A stretch of DNA of 64,000 bases. Source: a virus (taxonomy: Duplodnaviria; Heunggongvirae; Uroviricota; Caudoviricetes). Under the pieces are notes generated by a model. It searched no databases. It was not told the DNA's origin and saw nothing but the letters and a program-made list of their open reading frames with translations. The translations under genes were made by a program, and so were the position numbers. Within the stretch, counting starts at the first letter, position 1; each line of letters starts with the position of its first letter. The stretch is from the IMG/VR virus record IMGVR_UViG_3300031555_003801, positions 64,001 to 128,000 of that record. One strand, written 5' to 3'. Positions 1 through 64,000 of the stretch are shown here, one piece after another.

Positions 1-1
1 C

Positions 2-502
2 TTTGGAGTTTATTTCACTCCTGCGGAAAATCTTTGCTATACAGCTATGAAAAAGTTCAAAGCTAAATATGGTGAATTAAAAAATATTTCTGATAGAGAT
101 TACTTTACAAATAGTATGCATGTGCCGGTTTGGCATCAGATGAGTCCATTTGAAAAAATTGATATTGAAAGTGAATTGACAGGATATTCTTCTGCTGGAT
201 GCATTACTTATGTAGAACTTGATAGTAGCGTTCAAACAAATTTAAAGGCACTAGAACAAATTGTAAATTATGCTATGGATAAGGATATTCCTTATTTAGC
301 AATTAATATCCCTAATGATACTTGTCTTGATTGCGGATATACAGGAGAATTTAATGATTATTGTCCTATGTGTGCAAGCAAAAATATTCAGCAATTACGC
401 AGAGTTACTGGTTATTTAACTGGTGATTATAAAACTGCTTTTAATAATGGCAAACAAGCAGAGGTAGAAGATAGAGTAAAACATGTGGGGGTATTAGAAT
501 AA
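2..502 (+). CDS. nrdD: Anaerobic ribonucleoside-triphosphate reductase large subunit, C-terminal part (5' end outside window)
   Basis: The frame is open from base 2 (FGVYFTPAENLC). It carries the zinc ribbon CLDC..CPMC and the glycyl-radical motif RRVTGYL..FNNGKQAEV..RVKH. Confidence 0.95.
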   Translation, partial: FGVYFTPAENLCYTAMKKFKAKYGELKNISDRDYFTNSMHVPVWHQMSPFEKIDIESELTGYSSAGCITYVELDSSVQTNLKALEQIVNYAMDKDIPYLAINIPNDTCLDCGYTGEFNDYCPMCASKNIQQLRRVTGYLTGDYKTAFNNGKQAEVEDRVKHVGVLE

Positions 503-747
503 TGATGAAATATTATAAAACTCGTCCTTGTATTATTTAGGCTATGGAATGGACAGGAAATAATATTGGGGAAATTAAACGATATGGTGGCGATCAAATC
601 GATATTTCTTCTGGAATTCCAATTATTCATACTTTAGAAGGAGATATGACTGCTAGCATTGGAGATTTTATTATTCTTGGTTTACGAGGAGAATTTTATC
701 CTTGTAAACCAGATGTATTCCATAAAAAATATGAGGAGTGTATATAA
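502..747 (+). CDS. Conserved phage protein of the (K)KPVxIxA-WTG / TLEG-PCKPD-F type; TAG read as Gln at codon 13
   Basis: ATG overlaps the nrdD stop (TAATG). Reads MMKYYKTRPCII*AMEWTG...HTLEGDM..GDFII..GEFYPCKPDVF, with in-frame TAG at 538-540. Confidence 0.8.
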
Positions 748-750
748 TTT

Positions 751-1161
751 ATGTATTATTTAATTCAATTTACTTGGGGTTTACCTTTAAATATTATTGG
801 GTTTATTGTTTATATAATATTATCTAAAATTTGTAAATTTTGGAGTTATAAATATAGAAAAGCTTTTTATGTAGTAGTTCCTTGGAATTTTGGTGGAGTT
901 AGTTTAGGAATGTTTATTATCCATGGAGAAAAGAATTATGATTTAAGAGTTCACGAATATGGACATTCAATACAAAATTTAATGTGGGGATGGTTAATGC
1001 CAGTTGTTATTGCTATACCTTCAGCTATTAGATATTGGTATAGAAAGTTTTTAATTAAAATAGGAAAAACTTTAAAAACTTCATATTATGACATATGGTT
1101 TGAAAAACAAGCAACTGAATTAGGAACTAGAGCAAGCAAAAATGAATGGAGTTGGATATAA
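751..1161 (+). CDS. Small membrane protein with HExxH zinc-binding motif (putative metallopeptidase)
   Basis: Hydrophobic N-terminus, RVHEYGHSIQ motif, and a second hydrophobic segment. Confidence 0.6.
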   Translation: MYYLIQFTWGLPLNIIGFIVYIILSKICKFWSYKYRKAFYVVVPWNFGGVSLGMFIIHGEKNYDLRVHEYGHSIQNLMWGWLMPVVIAIPSAIRYWYRKFLIKIGKTLKTSYYDIWFEKQATELGTRASKNEWSWI

Positions 1162-1637
1162 TGCGTTACGCAGGAATTATTAAAAATGATTTAGCGGCAG
1201 CTCCTGGAGTATGTTTAACTTTCTTTACTTAGGGTTGTTCAAGACATTGTCCAGATTGCCATAATCCGCAAACTTGGGATTTTTGTGGGGGAAAAGAATT
1301 TACACAGGATGTATTAGATACTATTATTGATAATCTTTATGCTAATGGAATTAAAAGAACATTTTGTGTTATGGGAGGAGAACCGCTAGATCCAGAAAAT
1401 ATATTTTTAACTGATTTAGTTATATCAAATGTAAAGGAAGCTCTTCCCGATGTAGAAATATATCTTTGGACTGGATATAAATATGAAACATTACAACATC
1501 GTTCTGAAGCAAGATTAAAATCTATTTTAGATAAAGTAAATGTTTTAATAGATGGTGAATATATAAAAGAATTACGAGATATAACTCAACCAATGATTGG
1601 TTCTACTAATCAAAGAATTTTGACTTTAAATAGATAA
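1161..1637 (+). CDS. nrdG: Anaerobic ribonucleotide reductase activase (radical SAM); TAG read as Gln at codon 24
   Basis: Reads MRYAGIIKND..GVCLTFFT*GCSRHCPDCHNPQTWD (CxxxCxxC), then MGGEPL and VLIDGEY..GSTNQR. The TAG at 1230-1232 falls on the conserved Q of QGC. Confidence 0.95.
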
Positions 1638-1648
1638 TATGTTATAAT
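1620..1648 (+). promoter_or_regulatory. sigmaA/sigma70-type promoter with extended -10
   Basis: TTGACT (1620-1625), 17-nt spacer ending TGT, TATAAT (1643-1648), 24 nt before the ATG at 1672. Confidence 0.85.
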
Positions 1649-1671
1649 AAAAATAAAAAAGAAGGTTAAAA

Positions 1672-2250
1672 ATGAATACTGAATTTAATAATTTAAAAGT
1701 TAAGTATACTTTTAATCATCATCATGATTTATATAAACATTTGAATGAATTTCAATTGGGAGAATTATTGTATGATGTAGAATTAGACTAGATGTTTATG
1801 GTTGGAGAAAATGGTTTAATGCAAATTCCAGAAAACTTTTTAGAATACATGGATGAAACTATTGGTTCTTTGAAGAAAGTTGAAGGCGGTGTTACAATGA
1901 GCATGTATGAAATGAATCAACAAATCATTTCTCAATTACCAACTCATAATGAAGAACAAATTAAAGAAGATATTAAAATTATTAATGAGTTCCAAAAGAA
2001 ACACGAAACAAAATATTTTATGCTTCTTTGTAAAGAAATTTCTTATTTTACAGGATTTATTAAAGAATTTACTTCTTTAGAATCATTGGGTGAGGTAGTT
2101 ATTGATTGCGTAAAAGCTGTTGGAGAAATTAAAGATATTGATTCTAGCGATCCAATTTATTTAGATATTTGGGTAACTACAAAAAGTAGAGAAACTCATT
2201 GTATGCATTTATTTGATTTCCAATATGGAGTAGTAGAATTTGGAGGTTAA
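1672..2250 (+). CDS. Hypothetical phage protein; one TAG (codon 40)
   Basis: ATG at 1672 follows GAAGG and is in frame with track ORF 1792..2250 through TAG 1789-1791. Confidence 0.7.
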
Positions 2251-2253
2251 TAT

Positions 2254-2517
2254 ATGAGAGACGGAATAATCTGTCATTTTAATCTTTTTCATTATCGCCA
2301 AGAAATTTTAGAAGTTAAAGATGATAAAATTACTAGTATTGGTAAAGTAGAAACTATTAAAGTTGGTGAATTAATTAGTAAATATTGTTTAGAAAATAAC
2401 ATTAATTATATTCATCTTTATGGCGAAAATTCTTTTTTAAAAAGAATAATTAAAGATATTGACAAATATACTAAAAATTTATATAGTGAAAATAAAATTG
2501 AAATCGAGGTAAATTAA
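2254..2517 (+). CDS. Hypothetical protein
   Basis: Complete ORF after GGAGG, tightly packed in the operon. Confidence 0.7.
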   Translation: MRDGIICHFNLFHYRQEILEVKDDKITSIGKVETIKVGELISKYCLENNINYIHLYGENSFLKRIIKDIDKYTKNLYSENKIEIEVN

Positions 2518-2519
2518 TA

Positions 2520-2768
2520 ATGGCAAAATATTTAATTACAACAACAGAAACATATAGAGTTGATACAGAAGAAGAAGCTGCTCGTTTAATCGAAGAAGCT
2601 AAAAACGATAATTCATATACTCTTGCTAAATATAGCAGCGTCCATAAGGAAAGAAAACAAAAGGGTCAGATTATTGATGAATATGAAAAGGTTTCTTTAA
2701 CAAAAGTTTTCAATGATGAAAAAGAACCTTATTCAAATGTAGAAATTAAATATGGAGTAGAATTTTAA
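2520..2768 (+). CDS. Hypothetical phage protein
   Basis: Complete ORF with GAGG RBS; the stop overlaps the dut start. Confidence 0.75.
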   Translation: MAKYLITTTETYRVDTEEEAARLIEEAKNDNSYTLAKYSSVHKERKQKGQIIDEYEKVSLTKVFNDEKEPYSNVEIKYGVEF

Positions 2769-3298
2769 TGGCAAAGTTTGAAAAAGTAAGTAAATATTCC
2801 AATAGTGAAATAAATATGCCGGTGCGAAAAACAGCACGTTCCGCAGGTTATGATTTTGAAGTAGCAGAAGATATTATAATTGAGCCTTATTCTCATTTAA
2901 AATTAATTATGGAAAATGCTACTCCATATCAACCTTATCCATTATCTGAAATTGCAAAAATGACAAAAGCAAAAAATACTAAACCAACTCTTGTTCCTAC
3001 TGGAATGAAATGTCAGTTAGCTGATGATGAATATTTAGAATTAAGTATTCGTAGCTCTGGACCATTAAAGCATTGGTTAATGTTAGCAAATAGTGTTGGT
3101 ATTATTGATGCTGATTATTACAATAATCCAGATAACGAAGGCCATATTTATTTCCAAGTTATTAATTTATCTCCTACCCCTATTCAGTTAAAGAAAGGCG
3201 ATATCATTGGTCAGGGTATTATTCATAAGTATATTACCACTGAAGATGATTGTGCAAATGGGGAGCGCAAAGGAGGCTTTGGGTCTACAAGTGAGTAA
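2768..3298 (+). CDS. dut: Trimeric dUTPase
   Basis: Five dUTPase motifs: SAGYDF, IRSSG, GIIDADYY, GQGI, RKGGFGST. Confidence 0.95.
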   Translation: MAKFEKVSKYSNSEINMPVRKTARSAGYDFEVAEDIIIEPYSHLKLIMENATPYQPYPLSEIAKMTKAKNTKPTLVPTGMKCQLADDEYLELSIRSSGPLKHWLMLANSVGIIDADYYNNPDNEGHIYFQVINLSPTPIQLKKGDIIGQGIIHKYITTEDDCANGERKGGFGSTSE

Positions 3299-3782
3299 TA
3301 TATTAGCACTCGACTAGAGCAGTAGAACAAGCGGTTATGCTATATTCAAAAATGAAGAATTATTTGATTATGGACATTTTACATTTGAAGATATAAACAT
3401 GGGTGTAAGATTACATAAAATTAAAAATAAAATAAAATCTTTGATTGATGAATATGATATAGATGAAGTAATTTTTGAAGATATATATATGGATGGGCAA
3501 CGCGTTAATAATGTACAAACTTTTAAAGTTTTAGCAGAGGTGTTCGGGGTAGTCTATGAACTGGTAACCGATTTGGGCTTGCCGAATACAGCAGTTTTAG
3601 CTGGAACCTGGAAGTCAACACTTAATATAAAAGGGACTGCTAGAGCCGAACAAAAACGCAATGCCCAGACATATGTATTAAATACATATAATAAAAAAGC
3701 CACACAAGATGAATGTGATGCAATTTGTATAGGAGCTCATTTAATAAAACAAAAGAACTCTTCATTTAATTGGACAGATTAA
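3291..3782 (+). CDS. RuvC-like Holliday junction resolvase; TAG read as Gln at codon 9
   Basis: GTG start after AGGAGG. Reads MSNILALD*SSRTSGYAIF, VIFEDIY, W(K)..L..KG..RAEQK, DECDAICIG. TAG at 3315-3317. Confidence 0.85.
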
Positions 3783-3842
3783 AGAAATTTTCCATTCCCG
3801 TTCTTTAATATTTATAGATAATTTAAAAAGGGAGTGGACATT

Positions 3843-4280
3843 ATGGATTTTTTTACTGCCCACATGTGGGAAATCTTTTTTGGTTTAGTGGCTGCCGGCG
3901 CACTCGCTTTTTGTAAATATTTACATAGCTAGCTAAAAAATTATCAAAAACTTCTAGAAGAAAAAGATAATGCTGAATTACGCAAGATTATTTTAGATGA
4001 ATTAGAGCCAATAGTGGAAGAAATGCACAGACTTGAAAAGCGTTTAAAAGCTTGCGAAGACAAAGAACATTAGGATATAGATTTAATTTTATAGTCCTAT
4101 AAATTTAGATTAATTCAATTATGTAAAACATATTTACGTCAACGGTATATGACTTAGGCGCAATATGACCAATTAACTGAATTCTTTAAATTATATGCAG
4201 GTTTAGGTGGAAATGGTCAAGCGGCAGAATACTATGAAAAGGCTGTTGCTCTTCCAGTTGAGGAACATCCAGAAAATTAA
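3843..4280 (+). CDS. Membrane-anchored phage protein with Y..LGGNG motif (holin-like / lysis-associated family); 4 TAG; absent from ORF track
   Basis: GGGAG RBS, N-terminal transmembrane segment (WEIFFGLVAAGALAF), coiled coil, and C-terminal YAGLGGNGQAAEYYEKAVALP. TAG at 3930, 4071, 4092 and 4155; TAA at 4278. Confidence 0.65.
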
Positions 4281-4320
4281 AAATAAGGGTAATAGATTTT
4301 TATATCTATTACCCTTATTT
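4281..4320. terminator. Bidirectional intrinsic terminator
   Basis: Perfect 17-bp inverted repeat AAATAAGGGTAATAGAT / ATCTATTACCCTTATTT between converging genes. Confidence 0.9.
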
Positions 4321-4635
4321 TACTTTATATACCATATTAAAAAATAATTTGTTCGTGATATCAATTATTTCTTGTCCATATATAGCTATCAAGTCTGCTA
4401 TCACCTCTTCTTCTTCATAGCTTAATTGAACATTATAACTAAACATTGCGGCATGGACTATTTCATGACATAATACTCTCTTAAACTTATAGTCTGATAA
4501 ATCTGCCGCAATGAAAATAGTTTTTAATTTGTCGTCACAACATCCTAGTGTATAAAAACCTTCTCTGGTCCGCAAACTAGGATGAAAAGGAGAGACTAGT
4601 TCGACAAACCAAGTCTCTCCATTAATCTTAAACAA
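4315..4635 (-). CDS. Island gene F: HExxH zinc metallopeptidase-like protein (ImmA/IrrE-like)
   Basis: Likely TTG start overlapping the upstream stop (MFKINGETW). Contains GCCDDKLKTIFI..VLCHEIVHAAMF. Confidence 0.7.
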   Translation of the reverse strand: MFKINGETWFVELVSPFHPSLRTREGFYTLGCCDDKLKTIFIAADLSDYKFKRVLCHEIVHAAMFSYNVQLSYEEEEVIADLIAIYGQEIIDITNKLFFNMVYKVK

Positions 4636-5206
4636 TTTTCTATGCCAAAGTTGAAATTTTTTGTTGAAGTAATTGTTTTTCTTCTGGAGAGGCTCCTTCA
4701 ATCATTTCAGTTATATCATAGCTTAATTCTGCCATATAATTTTCTAAATCGCGCATTTTGACTGTTTTATCACTGTGCATCTTCTTGTGCTCCATATACA
4801 TTCTACGACTCATATCGCTACGACTACCATTTTCAGAATACTGACTATGATTATTATTATTTCCAGAAGAAGACTAAACGGTTTCATTGTAGTAACTTTT
4901 TTGGCCTCCATTGCCGTTTTCAGAATATTGTCTAGTTCCTTCGTATTGTCTGTTATAGCCTAAGTATGGTTCTCTTTCGTGGTAGTACATATCTCCACGT
5001 CTTTCTTGATAGTAGGCGATGGGTTCTTCTTCTTTTTTCTTCATAGCCTCTGTGATAGTACAGTAATAAATTGCTTCTTCGAGATCTTTAATCATATCAA
5101 CTACTTCACCAAGTTCTTTGGCATCTACATTATTAAGATGGCCAAGCTGACCTTCAACTTGGGTCATCAACATTTCTTTTGTATGTTTTAATCTTTCAAT
5201 TGACAT
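4628..5206 (-). CDS. Island gene E: conserved helical phage protein of unknown function; 2 TAG
   Basis: AAGGAGG RBS. Reads MSIERLKH..ELGEVVDMIKDLEEAIYY...YMAELSYDITEMIEGASPEEKQLL. TAG at 4874 and 4640; TAA at 4628. Confidence 0.8.
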
Positions 5207-5219
5207 TTCCGCACCTCCT

Positions 5220-5639
5220 TTAAGCCACTCTTTCAACAATTAAGTTAGCATTTTGAACATCTACTGCTTGAGTGCTTATATTTTTAACACTAACTGTCAT
5301 GCAGCAATTACGAGGTACGTCTAAAAATACCGCACTAAATACATTAAAGAATTCTTCTACTGCGGCAGGAGTCACAATCATAGTTGTGGAAGGAACTGCT
5401 TCCCCTTCAATGGCAATTGCTAATGAAATAGCTTCAACAGTTCCTCCTGTTGGAATTGCGATATTACCACCAAAGCTGACTCTATAACGAGCACGACATT
5501 GAGTAGTATTTCCTTTAAGGGTTACTAACCCACTGCCGGTTCTGTGAATCATTGAGCAATTTCCACAAACAACTGTGTCTGTAAATAATACATTCTAATT
5601 ACTTTCCACTGTTTGTAGAGCATTTGCGATAATTTCCAT
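5220..5639 (-). CDS. Island gene D: beta-sandwich protein resembling a BclA-CTD/C1q-like domain; TAG at codon 15
   Basis: AAGGAGG RBS. Reads MEIIANALQTVESN*NVLFTDT..HRTGSGLVTLKG..RYRVSFGGNIAIP..NANLIVERVA. Confidence 0.7.
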
Positions 5640-5653
5640 AAACTCCCCTCCTT

Positions 5654-6349
5654 TTAGCATCCGCCACAATTGTTGTAATTATAATTTGCGAAAGGATTTG
5701 GTACAGTGTAAGCTGGAACAGGATATTTAGGTCCTAATTCATTTACAAGGTACGCATTTTGTGCTTGCTGAGAAGCAGCGAATTTTAATGTTTGATTTTC
5801 AGCAGTTAATGCAGCAATCTTATCTTGAGTTAAGAAATCTAAAATTCCCTTAGTAGCATCTGTTACTGCCTGACGAGTCTGACATTCCTGAGTAGCTAAG
5901 TTATATCCAAGATCTGCAAATCCTCTTTCAATCGCGCGCTGAGTTTCACAGCAGCAAGCTGCATTGTCAGCGGCCATTCCAGCAAGCTGACCCATAAGAG
6001 CATTAGTGCTAGCGTTCATACCTGCTGTTATTCCAGCGAATCCTTGACATAAGGAATTCTGAACACCAGAGAATCCATTTAACATACTTGTATTCATAGC
6101 ATAGAATCCATCACAAAGACCTTGCTGAATACCTCTAATACCATTTGATAATCCATTCATATCGAAGCCGTAGGAAACTTCTTCTCTAACAGTTCCATTT
6201 CCTCCGTTGCCATATCCATTACCCCATCCACCTGCGAATAAGAATAATAAGATAATCCACCATGCGCCATCTCCGCCCCAGCCATTGTTGTTATTGCCAG
6301 TAGCAGCAGCGATATCAGCTAAAGAATAGCATCCTCCATTGTTAAACAT
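5654..6349 (-). CDS. Island gene C: conserved phage protein with Gly-rich transmembrane N-terminus, Gln/Asn/Ala-rich coiled coil, CCC motif and Cys-rich tail
   Basis: Contains SLADIAAATG..GWGGDGAWWIILLFLFAGGWG, ACCCETQRAI and PVPAYTVPNPF..NNCGGC. No TAG among 14 Gln codons. Confidence 0.85.
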   Translation of the reverse strand: MFNNGGCYSLADIAAATGNNNNGWGGDGAWWIILLFLFAGGWGNGYGNGGNGTVREEVSYGFDMNGLSNGIRGIQQGLCDGFYAMNTSMLNGFSGVQNSLCQGFAGITAGMNASTNALMGQLAGMAADNAACCCETQRAIERGFADLGYNLATQECQTRQAVTDATKGILDFLTQDKIAALTAENQTLKFAASQQAQNAYLVNELGPKYPVPAYTVPNPFANYNYNNCGGC

Positions 6350-6378
6350 AATTTTTACCTCCCTTTAAATTAAATTTT

Positions 6379-6624
6379 TTATTTTAAACCAAGAAAGTTT
6401 TTAAATTGAGAGAATTCTAAATCAAAATTTCTACCATTTTGCGCATACATATTGCGCACAATTCTCTCTATATCGGCGCCTTTTCCTTCCTTGGCTAAAA
6501 GCAATAAGTTGTCACCCATAGGCGTTCCGCCCATTCGTTGTTCTAAAATTCCCATCAATAATTGTTGTGGGTTCTATCCATTTTGGATTGCTTGTATTAA
6601 CATTCTAGGATCTACATTATACAT
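6379..6624 (-). CDS. Island gene B: small helical protein (GQNPQQL family); TAG at codon 17; absent from ORF track
   Basis: GGGAGG RBS. Reads MYNVDPRMLIQAIQNG*NPQQLLMGIL..DIERIVRNM..FDLEFSQFKNFLGLK-TAA. Confidence 0.8.
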
Positions 6625-6642
6625 TACTATTTACCTCCCTAA

Positions 6643-7029
6643 TTAGAAATTATAAACCGGCGTTTGCGCAACTGGCATCTATATTTCTTCTCTTGGCTAT
6701 GGTTGCGCGTTTAGTATACTTCTAATCTCTTCTAATGCAGAATTGAACTCCTATCGTGTTACATATCCAGGATCGGCCATTGAAATCTCTTTGTATTCAT
6801 ATACATTCAAAGAAGAAGTTCCATCCATATTAATTTGTTTAGTATATATTCTTCTATTAGCTATATCCGGGAAGAAGAATATACTACCATCAAAATCAAT
6901 GGATGCGGCGCGAGCTTCTTCTAAGGAAGAAACGGGACGACCCTTTAAATTCGGCGTTACAACTGCGGGAGCTCTAAGCTAAGCCGCAGCCTAAGGATTA
7001 AAGTACCCATTATAACTGTTTTGATACAT
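6643..7029 (-). CDS. Island gene A: conserved phage protein (GRPVSSLEEARA..DFDGS family); 5 TAG; absent from ORF track
   Basis: AAAGGA RBS. Reads MYQNSYNGYFNP*AAA*..LKGRPVSSLEEARAASIDFDGSIFFFPDIANRRIYTKQINMDGT. TAG at 6991, 6979, 6751, 6697 and 6679. Confidence 0.8.
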
Positions 7030-7115
7030 TTAAATAACCATCCTTTCTGAAAAATTTTTTTTCCTTTCTTTCATAGTTATATGAAAATTAATAGTGATAA
7101 ATAAATCTTTCACAC

Positions 7116-7226
7116 TCACAATTTTTTTGGGTAATTTTCCACATTCTCAAATCTTAAAAAATTTTTCAAATTCACAATTTTTTATTAAAATTTTTCATTC
7201 TCAAAATTAAATAATTTTTCCACAAA
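7116..7226. repeat. Imperfect ~55-bp tandem duplication in the divergent intergenic region
   Basis: TCACAATTTTT at 7116 and 7172; CATTCTCAAA at 7142 and 7196; TTTTCCACA at 7135 and 7216. Confidence 0.55.
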
Positions 7227-7227
7227 A

Positions 7228-7256
7228 TTGATTTTTATAAAAATTTTTGATATAAT
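7228..7256 (+). promoter_or_regulatory. sigmaA-type promoter of the LytTR regulator gene
   Basis: TTGATT, 17-nt spacer ending TGA, TATAAT; followed by AAAAGGAGG and ATG at 7280. Confidence 0.8.
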
Positions 7257-7279
7257 AAAATAAAAAGGAGGTTTTTATT

Positions 7280-7987
7280 ATGTTAACTGCCGCGATATAT
7301 AGCAGCGATGTTGAAAGCGTAAAAACTATTAAGGAGACAATCCAGAATTTAATTATTGAAAATAATTTATTTGCAAAAATTTCTATTTTTGAAAATAAAG
7401 AAGAACTTTTAACTACTCCAAATAGTTTTGATGTGTATTTAATGGATATTGACGAAGAAGATGACATATTAGATTTAACAAATGAAATGCTTCAAATTGA
7501 TAGCGGAGCATCAACTATTTTATTTAGCCATAATATTGAAAAAGGATATATAGCTTCTGAAAAAGGTGTAGATTATTTTCTTTTAAAACCAATTAAACCT
7601 GAAGCATTAACAGTTATTTTAAAAAAGATTAAAAATAGAATTAAGATAGAAAGTATTGTTATTAAAACTAATCAAGGCGAAAGAAGAATTAAAACAAATA
7701 ATTTAAATTATATAAACATTGAAAGCAGATGTTTATGTTATCATTTAAAGGATGGCTCTTTATTAGATGGAACAACTTTAAGAACTAATTTTAAAGATGC
7801 AGTTCAACCTTTATTAATTAAAGAAATGTTATATATGGTTGGTAATAGTATATTAGTAAATTTAGAAGAAATAAAAATTCTTCATAAAGATCATATTGTA
7901 TTTTTTAATGATGAAGTTTTATATTATCCAAAAACGCATTGGGAAAATTTAAATATCGCTTGGAAAGAATATTTGGAAGTAGAATAA
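7280..7987 (+). CDS. LytTR/AgrA-family response regulator (receiver plus LytTR domain), degenerate
   Basis: Receiver features YLMDID, ILFS and LLKPI. The C-terminal part has LytTR layout (IVIKT..RRI..L.YI.IESR.L.YHL..G...S.LVNL). No TAG. Confidence 0.8.
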   Translation: MLTAAIYSSDVESVKTIKETIQNLIIENNLFAKISIFENKEELLTTPNSFDVYLMDIDEEDDILDLTNEMLQIDSGASTILFSHNIEKGYIASEKGVDYFLLKPIKPEALTVILKKIKNRIKIESIVIKTNQGERRIKTNNLNYINIESRCLCYHLKDGSLLDGTTLRTNFKDAVQPLLIKEMLYMVGNSILVNLEEIKILHKDHIVFFNDEVLYYPKTHWENLNIAWKEYLEVE

Positions 7988-8029
7988 AAAAAATAGGGTT
8001 ATGTAATTTCTTACATAACCCTATTTTTT
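7988..8029. terminator. Bidirectional intrinsic terminator
   Basis: Inverted repeat AAAATAGGGTTATGTAA / TTACATAACCCTATTTT between converging genes. Confidence 0.9.
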
Positions 8030-8414
8030 ATTTGTTAGAATTAACTTCTGCTTCAATTGATTGCATTAAGAATGTTTCAAAATCTCCAACAGCTTCAGTT
8101 AAATAATCTACCATATCTACGCTAATAATTTCCATTACAGCAGTATAAGTTTTTTCAAAAGCAACTTTTTGTGCTTCTGCATCAAATTTATTTTCTTTCT
8201 TTAAACTTTCAACATAAGTCTAATTAGTAGCAATTACACACTTTGTAATTGTTTCTGTTAGCATAGATAAATATTTATTTAAAATTTCATTATCATTTTT
8301 AATTTTTATTTCTTCTGATTTAGCATTAATCCATTTTACAGCATAAATAGTTAACGCTCCTAATAATGGAATAATTACTAATTCAAAAATTTGAGTTAAT
8401 AATTCAACGTTCAT
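8028..8414 (-). CDS. Putative holin (LL-H-like family); TAG at codon 65
   Basis: N-terminal transmembrane helix (IFELVIIPLLGALTIYAV) and CVIATN*TYVESLKKENKFDAEAQKVAF. TAG at 8220. Confidence 0.7.
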
Positions 8415-8426
8415 ATTATTCCTCCA

Positions 8427-11400
8427 TTATCTAATTCTAATCCAAATACGATTATTTACTTTTATTTGACTTTGTCCCCAAGTTTCATAATCTGGAATTT
8501 CAGAAACTGTACCAATAATACGATGAGGGTATTTACAAATTTCTTCTTCTGTCATTTTAGAAACTGTACCATTAGGACCTGCACAAACTGCATCACCTGC
8601 TTGATAGCTATTTCTATCTTCATAAGGATATGCAAGTACACGACCTGTTGCCGCAATTGGTGTTTGACACTCATCAGTTTCACCAATAGCAAATCCAAAA
8701 GTATCAGAAACTATTTCTGCTCCTGGCTGAAGTCTTTCAGTTGAAAGAACTAAATCCCCTTTACCAGTTTCAACAACTACTCTACCTGGCTCTATTTTTT
8801 CTTCTGTTTTTCTAAATTCAGCATAGTCATTCCATGCTGCTCCATAAAGAACTCCAGTAGAACCTTGGAAATATACTCCTGCAGTATTTGAAGAACCTGA
8901 AGTATTATAAGCACGATAAAGTGCTGAATTACCAGCTGATGTAAGAGAAGAACCTACAACATAGTATTTAGTAGCTGCAGTAGTATTATTTACATAAACA
9001 TTAGTAGCATTAGTAGCATTGGTAATAGATAAATTACTTAATTTAGTATCAATTTCTGTTTTAGTATATGCTCCAATAGCAGTAGGAGTAACATCTATTG
9101 TTTTAGCTGTAGAACCATTGAATGTAAATAAATTAGTTCCTTCAGTTGTACCGCTATTTAATTTAATAATTAAATTAGTATTAACTTTTTCTGCACTTGT
9201 TGCAGAACCTCCAACAGAAGATGAACCTGCATATGTTGTAGTATTAGGTAATTTAGCATTTAATTGAGTTTGAATATTAGAAGTAACTCCATCAATATAA
9301 TTTAATTCAGTAGTTGTTGCAGTAACTCCATCTAATTTATTTAATTCTGCTGCAGTGGCAGTAATTCCTAAATTAGTTAATACTCCTGTTGCAGTAGTAG
9401 CACCAGTACCACCATTAGCAATTGGTAAAGTTCCTGTTACACCTGGAGATACATTAACAGAGCCATTAAAACTAGCTGCTGTTGTACTTGCTAAATTAAC
9501 ATGAATAGTTCTTGCTGTTTCTAAAATAGTTGCTTTAGCAGCAACTCCACTAATACCAACATCTAATGTATCATTACAAGCATAGAGTCTTCCTGCTGAT
9601 AAATATACTGGTTTCGTAGCAGAACCAAGTGCAGCAGCACTACCAGTAACAACTCTATCACCTTTCCAGAATAAATTACCAGAACCTCCACCAATAGATA
9701 GACCATTTCTATAATTTTTTACTCCATAAGTAGTAGTATTTTTTTCCATGGATATAATAATAAATGTTCCATCATTCTAATCATGCGCAAAACCAGTATA
9801 AGGACTATTACTACTCATTGTTGCCCATTGTATATATGGTTGATTTTTTTGCGATGTCTAAGTATTAGATAATAAAAGATTGCCCTATAATGCTGCACCG
9901 CTTGAAGCGATTATCTATTTACTAAAAGTATTTGTACCACTAAAAGTCTAATTTACTTCTAAAGCAGCCATAGTATTAGCAACTGCTGTAATTACTCCGG
10001 CTTTTAAATAAGTAGGTTTTAAATCTCCACCTACTGTAGCAGTAGAAGCTGCTAAAGTTCCTAATGTCATGTACATTGGCTATGTTGCAGAACCTACTGA
10101 TGCATCTGAAGCAGTAACAGTTCCATTATTTACATAAACTGGATTAGTTTTTCCACCTATCGTTCTTTGTGCAGAAGGCGTAATAACTGCACCATCTATA
10201 TTAGTTTGCGCAACAGTCCAATTACTATTATTTGCAGTAGTACCATCTTTAATAGCAATAATTAAATCACCAATTTCACAAACTTGTCCTGCATAAGTTC
10301 CAGCAGTAATAACTCTATAAGTATCACCGGCACTATAAGTTGAAGGAAGAGTTGTTATAGTACCACCTGTTCCAATAGTACCTTTAAATACCATAGCATC
10401 ATTTGCTGCAAAACTTGCTGAAATCGCAGTAGCTACAGCTTTAGAAGTTGGAACAGTAGTATTATTTGTACTGCCTAAAGGAGACGTTGTTGTAAAACTA
10501 TAAGTAGCAAGTTGATTTAATTGAGTAGCAGTTGCTGTTAAACCAAAATTCTTTAAAGCATTAGCTGCTGTAGTTGCTCCAGTACCACCTTGCGCAATTG
10601 GTAAAGTACCAAAAACAGCCTAACCATTTGCTGAAGTAGCATAAAAAGCACCATTAGCAGTTGGAGTAGAACTAAAAGAATTACTATCTGCAACACTACT
10701 AAAACAAATAATAGCATTTTGAGTAATAGTAAAAGCTTTACCAGTTCCGCCAAGACTTAATGGTAAAACAGTATTAATTGTTGTTGCTGGACCATTAAAT
10801 TTAGTCGCTGTTACTTCTCCTGGAAAAGTGGCATCTCCTTTATAGTCATAACTATATAAATGACCTGTTTTCGCCATTGTAGAAGGATAATTCCAGTAAG
10901 TTTCACCAATACCAATAATATCTAATAAAGTTAAATTACTATTATAAGAAGAACTAACTCCTGTAATACCAAAAGTTAAACGAATAACACCAATATTTGA
11001 TGTTTGATTTGTACTACCTCCAAAAGGTATACCTCCGATAGGAATTGAGTTCCATCCAGACCATCCATTGATAGGATATGTTCCCACTGCTGTAAAAGTA
11101 GTTGGCGCTCCTTTAGTTGCTTTTTCAACTAAAACAGTACATCCAGAAGCTCCGTAAGTGGATATATTTAATAATAATTTTCTTAATCTAGTATAAACAC
11201 TCATATCAGTAGCAGTAAGCGTTACTCTTAATTTATCTTGTATAGTAATACCAGTAGTTTTTGCGCCAATGTAAAAAGTATTTCCAATACCACTAACTAA
11301 ATTAATTTTATCACCATCTGTAACGCCTGGATAAGTAGCATATGTTGAACCATTATCGGTTGAATATTCAATTAAAATACCTGCTGGTTTAGCTAAAGCA

Positions 11401-11888
11401 AATCTATTTGCACTATGAAGATTAGATATTGCAGCATCAACTGGAGATATACTTCCAGAAATATTTGTATTACTCCAATTAATAAAAGTATCTTCAATTC
11501 CTGTACATGCCTAAAATACGCCATCATTTAATCTAATTGGAACTTGAGAACCTCCTACATCTGCGGTTGAAGCTACTGGAACACCATTAGAAAAATAAAT
11601 TGGCTATGTTGCAGAGCCTTTTGTTAAAGAACCTAATTTATTTGCAGAAGTAGCATTATCAGCTAATTCTGCTTTATAAATACTTAATTCTTCTACCTAA
11701 GGAGAATAAATATCATTAGTCTAATAACCTCTCTATAATTTTGGATAATTATAATTTTTATTAATAAATAATTCCTAATGTTTAGGATAATTAGTTCCAG
11801 AATTAGTCCAAACATCTGTATCCTAAGAACCAAAAGTTCCAGTATATTCAGCAGGTATAATTCTGCTTATTATTTTAATATCACTCAT
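8427..11888 (-). CDS. Tail fibre/spike protein (1153 aa) with shaft repeats and a C-terminal peptidase-G2-type intramolecular chaperone; at least 14 TAG
   Basis: Track ORFs 8427, 10080 and 10620 share one frame; ATG at 11888 follows AAAGGAGG. Repeats GSATxPxY and LPIAxGGTGATTA are present, with WNDYAE at 8817-8834. Confidence 0.8.
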
Positions 11889-11914
11889 ATAATTATTATA
11901 CCTCCTTTGTTACT

Positions 11915-13894
11915 TTATACTGGACACATTGCAGCATTATGAACTACAATACCATTTGCAATATATGTATCATTTGTATCATTATCCATATTTGTTTCAT
12001 TATAATCAACTGTATCCAAATTATAAGTTATCATAGGTTCTTTCGCAATAAATCTTTCTATATCTATAATTGTTTTTAATCCAGAAGTAGTGACTACTTG
12101 ATCTCCAATGTATAAAGGAGGATAACCTTTATGACAGGTGATAGAATGAAAACCATCTTTAGTTAAAATTGGATGATATTCATTCATTACTAAACTAGTT
12201 CCATCTTCTATTGTAACTTTAGCAATATAAACAGTATGTTTTTTAATTATTAAATTTTTACATATTGCTTCATAAAATTCTTTTGTATCAATATTATAAG
12301 AAATAACTTTATCTCCAGATTTAAAATCTTCAATATTTTTTGTATTTCCTTCAAAATCATATTGAACCTATGTTCCTGCTTCAAAACAACATTCTTCTAT
12401 ATTAATAGTCCATTCACCACCATCAGCAATTAAAACATCGCTATCTCCATGAGAAGTAACCTATTTACTACTATTTACAATTGCTAATTTATTTCCAGTA
12501 GCAGCTGATAAAGTAAGTGTAGAACTTATAGTTGCGTTTGTCGTAACCGCAAGATTTGGAGTAGTTAATATTTTAGTTGAAGGATTATATTTTAAAGTTG
12601 AAGTTTTCTTTACTGTATTTGTTACAGAACTTGTTGCAGTGCTATAAGCTAAAAGAATTGGATATTCACCCGCTGTAGTAATTGCCGCAGCTTGTGTAAC
12701 TTTTGTATCAGAGTTAGAATCATAACTCCAGCTAATAAATACCCAATGAGTACCATTAAATTGATAGGTAATATGTCTATTTGCATAACCACCATAAGAA
12801 CTAGCACTTGTATATTCAGCATTGTTATACCAAATTGGATAAGCGCCAGTATTATTTACATTAAGAGTAGGAGAGGTAGCTGTATTTGTAGCTGTAAATT
12901 TTACAGTAATCATACTACCTTTAGTTAATTGCCAATTAGCATTTCCATCTAAAGATACTACTTTTGCTGCAGTTTCTGCATTAGTAGAGCAAGTACCATA
13001 GGCAATATTTGTTACATTTAATTTGGTTTTGTCTTCCGATGACATTAAACCATTTTCTGTGGTAGTAGCAGTTGCACCTATAAATTTTGTAGCAGTAACA
13101 GTTCCAGTTTGTATACTATTACCATTAAAATCAATAGTATAAGCATTTGAGCGTTTAGAATTAGTACCATTACCAATAATAAAAGCACTTGTTGTATCTG
13201 CTACATTATATTTACCTTGAACATGTTGAGCAGCACCATTGGCGATTGTACCCTAACCTTCTGCATGAGAATATGCTCCAATTGCACTATTAGCAGAATC
13301 ATTAAATATTTCTGCAAAATTACCAACTCCATGATTAGATTCTAATAAAACATAATTAGTTCCATCATAAATAAATGTATAAATTATATTTGCTCGTAAA
13401 ATTGGTAATTTAGTATTAAAATTAATACTCTTAGCACCAGAGCCATTAATATTTAAAGTAGGATTTGCTGCAGTATTAGTATTTAAAAATTTAATATGAA
13501 CTCTAGCTCCTGCTATTAATGTATATCCAGTAATAGTAGTTGTTTTTGCTGCAGTCCCTGCGGCAGTATTACATAAAGCATAGTGAACTACTGCATGAGA
13601 ACTTCCTTGTTGATTAACACCATCATTATTAATTTTTAAGTTAACAGTTTTATTTTCTGAACCAGTATATTCAATTAATTCATTGACTCCGTTCATTTTT
13701 AAAGTTAAATGATAAGGGGTTGGTGTAACAATTGAACGTACACTACCAATAGTATCACCAGTTCCAATAAATAATCTATTACTATTCTAATTGTTTTCTT
13801 CATAAGAAGTTAAATAAAAAGTTCCTTTAGTTCCTTTTAAATCTTCTAAAATCGTCGATGGAGAGCCTAATAAAAAATGTATATTATTAGCCAT
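11915..13894 (-). CDS. Tail fibre/adhesin protein (659 aa) with YadA-like head motif and C-terminal Hint domain; 4 TAG
   Basis: Track ORFs 11915, 12461 and 13253 share one frame. Two copies of Y..C.T.A.TAAK...KF..TNTA..PTLN; AYSHAEG*GTIA; CFEAGT...ANGIVVHN. Confidence 0.85.
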
Positions 13895-13961
13895 TTTTTC
13901 CTCCTTTTTTAATTATTAAAATTATAAATATTTTAATTTATCAATTTTACCCAAATAAAAA

Positions 13962-13990
13962 ATAGGGAAGATTATAAAAATCTCCCCTAT
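13962..13990 (-). terminator. Intrinsic terminator
   Basis: Minus strand reads ATAGGGGAGATT-loop-AATCTTCCCTAT followed by a T run. Confidence 0.75.
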
Positions 13991-13997
13991 ATATTTA

Positions 13998-14615
13998 TTA
14001 TAAATCTGTCCAATAAATAACAGCATTATCTTGCATTTTATCCATGTCAGAATAAATTTGCTCAACAATTGTTGGCTCTATTTTAAAATCTTCTAGCTCC
14101 TCATCAGTAAGATCCATTCCGTGAAGAATTTCTCCTTCTGCCGGTCTAGTGCTCATATTATATAAAAATGTTTTACCATCTGCGGCAAGCTTATAAAAGC
14201 GCACAGTAAATGTAATCATTCCAGAAGCAGCAGTAGCTAAGCCATTTACTGACCAAGGAATTAAAATTACTGGAATTTCGGTTTCTGGATCTTCTTCATC
14301 TTTCTAATATCTTGAGATATCATAATAAGGAACCCAATATAAACCAGGTTTTCCATCCGCATTTACATATTCAATAACGCAAACAGTATTGACTAAATCC
14401 ATATTATCTAAATAACGAGCGCATCTAAAATAAATAATTTCTGCATTATGATCATAACGCACACTTAAAAACTGAGGGACTTCTATTGTGCGTGTTTCTA
14501 AATCAATATCAAAAATTTGATCTTCGGATGATGGGAGTAGTTCTACGATATGTGTATTTTGTTCAAAATTATTTTGAATATCAAATAAAAGATCTTCATA
14601 AGTTATATTAGCCAC
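13998..14615 (-). CDS. Baseplate/fibre adaptor protein with BppU-N-like domain; 1 TAG
   Basis: Two track ORFs joined through TAG 14304. Contains FDIDLETRTIEVP..DHNAEIIYFRCARYLDNMDL..IEYVNA..PWSV..ITFTVRFY. Confidence 0.65.
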
Positions 14616-14644
14616 AATATCTTACTCCTTTCTTTTATTTTATA

Positions 14645-16537
14645 TTAATATGGAATTACACTAATTTCTTCTGAATCAATTTTAGCTATACTATTATTAG
14701 CATGGTTAGTAACTTCGCAATAGTAAGCACCTGAGCCAGTATCAAATACATCTTCTGCTTTTAATTCTGAAGTAGAAGTAATTTTAATTATTGGTGTAGT
14801 TGCTCCTTCAATAGGGAAATCATCATCTTCAGTATCTTTAGTTGTTTTATACCATTGATAAGTAATTTCATCAGAAACAACATTTACAGTTACGTTAATA
14901 CCAATTTCCTTAACTTCATTTTCACTTAATTTAATTAACTTATCTCTTGGAACAACTGATACTGCATGTGCTTCATCTGTTACACGGAAAGTTTCAGTTA
15001 TTAAAGGAGTTTTATCTCCATTTCTAGAAGCATAAGTGCTTAAAATAAATGTTTTATCATAAGTAGGTCTATCTGCCGCAGCAATAGGTCCAATAGTAAC
15101 TATATCTTCAACACCATTTTCAGTTATTTTTGGTTCTTCTCTTAAAGTAGCTCCAGTTTCTTGATCAGACCAAATATAAGTAATCTTATCTCCAGCTTGT
15201 TCAGTGGAACCAGTTGCCTTTAATTCAATACTACCAGCATCTTCTCCCGCTAAGTAAGAATTTTCTTGTCCTTCAGGGAATTCAATCATAAAAGATTCAG
15301 TGTCAGGACCAGGAATACGGACTTTAATACTTTCAAGTTCTTTTTTTGCAACACCTGCTCTATTTACAGTAACTACTCTATAATCTCCAGTTTTATAAGC
15401 AATATAGGAACTTACTCTTTCATAAAGTAATTCTTTTTCTTCTTCTGGAATATCAGTACCAATTAATTCATTAGCAATTTGAACAGGTCTATATCCTTTA
15501 ATAGCAGGTTCTTCTGGATCTAAAACCACATATTTGTAATAAGGATATTCTGCTGAATATTGAGTATCAGTAGTTTTAACATAATCTGCAGTTTTTACAC
15601 CATCAGTTGTATCTAAAGCATCTTCAATTTCAGAACCTAAAGGTTTACGATACCATTGATAAGAAATAACTCCACCATCATCAGAAGTTGCTTGAACTAT
15701 AAATTTATAAGAATCTGCTAATTTTACTTCTGCTTCTGCATCCCATTCACCTTCAATTAAATCAATTGAATTATATGTAACTTCATCTTCTGTGGTTTCA
15801 AATCCAATAGGAAGATTAACAATGTAATAAGGAACTGCGGCCTAAGTAACTGTATCTGGAGTAACACTATCTTTTAATCTATTTTTAATTAAATTTGAAC
15901 TGTCAATAATTTGAACACTTGATTCACCATTTTCATCAAATTTATAATCAATAGATGGATTAATTACGGCACTAGCAGTTAAAGTATTTAAACTAAAGTC
16001 TAGTTTTTGTTCTTCATCAAAATGATAAAAACGAATAGAGAACTTAATTGCTCCTGGATTATTAGTTAATTCAGAATTAACAGCCCAACCAAAAAGCATC
16101 TTTCCTTCCTGCTTTAAGGAAGAAATATCTCTAATCCACTCTTTTGAAATACCTTGAATAGTTTTACCTTTTGAATCTGGAGCAGTTTCCCATTGAATTG
16201 CAATATTAATATCCTTACGATATAAGTCCATAGAATCTGTATATCTATCAACACTGAAATATAAAATTTCAGAAACTTCATCTCCTTGAACAGAAATACC
16301 ATTCTTTGCGAATTCTGTTGGAACTGTAATTTTTCTAGTATTTGTATCAATACTAAATACAGGTTCGTCTAATGGAAGAACTGTATAAATTGGATTAATA
16401 TCTGCTAATGATTTTAAACAAGCAAAATATTCATCAAGTGATGTAATTGCTGATGGATCTTGTAAATATTCTTCACCAGCTCTTTCAAATAAAGCTCTAT
16501 AAAGACCTTTATTATCTTTTGTTACTTTTGTAATCAC
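14645..16537 (-). CDS. Virion protein (630 aa) with BppU-N-like domain and Ig-like domains; 1 TAG
   Basis: ORFs 14645 and 15842 are in frame. Contains FSIDTNTRKITVP..GWAV..GAIKFSIRFY, then ISYQWY and ITYQWY..YYCEVTN (Ig-like strands). Confidence 0.7.
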
Positions 16538-16564
16538 TATACAATCATCCTTTCTTTAAAATTT

Positions 16565-16591
16565 TAGGTAGGAGATTAAATCTCCTACCTA
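16565..16591. other. Perfect hairpin in an intergenic/5'UTR position (terminator-like, but no U-tract on the minus strand)
   Basis: TAGGTAGGAGATT / AATCTCCTACCTA. Confidence 0.6.
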
Positions 16592-16651
16592 AGTTAGTTT
16601 TTATATATTAACTTTTCTCATATTTTTTGAAAAGATTTTATTATTTAATAA

Positions 16652-16873
16652 TCATTCTTGGCCTAAGCAATCTACTTCAATCCATAAATCTAATTCATTT
16701 TCAGGCACAATAACAATTTCTCTTGGTTTATTATTACTGCCTTTTTGAATTAAGCCTTTATTTCTATCAGCAATTAACTTAATTTTTCTAACATAATATA
16801 CATCTTCTAAATGAATTGGTGTTAGAAGAACTCCATTAGTACCAAGATATTCATATAATGTTTGTTTTGTCAT
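16652..16873 (-). CDS. Small hypothetical protein following the giant virion protein (possible fibre assembly factor)
   Basis: Complete 73-aa ORF with GAGG RBS. Confidence 0.65.
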   Translation of the reverse strand: MTKQTLYEYLGTNGVLLTPIHLEDVYYVRKIKLIADRNKGLIQKGSNNKPREIVIVPENELDLWIEVDCLGQE

Positions 16874-16890
16874 AAAAATTTTACCTCGCC

Positions 16891-19800
16891 TTACTAAATA
16901 ATTTGTAAATTTGCGCCCTGGTTTTTAGTATCTAAACACTTCCAAATTTCTATTGGATTGCCAGCGTAGGTTACAATATCATAAATACTGCTATATAAAT
17001 CCGTATAAAAATCTATCGTAACATTTCTATTATCAGTGTCAATTCTAGGCCATTTTCCACCACCGGAAGAAGTAGTACGATTTAAATCTAATTTTGATTT
17101 ATTCTCTTCGCTACCAATAATAATTTTACTTCCTATCATCATATCGTAGTTATAAGCAATTGAATTATAGCTTAATGTAGCTACTTCAGAACCAATTAAA
17201 ATAGTAAATGGATGGGTTTTAGAATAAAAAGCATTTCTAAAAGCTAATTCTTCAATTAAATATAAATTTTTAGGAAGCTATATGGTTGTCATTGCTGATA
17301 ATGTCATTTCAAGAAAACTACCCATACCAATTTTTCTTATAGAATCAATAAAATCAAAATATACTAAAGTTTTACAAGATTGCTTATCATTATCTGTGCT
17401 AGAAGAAAAAGTCCAAGCTTTAATTTCTCTTAATTGACTTCCTTCTTCGAAATAAAGATGAGTTATTTCTTGATTATAAAAAGCTTCCATTGCTACAACT
17501 GGTAAATTATTATATTTTGCTGGAAGGGCAACTTTACCTTTTAATACTACTCCATCAACTGGTCTAATAGAATATCCAGATAAATTATACTAAGTATCTC
17601 CACCATAATTAGGAAGATCAATATAATTATATTCTGTAAATGTAAAATATTTACTATCAATAACATTCTTACGAACATCAGTTATTTCATAAACATTATA
17701 AAAAGTATAATTTTTAACAGCCAAGAAATCTGTTAAATCAACCATCATACTTCCATCTGATTCACTAGAATATCCAATAAATTTATAAACTTTATCATCA
17801 GCTAAATCATCAGAAGGTTTATAAGGTAAATATGTTGTTGGTTCATATAATGGTTTTCCAGATTCTATTAATAATTCAAAATCATAATCATTTTCATCCG
17901 CAGGATTATTATTATAATTTTTAAAACGAACCCAATATTTATGAATTTCAAAAATAGCATAAAAAGTATAAACAGTTTTTGAATTACTAAAAGTTAATTC
18001 TGCGAATTCTTCTTCTGTTAATACATCTTCTTTAGTACCATTTTTATCTGTAGACCATCCAACAAAATCATAATGAAGTTTTTGTGGATTTTCTTTAGTA
18101 GAAATAGATGGATGAGTAGTTGTTTCAGGATCATATTTATGTACATCCCATTCTATTTCTTGACCATTATCTTGAACTTGAATAAATTTAGCAGTATAAG
18201 CAGGTTCAACATTAGCTACAAAAATATTTAAATCTGGGAAATAAATATCTTTATATGTATTTTTTAAAGCATATTCTGAAATAGGATTTGAAGAACTATT
18301 ATTAACAAATATATCTCCAGACATATATGGAATTGTATTTCCACCATCACTTTTTTCATTTGTGCTTCTAAAATAATTTTCCGTACTATTATAAGAAACA
18401 ATAAATTTATCAAGTAAACTTAAATCTGTAATAACATTTGCATTATCATTCAATAAATTTGCAGTATATTCATAGACTTTTCCATTTAAAGTATCTGTTA
18501 CCCAATCTACACTTGGAGTATAAGCTTCAAATGTATAATTATCTGTTAATTTATAATAAACTGCAGAAACAGAAATTTCTTCTCCGTATTCAACCTATCT
18601 ATAAGGACTCCATTGAACATTTTCTAGATTAAGTTTTAAAGTTTTATCATATTCATTACTTAAATTAGTATTAGCTTGCATTTTTTCTTTAATCTGAACA
18701 ATTTTATCTACTAATTTATAAGAATCATAATAAAGCTTTTTACCCCCAATAATATTCATTGAATCTAATTTACTTACTGTTTCATTAGTAATTGTTGTTA
18801 TATCAGTTAATCCTTGAATATATAATCCAGTAGGGAAATTTCCTTTTTCATCTACTACTGGTTTATTAGTTAATAAACCATTTAATTCAACTGGTTCAGT
18901 TAAATTGAAGTAAGAAATAGTATTAGGTAAATATAATGTTTCTAATTGAACACCATCTGCAAAAGTTAAACCAGTTAAATTAGTTCCAAGAGCACGACAA
19001 GTTTTTAATTTTTCAGAACCAGAAATATCCATTTCAGCATTTAAACCAGCTAAATTAGTTAATACAATTGTTTCTAACAATGGTTTTGCTTGCGGATTTT
19101 CTTTACCATCACTCTTTTTAGCCCCCGCATCTAATTCAAAGTTACTATTATTTAATCTTATATTTTTATAACCAGGAGTTTCATTTCCAAGAATTAAATC
19201 TTTTAATCTAATTGCAGAATTAATTCTAAGTTCATCATAATATTTTCTACTTAAATCTCCAAAACTTGAAACGTATTCAAGACCACCAATATACATTAAC
19301 TATTGTGAGAACATTGGAGTATTTAAAACTGAATTCTAAACACTTTCATAAGGTTCAATAACAACTGGATTTTCTCCATCAAAAGGTACTGGTGTTGTTG
19401 GAGTATTTTGGTCATAATAAACACTTACATATTGTTTTAAGTAAGGTTTAATTGTTACAGATGCTTCTGAATCAAGAGGAGAAATACCCCATTCTTGAAT
19501 TGTACCACCATTATCTATAAAAGATTGATAATTCTATCTTAATTGCTCTAAAGCTTCATCTGTCATTTCGTCTGGTTTTACATAATCAGGATTAATGTAA
19601 TCAGGAGCTTCATTAATAAAAGTATCGGAAGTAACAATTGCATCATTTGCATTATAACGAGATTTAAATTGCATTTGAACAGCATTTACAGAATAAGCTC
19701 CTGCCAGCCATTGGCTATCAAGATAATTAAATCTATTTCTTAAAAATAGTTCTCTCTGTAATTCTCTTGTTCCTTGTAAACAATAGAAGAAAGTTTTTGT

Positions 19801-22800
19801 ATAAGATGTATTTCCAGTAGTATCAATAAATCCATTGAAAGCTGGATCAATATATTTATAATATTCATCAATATTATATGCTACTAATGGACGTCCACCC
19901 ATCATTGCATAAGATTTACTAACCGCTGGATTAAAATCATAAAAACCATTTAATTTTTCAATAGTTAATAATTCTTTTCTTAATTCAATATATTTTTCTT
20001 TAATTCTTGGTTCAAAACAAGTCCATAAATTATTCCAAAGAACACTATCTGCAGTAGAGAATTGCTTATTCTTTGTTGCATCAGTATCATATTCCCAAGT
20101 AGGAACACCGGAGTTATTAACACCTAATTGAGTGTCAATATCATAAAACATTGGATACCAAATATAATCTCCATCAACAGATTGAGGACCCCAAGAACCA
20201 AGCATCATATTTTTACCACGAGAGTCATAACCTAAAATTAATTCTGTCATGATAAAATAAATAATACAATATTCTTCATCAAAATGTTTCTTAAATTCAT
20301 ATGTAAATTTAGCTAAACGATAATTACTATCATCTTTTGTATAAGTTATATCACTATAAGTAACAGGTTCTGGAAGTTCTTTATTAGTAGCTTTTATTGG
20401 ATCGGTACTAGCAACCCATTCAAATAATCTTTGAAGATTTCTATATTTTTCTAATAAATATTTATTTGCATCTGTAGTTGTTGGGAAATCACCTTTTAAA
20501 TCTAATGCATCATCAATATCATCTTCATAGAAACTATAACGATATTCTAAGTCATCAGTGACAGATAAAAATCCTTCATCATTTAGTTCTTCAAAATCAA
20601 TCTTTTTAAAAGAACATCTAGTACCTTGGTTATTACCAAATTCCCAACATTCAGCAATCATTTCATAAGTTGCTGTTTGTGTTACACCATCATCATCTAC
20701 ATAAGTTTGATATTTTTCTGGTATATTAGGATTACCAACAACATATGGCTGAACATCTCCATTTTCAAAGTCAATAACATTGTTACAAGCTTTATCTAAA
20801 TTAAAGTTATACTTACCAATATATTCATAAGTACCTGCTTTTGGCCCTGCCTTATGTTTTTGGAAAACTAACATTGGGAAACCATAAATAGTAGTTCTAT
20901 GATCACCTGTTACATAATTTTTATTATAATCTACTAATGGATGTTTACTATATAATGTTTTTACAAAACTTGCAAAACCAGTATTATGAGTTCCAGAAGA
21001 TTCCATGTAGTCTGCTTTCCAAGTAAAAGTACTTTCAGAAGCATCTTTATTATCCATATAATAATATTTATAATCTTTTCCATCATAATTAATTTTACTT
21101 TGTAAAGACTAATCTTTTAATGGACCATTTGTATAATTCCATACTACTGGAGCATCATCTTTAGATTTAAATTTACCTTTATAATTTCTACGAGGATAAC
21201 CTTGTGAAGAAGTACCTTGTACGTCAAATTCTGCATTTTCAGCATGGAAACTTGGACATCCTTGAAGATATTGAGCACCAGTAATTTCTCCTAATTCATA
21301 TGCTCTATCTAAGGCTGGATTTACAAAATCTACATCTAAACGCTTTTTACCACCTTTAACGAAAGGTAAATAATCATCTTTTTCAGTTGCAGGGGTTCCA
21401 TGAACAGAAACTACTGCATAAGGCATAATTTGATTATCTGGATTATTTACATTAAATGTTAGCATTTTTTCGAAATCAATCATAGGTAATGAACTATTAT
21501 TATCTAATAATTCATTCATATCATATAATTGCGCATCAGCATAGTCTGCAATATAATTATGAACTATATCTGCACTACTTAAAGCTGTTTTATAAACACG
21601 CATTTTATATAAATCAACATCACAATAATCAGAATTTATAATAAAAGCATTTTCTAAAGCAGAAAATACATCATTGCTTGTATAAGTTTGAATACCACTC
21701 ATAATACCATTAATATAAACATATATTAAAGGAGTATTATTAGTTTCAGTAATTTGTTCCAAAACAAAAGAAACATGAACTTTTTCATTTTCTTTATATC
21801 TACCATTTACAATAACATTATTTTTGGTTTTGAAAAATGCTTCTTGAGTACCTAAACATAAACCAATATTATTACCAAAATATTTACCAAATACACTTTC
21901 TTCAGTATTTGCTGTTTTTATAATAGTAACTTCACCATCTTCATTTTCTGAAGAAGTTGTAGTAATTAATGTAGCATAACTTTGAACATTTCTTAATTTA
22001 AATTCAAATTCAAAAGTTATACCATGTACCAAAGTAGAAACATTTAAAATATTTAATGGAATTGAAATAGAAGCTCCATTACTAATTCTTAAACAAGAAT
22101 CATCATTTTCGTCTAAAATCCAACCATTATTATACCAGTTAAAATTATTAAAACTTACAGAAGTAGTTTCATTACTAGCATTAGTATATTCCCATTTATT
22201 TCTGATTGATTGATTTTCCTTATTAGAACGACCTTTTGAATCTAAATTTAAATGTAATCCAGTAGAAAGAATATTTAAATCTCTTAATGTATCTTCAACT
22301 ACTTTAATACTAATGCTACGATTAGTTTTTCCACATGACAATGTTAATACATTTGTTCCAATAGCATAATTAGTTACTTGCCATTTTTCCCATGTCCATT
22401 GACCAGGAATATAAGAAGCAGTTACTGGAGAAGTAGGTAATTCATCTTGATTTAAATATAATCTAGTTTCTGCTTTTGCAGGATTTGCTGGATTATATAC
22501 TTTATATTGAATAATTAATTTATCATGGTCAACAATTTGAGTAGGATAAGTATCAAGCCAAATAATTGGTTCAGTACTTTTACCGTCATCCCAAGCAACC
22601 TCATAAATTAATGGTTCAGTTTCAATATAAGTTGTTCCTTCCCCATATGATAAAGTAGCTTTAATAGTATGTACACCATGGCTTTGAGGCGGAATTGTTA
22701 CTGCCTCATCCTATTGGCTGTTTTTACAAATTTTAGTAACAGTATAACCGCCTTGTTCAGGGTCAACTTGAACAGTTAAAACTTTATCAAGACCTTTACC

Positions 22801-23565
22801 AACAGGAGTGCAAATGAAATCAAGAGCTTCATTAGGGATTACTCTTAAAGAGTTAAAAGCAGGGCTTTCATTTAAAAGCATTTCAATTGCCACACGGCCA
22901 GATTGTCTAATTTTATTTGTTTCACCGGCATTTTCACCTTGACCATAAACAATAACAAGGTTAGAACCAGAATATAAATGAGAACCAATATCAAATGTAT
23001 GAACTGCTCCACTTTCTGCGCTTTGAGGAATTGTTTTACTTTCGCCAGTAACTTCATTGACAATTTGGTAATAAATAGTTACTAAGTCATCTTCTTGAGA
23101 AGTTACTTTATATTGAATTTCATAAGGGCGATTATAAATAACCTAAACAGGAAGTTTAGTAATCGCTTCAATGGTGATAGATGAGGAAGAGCCACCTCCG
23201 CCACCAGTACCTGAAACTGCAATTAAAGTACAGGTTAATAAGCCTTCATCAACCAATATTTCTTGGATTTTATAAAATCTACCATCACTATTAATGATTA
23301 AATCATTAACTTTTGGATTTACACCTTTTTCTAATAAATCTGCATGAAAGGTAAATGTCTGATCAACAACATTTTCTATTACCCCTTCATCATATCCATA
23401 GATAACAGAAACACCGCCGCCACCTAATGGAATTTTATTTTCTCCATTAGTATCTAAAAAAATACGGCCTGAATCAGTTGCAAAGTATATCATGCCTTCA
23501 GTATATGGATTCGCTAAAAGAGTTTCTTCTAATCCGCGAGCAGGCTGAAATTTTATTTTGCTCAT
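16891..23565 (-). CDS. Giant virion protein (2224 aa): fibre-type N-terminus, LamG-like domain, CotH-like kinase domain, LRR, Listeria-Bacteroides repeats, BspA-type LRR
   Basis: Eight track ORFs share one frame and join through TAG; the gene ends TAG-TAA at 16891-16896. Motifs: LYKMRVY..ALS, QGTSSQGYPRRNYK, WKADYMESS, DSRGKNMML, FYDIDTQLG, YDFVGWST, I*LPKNLYLIEELAF. Confidence 0.8.
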
Positions 23566-23615
23566 TCAGATTTCTCCTTTCTCTTAAAAAATTTTTTACT
23601 TATATAAATAAAAAA

Positions 23616-23652
23616 ACGCGAGTATTAAGAAAAATTTCCTTAATACTCGCGT
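23616..23652 (-). terminator. Intrinsic terminator
   Basis: 14-bp stem ACGCGAGTATTAAG / CTTAATACTCGCGT followed by a T run on the minus strand. Confidence 0.85.
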
Positions 23653-23719
23653 GGAAATTATTCCTTCTAGGAATAATCAAAAAATTTATAAATTAATTAT
23701 TAGGTTTCGTCCTAAAAAA

Positions 23720-25948
23720 TTAGAATGTACCCCATACTAATTCTACTGCAACATTATTAGCATCAACTTTTGTTACAGCTAAAGTATCAGAATATAAACC
23801 AAAATCAAGAGTTCCAGTTCTTTCTCCATCTTTTAAAATATAAGAAGCTAAACTTAAACCTGTACCATGATTTTCTAAAGTTTGATTATCAGTAATGACA
23901 AAATCATTAAAAGTATATACAGGATCTGCAGGTAAAGAAGGTAATGTATAAGTAGTTTCAGTATATTCTTTTACATGACCTTTTTCATCTACCAATCCAC
24001 TAACAGCAACGAAAGTTCCACCAAATGTTAATGCTGCAGGTGTAGAAGTTCCTTTTGTTGCTTGACTTCCTAAGTGATTAATAGTTAAAGTTACATTTTC
24101 ATCTGCTCCAGAGAAAGTAGCACTAATCTTATCATCACCAGCAGGTGTTACAGAACCAAGAACTCTACCACCAGATTTTAATTGTAATTTTTCATTTGCT
24201 TGCGCAAGTGCATAAGAAGGTAATGTATAGTCAATTTTTTCAATAGATGTTACATGACCATATTTATCAGCATCAACGCTAGCAGCAGAGAATGTTCCTC
24301 CATCGATTAAAGCACCAGTAGGTTGAGTAATACCATCAGCCATTGCTGCTGTAGAATAAGTTTTATGACTTGCCTGTAAAGCACCACCAGTTGCCTTTAA
24401 AATAACAATATCATCATCAGTAACATTAATGTCATCTTTTGCTGCACCATCTGTTAATGTAATCTTATCATTTTCTGCAATTAAATCATAAGTTGTATCA
24501 GTATTATTTTCACTATGAACAACTTCAAATTTTAAATTTTCAGTAATAATTCCATTAGTTTCTGTTCCAGTAACATATACTAAATCACCTGCATGTAAAG
24601 TAACAGAAATGTTATTAAGTTCTACGTTTTGATCTTCTTTTGATACATATACGTCACCAACATGATATTGCTTTCCAGCAACTGGAAGATTACCAGTAAA
24701 AGTACCTTTATATGTAAATGCATCAATACCTTGTAACTTCTTATCAATTACAGCTTTACTATAGAAAGAACCTAAATTGCCTTGATTCTTTATTGTATTA
24801 GTTGTTTCTACTTCTTCACCATCAGCATCTAAATCTGTTACTGTAATAGTATGATATAATACTCCTTCAGAAGTAGCTGGAATTCTTTGTCCATTATTAT
24901 CTGTAACAGATACAGTTAATTTACTTGCATCAGTTTCATCAACACCAATTGTTGCTCCTGTAATAGTTGTATTATTAATTGTTAATGGAGCAGTTTGTGC
25001 AGAAGCAATATGTCCATAACCATCTGTTGTAATTACTGGAATATTAATTACTTGAGCATTAGTAGTTCCAGTAACATCTGTTGAACCATATGTAGCTGCA
25101 GAACCAATTGTTTCATGAGAATAAAGAATTCCGCCATTAGCATCAGCTGTAACGTCTAATTTATTACCAGCTTTAAATTCAACAGATTGTGTTTTTCCAC
25201 CACCAGTTAATTTAACTTTAGTTTCATCTTGTTCAAGTGTATAAGTAGTGTCTGTAGAACTAATTTTAATTGCTTCTACAGGTTTTCCATCTACTGTTAC
25301 TGTTTCAGTCGCAAAAGCAATTTTATCTCCTGCCACAAGAGCAGTTTTATCATCACTATTTGCTCCAGCACCAGTTAAAGATACTACTGCAACATCAGTT
25401 TGATCGATAGTTGTTAATTCACTTTGAACACCAATATTAACTTCAGTTGCTAATTCAGAAACCATTGATGAATCAATAGTAAAAGTAGTAGTAAATGGTG
25501 TTTCTTGTGTTTTTCCGTCAACCTTTTCATAAACACTTAATGTATATTTATAAGATTTTTTGCCTTCTCCATCTGTTTCTTGCTAAGGTTCAGAAATACT
25601 AATACTAGCAATACTTGTATCTGTATTAGTGTCTGGATTAATTTGAATCCATCCCCATTTGTTATCCTACTTTTGGCCATAGATACATAAAATATTTTCT
25701 TTAGAAGCATAATAAATTACGCCTACTGCATTTTTACCATTAGCAAGTTTATGTTCTGCACTTACTGTTGGCAAAACATCAACACTTGCTATAATATTAA
25801 TTTGTTCATTTAATAATACTGGAGCACCAGTACCAGTACCATAATATAATCTACATTCGTCAGTAGTTAAATAAAACGCACCAGGAACGGACGTAGCAGG
25901 AAGATTAGCAACTTCCCCTCTTAAAAATTTAATACCATTATCAGCCAT
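23720..25948 (-). CDS. Tail fibre-like protein (742 aa); 2 TAG
   Basis: ORFs 23720 and 25667 join through TAG 25583 and 25667. N-terminus KFLRGEVANLP..GAFYLTTDECRLYYG; repeated D..GHV..TLP shaft motif; C-terminal ELVWGTF. Confidence 0.75.
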
Positions 25949-25970
25949 TTTAAATTATCTCTCCTTTTAA

Positions 25971-26918
25971 TTATTCGACAATTTCTTGCCATTGTAATTG
26001 TTCAGTTAAATGATTTACTTGTTCTACTAATGTAGCATTTTCAATATAAGTATTTAACTTACTTAAATCACCAACTTTTGTTGAGAAATTAGTAAAATCA
26101 GTAGTCAATTGAATAAGAGAACTATTAACAGCAGTCATTGAATCATTATTATTAGAAATTGCCTAATTTAATTCTCCAACTTTTTTATCAAAATTTTCTG
26201 TTGTTACATAGTTATCTAAATCAACAGACCAAGCTCCAACAGGTTCAAGTTCTCCATCAATAACCATGTATTCATCATACTTGTTATCTTCGATATCTCC
26301 TGCTGGCACTAAATAAATTTTATTAGTTTCTAATGATGCAAGAGCATCATCTAAACTTTCAACCTTTTCATAACTTAAATGGTCTACTTTAGCAATTTCT
26401 TCTGTAATTAAAGTTTTTACTTCTGTTTCAGAAATAGTTTCTTCTTCAATTTGCTTTTTAATTTCAGCAATTTCAGCTATTTCATTTACTTTAATCCAAG
26501 AAATAGAACCATCTTCGTTTTTTTGTGGAATAGTGCCTGTAGCAGCTGCTTTAAAACCTTTTAATGAAATTTCATCTAAATCATCTAATTCAAAAACATT
26601 TAAATCTAAATTTATAATTTCTTCAATAGAACTATTAACCCATTGTGTACCATTATAAACTAAAATATCATTTTGTTCACGATTTAAAATATCAACATCA
26701 CTTAAATCAGCTAAATTAACTGGAGTAGGCTGTTCACCATCTGTTCCGCCAATTTGAGTAGTACCTAAATATAAAACACCTGTGCTAGCACCTTGTGCTT
26801 CATAAATAAAATACAACGTATCATTATAAATTTCACCTTGAGATTTTAATGCCTCCCAAGCAGTTCTTGTACCACGGACAAATTTTACATAATTAGCCGT
26901 ATTTTGTAAAGAAGCCAT
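25971..26918 (-). CDS. Fibre-associated virion protein (315 aa); 1 TAG
   Basis: N-terminus VKFVRGT..TLYFIYE..GVLYLG, then NKIYLVP..YDEYMVIDG.LE.VG. TAG at 26163; TAA at 25971. Confidence 0.7.
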
Positions 26919-26987
26919 AAAAATATTCCACTCCTTCCTTTTAAAATTATTTCTTCATTTTTTATTAATTTTTATAAAGTTTAAAAT

Positions 26988-27020
26988 AAAAAGTTTCGGC
27001 CTTAAAGACCGAAACTTTTT
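26988..27020 (-). terminator. Intrinsic terminator
   Basis: Inverted repeat AAAAAGTTTCGG / CCGAAACTTTTT. Confidence 0.75.
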
Positions 27021-27022
27021 TA

Positions 27023-30000
27023 TTATCCATTATTTTCATGATAGCTATTAATTAAATCTTTTAATTCATCAATAGTTTCTTCTAATTCTATAATTTTTGC
27101 ATTATAAACATCAATAGAAACATATTTATTAGAAATTATTTCTGAAGTTAAATAATCATCAGCATTTTTTACTGCCATTGTACCTAATTCTTCTAAGTCA
27201 GAAATATCTTGTTTTGTTAATGTTCCAAGAGTAACACTAATTTTTCCGTTTTCCTAAGATATATTTCTAATAATTTGATTTTCATTATTTGTAATAGAAT
27301 AATCTAATTTATTTAAAGCACTATCTATAGCTTGCGCAACTGCGCTCTTAGTTGTTACAGAATCATCATTCTAATCTTTATCATTTATAGCACTAGAAGG
27401 AATTGATATATCTCTTGTAGAAATATTAATTTTACCATCAGTTTCAGACCAAGTATAAATAGTTTGATATGCTGGAATATTATTTTCTCCAGTTATATCT
27501 AAAGCTTCAATAGCATCTTTTATAGCTTGTGTTCTATCAGTAATTTCTTTATCTAACTTTCCTTCAAGTTTTCCAAAACCTTGATTTATTGTATCGTTTT
27601 GGGTCAAAACGCCCGATTCTTGTTTTGAATAACCATTTAGTAAAAGTTCGCCCACATTTTTACGAGTGGTTGAAAGTTTTCCTGTTTCAGGTTCAAATGC
27701 TAATTGAATTATTAAATCAGCATTATTTGTTGTTGCATCAACTAAAGAACCTTGCGGAATTGTAATAGTATGGCTAGATTCATTTGCTTTATGTCCTTTT
27801 TCATCAAAATATAGATCTTTAATAACAAAAGTCGAACCAAAATTAGGAGTTTGATTACTTTCTTGAATTATTGCAGTTTCAACTGGCCCTACATGTGATA
27901 AAGAAATTTTATCATTCTCTGCATTAGTCTAAATCCAATTATCTCCAGTAATAGCTATTGTATCTTGTGTATTATCTGCTTCAGAACTACCCTAGTCCGC
28001 AATAAATGTTTTATATCCATAAGGAAGAGTAACTATTTGTGTATTTACATTTTTAATATGACCTGTTTCATCAATAAAAATAGTCTCTAAATTAATAGTA
28101 TCTCCATTATTATTTATATCAAAAGTATCACTAGTATTATTTTCTTTATTAGGATATAAATGAATTAAATTAATATAATCATTTTTTGCAGATGTTTTAA
28201 TCCAGTCATCACCATTAATATTTAAAGTATCTTGAGTATTATCAGCAATAGAATTACCTTCATCGGCTATAAATGTCTTATATCCATATGGAAGAGTTAC
28301 TATATCAGTATGAGTATTCTTTACATGTCCAGTTTCATCAATAATAATTTTTTCTAACTCAATAGTATCACCATTACCATTTTTATCAATGGTACCAGTG
28401 GTATTCTCTTGTTTATTTGGATACATGTGCTCAATACGCACTTTTCCTTCAGCTACATCACCAATTATATCAGTATCAATCCATTGATTTGTTTCAATTG
28501 GTACACTTTGAATTCTTCCATAATTATCACTAATAATTAATTGTCTTGGAGCAAAATCATTCTAAAATCTATTAATTAAATCATTCATTAAATTAATACA
28601 ACCCTAAACTGTATTTCTATCTCTAGTATGATAATCTCCAGATAATAACAATTTATTAATTTCTATAATTAATCCATGAATTGTATTAAAAGATCTTGCA
28701 AAACCATTTAATAATTGCATTTCTGGAATAGGTGTTCTTTTTGCTAATTCAATAGTGCAAGGAATTATTTCAACACCTCTATTCCATTGAGATCCAATAG
28801 AATAAAGACCTTCTAAGTCACTATTTATATAAAAATAATTCTTTCTATAATAATCTATATCTTGTTTATTAAAAGATTTATCTAAATAATAATAAACCCC
28901 ATCTTTATAATAATATGTATTAGGTTTGTAGAATATACTATCTATTTTTACAAAAGTATCTTTTAATAAAGTATAATATTGTCTTTGTGGAGTAAGTTTT
29001 AAGTTTTTATCTTTAAAGAAATTATTATCCATTCTATAGTAAAATTTATTAGTAACATAAAACATGCTCAATGGAAATTCTTCTATTCCATTTAATTCGT
29101 AATAATATTGTTTATCAAATCTTGGAGTATAAGAATCACCATAGTTTGTAGGATTTTCTAACCTAGCTCGACCTAAATCTTCATATTCCTTAGCAATACT
29201 TTCTTTTGTTGCTGGCACATAAGTAAATCCATTTTGTCCTTGTATACCTATAGGAGTAAAATACTAATTATCTTCAAAAGGCAATAAATTAACTCTGTAT
29301 GCCTTATTAACAACAGCTTCATATTTATTTTCGCCAATTCCAGGAATAACTTTTCTTTGCCAATCTAAAAGATAGTATGTTTGAGCAGGATCATATTCAT
29401 CATCCATTTGAGTTAAATCATAAATAGGTTCTCCACGTTCATCAATACCAATCTAAATACCAAATGCTCCTGGAGTCCAAAGATATGTTAATACTTTTCC
29501 TAAATATGTTTCATTAACTTCATCATAAAGAGCAGGATTTCCTAAAACATGTGTTACTAAATTCTTTGTTGTTGGAAGAGTATAATACATATCTTTTGTT
29601 GGCGTAGCAGTTGATGCTGGCTAGTATGAACCATTTTCTGTTTTTTCATAATATTTATTTTGAATAAAATCAAGAGTAGGATATTCTTTTTGTAATTTAT
29701 CATCTCCACCAAATAAATAATAAGTTACATTTCTTGCCACATGATTATTTTCTAATAAAAAATTATCTCCTGCTGCATAATAATATTTTCCTTTTTCATA
29801 AGAATCTAAATTTTCTACTAAAGTATATTCTTCATCAGGATTATTTATTTTCTTTACATAATATATTTTATTAGTATCAAAAGTAGCATCTATATCTGGA
29901 ATAAATTCTTCACCATCTTTATAATAATAAAAATTTGGTTGATATTCATCTTCAGTTACAATTACTAATTCATAAACACAATCTATTGGCTCATATTTAT

Positions 30001-31723
30001 ATCCAATACCTTTACGATAATATCCACCATCACTTAAATAATAAATATTATCGCCACTTGCCTAATCAGCAAACTTATACATCGCTTCTTCATCAGTGAT
30101 ATCAACTGTTGGAGCATCAGTTCTAGTATTATCAACAATAATCATTCCCATTAAATCATGAATAGAGTTAATACATCCAGCTAAAGTTTCTACTTCTTTA
30201 GAATTATAACTAAAACCATCGTTTCCCTATTCATCAACTAAACGCAATCTATTTGTATTATCTGGAAAATCTGCATCCACCCAATCAATAAAAGTTAAAC
30301 GATTATAATCATTATCAAGAACCCCTAATGGACGACCTGCTTTATCAAGCATAATTTCTCCATCTTCATCATATCTATAAACTGGATTTCCATCTCTATC
30401 TGCGCCAATGCCATAAACAATATCCCACATACTGCTTACAGCATTTCCAAGAGAAGGAAGAATCATTTGCCATTCTTGAGTATCTACTTGCGGGCTTTTG
30501 TTTCCGCGCTCATGATCATTATATTCTGTAGTTTCCCATTCAGAAACTCTTACGCCACCACTGGCACCGGTTTCTGTTTCATAGGAATAATATTCATATT
30601 GAACAGGTTTCTAACTATATCCTGTTGGAGTCATTTGCACTTTATCATCAACAGAAGAACTAAAATGTACTTTTGGATTAAAACCATCTTTATTATAATA
30701 AATAGCTGCAGGAATTTGGCTATCTTCTTTTTTAGATACAAAATCAACTACATCCGCAAAATCAATAGGTTCTAAACCACTTTCATTATCATTTAATTCT
30801 CTTGGAATATCAACTAAATGCCATTTTCCATCTAGTCCATAATAATAATATTGATGTAATTTTAAATCTTTATTATACACAGATTGAATCCAAGTTGTTG
30901 TTTCATCTGATAATAAATTATTTTGGGAATCTTTATTTTGTTTTTTATCTGCAGATAAAATACTTTTAGCATGTTTAACACGCATGCCCCATTGAGGTTG
31001 CCAATGTAATTCATAATAAGTATTATTACTTACTTCATCAAAATGTGGAGTAATAGGATTCATTGTCGGAGCATCTGCACTTAATGTAAAAGTAGGAACT
31101 ACTCCATTAAGTTCGGCAACCATTGCATATATTTCTTTACCATTTTCATACATTTTTTGCCAAACAGTTGAATCCCAACCTCGTCCAATTGATCCACCTA
31201 ATTTTTTTCCATAATAATTCTAATCTATATTATAATTTACTGCATAATTCCATCTATCAGAACCATTTTCAGGTACTTCACCATCATTGAATTTAGCAAA
31301 AAGAGCATTACCATTTTCATCTCCACCATAACACTAATAATATGTACGAGTAGTAATATTCTAACCATTATTAAGTTCAACAACATTTTCTATATAACAT
31401 AAATCATTTTTATTCATTCCAGTAATTAAATTATTTTGATCTAAAATAATACCTTCTGAATTAAAAGCAATTTTAAAATTTAATTCTGGGTCTGAAAATA
31501 AATAATAAAATACATCACCAACTTCAGTTATAATATATTCATCTTTATCATAATAAGCTTCTTTTACAAATTCATTATTTGCATCATAATCTACTAACAC
31601 AAAACGGCCAATATAAACTTCATCTTCAGCCATATGTGTTTCCATTTCAACCCTATTCGCATAAATTCTATCAAATGCAAAATTAGTTTTTGTTACATTC
31701 GTTATATTTCCATAAAAACTCAT
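27023..31723 (-). CDS. Large tail/baseplate fibre protein (1566 aa); many TAG
   Basis: Six track ORFs share one frame; ATG at 31723 follows GAGGAGG; TAA at 27023. Reads MSFYGNITN..F.FDRIY.NR and carries internal 89-aa repeats. Confidence 0.75.
27900..28430 (-). repeat. Two tandem 89-aa (267-nt) repeats plus a partial third within the fibre gene
   Basis: H.YPNK..NT..T.D.N.NGDTI.LE.I.IDETGH.KN..T.IVTLPYGYKTFIAD.G.S.AD.TQDT..I.GD.WI occurs twice. Confidence 0.85.
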
Positions 31724-31727
31724 TTAA

Positions 31728-32081
31728 TTAATCCTCCTCTACATTATATAAAGCATCTACAATTAAATAAGCATTACCTACTTCTTCAATAACTTTAATT
31801 GAATCTGCATCAAAACTTAATGAATTAATCTCAGAAATACCTTCTAAATCTAATTCATAAATTCCAGTAGCACCAATAATAATAGGTTTTTTAGCATTAT
31901 TTAAATAAAATTTAGTGCCTGGTAGAGCTTGAATTCCTAACTATGTAATTGCGGCCAAGCCTTTCTCTGAAAAGAAAATACTACCTTCATTAACTAAAGT
32001 TTCAAATGAAATTTCTTCTTTAGGCTAATTTTTTGAGTCTGATTTACCATAATAACGATATTGTCTAACAACTTTCGTCAT
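31728..32081 (-). CDS. Conserved small baseplate-region protein; 2 TAG; absent from ORF track
   Basis: AAGGAGG RBS. Reads MTKVVRQYRYYG..KN*P..IT*LGIQALPGTKFYLN..IIIGATGIYELDL. Confidence 0.8.
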
Positions 32082-32096
32082 TTTCTCTAAACCTCC

Positions 32097-35000
32097 TTAA
32101 TAAAGTCTCTCAACTGCTTTTGTTGCATTGATTGACATTGTCCCATTATAAGTAAGAGGAATTGATAATCTACTTACTATATAATCACCATTAATTTTAC
32201 TTTCTTCGTCATGTACATATATACGAGCATTTGGTTCTAAATAATAAACAGGTATTGTTGATAAATTAATATTTTCAACACAATAAGTATGATTATATAA
32301 TAATTCATCAATTTTATCTTTTGCACTTTTGCCTTGTGAACTAATAACAAAAGAATTTTCAATATAATCTTGTAACCAAATATATATATAACCCGTATTT
32401 ATATTATATGGATCATATTCTTTATTAGAAGTAAAAATAATATTTGGTGTTTCTCTAAAATAAATAGCAGAAACATTTGAATCATTAACAGATTTTGCCC
32501 TACTACCAATATATGGAACAGAAAACTATTCTAATTCACCAGGATCATCTAAAAATTCAAACCAAAAATTTAAAGTCTCTGGTGCTAAAACAACATTTTT
32601 ATTCCAATATTTTAAATTTTCATTAAAATGTTCTAAAGCATTATCATCTGAACATTTATAATAATCTTTTGTTCTATAATTAATAGGTAAATAATAATTA
32701 CAAGTAAAATTCAATTCATTTTCTTTAAAATCTACCCACTGCATTTCCATTTTATAATTACCATTATCATCAAGCTCAACACGCACTTCTTCATATTTTC
32801 CGCCTGACTATTCTCTTATTGCTTCTGGATTTAAATCATAAAGCTATCTCCAAAAACCCTATAGATCTGTATAATACTATTCATATCCAGTATATCCATT
32901 TGCATATAAATATTCTCCAGCAATATAACTATTATTTTTAATTTTTACTAAAAAATCATCCTCTTGATTATGTGCAAAATAATCTAAAGCCATTTGATAA
33001 ATAATTTCTCTCCAATCAACAACGCGCAGTTTTCCAGAATTAATTAAATTCTCTAATTCTTTATCAATTTGATCTTCAATTACCTAATCAAAAGATGTAG
33101 CATTTGGAAAATTAGGATTATAAAAATATACTAAATTACCCTATCTCTTAATATCTCCTTCTAAAAAAGATAAATAGGTATGACTATCGTTACATCCTGC
33201 ATATGGATACATAAAAGGTTTTTTTACTTCTGGACTAACTTTAGAAGTTTTTAAACTTCCTGTTTCAGTATAATAAGATTCATATAAATAACAAGTTTTT
33301 GAATTAGATGGATTTCCAGAACCATGCTACAAATTCCAATATCTATTATCTTTTCCAGGATTTACCAATATAATTAACCAACAGTAATCACCAGAACTGC
33401 TGCTTATTTTTCCTGGCAAAGTATTTTTATTTACATATCCTTCTGTATTATTTTTAGAATACCATTTCATTGTGTAAGTAGGTTTTTCTAAAGTTAATGT
33501 TTCATAATATTCAGCCCAATCTCGAATATCCCACCATCCAGGAGTCCAAGATCCATCAGGCTGTTTCTATGGTGCTTCTAATCCTTCATAAGTTCCATAT
33601 GATGGCTGATAATTATCCAAACGTTCTTTTAAATTTACACTTAAATCATTTCTAATTCCTTCTTTTAAATCTTCTAAATACTATATATCAGTAATATAAT
33701 ATTCTCCATTAAAAGTTTTATAATAAAATGGTTTTTTATCTATTGCAAAACGCGCGTGAATAGGTATATCTTTATTATTAATACCTTTTCGCACACCCCA
33801 AACAGAAAAATCATTTTTAAGATTATTTAATTGAGGATTATTAGAAAATGAAGTAATTAAATTATTATCTTCAAAACTATACTAAACGTCTGATGTATAA
33901 GCAGCATTTTCTGCATATACATCTTTATCATCAGTTTCTATTAATGTATTCCAATTAGTATTAACATATGCTTTTTTTCTTTGAAAAACAAATCTTCCAT
34001 CTAAGTCATAAAAATATTCAAAATCACCAAGCATATTTTTAATCTTATCTAAAATAGAAGTTAATGTTTCTCCAACAGAAGAAATAAGTTCTCCAGGATA
34101 AATTAAATCAGTCTATCTATATCCTGCGGTTTGACCATATTCTATTTTTGCGACAGTATATTTAATACCATTACCATCTTTTAATTCTACTTCTACTGTT
34201 GATTCGTTAAAACCATCAATAAGATTATTTATTTCATTTTTCTTAATATCTAATTCAGCAAGTTTTTTTGCAGTCTCCCAAGATTCATTTATGACTTCCA
34301 TTTCATCATTGTATGTCATATTTTCACATATACCTGCATTGAAAAAGAAATAAAGAGGTTTATCTCCTCTATATTCTAATAATTCCAAACCATAATCTTC
34401 TAAATCATTTATAATAATATTATGATAAGGTTCATTCGCATACGTATGAACTGCTTCTCTAATAATATATTTTAAAGGTAATTTTTCAATATTCGAAGTT
34501 ATTAATTTAGAATAATATATAATATTTTTATCATATTCATCTTGTGCTAATATATATTGTTCTTGATTATTTATTGGAGTATAATTTTTATTTAAACAAT
34601 AATATTTATTTGCTTCATAAAGAGTATAATCTGTTGAAAAATCTACTTCTTCATAAATAGTATTATAATTTTCAATCTATCCGAAATCAATAGAAGAATA
34701 TAAAGATCCTCCTAAAGTACCATTTAACATGCACATTTTATCTTGTCCAGAAATTGAAATAGAATAATTATTCGTTGTATAAGAAGTATTAAAATTTGTT
34801 ATACAATAAACACCTTTATTAAACCAAATAATATCTGGATAATTTAAATTAATAGAATTTTTTAAACCTATCTATAATTTAAATTTATTAGTTAATCCCC
34901 AATAAAAATCATTAATATTAATTTCATTAGCAACTAATGTTAAATTACACGTTCTACGAACTACAGAGGTTCCATCAATATTTATAGAACCTCCTGTAAT

Positions 35001-35129
35001 TCTTCCTTCAATCTATTCAATAGGAAAGCCATTGAAATTAAGAGCAATAATTTTAGCATAAACTTCTTTATGCTAATACTAATCCAACTCTTTTAAAAAA
35101 TCTTTATCTAATAAAGGATTTTTTTCCAT
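32097..35129 (-). CDS. Baseplate hub / tail-tip protein (1010 aa; DUF5048-like N-terminus); many TAG
   Basis: AAAAGGAGG RBS. Reads MEKNPLLDKDFLKELD*Y*HKEVYAKI..GRITGGSINIDGTSVVRRTCNLTL..SISGQDKMCMLNGTLGG. In frame with track ORFs 32526 and 34113. Confidence 0.75.
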
Positions 35130-38100
35130 TATTCAATAACCTCCTTTTCTTTTAATATATGAGTTAATTCTCTAATATATTTATCATAATAAGCATCATA
35201 CTTAATTTGCGCCAATTGAATAATTTGATTATAAGGTAAATTTTTATCAATATCTACCGCAGTAACTAATTTAATAAAAGATTCATCTTTAGAATTTTTC
35301 CAACTACTATTTAATATTTTCTTTAAATTATTAATTACATCATAAATTTTTATTTCTGATTCATCAAAATATTCAACTGTCTATAATTCATAACCACAAT
35401 TTAATACAACGCCTGCATCTAATTTAATTTTATTAAATTTATATAAACTATTGATTTTAATATCAATATCATCACTTAAATCTAATTCTTCATCATCAAT
35501 CCAACATTTAGTAGAATAAACTACAAATGTATTATGAATAGCAAAACCAGGTTTATTCTATGGAGTATAAACTTCTTTTTGCTACCATTCTACAAATTCA
35601 TTTAATCTATTATTTGTATCTTGTGAAATTAAAATAGTCATTGGTTGTTTTGGATCATAATAAAATTCAAAAGGTTTTTTAATATAATATTTCCATTCTT
35701 TATTATATTCTATAACCATTTTATATTCTCCATTTTCTCTAATGTAATATCTATCTTTTAACATCTCTTCAGGGAAAATAAAATATTCTTCAGTTAATTC
35801 TCCTGGTTCTAAACTTGGATGTGCTTGAACTAAATCATAGCCAACAATAGTTAATTGCGGCTCAAAAGATGTTTCTACTTCAATTTCATCTAATTCATAC
35901 TTATATAATGTTAAAGGACTTTCAAAAGTAGTTATAGATGTATCGGAATTTTTAATTCGCTCAAGATTGTATAAAAATTTTTCTTTTGATTTTGCTATAA
36001 TTTTTTCTTTTTCTTGTTCTAAATATCCCTATATCTCTTCATCTGGAATTTGAACAACATAAAGAGCAGTATCGACCCAAAAATCTTCTGTATTATCTTC
36101 ATTCTCAAATCCAGGAATTTGTGGCCCAATAGTTAATATAAAATCATTATATCTATTTACTAATATCCATGCTATAGTCATATAAGTATCATAATCTAAA
36201 TATCCATCTTCATAATCTGCTAAATATGGAGCATAAAGACTATAAAATTCTTTTTCCTAATAATCAAAATTAATATTTTTTAAAGCTCTCTAATAATTTG
36301 CTTCATTTTTATAATCATAATATTTTTCACAATATTCAACCTCATTATTATATCTTTCTAAAAGAGCTTTTTCACTATTTTTTAATGATATTTTAGATGT
36401 AGCATTTTTATCTCTATATAAAATAATAAATCCATCTTCTTTTTCATATCCTTTACCAGTCCATTTAGGATATACTTTAGATACATCTCTTTTCTAAAAA
36501 TGTAAATAATAAAAATTAGAAATTTTAGTTTTTAAATCTTCAACTACATCAATTATATTTTCATAATAACCAATAAATTGATGTGCAACAACATCATCCA
36601 TTTGAACATCAATAATAGTATCAAAAGTATTCATACTTGAATCTTCAAAACTGTAAGTTACAGCACCAGTATAGATAACTCCGCCTGGAATTTGAATAGA
36701 AGTAATAATCTCTCCATTATCAATAAAATAACTACCTGTAGCTCCAATTACTATACTTTTATTGTTAATATAAACCATTTCTCCTGGCTACATATCATAA
36801 AAATAAACTGAAGTAGCCTATTTATGCTACATAATTTCTATTAAATCTTTATTTTCTATATTACTTTTTTTAACCAAAGGTATTGTTATCCATCTTGTTT
36901 GTAATATTTTAGAATTTTCTAAAGAAATAAAATTATATTTATTTAAATTTTCATAATTACATTCTGCTACTTCATAAGCAGTAGAATTAAAAGTATGAAT
37001 CATTCTACTTAAAACATCTTCTGGTGAAAAAGAAGTATTTAATAAACGCACAATATAATTTCCTTCGCTTGGGGACCTAAATAATTTTGGTTGACCATTA
37101 TTTAACCAATCTAAAACTTCTAATTTAAAATCTCTTTCAGCAGAAAAATTATACCCAACTAAATTAGTTGTTTTAACTTTATATTCATCTAGCTATTTAG
37201 AAGGAGTTCCTTGATATTTTTCTCTTTTAAAATTTTCTGTTAATACAAAGTCTTCATCAAAACCAAATAAATTTTCTTCATCCATCTAATAAGAAATTAA
37301 TCCAGATATTGGAAATTCTTTATAACCTACATTTCCATTTCTAAAAATAAAAGGAAATTTGCTACCGATTGTATCTATTTTATTTTCTAAATGGTCTGTT
37401 TTAAAAGAAGTAATTTTTGGATTATATCTAATTCTTAACTAGCGTTTACCATCAAATAAAAAAGCGTCTTCAAAATCTACATATATATCTTCTGAAATAG
37501 TTCTTTCAGAATATAATCTATAATCATTATATTCTTGTAAAGAATAAGTATAAATTTTTCCTTGTTCAACAGTAAAATCTTTCCAACTCCATTCAGAAAG
37601 TTTTTCATTTATTAATGAAAAACGAAAAACTTCTTCCCAAGGAGAATTATCTACTTTTCTAGATAAAATAAAAGAACCACTAACAGGATTTTCAATTTCT
37701 CTTTCTTTAATTTCTCCTTCTTCAGTTATTTCATTAATAATTTTTTTATAATTGCTTGAATCTAAGTGTATATCTACATATCCATTATCAAAATTTAAAT
37801 ATGGAACTGGATATGTTTTTACATCTGGCTCAATAGATTTTTGTGCTACTAATCTATATTTAGGACTTGATATCTTTAAACCATTATTTGTAATTATACT
37901 ATACTATATATAATAAACCTAATTTCGATCAAAATCCATCATATAAGAAAATTCATCCTAAGATTCATAAGAATTTATATCTTTTGAATTGTTATGTAAT
38001 AATTCTCCAGTATCAGCTAAAATATTATCATTTTTATCTAAAATAACAAATCTATAAGAATATACTTTTTCAGTATAATCTTTAGTATCTTCTTCTGATA

Positions 38101-38536
38101 ATATTTTCTAACTATAGCAACCTAGATAATTATAAGAATGTCTATTTGGAGAATATTTTTCTAAACCTTCAATATAAACATTTGGTTTGCTAGTATATTT
38201 TACAATACCCACAGAAGAATAATAACCAGGAATTAAATCAGAACTAACATAGGCAATTTGAATTTTATAAAACTAGCCAATATTTAGTTTATCTTTAACA
38301 TCTGTCAAATCAATATAAACTTCTTGTTTTTCAAGATCATATTTACAATATTCTGGACCTCGAGTAATTAAATATTTATCACTCTAAATTGTTTTTAATT
38401 TTAAATAGAAGCCAACTACCTCTTTTTTATTAACTGCCCTATTCATGGAAAAAGGGACAGTTAAAACTGTCCCTTCCTTAGTGTCACAAAAAGCAGGTAT
38501 TGTACCTTCTATATAAGGAGGATACAATTTGCTCAT
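35129..38536 (-). CDS. Large baseplate / distal tail (Dit-like) protein (1135 aa); many TAG
   Basis: AAAGGAG RBS. Reads MSKLYPPYIEG..PAF, DTIGSKFPFIFRNG.V.YKEFPISGLISY, ERDFKLEVLDWLNNG.PKLFRSP.EGNYIVRL. In frame with track ORFs 35582, 36494 and 36827; TAATG overlap with the next gene. Confidence 0.65.
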
Positions 38537-38541
38537 TTTAA

Positions 38542-38697
38542 TTATTCTCCTTTTTCTTCAATTGGAGTTAATTCTTGCGCAAGTGCTTGCATTGCGCGAA
38601 GACAATCACCCATAATTAAAGTATCTTCACCCTTTGTTGAAATAGTACAAAGAGTATTATAAATTCTAATAAATTGAGTAATTTGTTCTTGTGTCAT
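38542..38697 (-). CDS. Small conserved hypothetical protein (51 aa)
   Basis: AAGGAG RBS. Reads MTQEQITQFIRIYNTLCTISTKGEDTLIMGDCLRAM. Confidence 0.7.
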   Translation of the reverse strand: MTQEQITQFIRIYNTLCTISTKGEDTLIMGDCLRAMQALAQELTPIEEKGE

Positions 38698-38710
38698 TGT
38701 TATTCTCCTT

Positions 38711-39088
38711 TCACTCTTCAATCATAAACATTAATGCTTCCATTTGCGGAAGTGTAAAATGTAAATTTTCTATATCATTAATAGATATTAAAAATATTTC
38801 AATTTCTTGTTTAATATCTAATAAATCCTTTAATTCATTTTGTGCTTCTTGTATTTTATCTTTTGGAATAAAATATTTATCATCATTTTCTTCTGATGGA
38901 CTACCAAAATTTTTAATAATTTGCGCTCTAGCCTATTCAATCTCATTCGCAAGATCCGCAATTTTCTTTTTATTTTTCTATATATAAAAGTTTACCTTTG
39001 CTGGTAAATACTATTGACTATTTTCAAAAGTTTTATTTAACTATTTATTAATAAAATAAATCTCTTCATTTGTTAAAATCTTTAACAT
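38711..39088 (-). CDS. Conserved hypothetical tail-region protein; 4 TAG; TGA stop
   Basis: Reads MLKILTNEEIY..YLPAKVNFYI*KN..EIE*ARAQII..FG..LMFMIEE-TGA. Confidence 0.75.
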
Positions 39089-39105
39089 TCCTTTTTCTCC
39101 TATTT

Positions 39106-42100
39106 TTAACCAAAACGAGCATAAATACCATGCTAATTAGAAGCATCAATGCCTTGAACCCATAATTCATCTTTACTTATTTTTAAAGCGTAAGAGGAAG
39201 AATTTTCAGCATCTGGGTCTGGTATTAAATGAATCCATACTTTTGTATTATCTTTTCTTTTTCCAGCATATATATTTACATCATCATACCAAGGACTATG
39301 TGAACTACCTATCTATAAATTGCTATCTGTATTTACTCCAAAAATAAAAGCTGCTTCATCAAGTCCACTAGAACTCGTTATATCTTTATCTCCAGCTTCA
39401 TAGCTATATAAATTAGATGCTAAATATAATTTACCTTTATTATCTCTTGCAGCACCATTATAAAAAAAGCTATTACCTAATCTAAAGTCATATGTTGATG
39501 CATCATGAGTGCTTGCACCCCAATAAGTTTTTGCATCCCAAATTTTTATTGCTTCTGCAGCTGTAAAATCTGCAGGTGTGTTAAATGCTCCTGAAAAAAT
39601 ACTGTGATCAGTAATAGTAAATCCACCAATAGTGCCCCATGTTGATACTATACTACCATCGGTACTATCTATTTTTATATAGCCTCCTTGGCTACCTTTA
39701 GCTTCAATAATAAAATCAAAAGCATCAATTCTACCCTTCGCTAAGTCTATTTTTATACCAAGTTTATTTCCTTTTTCATCAATGTTTCCATAATCACTTG
39801 ACTATAAATAATAATTATCGGTATCATTATTTATATAGAATAAAGAATCTCCATATTTATTAGCAAAATTTATTTCTAAATCATTATTTGCATTTAAATA
39901 TATTCCACCAGGACCATTTTTCATATGGAAAATATTATCATCCAAATCCATTAAAATGCCATGACCTAAATTATATCCTTCACTCTAAATAGTGCTTTTA
40001 TCCCCATCAATATAAATACGACCTCTTCCTGCTTTCCCAATAAAAGCAGTTCCATTTTCCATAAAAGCATAAGAAATCATTCCATGATGAAAACCATATA
40101 TACCAGTCTAATCTCCAATGAAAGCATTTACACCACCAGGATCTCCATGCCAATCTCCGAGCATTACGCCGCTAAAAGTATTATCATCACTATTCTTTTT
40201 TCCAGCTGCAATAGCCGGAGCAAGAATATAACCATTTTCTTGATTTATTTCAATTTCTTTTCCAGGCCATTTATTTAATGTTCCAGAAGGATAATTATTT
40301 GACATACAAATAACTGGCTAAGTCCAAACAATTTGATTATTTTCATCATAATACTATACACCATATTGATGAACATTATCCATATAAATTCCAATAGGCT
40401 AAAGAGCATTATCCTTTATACTACCAATGTAATTAGTATTTTCATTATAAGGATTAAAAATCTTCCACTGCCCTTCAGTATATTCATCTTCATAGCCATC
40501 CTAATTATTATCTACGTCTTGTAAATGTATTTTCCATTTTCCAGTATAATATTTAGGATATCCAGAAGTAAGATAGATTACTTCATTTGCGGTGTCAGTA
40601 TATGAATATGTTTCACCTAGTCTAATTGCTATTGGTTTATACGTTGTTAAATCATAATCACCCCATCCTTTTACAGTGCATTGTAAAATTAAGAAGTGAT
40701 TCATATTTAATTTTTCATTTGCGGAAATAGCTATTTCATTTCGACAATTATTAGAATAATAAGTTGTAAAATCCTATAATACTATCTCGCCTTTATCATT
40801 GGTAAACCATTTTTTATTTTTAATAATTTGATTTGCTGAATCGGCATTTACAGTATCATCTAAACTACCCACATATGGCTAAATTTCTACTGCAATATAT
40901 TTATCCGTAGCATCATCATATTTATAATCAAACCAGCTCCACTCATATTTTATATCAACATATTCAGTGCTATTATTTGGATCAATTTCTTTATTATGAG
41001 AATCAAATAATAATGCTTTACAATGAATAGTATCTCCATCCGCATCTTTTGTTAATGCGAATGTATCGGCTGGATCTATATATATCTTTAAAGTAACATC
41101 AGTTCCTGTTGTTCCAGACTATCCAAAATAAAATGTTTTAGATGTGAAATAGTCAGTGTGATTTTTTATGATAGAACACTAAATTACATTATTAGCGTAA
41201 GATTGAATATAATCTTTTTTAATAAAATATAATTGATAAGGATTTATTGCTTCTGCATTATTTGTATCACCATATCGAGTAATCATAATTACTTTTGCAA
41301 GATGATCATAAACAATTTCAGTTTTATCTTTATCATTTAGCTAGTATTTTAAAGTATGTAAACTACCATCTTTAAAAGTAGCATATCCCTACGCTGCTGT
41401 CATGCCTCTTGGCGCGCAAACAGTAAACTATGAAGCATCTTTATTTGGATAAGGCACACTATAATCTATATCATACACTTCAAGCATTGTATTTATAGTT
41501 GGAAAAGTCCATGTAATACTGGTTGCTTCTGTTAATATAGAACTTTCTTGCTCTGAGGTTGTTAAACCTGCTTTGGTTGAAAATAAAGCAACTAATTCTC
41601 TGGCTTGTTTTACATCATATTCTTCAAGCATCTTATTACCTGGATCATATATATAATAATTACCATAAGTATTATCTTTACACCATATATTTAACCCTTG
41701 TAAAAATTGACTTGTTGCTTCATTTATAACTTCTTTTTCATTTGTAAAAGTTAAAATATTACTACGAATTACTTTATTATTAAATAAAATAATTACTTTA
41801 ATTTGTTCTTGTTCTTTTTTAATATCTGGTTTAAAAGTATAGTAGAAATTATTACCATCTAATCTTTTCCAATAAACACCAGAATATTCATCTGCAGAAG
41901 GTGCTCCTAACTGATACTGATACCATCTTATTTCGTACTATAAATCAGTTGTGTCAGAAATAGATTTTATTCGACCATCATCAAACTAATGTATCCATCT
42001 TAAAATAATATGTTTTTCATTATCTTCTAATAAATAATAGTCACTGTAAGTATTTGAATCTAAACAATATATATTTGCCTAATCATTATCAAAACTTGCT

Positions 42101-43134
42101 ATATCGTATCCTAAACATATATAAGCATCTTTTGTAAATAAATTAGGAAGTAAAGGATTCCCAAAGTCATCATTATGTGGAACTTGTTTTTCATCTTTAT
42201 CAATAAAACTTTGTGATTCTTGATAAAAATATAATTCCATTTTTTGAATTTCTTTTATAGTAGATATATCAAATACTTTTTCTTGTTGATAATAACTTTC
42301 AAAATTATATGGATTACCATACATATCTTGTGAAGAAGATAAAAATAATTCATATTGTGCATAACTTAACTCAATTCTTTGAGATTGAAGAATAGACAAA
42401 ATATCAGATATTTTATAATTATATCCTTCTTCATAATAATCATCCCAAGGAATAGTAGTAATAGCACATGATATTTCAATATAATTTCTTATATCAGAAT
42501 CAAAATATTCTTTACCTTCATCAATTAATTCTTCAAGTTTTTTAATAGCTAAATCATAATTATTTTCTTCTGTTTTAACTACTTCTTCTTTACAATGAAG
42601 AATTAATTTATATCCATAATTACCACTTATACATTTAAAACTATCAAGCCAAGAGCGAAACTATCCTTGAAGTCCAAGTCTTGTAAAACCTGCTATATCT
42701 TGATTACTTGCAGTAAAATCTTTTTCCCATAATAAAACTTGCGTTTCTGCGGGATCATTTGCGCGCAAATATCCTTCTGTATTTTTATCATTTATTAAAT
42801 TTGTTGATACATCTACGATTGTATCAAACGGAGTTGTAAATAAAAATGGTGAAGTATTATTAGTAACCTATTTACCAATAATTATTTTTTGATTATTAAA
42901 ATCACCATTTGGCACTGTTACATAAACAGCATCATTTTCTTTATAATCTGTTGAAGCAGAGTATGCATAAAACTTTGTTGAACCATCAGTTACTTTATAC
43001 TATCCATCTTTTGCTTTTGTATCATCTATAATGATACAATTTATTGTTTTATCAAAACTAATTCCTTCAAGTTTTTTAGTAACTATTTCATCAACAGCCT
43101 AACAAAGTATATCAGCATAATCTTTCTATGCCAT
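39106..43134 (-). CDS. Large tail tip / central spike-like protein (1342 aa); codon 3 is TAG; many TAG
   Basis: AAAGGAGG RBS. Reads MA*KDYADILC*AVDEIV..SFDKTI.CII..Y.VTDG..F.AY..VYVTVPNGDF..K.IIGK; C-terminal NTFSGVMLGDW..FIGKAGRGRI. In frame with track ORFs 40108, 40501, 41428 and 42079. Confidence 0.7.
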
Positions 43135-43165
43135 TCAAGTAACCTCCTTTCTCTCCTTATTTTCT

Positions 43166-43194
43166 ATTATATCATAATTTTTTTGATTAGTCAA
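43166..43194 (-). promoter_or_regulatory. sigmaA-type promoter with extended -10
   Basis: TTGACT, 17-nt spacer ending TGA, TATAAT; 32 nt upstream of the ATG at 43134. Confidence 0.85.
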
Positions 43195-43221
43195 TTTTTT
43201 ATATCTACCCAATAAAAAATA

Positions 43222-43245
43222 GGGTAGAACATTTCTGTCCTACCC
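43222..43245 (-). terminator. Intrinsic terminator after the tape measure gene
   Basis: GGGTAGGACA-GAAA-TGTTCTACCC followed by TATTTTTT. Confidence 0.85.
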
Positions 43246-43252
43246 ATTAATT

Positions 43253-46200
43253 TTATTTACGATTTGCATATTGCGTTGCACGATTTATTAATGAATCAAA
43301 TGCTAATTCAATTTCATTATGATCAGTAGCATTAGGGAACTCAGCAGTAATAGTAACTGTTTGTTCAAGATTTTGATTTTGAGTATTTATTCCAGGAGAA
43401 TGAAGGACACCCATTCCCGCATTTGCGGCATTAGCATCTATCATTGTTCTAACAATTTCTACTACTTTAAGAATATTAGCGCTGTCTTTCTTATTAAGAA
43501 CTATTTCTTTTTCGTGAAGCATTGCTAATTTTCCTTCTGGACCCCATTCACCAGTATATCCACCTGTATCATAAGAAGCAGTCACAGTTCCCAATGCTTT
43601 TGCTTTTGTTAAAGCGCCATCTACTATGCTAGAATATTTAATAGTTCCTTCTTTAACATAAGCTTTGCCTTCCATAATTTTAATTGCATCTTCAGGATAA
43701 TATTCTCCCGTAAAGAAGCCATATTTAACATAAGTTTTTCCCAAATAATCTGTAAAAGTATATCTTTTTTTATCTAAATCACCTATTTCAACCCATTTAG
43801 TTGTATTTTGCTAAGTGTTTGATGTTGTAGTTTTATTTTCCTGAGTACTTGATTTAATGTCTTGAGCTTTATAATCATCATCGCCATTATCATCAACATA
43901 GTCTGAAAAGTCCGCATCTGGTACTTTACCCTGCGCACCTGTAACTTTAGACATTGCTTTAAATGCGTCTAAAGCAGCAGTTTCTAATCCTTCATATTCA
44001 GTAATTGTTGCCTATAAAGTAGTGCATAAATTTTCATATTTAGTCTATACAGAGTCAAGAGAATCAATAAGTTTTGCATTTTCTGTGATTTCTTCTTTAA
44101 CTTTTTCAATTTTTTCTTTTAAAGTCGGAATTACATTATTCTTAACTTCATTTCTAAGATTTTCACTTTCAGTAGTTACATCTTTTACTTTTCCTTGAAG
44201 AGTTACTAAATCATCTCCTGCTAATTTAGTAACAGAAGACATTGAAGTTTGCCAATTCTAGAATGCTACATCTGCAGCTGCAGTGTATGTCTCAACTGCA
44301 GTTTTCCATGCTCCGCCATCATTAATAATTTTACTATAAGCAGAAGACCAAGCATCTTGGAAGATTCTAGAATCTTCTTCTTGAGCTATATTATATAAAT
44401 CAGTATAAGCATTAATTTTATCATAATATTCTTGTTGCGCAGCCGCTCTAGCTTCTTTCCATTCATCAGTGCCTTCTTCATATCTCTAATCAATTTCTGT
44501 TAATTTTTGATATAGTTCTTCTCTTGCTTGAATTGCTTTTTGAGTATATTCATTAGCTGCATTTAATCTAATATTGTATAAATTATTTTCAGCATCCATT
44601 AACTCTTGCTCAGCACTACTTACTGCTTCTTCATCTGAAGTATAGATATAACCATAATTACCTTCATTATCTCTTGATAATCTAACAGTAGATTTTGCAT
44701 TTTGAGCTTCTTCAAGGGCAATTTGTGCTTGTAATTGTTTATATTTAGCTTGTGCAATTTCTAATTCAAGGTTACTTAATTTATCTTTTTGCTTTAATTT
44801 TTCAATTTCTTGTGAAAAAGCATTTAATCTTTGTTTAGAGGCAGTATTATTAGTTTTATTAATATCATTACTAATATTGTTTAATAATTTATTTGCTTCA
44901 TAAACTTGATTTGTTTTAGTTAAATATTCATCTTGAATTTCAGAAATATTCTACATAGATTCTTTTAATCTATCAAAACCAAGTCCGCCAGTTAATGTTT
45001 TATTTAATGTTTCAGCTAATTTAGCCATTTCATTTTCATAAATTTCATTAAGAGCTTTTGCATATTCTTCTGCATCAGATAACATTTCATCATAAGCTTT
45101 AGATGTTGCTTCACGCTATGCATCTAATGCTATTTTAATGGTTTCACTATGGGTGCGTTCATATTCTGCTTCTAAATCTGCAAGATTTTGTTTTTGAACT
45201 TCATACCATTGAGCAGAAGTATCCATTCTATCTTTTGCAACTTTAGCAGAACCACTTAAAATTTCACCCATTCTAGCATAATCTTCCTCTTGGCCTGTTA
45301 ATTCAAGAATATTTTTATAATGTTCTAATGCATTACTTAAATCATCAAATCTGCTAGTATATTTATCTAATTCATCCTATGCTTTTTTTAATGTTTCACC
45401 ATAAAACTCTTTTAACTATTTTTCATAATCTTGTAATGCTTCTAAATTATCATAAACAGCATCTCTATGTTCTTTAATACCTTCTATATAATCAGCCTAG
45501 GATATTTTTCCTGCTTTATATAATTCAGTTAATTCTTGTGTTGCACTTTCGTGAATTGCTAATGCATCTTCAGTTGTGCTTACTTTCTAATTTAATAAAG
45601 CAAAGCCTTCAGCAGCTTTATAAACATCATCTTCTATTTTATTAAAATAATAATCTAATTCTTTTAATTTATCATCATTTAATTCTAATTTTAAATTAAC
45701 TCGATAAGTTAAATCTTCATAATTTAAATCTTGTTGTTGATATAAAAGATTAAGTTTTTCTTGTTCTTCATCAGCTTTTAAATCTAATGTTTCTTCATAT
45801 TGTTTTAAAATTTCTACAAATTTTTCATATTCTTTTTCAGCTTTTTCAGTTCTGCTTTTATTAAATTTAACAACCTATTTTTCGACTATTGCATCATAAT
45901 TAGTAATATTGCCATATTCATCAAATTCCGCACCATAATGAGCAATATTTGCCTAGTCTTGTAATAAGTTATTATTAATCTATCTTAAATATTCGTCTTG
46001 AGATTCAATTAATTTTTCAACTTGTTCTCTTTCAGATTGAATTAAAGCAACTCTATCTGCGCCCCAAGCTCTATCTTTAGCAGCACTTAATCTATCATAT
46101 TCTTTATTTAATGATTCAATCTATTCTCTAATAACATGATAACGTTCTTTTTCATCTTTTAAGCGTTTTTTATCTTTTAAATCACCGTTATCTTTTGTTT

Positions 46201-49200
46201 TATCTGTATTAATACCATCATCATCATTTAATTGAGATTCAGCAATAATAGTATCTTCAGTTTCAAGATTTGTTGTGCTACTATAAGCGTTACGAATAAT
46301 TCCACCATCAGGTGCTTTAAAACCCATGAACTATCTTTCAGTAGTTCGCTTCCATCCTTTACCATTAATAAAATTAACAAAACCACTAACCTAAATTTCT
46401 TCATAAATAGGTTCTAATTGCATTCCTTCAAAGCCTCGCATAGTGAGATACTCTTGTAGTTTTTCAGCGGACATTTTACCATTTTTTACCATCTCTTCTA
46501 ATTGAGGGTATAAATTAGATAAATCTACTGAAGCATCAAGATTTATGCCTTCTAACTATGCATCTAACTAATCAAGAACACTCTGTATTTCAGGCTCTAT
46601 TTGATCTTCTGGATTTTCAATTAATCCTAAATCAAATAATATTTCTGGCTAATCTTTTTCTATTCCTTTAAACTTCTACTTTAATTCATTTAAAGAATCT
46701 GCGTTTCCATTAATTGCCTAATCAATTAAATCAAGATTTCGTTTAATTGTATTAACATCTAAAGCTTCTGCTTGTTTTTCACTTAAATCAAGCATATCTA
46801 CTAGAGTAGTTTTAACTGTATTATAACCTTCTGACGCGCGGATATTGTCATAAGTTTCTTCAGTTGCATCAGAAATTGCTTCTTTTAATTCTTTCCAAGG
46901 TCCTGCCTATAAAGTTTTTGCTTTCGCCCAAACATCTTTACTTTTCTAAACAGCTTTTTGATATTTTCCAAGCTCAGTTTCAGCTTTCTTTATTGCAATA
47001 GCAGTTTCTTTCCACCTAATAGCAGAATCTTCTACATTTGAAACCTCTTCTTCTTTATTAGCAGTTCCATCTTCATTTTCTTTATAATACTTACTACCAT
47101 CTTTAACAATACCATATGCTTCCATATAGTCGTTAATAGCTTGGTCAATACTAGTTCCATCAGAAATAGATCTTGAAGCAATTGCTTCATCAGCCTATGC
47201 TTTTACATCTTCAGAAATTTGATTAATTAAATCACTTCGATATTCTTTATCAATATTATTTTCTTCACCATAAACAAAACTACTAATTGCTGAATTTTGT
47301 AAAATAGAATCTTCTAATTGACCCTCATAAGCTTCAGTATTTTCTTCCGTTGCATTTCTTAATTTTAATATTGCTTCCTATAATTCTTTATTTGATGCAA
47401 TTTGTTCTGCTACACTTGAACTTATACCTGCTTTTTCTAAATCTTTAGCACTCTCTAATGTTAATGAAGGCTTTAATTTTAAAGTAGCTAATAAATCTTC
47501 TATTTCAGTTTCAGTTAGATTCTAGCCATTACTTTTATATTTTTCTTCATAAAGTATTTCTTCTTTTAAAGCTTTAGTTTCAGCTTCTTTAACTTCATAA
47601 TCTGCGCTACTAACTGCTAAAGAACCTTCAACCATTCGACGTTCATTTTCCGCTTTTATTTTGGCTTCGCCTTCAGGGGTGAATACTTTAACGCCTTCAG
47701 AATTTCTAAAATAATCTTTACCTTCAATTAAATTATATTCATCAGCAATATCTTGAACTTCTTGATTAATTTCTTGTAATTTAGTTCTCCATTCAGCCGT
47801 ACCTTTGGTTAATTTTTCTAATTCTGAATATTTATCACCGAGGTTATCCATAGTATTTTCAACATCTTCAATTGCGCTTTTGATGTTTTCAAAACTATCT
47901 GTAACTGCATCTAAAGTATTTTTAGTCTTTTCATAATCTTCTCTAAAGAAATTAATTTTATTTTTATGAGCATTAATTAAACCAATTACTAATCCAATAG
48001 CAGCAGCTACTGCGGCGAGAATAAGAGTAATTTGCCACATAGATAATTGTAAGCCAATGTTTGCCGCTATTTGAGCTCTTGTAGCTTTAGTCCAACCTTT
48101 AGTAATAATTTCATTTGCAAGTTTAGCTTTAGTTTCTTCATTTATTCTTAATGTAGTTAACGCTTCTAAAATTACTGCTTTTTGTTTTTCTCTATTAGAT
48201 TTATTAGTTAAAGCTATGGTAGCTATCTAAGCAATAGCATTCTTTTGCTCAGAATTACTTCTTAACTTCATAGCTGCATTTAACGCTAATTCAGAAGCAG
48301 TCAATGTTTTTATATTATTAGCTAATCCAATAATACTAGAAGACATCATTGAAAGTGTCATCATTAAAGAAATTGCTTTTTCTAAACCACTAACTTCTGG
48401 ATTATTTAATGTATCCCAAGCAGATTTAATACTTGAAGCAAGCATTGCAACAGAACCTAATCCAGCGGCAAAAGCAGTTAATGCTTCTGCTGTTTTTACT
48501 ATATGAACAGGCTTAATACTATCCATAGTTGTTTGAATTCGTGCTATGGCTTCTTCTGTTGTTAATCCTTGGTCTTTTAATTCTTTAAGTTTTTTCTTTG
48601 CTTCTCTTAATGTTTCTGGTTTTACACCCACTGAAATTAAAGTAGCATCTAAATCTTCTGTTGCTATTTCTGCCTTATTAATTATTTTTATTAATTCCTA
48701 AATATTATTAAAAAGTCTATTCCTATTATTACCTGAAGAATTAATTTTTTCTAAAGTTTCCTAAAATCTTTGTGTATTAGTTATTGTTTCTGGTAATGAA
48801 GCGGCATATATATCTATTGAAGAAATTACTTCCCTCGTATTCATTTTTTGATTCTATAAATCAGTTGAAAGAGTATTTAAAGAATTTATAGTTCCTGCAA
48901 ATAAATCTGAACCTTTTAACTTTGCACTTTCTTGAGCTTCCTGATATAAATACCATTTTTCAGTTAAAGATTTTAAATTAATTTCTAAAGCATCTGCTGC
49001 AACAATCTAAGCATCAAAAGTTGCTTCATATACTTCTTGTGAGGCTGTTCTATTTGAATTATTAAGATATTCTCTTTCCTAGTTGGCTGCTTGATTAATT
49101 CTTTTATCAGAAAATTTAAAGCCCTATTCAGCATTTTCTTGAATCTACTGTCTAAGTTCTTCTTCTCTTTTTATTAATTCAAGAACTTCTTGATGCTATA

Positions 49201-50971
49201 ACTATAATCCTTCAATGGCCATTTCAGCCTAAGCTCTTTCAGAATCACTTAAATTTTTATTAACTATATTTAGTTGATTTTTTACCTGAATTAATTGTTG
49301 CGCATTAATTAATTCTTGTTTCTATATTTTATCAAAATTTGTGCTTCCTTTAATTCCATCAATTGTATTGATAGTTTCATCATTAATTTTATTATATGCC
49401 GCTTGTGCGCCACCTGTCATAACTTTAACATTTAAAGCTAAATCTTGTAATGCAGGACCAATCTTTGTCTTTGCCATACTAAGAACAACAGTTCCAAGTC
49501 CTAATAAGACAGTCTTCATTCCTCCAATACTATCAATAAAATTATCTACTCCATCAATAAGATCCGCAAGTTGATTATAAACATCTATGAAAAATTCATC
49601 ATCAATCATATCTGAATAAATTGCTTCTAAAGATGCTCTAACTCTATTGCTTGCAGCCTCCCAAGATTCAGCATAAATATCTGCTTGTTCATCAAGAGAA
49701 CCAGATGCACCCATTGCTCTACCAAGATTTTTTTGCATAGCATCCCAATTATCCATAAGAGATACTAATTGATTATATTGACGAATACCAGCTACAGTTT
49801 GCGCTAAACCTACTTTTTGCGCACGATTTAACATTCCCCATTTTTCGCCCATATCATCTAAAATTTCATCCATATCTCTTAGATTTCTATTGGCATCAAA
49901 AATTTCAATACCATATTGCGCAAGAGCTGAAGAATATTTATTTAAATCTAAACCGTCTTCTGTTTCTTCACCCATTTTTAGACCTTGAATACGAGCAAAA
50001 ATTGTTTTTAATGCTGTACCAACAACATCTTCGCTTTGACGAGTTTTATCAATAATTGTAGTTAATGCTGCTGTTGCATATTCATAGCTTAAACCAATTG
50101 TACTACCAACTGCTGCAAACTTTTCTAAACCATTTGCAATTTCTGCTGAACTAGCTGCAGTTTCTGCTCCGAGTTTAGTAATTACATCTGCAAAATATTC
50201 TAATGACTTACTACCATCATCAAAGTTGTTCCAAATTGCAGTCATATATGATGAAACATCTTCTGCATTTTCACCTGTTACATTTGCCATTTTTACAGTA
50301 GTATCAGTTCTCTATTGAACTTCTCTATCTGCTAAACCCTGTTGATAGTAAATTAATGCTGCATCAGTATATCTTGTAGTTGTGGTTCCTAGCGCTTTTG
50401 CAGCTTTATTAGCTTTCTCCGCAAATACTGCCATTTCATCTGCACTTGCACTTGTAACAATTCTAATATCATTTAAAGATTCATTTAAATCTTGAGCATA
50501 GTAATAAGCTGTCTAAATAGAACCTTGTAATCCATGTAGAAAACTTGAAGAAACCTGCCATCTAGCAGTATTTTTTAAAGTAATCCACATTTCAGATAAA
50601 TGCTTATTAACTTTTAAAACTGGCTAATCAGCAGTAGAAATTGCTTGTGCCAATTTAATAAATGCTTGCTAACCAGTTGTACCTGCTTTTACTAATTCCG
50701 CAGACAATGCCGAAATATTCTAATTAGATTTCTATAAACTTGCATTTAATTTACTTAAATCATAATTTCCAGTATTTTTATTATATGCCTATCCTAAATG
50801 AAAGGCTAAATCTTTTGCAGCCTAAGAAGCAGCTTTAATAGAATCACTACTAACTTTAATATCATTGCCATAAGCAACTTTTGTCAATAGATTAGATAGT
50901 TCCTAAATCTACGTCTTGGCCTGAGAAGTATTGGCCGTAAAATTTAAAGCAACATTTAAATTTTTTGACAT
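43253..50971 (-). CDS. Tail tape measure protein (2572 aa; TP901-type core); very many TAG
   Basis: Six track ORFs share one frame; ATG at 50971 follows AAAGGAG. Core motif LNESLNDIRIVT..MA.FA..AN.AAK.LG.TT..Y..AALIYYQQG..ANVTG; C-terminal SYDTGGYTG.WG..GKLA.LH.KE.VLN. Confidence 0.92.
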
Positions 50972-51028
50972 ATTTTACTCCTTTCTCTCTAATATTATTT
51001 ATATATTTTTTACTTTGCAAAATAAAAA

Positions 51029-51064
51029 AATGGTGATTAGAGTAATTATACTCTAATCACCATT
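51029..51064 (-). terminator. Intrinsic terminator
   Basis: 16-bp inverted repeat AATGGTGATTAGAGTA / TACTCTAATCACCATT with a T run on the minus strand. Confidence 0.85.
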
Positions 51065-51098
51065 ACTCCTATTAAAAATAAAAAATCTTAATAATCTA

Positions 51099-51626
51099 TT
51101 AACCTAACTTGGTTAATACATCTTTTAATAGTGTTAATTGTTCTGGATCTGCAAGTTTTTCGTGAATTGATTCCGCATCTAATTTTAAATTACTATAATC
51201 CTCTGAAACAGTATCTAAAATACCCATTACAGAATTTTTATAACTATAAATAGCATTAATAGTTTCATAAATCCATTTTTGAATTTGCTGATATTCATAT
51301 GGATTAATTGTTTCTCCAATAATTTTACCAGATAAACCACTACTTACAAATAAATCATATAACTTTGCAATATCTTCTTTTTGTTTTTCAGTTACAGAAA
51401 TATTTGTATATGCTAAAATAACTTCAATAATAGTATAAATATAAACCCTCATAGGATTATAATAACCATTATTATCAATAGAATTATTTATAACAGTAGA
51501 TACTAAATCTAATTTTTCACTCATAGGTAAATAATCTTTTACTTCGATTTTTTGATCATTCCATTCAACAATGGATACATCAGAATTTTTTACAAGACCA
51601 AGCTTTGTAAATGATACTTTTGCCAT
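51099..51626 (-). CDS. Conserved phage protein preceding the tape measure gene (possible tail assembly chaperone); no TAG
   Basis: Complete ORF MAKVSFTKLGL..IEVKDYLP..KLDLVS..LTLLKDVLTKLG, with its own promoter and terminator. Confidence 0.7.
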   Translation of the reverse strand: MAKVSFTKLGLVKNSDVSIVEWNDQKIEVKDYLPMSEKLDLVSTVINNSIDNNGYYNPMRVYIYTIIEVILAYTNISVTEKQKEDIAKLYDLFVSSGLSGKIIGETINPYEYQQIQKWIYETINAIYSYKNSVMGILDTVSEDYSNLKLDAESIHEKLADPEQLTLLKDVLTKLG

Positions 51627-51654
51627 TATAATTCTCCTTTATCTCTTTTTAATT

Positions 51655-51683
51655 AGTATATCATATTTTTTCTTTCTTGTCAA
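51655..51683 (-). promoter_or_regulatory. sigmaA-type promoter with extended -10
   Basis: TTGACA, 17-nt spacer ending TGA, TATACT; upstream of the ATG at 51626. Confidence 0.85.
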
Positions 51684-53259
51684 AAAAAACTTCTTTATTA
51701 ATCTAAACAGAAAAATTCTTTGAATTAATATCTGCTAACATAGATGCAATTCGTTTATAACCTGTTTTAAAATTTTTTGGTCCTTCAACATAATTATTTT
51801 TCCATTCTGGATTCATTAAATCATTTATTCCATCTATTTTAATATTTAATAATTCTAAATTATTTTCTATTTTATTTAATAAATCATTTATAAAATAAAT
51901 TTTATATCCACCTTTATTATTGCCATGATAATTTACAACGAATACTTCAGCCATTTCCTCTCTAGAGAAATCCTAACCCTTTTTTTTACTCCAAGTTCCC
52001 CCTGCTAAAGCGTGTAAAGCAATTGTTTGTTTTAAAGTTTCATGAGCCTAATCTAATAAAGAACTTGAAGGATGTTTATCTTTATGATCAGCAGTTACAT
52101 TCAAATAATGATTAGCAAAAACAGGATAATCCTAAATATAACTTAATATATCTGCTCCTTTTAAAACTGAAAAATCAGCATTTGTAATATCATAATTTTT
52201 TATAGAAGCAGGAATAATATCATTTTCATCGAAAGTAAAATTTGCATCTATTTTATTTTCTGTATACACTAATTTTAAGTTTGCATTATTATAAGTCTTT
52301 TTTAAATATTCTTTATTATTGCCACCAATATATCTTCTTTTATCCATCTATTTCGCAGAACGCTCTACTTTTTTTCTAGAGTAATTTACACCACCTGCAA
52401 TATCACTAACAATATCTTCAATATTTTTAGTTAAATCATTTACTTCATTTGCAATCATATAGTTTGCTACTGCAAATGTGATTTTAGGAATTTCTTCGCC
52501 TATAACACCAAGCATATGAGAGCTTGTATAATTTTTTAGATAAGTAGATGTTTCATTTAATAATTCAATAAAGCTTTGATGTTTATCTGTTTTTAAATCA
52601 AATTTACCTTTTTCTTTTTTATCTTCTAATTCTTTATAAGCCTAATTTAATTCTTCAACTTTTTGAATAAATTCTCTTTCTGTAGCACCTTTTTTAATAT
52701 TTGCTGCAACTGCATTTCTTACCTATTCAATTACTTTAAGTCTTTGCTAAATAGCTTCCCACTTAGTATAATCTTTAAAAGCATCTTTTTCTTCTACTCT
52801 TTTAATACCCAATCTTGTTCGTGCTCTTTTAACTTCTTCATAAGATAGATTTCCTTCTGGGGTTGAAAGAGAACCTGTTTTAACCATATTCATAATTGTA
52901 CTTAATGTTTCTTTCATAAAAACATTTAAATCTTCATAATTAATATCTTTAACCCCTTTACTTTGAAGATCTGTCGTATTTTGAAATATATTTATTACAG
53001 CTTCTTGTAAAATTTCAAGTTCTTTTTCTGTCCAATCTTTATTTTTAACAGTTGTTCCTTCTTTTGCAAAAAATAAATTTAATGTATCTTCAAGCTATTG
53101 AATTTGTTCTCTATTTCTTTTTTTAGGATAAAGTCTTTTTAAAAGTTTTTTCTGTGCTTTAAAAACCTAAGATGCATTTACCTAGGCTGGAGTATTATAA
53201 GAAATTCCATACTATTCAAAATTATCATAATTATAATGAATATAATCACCTATTAGCAT
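51661..53259 (-). CDS. Hypothetical tail-region protein (532 aa); several TAG
   Basis: AAAGGAGG RBS. Reads MLIGDYIHYNYDNFE*YGI and is in frame with track ORFs 51703 and 52132; first non-TAG stop is TGA at 51661. Confidence 0.7.
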
Positions 53260-53293
53260 TTAAAAACCTCCTTTTACGCATAATAAAAAAAAT

Positions 53294-53319
53294 GGGAGAA
53301 GATATAAATATCTCCTCCC
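53294..53319 (-). terminator. Intrinsic terminator after the major tail protein gene
   Basis: GGGAGGAGATAT / ATATCTTCTCCC followed by a T run. Confidence 0.85.
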
Positions 53320-53333
53320 TTAATTTGTTTTAA

Positions 53334-54278
53334 TTAATCAAAATACTTTTCTTGTTCATCCCAGTCTTCACCAGTCTGAGCAGCAGTATGAGTTCTCTTG
53401 ATATCCATAGATCCAGCAGTATCAATAATTTGAATAGCTGCTAATACTTTCTTAGTCTTATCAAATCTAGTATAATCTGGGAATGCATCCATTGTAAATG
53501 TAAATGTGGATGGATCTCCAGAAGAAGCCATTGTAAATGTAAAGTTAGACTGAATCTTACAGTTAGGAATTATAAATTCTGCTGGCATATCAACACCATT
53601 AGTATCTCTGAATAAAGTAGATGCTTCAAGATAATAGTTACCACCAAACTTATCTGGAGTAATTTCAATTTGTTGAGCACCGGATTTCTTTTCAGTATAA
53701 TAGTCAACTAATACTACGCAACCATCATAGAAGTATTTTAAATCATCTGTAGGTTTTAAAGTAATCTTATTGCCTTCTACTGTTTGTGGAATATAAGGTT
53801 CAGTTACAACTTCACCATTTTCCATTAACATTACATAAATATAATCTTCACCAGCCTGATTAAATGGCGCTTCATCAAGAGTAATAGTTACTCCAGAAAC
53901 AGAATAATTTACTTCACCATAAGTACCATTTTCAGCAACTTCAACTTTATCAGTTTGTTCAATCTGATGAACTTTGATAGTTCTTTCTTCGCTTGCTTCA
54001 ATTAATCCTGCACCAGAAAGAATCATAAATCCAGCAGGAGAGATTAAAGCATCTTCCATTGTAAAAGTAACAGTTCTTTCACCTTCCCAAGCAATTAAAC
54101 GAGAGTTACCTCTACCACCCTGAGCATATACAGTAGTAGCTGCACCTTCAAGAGTGGAAGTCTTTAAAGTATCGAAATAACAAACTGGTTCATTTTTATA
54201 GAAGATTTTATTACCAACTCTTTGTGCTGCTTTCGCCTTTAACACAACATCGCATATTTCACGAACACCAAATTTCAT
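53334..54278 (-). CDS. Major tail (tube) protein; no TAG
   Basis: Reads MKFGVREICDV..YFDTLKTS..GGRGN.RLI.W.GE..TF..EDAL..FTMASSGDPSTFTFTMDAF. Position upstream of the TMP and a strong terminator fit this call. Confidence 0.75.
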   Translation of the reverse strand: MKFGVREICDVVLKAKAAQRVGNKIFYKNEPVCYFDTLKTSTLEGAATTVYAQGGRGNSRLIAWEGERTVTFTMEDALISPAGFMILSGAGLIEASEERTIKVHQIEQTDKVEVAENGTYGEVNYSVSGVTITLDEAPFNQAGEDYIYVMLMENGEVVTEPYIPQTVEGNKITLKPTDDLKYFYDGCVVLVDYYTEKKSGAQQIEITPDKFGGNYYLEASTLFRDTNGVDMPAEFIIPNCKIQSNFTFTMASSGDPSTFTFTMDAFPDYTRFDKTKKVLAAIQIIDTAGSMDIKRTHTAAQTGEDWDEQEKYFD

Positions 54279-54310
54279 GGTATATATTCCTCCTTAATAA
54301 TTATCATTAT

Positions 54311-55039
54311 TTAATGGATATTTTTCATCCAATTGTCAGGTTTATCATCAGGTTTTCCTCCCGCTAACCGTGACCTTAAATCAATATCCCAATTAATATA
54401 TAGCTAATATCTTTCCATTAAATCATATAATTGATAAACAGTTAAGTTCATACAATCTTCCAATGACATTGAGTTTAATCCAATAGTCAAAGTAGAAATA
54501 TACTAACTAAATAAACTACCTTGCGTTTCGCCTTTTTGTGCCGCAACACGCGAACGTCCTCGCATTAATTTTTCAGCTATTTCTTTTGCTTTTTTATCTG
54601 CGGGATTAAAGGTAGTCTAGTTCATAGAACTAGAATTAAAACAAAAAATTGTCTTTACTACATCCTATAAAAATTCAAAATTTGTTTCATCCACTGCCTT
54701 TGGCTGTTCTCCCTCAGCAATGAACATCAAAGATCTTGGAGTAAAACTAATTTTGTATTTTGGGAACATTATTTGAAATAACTATTGCACTGCTACCTTT
54801 TTATCTATGGTTTCAGGCTAAGTCATTATCGTCATAAATATCTAAAAATTATTAGAAATCTCTAAAAGACTTTCGTCCTAATTAATTAAATTTTTATTTA
54901 TATTAAAACATTGACTTCCAATTAAAAAATCTTCTTCACCTATTAGAGCAATTTCTTTTATTTTAGGCTAATGTATTATTAGCTAACATTCTGGTATTGG
55001 TATATCAGTTCCGCACATTAAAGCAAGTCTAATATCCAT
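54311..55039 (-). CDS. Tail assembly chaperone-like protein; 10 TAG; absent from ORF track
   Basis: Reads MDIRLALMCGTDIPIPEC*LIIH*PKIKEIALIGE..NPADKKAKEIAEKLMRGR..LTVYQLYDLMERY..AGGKPD..NWMKNIH-TAA. Confidence 0.65.
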
Positions 55040-55629
55040 TAATTATCATTGAATATTTCATCAAAATTAATATCAATATCTTCCTAATCATTTTTATTAG
55101 GAGAATCAATTTTATCATCTTCACCATGAATTGCGCTATACATCATAGTAAATCCCGCAAATTCATCATTAACAGGTAGCTTTTTACCACCCAAGAACTA
55201 TAATTCACCAATTCCACTTAAATGACGATTATTAAATAAAGTATCAATTTCTGCCGCAATCTTATAAGGACGAAGCTAGAAATTATCCATTTGCCACTAA
55301 TCAAAATGGCAAATAATATCAAAAGTAATTATATTATCTCTAAATTCTGGATTTGAACTATTTGGAATAAAATTATCAAATCCAATAATTATATAATTTA
55401 AAACATCTTTATCCACATAAAGTTTAGGAACCATTCTAATCTGACCTTCTTCAAGAAGAGATAAACTTTCATCTTCTGTAAGATTTGGTTTTGTTAAAGC
55501 ATCTCTTGTTGTATAATAAAGTAATCTTTTTAATCTATTATTTTTAAGCATCTGATCTATAATAATTCCCATGTCTTTTTCAATTGAAAGAAAACTTGAT
55601 TGTGGATACTAATATGTTAATTTTTTCAT
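55039..55629 (-). CDS. Putative tail terminator / completion protein; 5 TAG
   Basis: AAAGGAG RBS. Reads SSFLSIEKDM..II..L.N.RLKRLLYY..FDIICHFD*W..LRPYKIAAEID..GIGEL*F. Confidence 0.6.
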
Positions 55630-55646
55630 AAAAACTCCTTTTTCAC

Positions 55647-56720
55647 TTAAAATAAAGATTCTACTACAATAGTTTTAATTTCTATTTCTCCTCGATTATC
55701 TTTAAACTATAAATCAAACTAACCGCTATAACTACTAGTCCATTTAAGTGCTATACTTCCACTGTCAATTTCATATTCAATTGGAAGTTTATCATCAAGA
55801 ATCCATTCTCCTGCTTTATAATGAGTATAAGTATAAGTTTTCTTTGGCTTAATAAATCCTTCACCTTGAATTTTTCTACTCGATACAACAGAATTTTCTA
55901 ATTTAAACATAGTTAAACCATCTACTATCTAATTTTCAACATCATCTGTGTCTTTATTAATATAATATTCAACAGCATTAAATTGAATAATATCTGGCAT
56001 ACTATAAGCATCAACTGCTTCAATACGCCAAGTAACAGTATTTAAACCATCAGATAATAAAAATTTAGCATAGCGTTTACACCAAGCAAGAGTATCTTTA
56101 TTTTTTGGAATCATCATATTTAAAGAATAATTAGGTAAATCAAAACTTGTTCCATGTTTTTGAATATACTCTATTTTAGTTTCTACTGGACCACGAACAG
56201 CAGCATAAGTATATTTTATATTGCCTTCATCATCTTTCCAAGCTATTTTATAAGAACATTTTCTTATATCTCCTTTAAAATATGCTAATTCAGTTAAATC
56301 TTGTAAATATATTAACCAGTAGGTATCAGTTCCTATCCATTCAAATACATCCCCTGTTTTAAGGTTAAACTCGTACCCAACTGAAATTATCTTATCATCA
56401 TAGTCCGGTTTTAATTTATTTGGATTTATAAGCGCATTATTTTTATTAGGAATTCTTTCTGCGCCTATACCTAAATATTCCGGAATATATTTTCGCACTT
56501 TGGCGCCCTAATATGAATATAAAACAGCTCTATCCAAAGTTCGACGCTTATCTTTTATCATTCGATCTTGTTGTGCGTGTCCGCCAGCAGCATATAAATA
56601 TTTTGCTAGCATATTAACTCCTCGAACTGAAGAAGGAGTAAAACCTGTTTCTGGCATTTCTATTAACTACTATTCAGCTTCATTCCAAATAAAAAAGCCA
56701 TTATTAGTTGGATTATTCAT
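55647..56720 (-). CDS. Putative head-closure / head-tail joining protein (start could be ATG 56612); several TAG
   Basis: Reads QQDRMIKDKRRTLDRAVLYSY*GA..NPNKLKPDYDDKIISV..GDVFEW..WLIYLQDLTELAYF.G.IRKC. Track ORFs 55719 and 55929 are in frame. Confidence 0.6.
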
Positions 56721-57015
56721 TTTTTAATTCCTATAATAAATTAATAGTTTCAAAAACTGTTTTTCGATATAAAGAAAAATCTATATCTTCAACAACCTTT
56801 AAACCTTCTAATTTTGCCAATAACTATATAAAAAGTGGATTTAAAAAAAACACTTCTTTTAAACCCACTATTTCAATAATTACTGTATCTAATTGTTTTT
56901 GCCAGTCCTCATTGTTTTCACGCATTGGAATTAATTTCCATAATTGATTTGTTAAGCGAATAACATATTTTTTAATAACATCTTTTGAAAATTCAAAATC
57001 ATATTTTGTAATCAT
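56713..57015 (-). CDS. Conserved neck-region hypothetical protein; 2 TAG
   Basis: ATGA overlap with the upstream gene. Reads RLTNQLWKLIPMREN.EDW.KQL..LLAKLEGL..YRKTVFE.I.LL. Confidence 0.7.
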
Positions 57016-57584
57016 TGCTGACCAAACCAACTCCAAGTTGATTCATATTTTCCTTTTTCATTTAGTTGTCTACGTTTATATAATCTCTACATGTGATGAG
57101 ACTATCTTTGACATTCTTTTAATAATGCTTGTAATTTTGCTAAATGATTAGCTTGAGATGTCATTTTAAAATCTGTTCCGCTATATTTCATACGAGTATT
57201 TTCAATAGAAGTAACTTGTCTTTGTAACCAAGCTTCCATCATTAAAATAGCTAAAATATTCATTTCTTCTGCAGTCAGTTCTTCTGCAAAAGTAGAGCGT
57301 TCTACTAAAACTTTCATTGGCTCATTTGGCATATTTTCATTAACCACTTCAGCCCATAAAGTCCCAATAATAAAATCTCCTGCCTATACTTCTGACTATT
57401 CAACAGCTTCTGTTTTTATTATATAGTCATATAAATTTTTTCGAGGAAATTCAAAACCAGGTATAATATCAGTAAGAAGACGCTATAAATCTTTTATCGT
57501 ATCCTATGGAGTTAATTCCATGTACATATCGTCTGTAATTTTTCCAAGAAAGCGATCATAAATAGCTGTAAAATTAGTACCCAA
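57012..57584 (-). CDS. Putative head-tail adaptor (connector) protein; TTG start, at least 6 TAG, TGA stop
   Basis: AAAGGAGG RBS. Reads MGTNFTAIYDRFLGKITDDMY..LT.EE.NILA.LM..WL.RQ..S.EN.RMKYSG.DFK..SQANHL. Confidence 0.65.
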
Positions 57585-57607
57585 CTATTTGACCTCCTTT
57601 GTTTTAA

Positions 57608-58213
57608 TTACTTACTTACTACGTTATATTTAGGAAGAGGTTTAGCCATTTCTTCAACAGTCATGTCCTGATAAGAAACATCTGTTCTACGTCTTCCATT
57701 TGTTGATTGGGCCTTAGGAGCTTCTTGCGCCTGAGCCGCAGGTGCTGTATCTTCTTCTGGAGCTAAATCTGCCATCTTATTCTTATAAGCAACGCTAGCA
57801 TCAAATCCAGTTCTTTCCTTTAATGCTTCAATCTTTCTTGTGTCAGTTAAAGGAAGTTCTACAGCATATAATTTAATTAAATCTATAACACCAACAGGAG
57901 CAAATTGTAAACAGTCTAAATAAGCATCAAAATCGCCATTCTTTAATAAATCGATAATCTGTTCTTCACTCATATGATATTCTACTTCTGTTGGAATACT
58001 TAATTCTTCAATAGCTCTGTTTTCACTAATCTGTAAAAAGCTAGCCATAAGTTCTCTTCCACCTGGCTGCCAACTTAACTTTTCAAGTTCTTCAAAAGGA
58101 ACTACTTTTGTTTCTCCTGGCGCAAATTCTCTACGAATTCCTAATTCTGGAATTGAATAAATTGCTTGGCTAGCACTTCTATTTTTTACTTTTAATGTTC
58201 TTACATCACTCAT
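57608..58213 (-). CDS. Conserved phage protein downstream of the major capsid gene; no TAG
   Basis: Complete ORF with AAAAGGAG RBS (VKNRS..YSIPE..RREF.PGE.K). Confidence 0.75.
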   Translation of the reverse strand: MSDVRTLKVKNRSASQAIYSIPELGIRREFAPGETKVVPFEELEKLSWQPGGRELMASFLQISENRAIEELSIPTEVEYHMSEEQIIDLLKNGDFDAYLDCLQFAPVGVIDLIKLYAVELPLTDTRKIEALKERTGFDASVAYKNKMADLAPEEDTAPAAQAQEAPKAQSTNGRRRTDVSYQDMTVEEMAKPLPKYNVVSK

Positions 58214-58248
58214 TGTTATTACTCCTTTTTCTCATAAAATAAAAAATT

Positions 58249-58272
58249 GGGGAGAGGGATTTCCCTCTCCCC
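58249..58272 (-). terminator. Intrinsic terminator after the major capsid gene
   Basis: GGGGAGAGGGA / TCCCTCTCCCC followed by AATTTTTT on the minus strand. Confidence 0.85.
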
Positions 58273-58307
58273 CAGTAAAAATCTATATTTAATTACTTTA
58301 GGTTCAA

Positions 58308-59408
58308 TTATTTAGATAACTGACCAGCATAGTTTACAACCTTGCCAGTAATTCCATCAAGGTTCCAAGTAGCCATTTGACCCATTAAAGCAGTGTCTAC
58401 ATAGCAGCAGATGTTATTTGCTAACATAGCAACTACGCCAACTTTCTTATAAACATGCATTTCTCTACTTCTGTCATAACCGGTATATTCGTCAACGATA
58501 GTAGCACCTTCGAAAGCAATCTTAACTGGTTTGTTATCAGCACCAGTAGGAATAATCCAAGCATAACCAGGATCGATTACCTTAGTAGTGTTAGTTTCAT
58601 CTTCGAATCCTTGTTCTAAGATTACAACTTTATGTCCCTTATAGTCAGCAAGACGTCCAGTTCTCCATAATTCATCCTTCATGGATTCTGTATATCTCCA
58701 TGCTTCCTTAGGAATCATGTTTACAGCAAATTCATAAGTACAATAAATAGTAGGAACGCCATAAGCAGAAGCAATTACTAATAATCTATCAAATGATTTT
58801 TCATCAAAACCATTAGCAGCTACTCTATTTGCAGGAGGTAATTGATTTACAGATGCCTTTAATGCGTGAGCAACTTCCTTGCTTACTAATTCATCCATAC
58901 CTTCCATTACAATATTAGTAACTTCAGCAAAATCTACTCTACCATCTAAGAATTCTTCGAAACCGATAGAAGCAGCACCACCAATAGCACTAGTTCTAAC
59001 TTCGAAAGATTCTTCGTTCTTACTTAATTTGAATACTTCATAAATACCAGCTAATCCAACACGAGTGATGAACTGCTTAGCTCTCTTATTGGAACCTAAT
59101 TTTCTTCTGAAAATTGGCTTGTCTCCCTGAGCAAAAACCTTAGTTTCTGCAAACTGGTCATATCTTTCAGAAACCTTTTTAGGGAATACTTCATCAATTG
59201 TTTCTTCAATAATTGAGAAGATTGTGTTCTTATTTTCTCTATATAAAGCATAAGTGCTTGCTAATTCATTAAATTCATTACGAAGAGTTTCATTTAATGC
59301 TTCGTAAGATAAGTTTTCACCATTATAGCTATAAGCAACAGGAGCAGAAGGATTAGCTTTTGCAACTTGCTTAGCTAAAGCAACTAAATTTTGTCTATCT
59401 AAAGCCAT
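58308..59408 (-). CDS. Major capsid protein (366 aa); no TAG
   Basis: Start MALDRQ follows AAAGGAG. Size, position after the protease/scaffold, motif IGFEEFLDGRVDF and a strong downstream terminator fit this call. Confidence 0.8.
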   Translation of the reverse strand: MALDRQNLVALAKQVAKANPSAPVAYSYNGENLSYEALNETLRNEFNELASTYALYRENKNTIFSIIEETIDEVFPKKVSERYDQFAETKVFAQGDKPIFRRKLGSNKRAKQFITRVGLAGIYEVFKLSKNEESFEVRTSAIGGAASIGFEEFLDGRVDFAEVTNIVMEGMDELVSKEVAHALKASVNQLPPANRVAANGFDEKSFDRLLVIASAYGVPTIYCTYEFAVNMIPKEAWRYTESMKDELWRTGRLADYKGHKVVILEQGFEDETNTTKVIDPGYAWIIPTGADNKPVKIAFEGATIVDEYTGYDRSREMHVYKKVGVVAMLANNICCYVDTALMGQMATWNLDGITGKVVNYAGQLSK

Positions 59409-59424
59409 TTTCTTTTCTCCTTTC

Positions 59425-60156
59425 TTATGCAATTCTCATAATCTTAACGCCTTTTTGATGATCAGGCATTGTATAAACTTTAACTACTTGCCACTTCATG
59501 TCGCCTTCGCCTACTTCTAAAATACCAGTTGCACCAGGAGTAAGGATTTGACCTACTTCTAATGTCTCAGCATTAATAGTATTAGTAGTCATAATATCGC
59601 CAACATTAGTCTTGAATACTCTAGGAACCATAGTTGTTCCTTCTGGCATCATTTGTTCTTTTGTTAAGGATTCGATATGGAAAGGATCTTCATTATAATA
59701 AGGTTCGTACATATCTGGAGCAGCTGTTACATCATCAAATGCATAAGTGTTTTCTCCAAGAGTAATGGAATCATTACCATCAGCATCAACACCGTTATAG
59801 TAACGAGACTGCTTATCCCAATTAGTATCAGCAGCAACTGGGCTATAAACACGAGCTTGATAGTTATCCTTTAACATAGCAAATTCGCAATCCCATTGAT
59901 GTTCTCTGTATAATTTAATTTCGTTGTATACAAGCATCCATTCGCCAGCGCCTTCAAAATTAACAACGCCATTAGCGTAGTCATATTTAACAAATTGACC
60001 CTGTTCTAATACTTCGATATCCTTAGCCGCAGGTAACTGAGCATAAATTTGACCAGTCTTTCTAGCGGATAAATGATTAGGTTCAACCTGACCAAAACCG
60101 AATTCAACATAAGATGCTTGACTCTTAATATGATTCTTTAAGAAATCAGTAAACAT
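59425..60156 (-). CDS. Capsid-associated structural protein (decoration/cement-like); no TAG
   Basis: Contains FGQVEPNHLS..GQIYAQLPA..PRV..TNVGDI.TTNT and lies between the scaffold and MCP genes. Confidence 0.55.
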   Translation of the reverse strand: MFTDFLKNHIKSQASYVEFGFGQVEPNHLSARKTGQIYAQLPAAKDIEVLEQGQFVKYDYANGVVNFEGAGEWMLVYNEIKLYREHQWDCEFAMLKDNYQARVYSPVAADTNWDKQSRYYNGVDADGNDSITLGENTYAFDDVTAAPDMYEPYYNEDPFHIESLTKEQMMPEGTTMVPRVFKTNVGDIMTTNTINAETLEVGQILTPGATGILEVGEGDMKWQVVKVYTMPDHQKGVKIMRIA

Positions 60157-60183
60157 ATTCAGTATATCCTCCTTGTATTATTA

Positions 60184-61707
60184 TCACATATTTTTCGCAG
60201 TTTTAAGTGCGGCCTTAACCCAAGCTGGAACAGATTCATCTTGTGTATCTTCTAAATTGAAAGTTGTTGCTCCAGGCATATCGTCTTCTTCTTCTAAGTT
60301 AAAGCTTACTTTGTTGCGCACGCAAATAATAGAAAGTTTTGCTTCAATATCACCTAAAGAATAAGTATCAATATTAGCAATTACATCTGCTTTATCTTCA
60401 TCAGTTAGCATATAGAAACTAGCAATCATTTCTTCTTTTTCTTTTCTTTCAGCCTGTTTCTTAAATTCAGCTAAAGGTTGAATTTCTTCTTCTAAAGCAT
60501 TTTTTTCTTCTACTAAAGCGTTATATTTTTGTTCTAATTCAGAATATTGTGTCATTAAATCTTGATATTCTGGAATTTCATCTAAGCAATATTCCTTCTT
60601 ATCTTCTTCTTTCTTGCAAGTACACTCATCTTTTGGCTTACCGCATTCAGGACACTTTTCTTCTTCCTTATTGTCTTCAGCAAATTCTGTTTCTTTGCCT
60701 TCTAAATTATCATCAATTTGTTGATTATCAACTTTTTCTAAATTGTCCACAAATTCTTGAATTTTTTCTAAAGAAAATTGAGGTTCTTCTTTTTCAGCAT
60801 AATCAACTAATTTTTCTAATTTCGCAGGAATAAATCCTTCTTCTTCAGACATAGAGAAGTTTAAAGAATAATATTCTTCGCCGTTCTGTAGAACTGCAAA
60901 TTTCTGTTCTTCATTTTCACAAAATTCTACAATGCGATATTCTGTGTCTGAATAAGTTTCTTTTAAATAGCTGTATAGAGCTGTCCATAGAGCATCGCCA
61001 ATTTCAACAGCGTATCTATTAAACATTTTTGCTCCTCCTTCTTTTAAGAATTCTGTTAGTTCTTGCATCATGGAGAATAATTGTTGTTTGAAATCTTCCT
61101 TGAATGAGAACTAAACGTTTGTAATTTGAGAACCTTCAAAACAAGGTTCGAACTCTTCCCCTAAAATACATAATTTAGAGATAATAGCCTCATTTATAAT
61201 AAAAAATTCCGGATATCCATTTTCATCTTTTGACCATTCAGCCTTAATTGTTTCTTCATCTAATTCCATAGATTGATTATTTCCGGAAGTTATTATTCTT
61301 TGACATTCTGGATATTGTCCTGTCCAAAGATAACCTTCAGTCATTAAATATTCATGTTCATTTTTTCCATCATCTAAAAATTTCTAAAACCAAACCTTAG
61401 CTCCTAAATCAACAAAACCATAAGGTCTAGTAGTATCTTCAATATTGAATTCACCATTAGAAATTGTAATCTGTCTATTATGTTCTTCAAAATCTTTTGC
61501 GTTCTTATTAAAGAATCCAACAATTGGACTTCCAGGTAATGAATTAGCCATTTCACGCGCAACATCTTTTGTAATAATACTGCGGTTACGATTTGGTTCA
61601 TCACCAACATAACAAACTTTAATCTAGCATTTAGAAATCAATGGATTAAGAGGCTTAACATTTATAATTTCAATTGGGCTATCCAATTTAATACTCATAT
61701 GTTTCAT
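60184..61707 (-). CDS. Prohead protease with fused acidic scaffold domain (507 aa); 3 TAG
   Basis: GGGGAGG RBS. Reads ISKC*IKVCYVG..NRN.S.ITK..A..SLPGSPIVG..LMTEGYLWT..QSMEL..LCILG..EPCFEG, with a Glu-rich coiled-coil C-terminus. TAG at 61624, 61384 and 61111. Confidence 0.8.
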
Positions 61708-61723
61708 TCAATAATCCTCCCCA

Positions 61724-63337
61724 TTAAGACATTGACTCTTTATTCTTTATTGTTTTTTCACTTTTCTAACTATCTTCCTTTTCAGGTCTACCACCCTTAT
61801 CTCCAGAAGAAGCACCTGTTTTACTTTGACTTTTACTTGTGCTTGTCTAATCTTTTTTACCCAAAACATCTTCTCCATTTATAGTATTACTTGATAATGG
61901 AGGAATCATAATTTCGCTTAAATGTAAGAAATCATTTTCAAAAGTAATAGAATTCAAAATAAAACTTTGTGAATGTCCAAGAGCAATCTAAGGTAGCATT
62001 TTTGAATATCCAATTTGAGTTTGCTCTTTATATAATTTTGCTAATTCTTTATAATTATATTGCGTTGTTTCTAACATATATAATTTAAAATTATATTTTT
62101 TTCTATTTGTATTCTTTGATTGAATATGTCTATCAAAGAACATTGAAAATTGTAATAATAGATTGCGTCCTGATGATTCATCATTTAAAATAGATTTTTC
62201 AAGAGATAAATTTCCATCCGTATTAAATAAATTCTATGAAACACCAAGTGAATTATATACAGTTCGTTCTACTTTAGCTAAATCATCAGTAGTTGTAGTT
62301 GTATTTTTATCAGATAAATCAATCGACTCTACATCGGCAAATGTAGTTAAAATATCTACCCCAACCGCACGTTTTAACATTTGAACCGCATTATTATGAA
62401 TATCTCTTGCTTCATCAATATCAAAAATTAAATCGCCATTCTTATCCATTGGAAGTTTTTGAATTAAAATCTTTAATAACTTCTACATTTGTTTTCTGCG
62501 GTCTAAATCTTGGGCCGCATCTAAATCAATGATAGAAGGAATTGCAGTAATGAATTGCGGCACATCGCTTCCATTAAAATTAAATTTCACAGAATTTTTA
62601 GGATCTAATAAATACCAACTACCACTATCTCCCTAAAAATCTGGTTCTAATTTTCTCTTTTGGTATAAAATATATCCCTTCTTAAATTCATCTGGGAATA
62701 AATTTAATACTTTCATACGATAATTAACATCTCTAAAAGTATCAAAAAATTTCATATTAAATTCAATTGCCGGCATGCCTTGAACAGAGTATCTTGAACG
62801 GCAATATTCAACAGGAAGTTGTTGTAAAATAATACCTTCTGTAGAAGGAACTACATAACCATAATAACAACCATTCTTTATTACTTCAAGAGCAATATCT
62901 CCGCAAATCTTTTTAAGATAAGAATTATCTAAATAATTTAATACTTTACAAAAATCTGTTAATACTTTTTCTTCTTTTACTTTATCATCATAAATCTCAG
63001 GAACTACATACCAATCATATCTATATAAAAAAGCAAAATAATTACATACTCTTTCATAAATACCACTTGTCTGATAATAAAAATTTGATATAGCGCGCAA
63101 TGTTGGAATATCTTTTTCCATCAAAGCTCTTAACACTTCTTTTTTACTTCCAAATGGGTGTCTTAAACAATCCTATCTAGAAGAATTTAAGGAGCCTAAC
63201 TCTAAAACTGCATCGTCTAAAACTTTAGGCCCCACCTTAATCTTTTTATAATCAGAAACTGTGGAATAATCTCGATATCCATTCATATCGAAACCTTTGG
63301 CATGAATTTGCTCATTACGAGATAATTCTTTTTCCAA
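61724..63337 (-). CDS. Portal protein (537 aa); TTG start; several TAG
   Basis: AGGAGG RBS. Track ORFs 62633 and 62234 are in frame. Reads LRAIS..FY..SGIY.R.C.Y..LYRYDW..LKILIQKLP..GVDILTTFADVE..GVS*NLFN..GGRP..KSEKTI.NKESM. Confidence 0.8.
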
Positions 63338-63351
63338 AATTCCACCTCCTC

Positions 63352-63708
63352 TTAATATCCTGCTTTTTGCATTATATAATCGTAAGAAATAAGATTTTCT
63401 TCATTATATGGAATTTCAATTAATCTAAAATCATGCAAAGCACAAAATCTTCTCTTTTTGTTATCATTGTGCTACTATTGATAAAGACCTCGTTTACCAC
63501 CAAATTTAGAACTAGCTTCATAATGCTATCTTCCTTGATATTCAATAATAAAATCAATATTACCATCATCATCAAAAACAACAAAATCAAAGCGAAGAGG
63601 TCTACCATTTTCACTTCTTAAATCTGGAAAAATATATTCCATCTAAAATCGTAATCCAGCTTCTGTTAAAATTTCTTCAATTTTAATTTCACCTCTACTG
63701 GCTCTCAC
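63352..63708 (-). CDS. Vsr/DUF2726-like PD-(D/E)xK endonuclease; 4 TAG; absent from ORF track
   Basis: GTG start after AGGAGG. Reads MRASRGEIKIEEIL..LRFDF..IEYQGR*HY..NDNKKRRFC..LIEIPY. Confidence 0.8.
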
Positions 63709-64000
63709 AGTTTTCCTCCTCTCTAATTCTTTCTCTAATATTGGTTGAAGATAAATCGTGTTTCCTTGTATTATAAATAATATTTATATTTAAATCTTTA
63801 CAAAGCTATTTACCAGTAAAATCACGATTAATATAATCAGCACCAACAAATCTAACATCTATAGGTAAACATTTTAATATTAATTCTAAATCTTTTTCCC
63901 CCATTAAAGGAAAAATTTCATCTACTGCTCTGTGAGTTCTTAATTGTAAATAACGTTCTAATAAAGATTCAATAGGCTTATTTTTAATTAATGGACGATC
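63689..64000 (-). CDS. Cytidylyltransferase (TagD/glycerol-3-phosphate CTase-like), C-terminal part; 5' end outside window; 2 TAG
   Basis: Reads DRPLIKNKPIESLLERYLQL..AVDEI.P..EKDL..DVRFVGADY..DFTGK*LC..IIYN.R.HDLSSTNIRERI. Confidence 0.75.

Follow-up and report, generated by a model that had tools for sequence, protein, structure and literature searches.

UAG is very probably decoded as glutamine in the late genes of a large SPbeta-like siphovirus of probable Clostridia hosts

TAG-to-Gln recoding is well described among gut phages, as the original prediction for this DNA acknowledged, and the conceptual gain from a further case is small. The code-15 gut phages of Borges et al. (10.1101/2021.08.26.457843: Lak, crAss-like, Jade, Sapphire, Agate, Garnet, Amethyst and Topaz) carry TAG in structural and lysis genes, keep their early genes in the standard code, encode a suppressor tRNA(CUA) and, in some TAG-recoded lineages, RF2, mix codes within a clade and have predicted Firmicutes hosts. 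The phage described here is alike in these respects (the tRNA(CUA) being seen in its relatives), and its genome of ~150-200 kb falls into the size class of Jade, Sapphire and Agate, but within its family RF2 is limited to this phage and a sister lineage. Its nearest named relative is Phass-1 of the proposed genus Phassvirus (OQ749652.1; PMC10607447), whose portal is 39.5% identical across 86% of the query. Phass-1, too, is a large siphovirus; its tape measure is giant, it recodes TAG to Gln and it is predicted to infect Clostridia. As here, NrdG and the holin are among its recoded genes and its capsid and tube homologues are TAG-free. It carries many tRNAs of its own, including Sup-CTA, and no release factor was reported for it (PMC10607447). 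The relation is distant, well below genus level: homologues of the proteins studied here are 23-53% identical, the Phass-1 genome class is 133-136 kb as against about 180-200 kb, and members of Phassvirus share 80-86% nucleotide identity, which excludes a phage whose portal is 39.5% identical at the protein level.

The structural module of the window, by which we mean the whole 64,000-nt stretch that was analyzed, matches Pfam families built on proteins of Bacillus phage SPbeta (YomU tube, YonB, YomW, YomV and YonD), and its portal is 23-30% homologous to those of SPbeta-like large Bacillota siphoviruses (Enterococcus EF1/VRE9 and the Lactococcus 949 group). Cultured SPbeta-like relatives other than EF1 are not known to depart from the standard code. 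For EF1 itself, no recoding was found (PMC10607447). The window (Table 1) is best explained as the late, virion-encoding half of a fragment of a large SPbeta-like siphovirus. The prediction of a siphovirus fits the PhageMin_Tail tape measure, the SPbeta-type tube and capsid families and the siphovirus families to which its nearest cultured relatives belong. Its designation as Clostridia-type is compatible with the neighbors of the phage release factor described below and with the predicted host of Phass-1 and its group (PMC10607447), and the phage probably infects gut or rumen Clostridia, Oscillospiraceae or Ruminococcus being the probable hosts. The parent record is a contig of 142.8 kb (142,835 nt) with a CheckV completeness of 82%; complete relatives measure 178-201 kb, and a longer assembly of 188,133 nt (~188 kb) from sample 3300029305 encodes an identical tube protein. 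A search for an extension of the contig with an exact 52-nt probe from its left end found no match in viral_contigs or metagenome_contigs. The portal identified 227 related viral loci, and in the portal tree recoded and standard-code genomes are interleaved in one clade with at least four changes of code. These recoded, intermediate and standard-code loci form a natural series that is suited to studying the gain and loss of amber recoding in Clostridia phages.

Table 1. Features of the window, with the evidence for their assignment and their in-frame TAG codons.
Feature	Position	Strand	Evidence and TAG content
NrdG-type activating enzyme, 163 aa	1146..1637	+	Pfam Fer4_12 3e-33; one TAG, codon 29 (about 1230-1232), in xGC...C..C cluster motif
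RuvC-like resolvase, 191 aa (longest ORF)	3207..3782	+	Pfam RuvC 6e-8; one TAG in LDxS near N-terminus
Putative holin of the original prediction	8028-8414	-	TAG in NxTY motif
Tail-region protein, 1153 aa, family unknown	8427..11888	-	14 TAG
659-aa protein, C-terminal pretoxin-HINT domain	11915..13894	-	Pfam PT-HINT 8.5e-7; 4 TAG
2224-aa protein	16891..23565	-	10 TAG; in standard-code relatives, one table-11 ORF without interruption
Tail-region protein, 1566 aa	27023..31723	-	15 TAG
Tail-region protein, 1010 aa	32097..35129	-	17 TAG
Tail-region protein, 1135 aa	35129..38536	-	19 TAG
Tail-region protein, 1342 aa	39106..43134	-	24 TAG
Tape measure protein, 2572 aa	43253..50971	-	Pfam PhageMin_Tail 1.9e-28; 49 TAG; 2032 positions align to standard-code relatives
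532-aa protein	51661..53259	-	12 TAG
Tail tube protein, YomU_Tube type	53334..54278	-	phrog_2729 4.5e-54; PF27173; TAG-free
YomV-like protein, 242 aa	54311..55039	-	10 TAG (4.1 per 100 aa)
YomW-like virion protein, 196 aa	55039..55629	-	5 TAG
201-aa protein adjoining capsid gene	57608..58213	-	TAG-free
HK97-fold major capsid protein, YonB type	58308..59432	-	AlphaFold model and PDB fold matches; TAG-free
243-aa protein upstream of capsid gene, putative scaffold-like position	59425..60156	-	TAG-free
Head-module protein, YonD_N type, 507 aa	60184..61707	-	phrog_3313; 3 TAG
Portal protein, 537 aa	61724..63337	-	phrog_2739 1.7e-83; 7 TAG
118-aa protein, putative nuclease (GxQH) of the original prediction	63352..63708	-	4 TAG; GRxH motif with TAG
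Cytidylyltransferase-like gene, C-terminal part, runs off window	63689..64000	-	PF01467 on 188-kb contig; 2 TAG; GKx motif

TAG is a sense codon in this phage. Greedy ORFs cover 58.0% of the window under table 11 and 96.0% when TAG is recoded, as compared to 61.6% when TGA and 82.3% when TAA is recoded instead. The re-made gene set contains 47 genes, 34 of which hold in-frame TAGs (238 in total), in close agreement with the earlier count of about 34 of 49, and the terminators of the 47 are TAA (42) and TGA (5) throughout, as had been claimed. Since TAG terminates 21 of 141 ORFs (15%) in standard-code relatives, its complete absence from the 47 gene ends of the window is unexpected (0.85^47, about 5e-4); moreover, the +4 context of the in-frame TAGs resembles that of CAG and is unlike that of true stops. 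Read-through restores the full-length portal, tape measure, NrdG and RuvC-like proteins. The giant proteins are single table-11 ORFs in standard-code relatives, and the 2224-aa protein aligns over 2116 of its positions to table-11 ORFs of 2475-3221 aa in relatives G006-G008. Both giant frames are open when TAG is read as glutamine. The predicted eight fragments of the 2224-aa protein correspond to the pieces of at least 80 aa among the 11 that its TAGs leave, whereas for the tape measure the fused frame stands but the stated six fragments do not, as it falls into 50 pieces, 8 of which reach 80 aa. Similarly, the statement that at least eight genes are invisible in the standard code holds at a threshold of ~80 aa, but at 60 aa three genes lack a visible fragment. 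In 14 window genes, among them the portal and tape measure genes and those of every large tail protein, the longest table-11 fragment spans less than half of the gene. The consequences for annotation are as wide as was foreseen, with about 40% of the window mis-annotated under table 11, and any functional or taxonomic reading of the contig needs code 15 for the late genes. The full 2572-aa tape measure is already called in ENA records, so an automated pipeline has previously applied the recoding to this phage.

The recoding had been described as genome-wide, which overstates its reach, as it is concentrated in the late and virion modules and both codes give the same reading of the parent contig's early modules. 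On that contig, the late genes contain 248 uniformly spread TAGs (1.19 per 100 aa, or 1.2% of late codons), as compared to 21 in the early genes (0.14 per 100 aa), none of which falls within the middle 50% of its ORF; the same contrast was read from coverage in 5-kb bins along the 142.8 kb. This distribution, with a late and structural bias and early genes that can be read in the standard code, is that of code-15 phages, and we consider it very probable that UAG is decoded as glutamine in the late genes. We infer that infection most likely begins under the host's standard code, because the bodies of the early genes lack TAG and the gene for a phage release factor is itself TAG-free and lies behind a consensus sigma-70-type promoter (TTGACA-17 nt-TATAAT). 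A phage tRNA with the anticodon CUA would then allow read-through of the TAGs of the window genes, while RF2 would keep termination at UAA and UGA efficient. This course agrees with the published model of late-gene TAG recoding (10.1101/2021.08.26.457843; PMC10607447).

The release factor is encoded at G000:88028-89092 on the parent contig, 6 kb outside the window, by a 354-aa ORF. Its PF00472 domain (6e-34), its GGQ motif and its SPF motif, the tripeptide that recognizes UAA and UGA, identify it as an RF2-type factor, although the context of the GGQ motif is atypical, with YQNTTE in place of H[IV]NKT. All 80 of the nearest bacterial RF2 genes are from Clostridia. RF2 is missing in four other recoded relatives, and is thus unnecessary for recoding. 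We considered whether the phage gene had lost the prfB +1 frameshift, but among the 80 nearest bacterial loci a single one has the CTTTGA motif, so the contrast is lacking. The search for a glutaminyl-tRNA synthetase that had been proposed alongside that for RF2 gave the opposite result, as GlnRS (PF00749) is absent from the 142.8-kb record, and YcaO (PF02624) is absent from it as well.

The presumed tRNA(CUA) of this phage is probably encoded in a tRNA block that lies just beyond the end of the contig. The window holds no suppressor tRNA, as had been noted, and extending the search to the full record revealed no tRNA of any kind; an Rfam search of 142.7 kb of it also gave no match. By synteny with the complete sister genome G011, the block should lie at about 142-144 kb, and the contig stops at 142,835. 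G011 carries both RF2 and a tRNA(CUA) gene of 72 nt, and of the six recoded relatives with a completeness of 90% or more, five have a tRNA(CUA), namely G001-G004 and G011. None of the examined standard-code relatives (G006-G010) has one; three of these carry Gln(UUG) and Gln(CUG) instead. An improbable alternative is that the phage has no suppressor of its own, and that UAG is read as glutamine either by the host's own code or by a near-cognate host tRNA-Gln aided by a shifted RF2/RF1 balance. The empty 142.8 kb, the failure to find a CUA tRNA in the 91%-complete recoded relative G012 and the lack of suppressor genes in some published recoded phages (PMC10607447) are in its favor, but the record is incomplete, the sister genome pairs RF2 with tRNA(CUA), and the use of TAG as a stop in 15% of the ORFs of close relatives implies that their hosts use the standard code.

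The amino acid inserted at UAG was assessed from the residues that relatives place at TAG columns. At 41 TAG columns, 60% of the cells from 13 standard-code relatives are CAA or CAG, as compared to 55% at the phage's own CAA/CAG codons, and the log-likelihood is -753 for glutamine versus -1368 for lysine, placing glutamine 615 units ahead of the next residue. Glutamine occupies 18 of the 20 invariant TAG columns, and it is also the top residue at 117 further TAG positions of the tail module (23%, versus 29% for the own-Gln control). All five motifs in which the original prediction had seen TAG at a conserved glutamine (in the NrdG-type, RuvC-like, holin, nuclease and cytidylyltransferase genes) are present with TAG at that site; in NrdG, it aligns with the catalytic-motif glutamine of 'FFQGC' in the pyruvate formate-lyase activating enzyme 3c8f. 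Together with the TAG-specific gain in density and the phage RF2, this tabulation bears out translation table 15, and the alignments show that TAG means glutamine. We also asked whether TAG arises preferentially at CAG-conserved columns, but CAG accounts for no larger a share at TAG columns (0.39) than at CAA columns (0.50).

It is very unlikely that TAG encodes another residue, namely lysine or pyrrolysine, glutamate, serine, tryptophan, tyrosine or leucine. The bodies of the relatives' CUA tRNAs give this reading some encouragement, as they belong to at least four unrelated sequence types, none clearly tRNA-Gln-like by overall similarity, their nearest neighbors are Asn or Trp tRNAs (about 73%), that of G004 is a 90-nt class II molecule with a long variable arm, and ARAGORN labels them 'Pyl'; similarity among such types yields nothing firm about the amino acid that they carry. 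Yet E. coli charges a tRNA-Trp body that bears the anticodon CUA with glutamine (su+7), glutamine leads both lysine and glutamate by more than 600 log-likelihood units, and for every recoded relative, including the sub-clade of G004, the TAG columns are 48-83% glutamine in standard-code relatives. Because these tRNA bodies are not clearly Gln-like, we infer their charging with glutamine from the protein alignments alone. Pyrrolysine decoding in particular is rare, uses lysine-like or Pyl-specific sites and is tied to methylamine methyltransferases, whereas here TAG makes up over one percent of late codons, occurs in all kinds of virion genes and falls in glutamine columns where lysine fits far worse. 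Finally, the view that the TAGs are real stops in pseudogenes, in truly split genes or in sequencing or assembly artifacts, to which table-11 callers lend color by yielding many short ORFs, merits almost no credence and can be regarded as already refuted, as no gene of the set ends in TAG, the frames are interrupted by TAG but never by TAA or TGA, the joined frames match undivided ORFs of relatives over their whole length, TAG is kept at the same column in 35% of the cells of recoded relatives, the TAGs are uniform across essential genes (portal, tape measure and NrdG), and 23 contigs from several samples encode the identical tube protein.

Glutamine decoding of late TAGs does not extend evenly over the virion genes. 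Four of them in the window are TAG-free, those of the capsid, the tube and the 201-aa and 243-aa neighbors of the capsid, and the same four are TAG-free or nearly so across 35-45 recoded relatives (0.02 TAG per 100 codons for tube homologues in 35 relatives and 0.09 for capsid homologues in 42). This avoidance likely arises because suppression that competes with host RF1 would not be efficient enough to supply proteins of which hundreds of copies are required, and the clade could reveal why the most abundant virion proteins escape recoding. A bolder and rather doubtful proposal is that of an actively maintained two-tier code switch, in which the capsid, the tube and the two neighbors stay strictly TAG-free so that the shell is made at full rate independently of suppression, the suppressor gates every other virion, tail and lysis-side gene, and in this lineage the diverged RF2, acquired from Clostridia, tunes the RF1/RF2 balance. 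If this were true, TAG density would act as a quantitative dial on protein dosage, beyond an on/off timer. A phmmer search of the PDB with the RuvC-like, capsid and tube proteins and two neighbors found no significant match, and the TTG-start capsid ORF had no exact match in a protein look-up. The 201-aa protein has a confident model for residues 1-150, whose fold search of the PDB gave no match at E<=0.001. The AlphaFold model of the capsid (pTM 0.73) has 321 PDB matches at E<=0.001, and the best 50 of the 321 are capsids and encapsulin-type shells with a probability of 1.00; TM-scores are modest (0.3-0.6), and the model identifies the protein as an HK97-fold major capsid protein.

Reading TAG through raises ORF coverage of the window from 58.0% under the standard code (table 11) to 96.0% (greedy non-overlapping ORF set), the gain in coding density expected from the original prediction that TAG encodes glutamine. 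By comparison, recoding TGA yields 61.6% and recoding TAA 82.3%, the latter with many more, shorter ORFs. The frames of both giant proteins are open when TAG is read as Gln: the 2224-aa frame contains 10 TAGs and is visible as 8 pieces at an 80-aa threshold, as had been counted earlier, while the 2572-aa frame contains 49 TAGs and appears as 8 pieces at this threshold, near but not equal to the 6 reported. In-frame TAGs occur in 34 of the 47 genes in our set for the window (238 in total), and all 47 end in TAA (42) or TGA (5), as originally noted; TAG terminates 21 of 141 ORFs in standard-code relatives. The base following in-frame TAGs (+4) resembles that following CAG (C in 15-20%), unlike the base following true stops, where T or A occurs 35 times out of 41 and C is not seen.

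The residue encoded by TAG was assessed using related viruses. A search with the portal protein identified 227 related viral loci, of which 80 were kept and classed by local coding-density gain as TAG-recoded (49), standard-code-like (13) or intermediate (18). Phage proteins with X at every TAG were aligned to the loci, and the codon facing each TAG was scored. In the 13 standard-code loci the TAG columns show the anticipated enrichment for Gln, as CAA or CAG fills 266 of 446 cells (60%), as compared to 55% Gln for the phage's own CAA/CAG codons, and the secondary spectrum (E, K, D, R) is the same for both. Gln is the plurality residue at 25 of 41 TAG sites and is found in 18 of 20 invariant columns (at least 8 relatives). 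With substitution profiles derived from these alignments, the log-likelihoods are -753 for Gln, -1368 for Lys and -1429 for Glu. A further 117 TAG positions came from the tail module, for which the analysis was repeated against three standard-code genomes (98-100% complete, 46 kb of each). Despite the greater divergence of these proteins, Gln remains the commonest residue, filling 23% of cells versus 29% at the phage's own Gln codons. Each giant protein corresponds there to one uninterrupted table-11 ORF (2475-3221 aa), and the alignments cover 2116 positions of the 2224-aa protein and 2032 of the 2572-aa protein. The TAG columns of every recoded relative likewise match Gln, at 48-83%. All five motifs quoted in the original prediction contain TAG at the position claimed, and in NrdG it lies opposite the FFQGC glutamine of a glycyl-radical activase of known structure. 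The recoding finding is correct, and it is important for annotation.

The window comprises bases 18701-82700 of a linear 142,835-nt IMG/VR viral contig (GC 29%, ~82% complete by CheckV). Precomputed Pfam assignments for identical proteins in other assemblies reveal an SPbeta-like module (YomU_Tube, YonB, YomW, YomV and YonD), and the model of its YonB-like member shows the HK97 fold of a capsid protein. One tail-region protein terminates in a pretoxin-HINT domain (E 8.5e-7 over residues 519-654), which is uncommon within a virion gene block. A TAG-free protein that weakly matches response-regulator receiver domains (E 5e-4) sits where two gene blocks converge.

Features of the window (window coordinates), the parent contig (G000:C1) and extracted loci (L)
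Feature	Position	Strand	Remarks
NrdD C-terminus, NrdG, dUTPase, RuvC-like resolvase	window	+	annotation with TAG as Gln
Portal	window virion block	-	phrog_2739, 1.7e-83
Tape measure, 2572 aa	window virion block	-	PhageMin_Tail, 1.9e-28
Seven other proteins, 630-2224 aa	window virion block	-	annotation with TAG as Gln
Head-module proteins	window virion block	-	annotation with TAG as Gln
Receiver-like protein, 235 aa	7280-7987	+	
Pretoxin-HINT protein, 659 aa	11915-13894	-	
Tube	53334-54278	-	phrog_2729; late block, TAG-free
201-aa protein	57608-58213	-	late block, TAG-free
Capsid	58308-59432	-	late block, TAG-free
243-aa protein	59425-60156	-	late block, TAG-free
RF2	G000:C1:88028-89092 (= L081:865-1929)	+	
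Low-coverage stretch	G000:C1:100000-110000		
tRNA(CUA), recoded relative G004	L148:1284-1373	-	90 nt
tRNA with anticodon UUA, G007	L155:3974-4046	+	
Long tRNA match	L169:5863-6010	-	

Recoding had been called genome-wide, but in 5-kb bins of the parent contig the gain is regional: most bins between 45 and 75 kb have 22-55% coverage under table 11 and 96-100% with TAG read through, and the two codes give almost the same values at 1-20 kb and 90-130 kb. The 41 genes of the minus-strand late block (23-88 kb) contain 248 TAGs, or 1.19 per 100 aa, evenly distributed along the reading frames. The early blocks on the plus strand have 21 TAGs across 82 ORFs; each falls in the opening 20% or closing 30% of the longest ORF, and the central half is free of them. 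Table 11 would stop six early ORFs at TAG, with TAA or TGA 1-39 codons further on in each case. Given this placement and the nearby TAA/TGA codons, the early genes yield essentially the same proteins under either code, which is the previously described "dual-coded" or "low-amber" pattern (10.1101/2021.08.26.457843; 10.64898/2026.08.21.746148). At 100-110 kb ORF coverage is low whichever code is used (0.6-0.7); this stretch contains TAG-rich small minus-strand ORFs adjoining TAG-free plus-strand ORFs, and matches no Rfam family.

The main features of the recoding are already known from the phages of Borges et al., which display TAG-to-Gln recoding, late-gene bias, standard-code early genes, phage suppressor tRNAs, RF2 in some TAG-recoded clades, and mixed-code clades (10.1101/2021.08.26.457843). 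The family's portal tree requires at least four state changes between recoded and standard-code lineages. The nearest named phage, Phass-1 (39.5% portal identity), is the type phage of a published group of TAG-recoded siphoviruses whose host is predicted to belong to Clostridia (PMC10607447), and all 88 GenBank phage matches are Bacillota phages or unassigned gut phages. Existing pipelines detect the recoding, as the full-length 2572-aa tape measure is present in the ENA gene calls for this phage.

Four late genes, including those for the capsid and tube, lack TAG (0 versus ~13.5 expected, P about 1e-6); they are CAG-rich, and in adjoining genes TAG reaches 4 per 100 aa. In 35-45 recoded relatives the same genes contain 0.02-0.09 TAG per 100 codons, versus 0.6-3.2 in their neighbours, and their Phass-1 counterparts are likewise TAG-free, as is a crAss-like phage capsid gene according to a preprint (10.64898/2026.08.21.746148). 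The exemption may have been selected because suppression would be too inefficient for the proteins of highest abundance.

The release factor search suggested originally located RF2 on the parent contig, 6 kb past the window's right end. It is encoded by one TAG-free ORF (354 aa) directly downstream of a perfect TTGACA-17 nt-TATAAT promoter, and contains the RF2-specific SPF motif and GGQ. Its best 80 bacterial matches, with 46-60% identity, come exclusively from Clostridia, Oscillospiraceae and Ruminococcus predominating. This phage and its sister genome G011 are the only family members with the gene, which was not found in four other recoded relatives, four standard-code relatives or the partial genome G005, and thus RF2 is accessory. 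Although only 52% identical overall, the two phage copies have in common the sequence GGQYQNTTE around GGQ; this is unusual, with GGQH[IV]NKT at the site in 63 of the 80 nearest bacterial loci. Two findings are small additions of the present work: a diverged RF2 specific to this lineage, and the strong conservation of the capsid and tube exemption.

ARAGORN and Rfam detected no tRNA on the entire 142,835-nt record, extending the earlier report that the window lacks a suppressor tRNA, and the GlnRS gene also proposed as a target was not found on it, nor was YcaO. Complete or near-complete relatives (178-201 kb, terminal repeats in four) encode 8-38 tRNAs. A tRNA(CUA) but no tRNA-Gln(CUG) is encoded by each of the four long recoded genomes rated 100% complete (G001-G004); three standard-code genomes lack a CUA tRNA and instead encode Gln(UUG) and Gln(CUG). 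The complete sister G011 carries a 72-nt tRNA(CUA), and synteny with it places the expected tRNA block at ~142-144 kb, where the contig ends; a 188,133-nt assembly with an identical tube protein exists. TAG columns in the G004 sub-clade are 70-79% Gln. The G004 tRNA(CUA) has a long extra arm in which CUUUGAA, a Gln(UUG)-type anticodon loop, lies between complementary bases. The otherwise standard-code-like G007 has an ochre-type tRNA. Several phage tRNA genes contain inserts in or near the anticodon loop, such as a tRNA-Thr(UGU) with a 73-nt intron in the ARAGORN model, and tRNA matches of 117-194 nt occur in G001, G002, G003, G006, G007 and G008.
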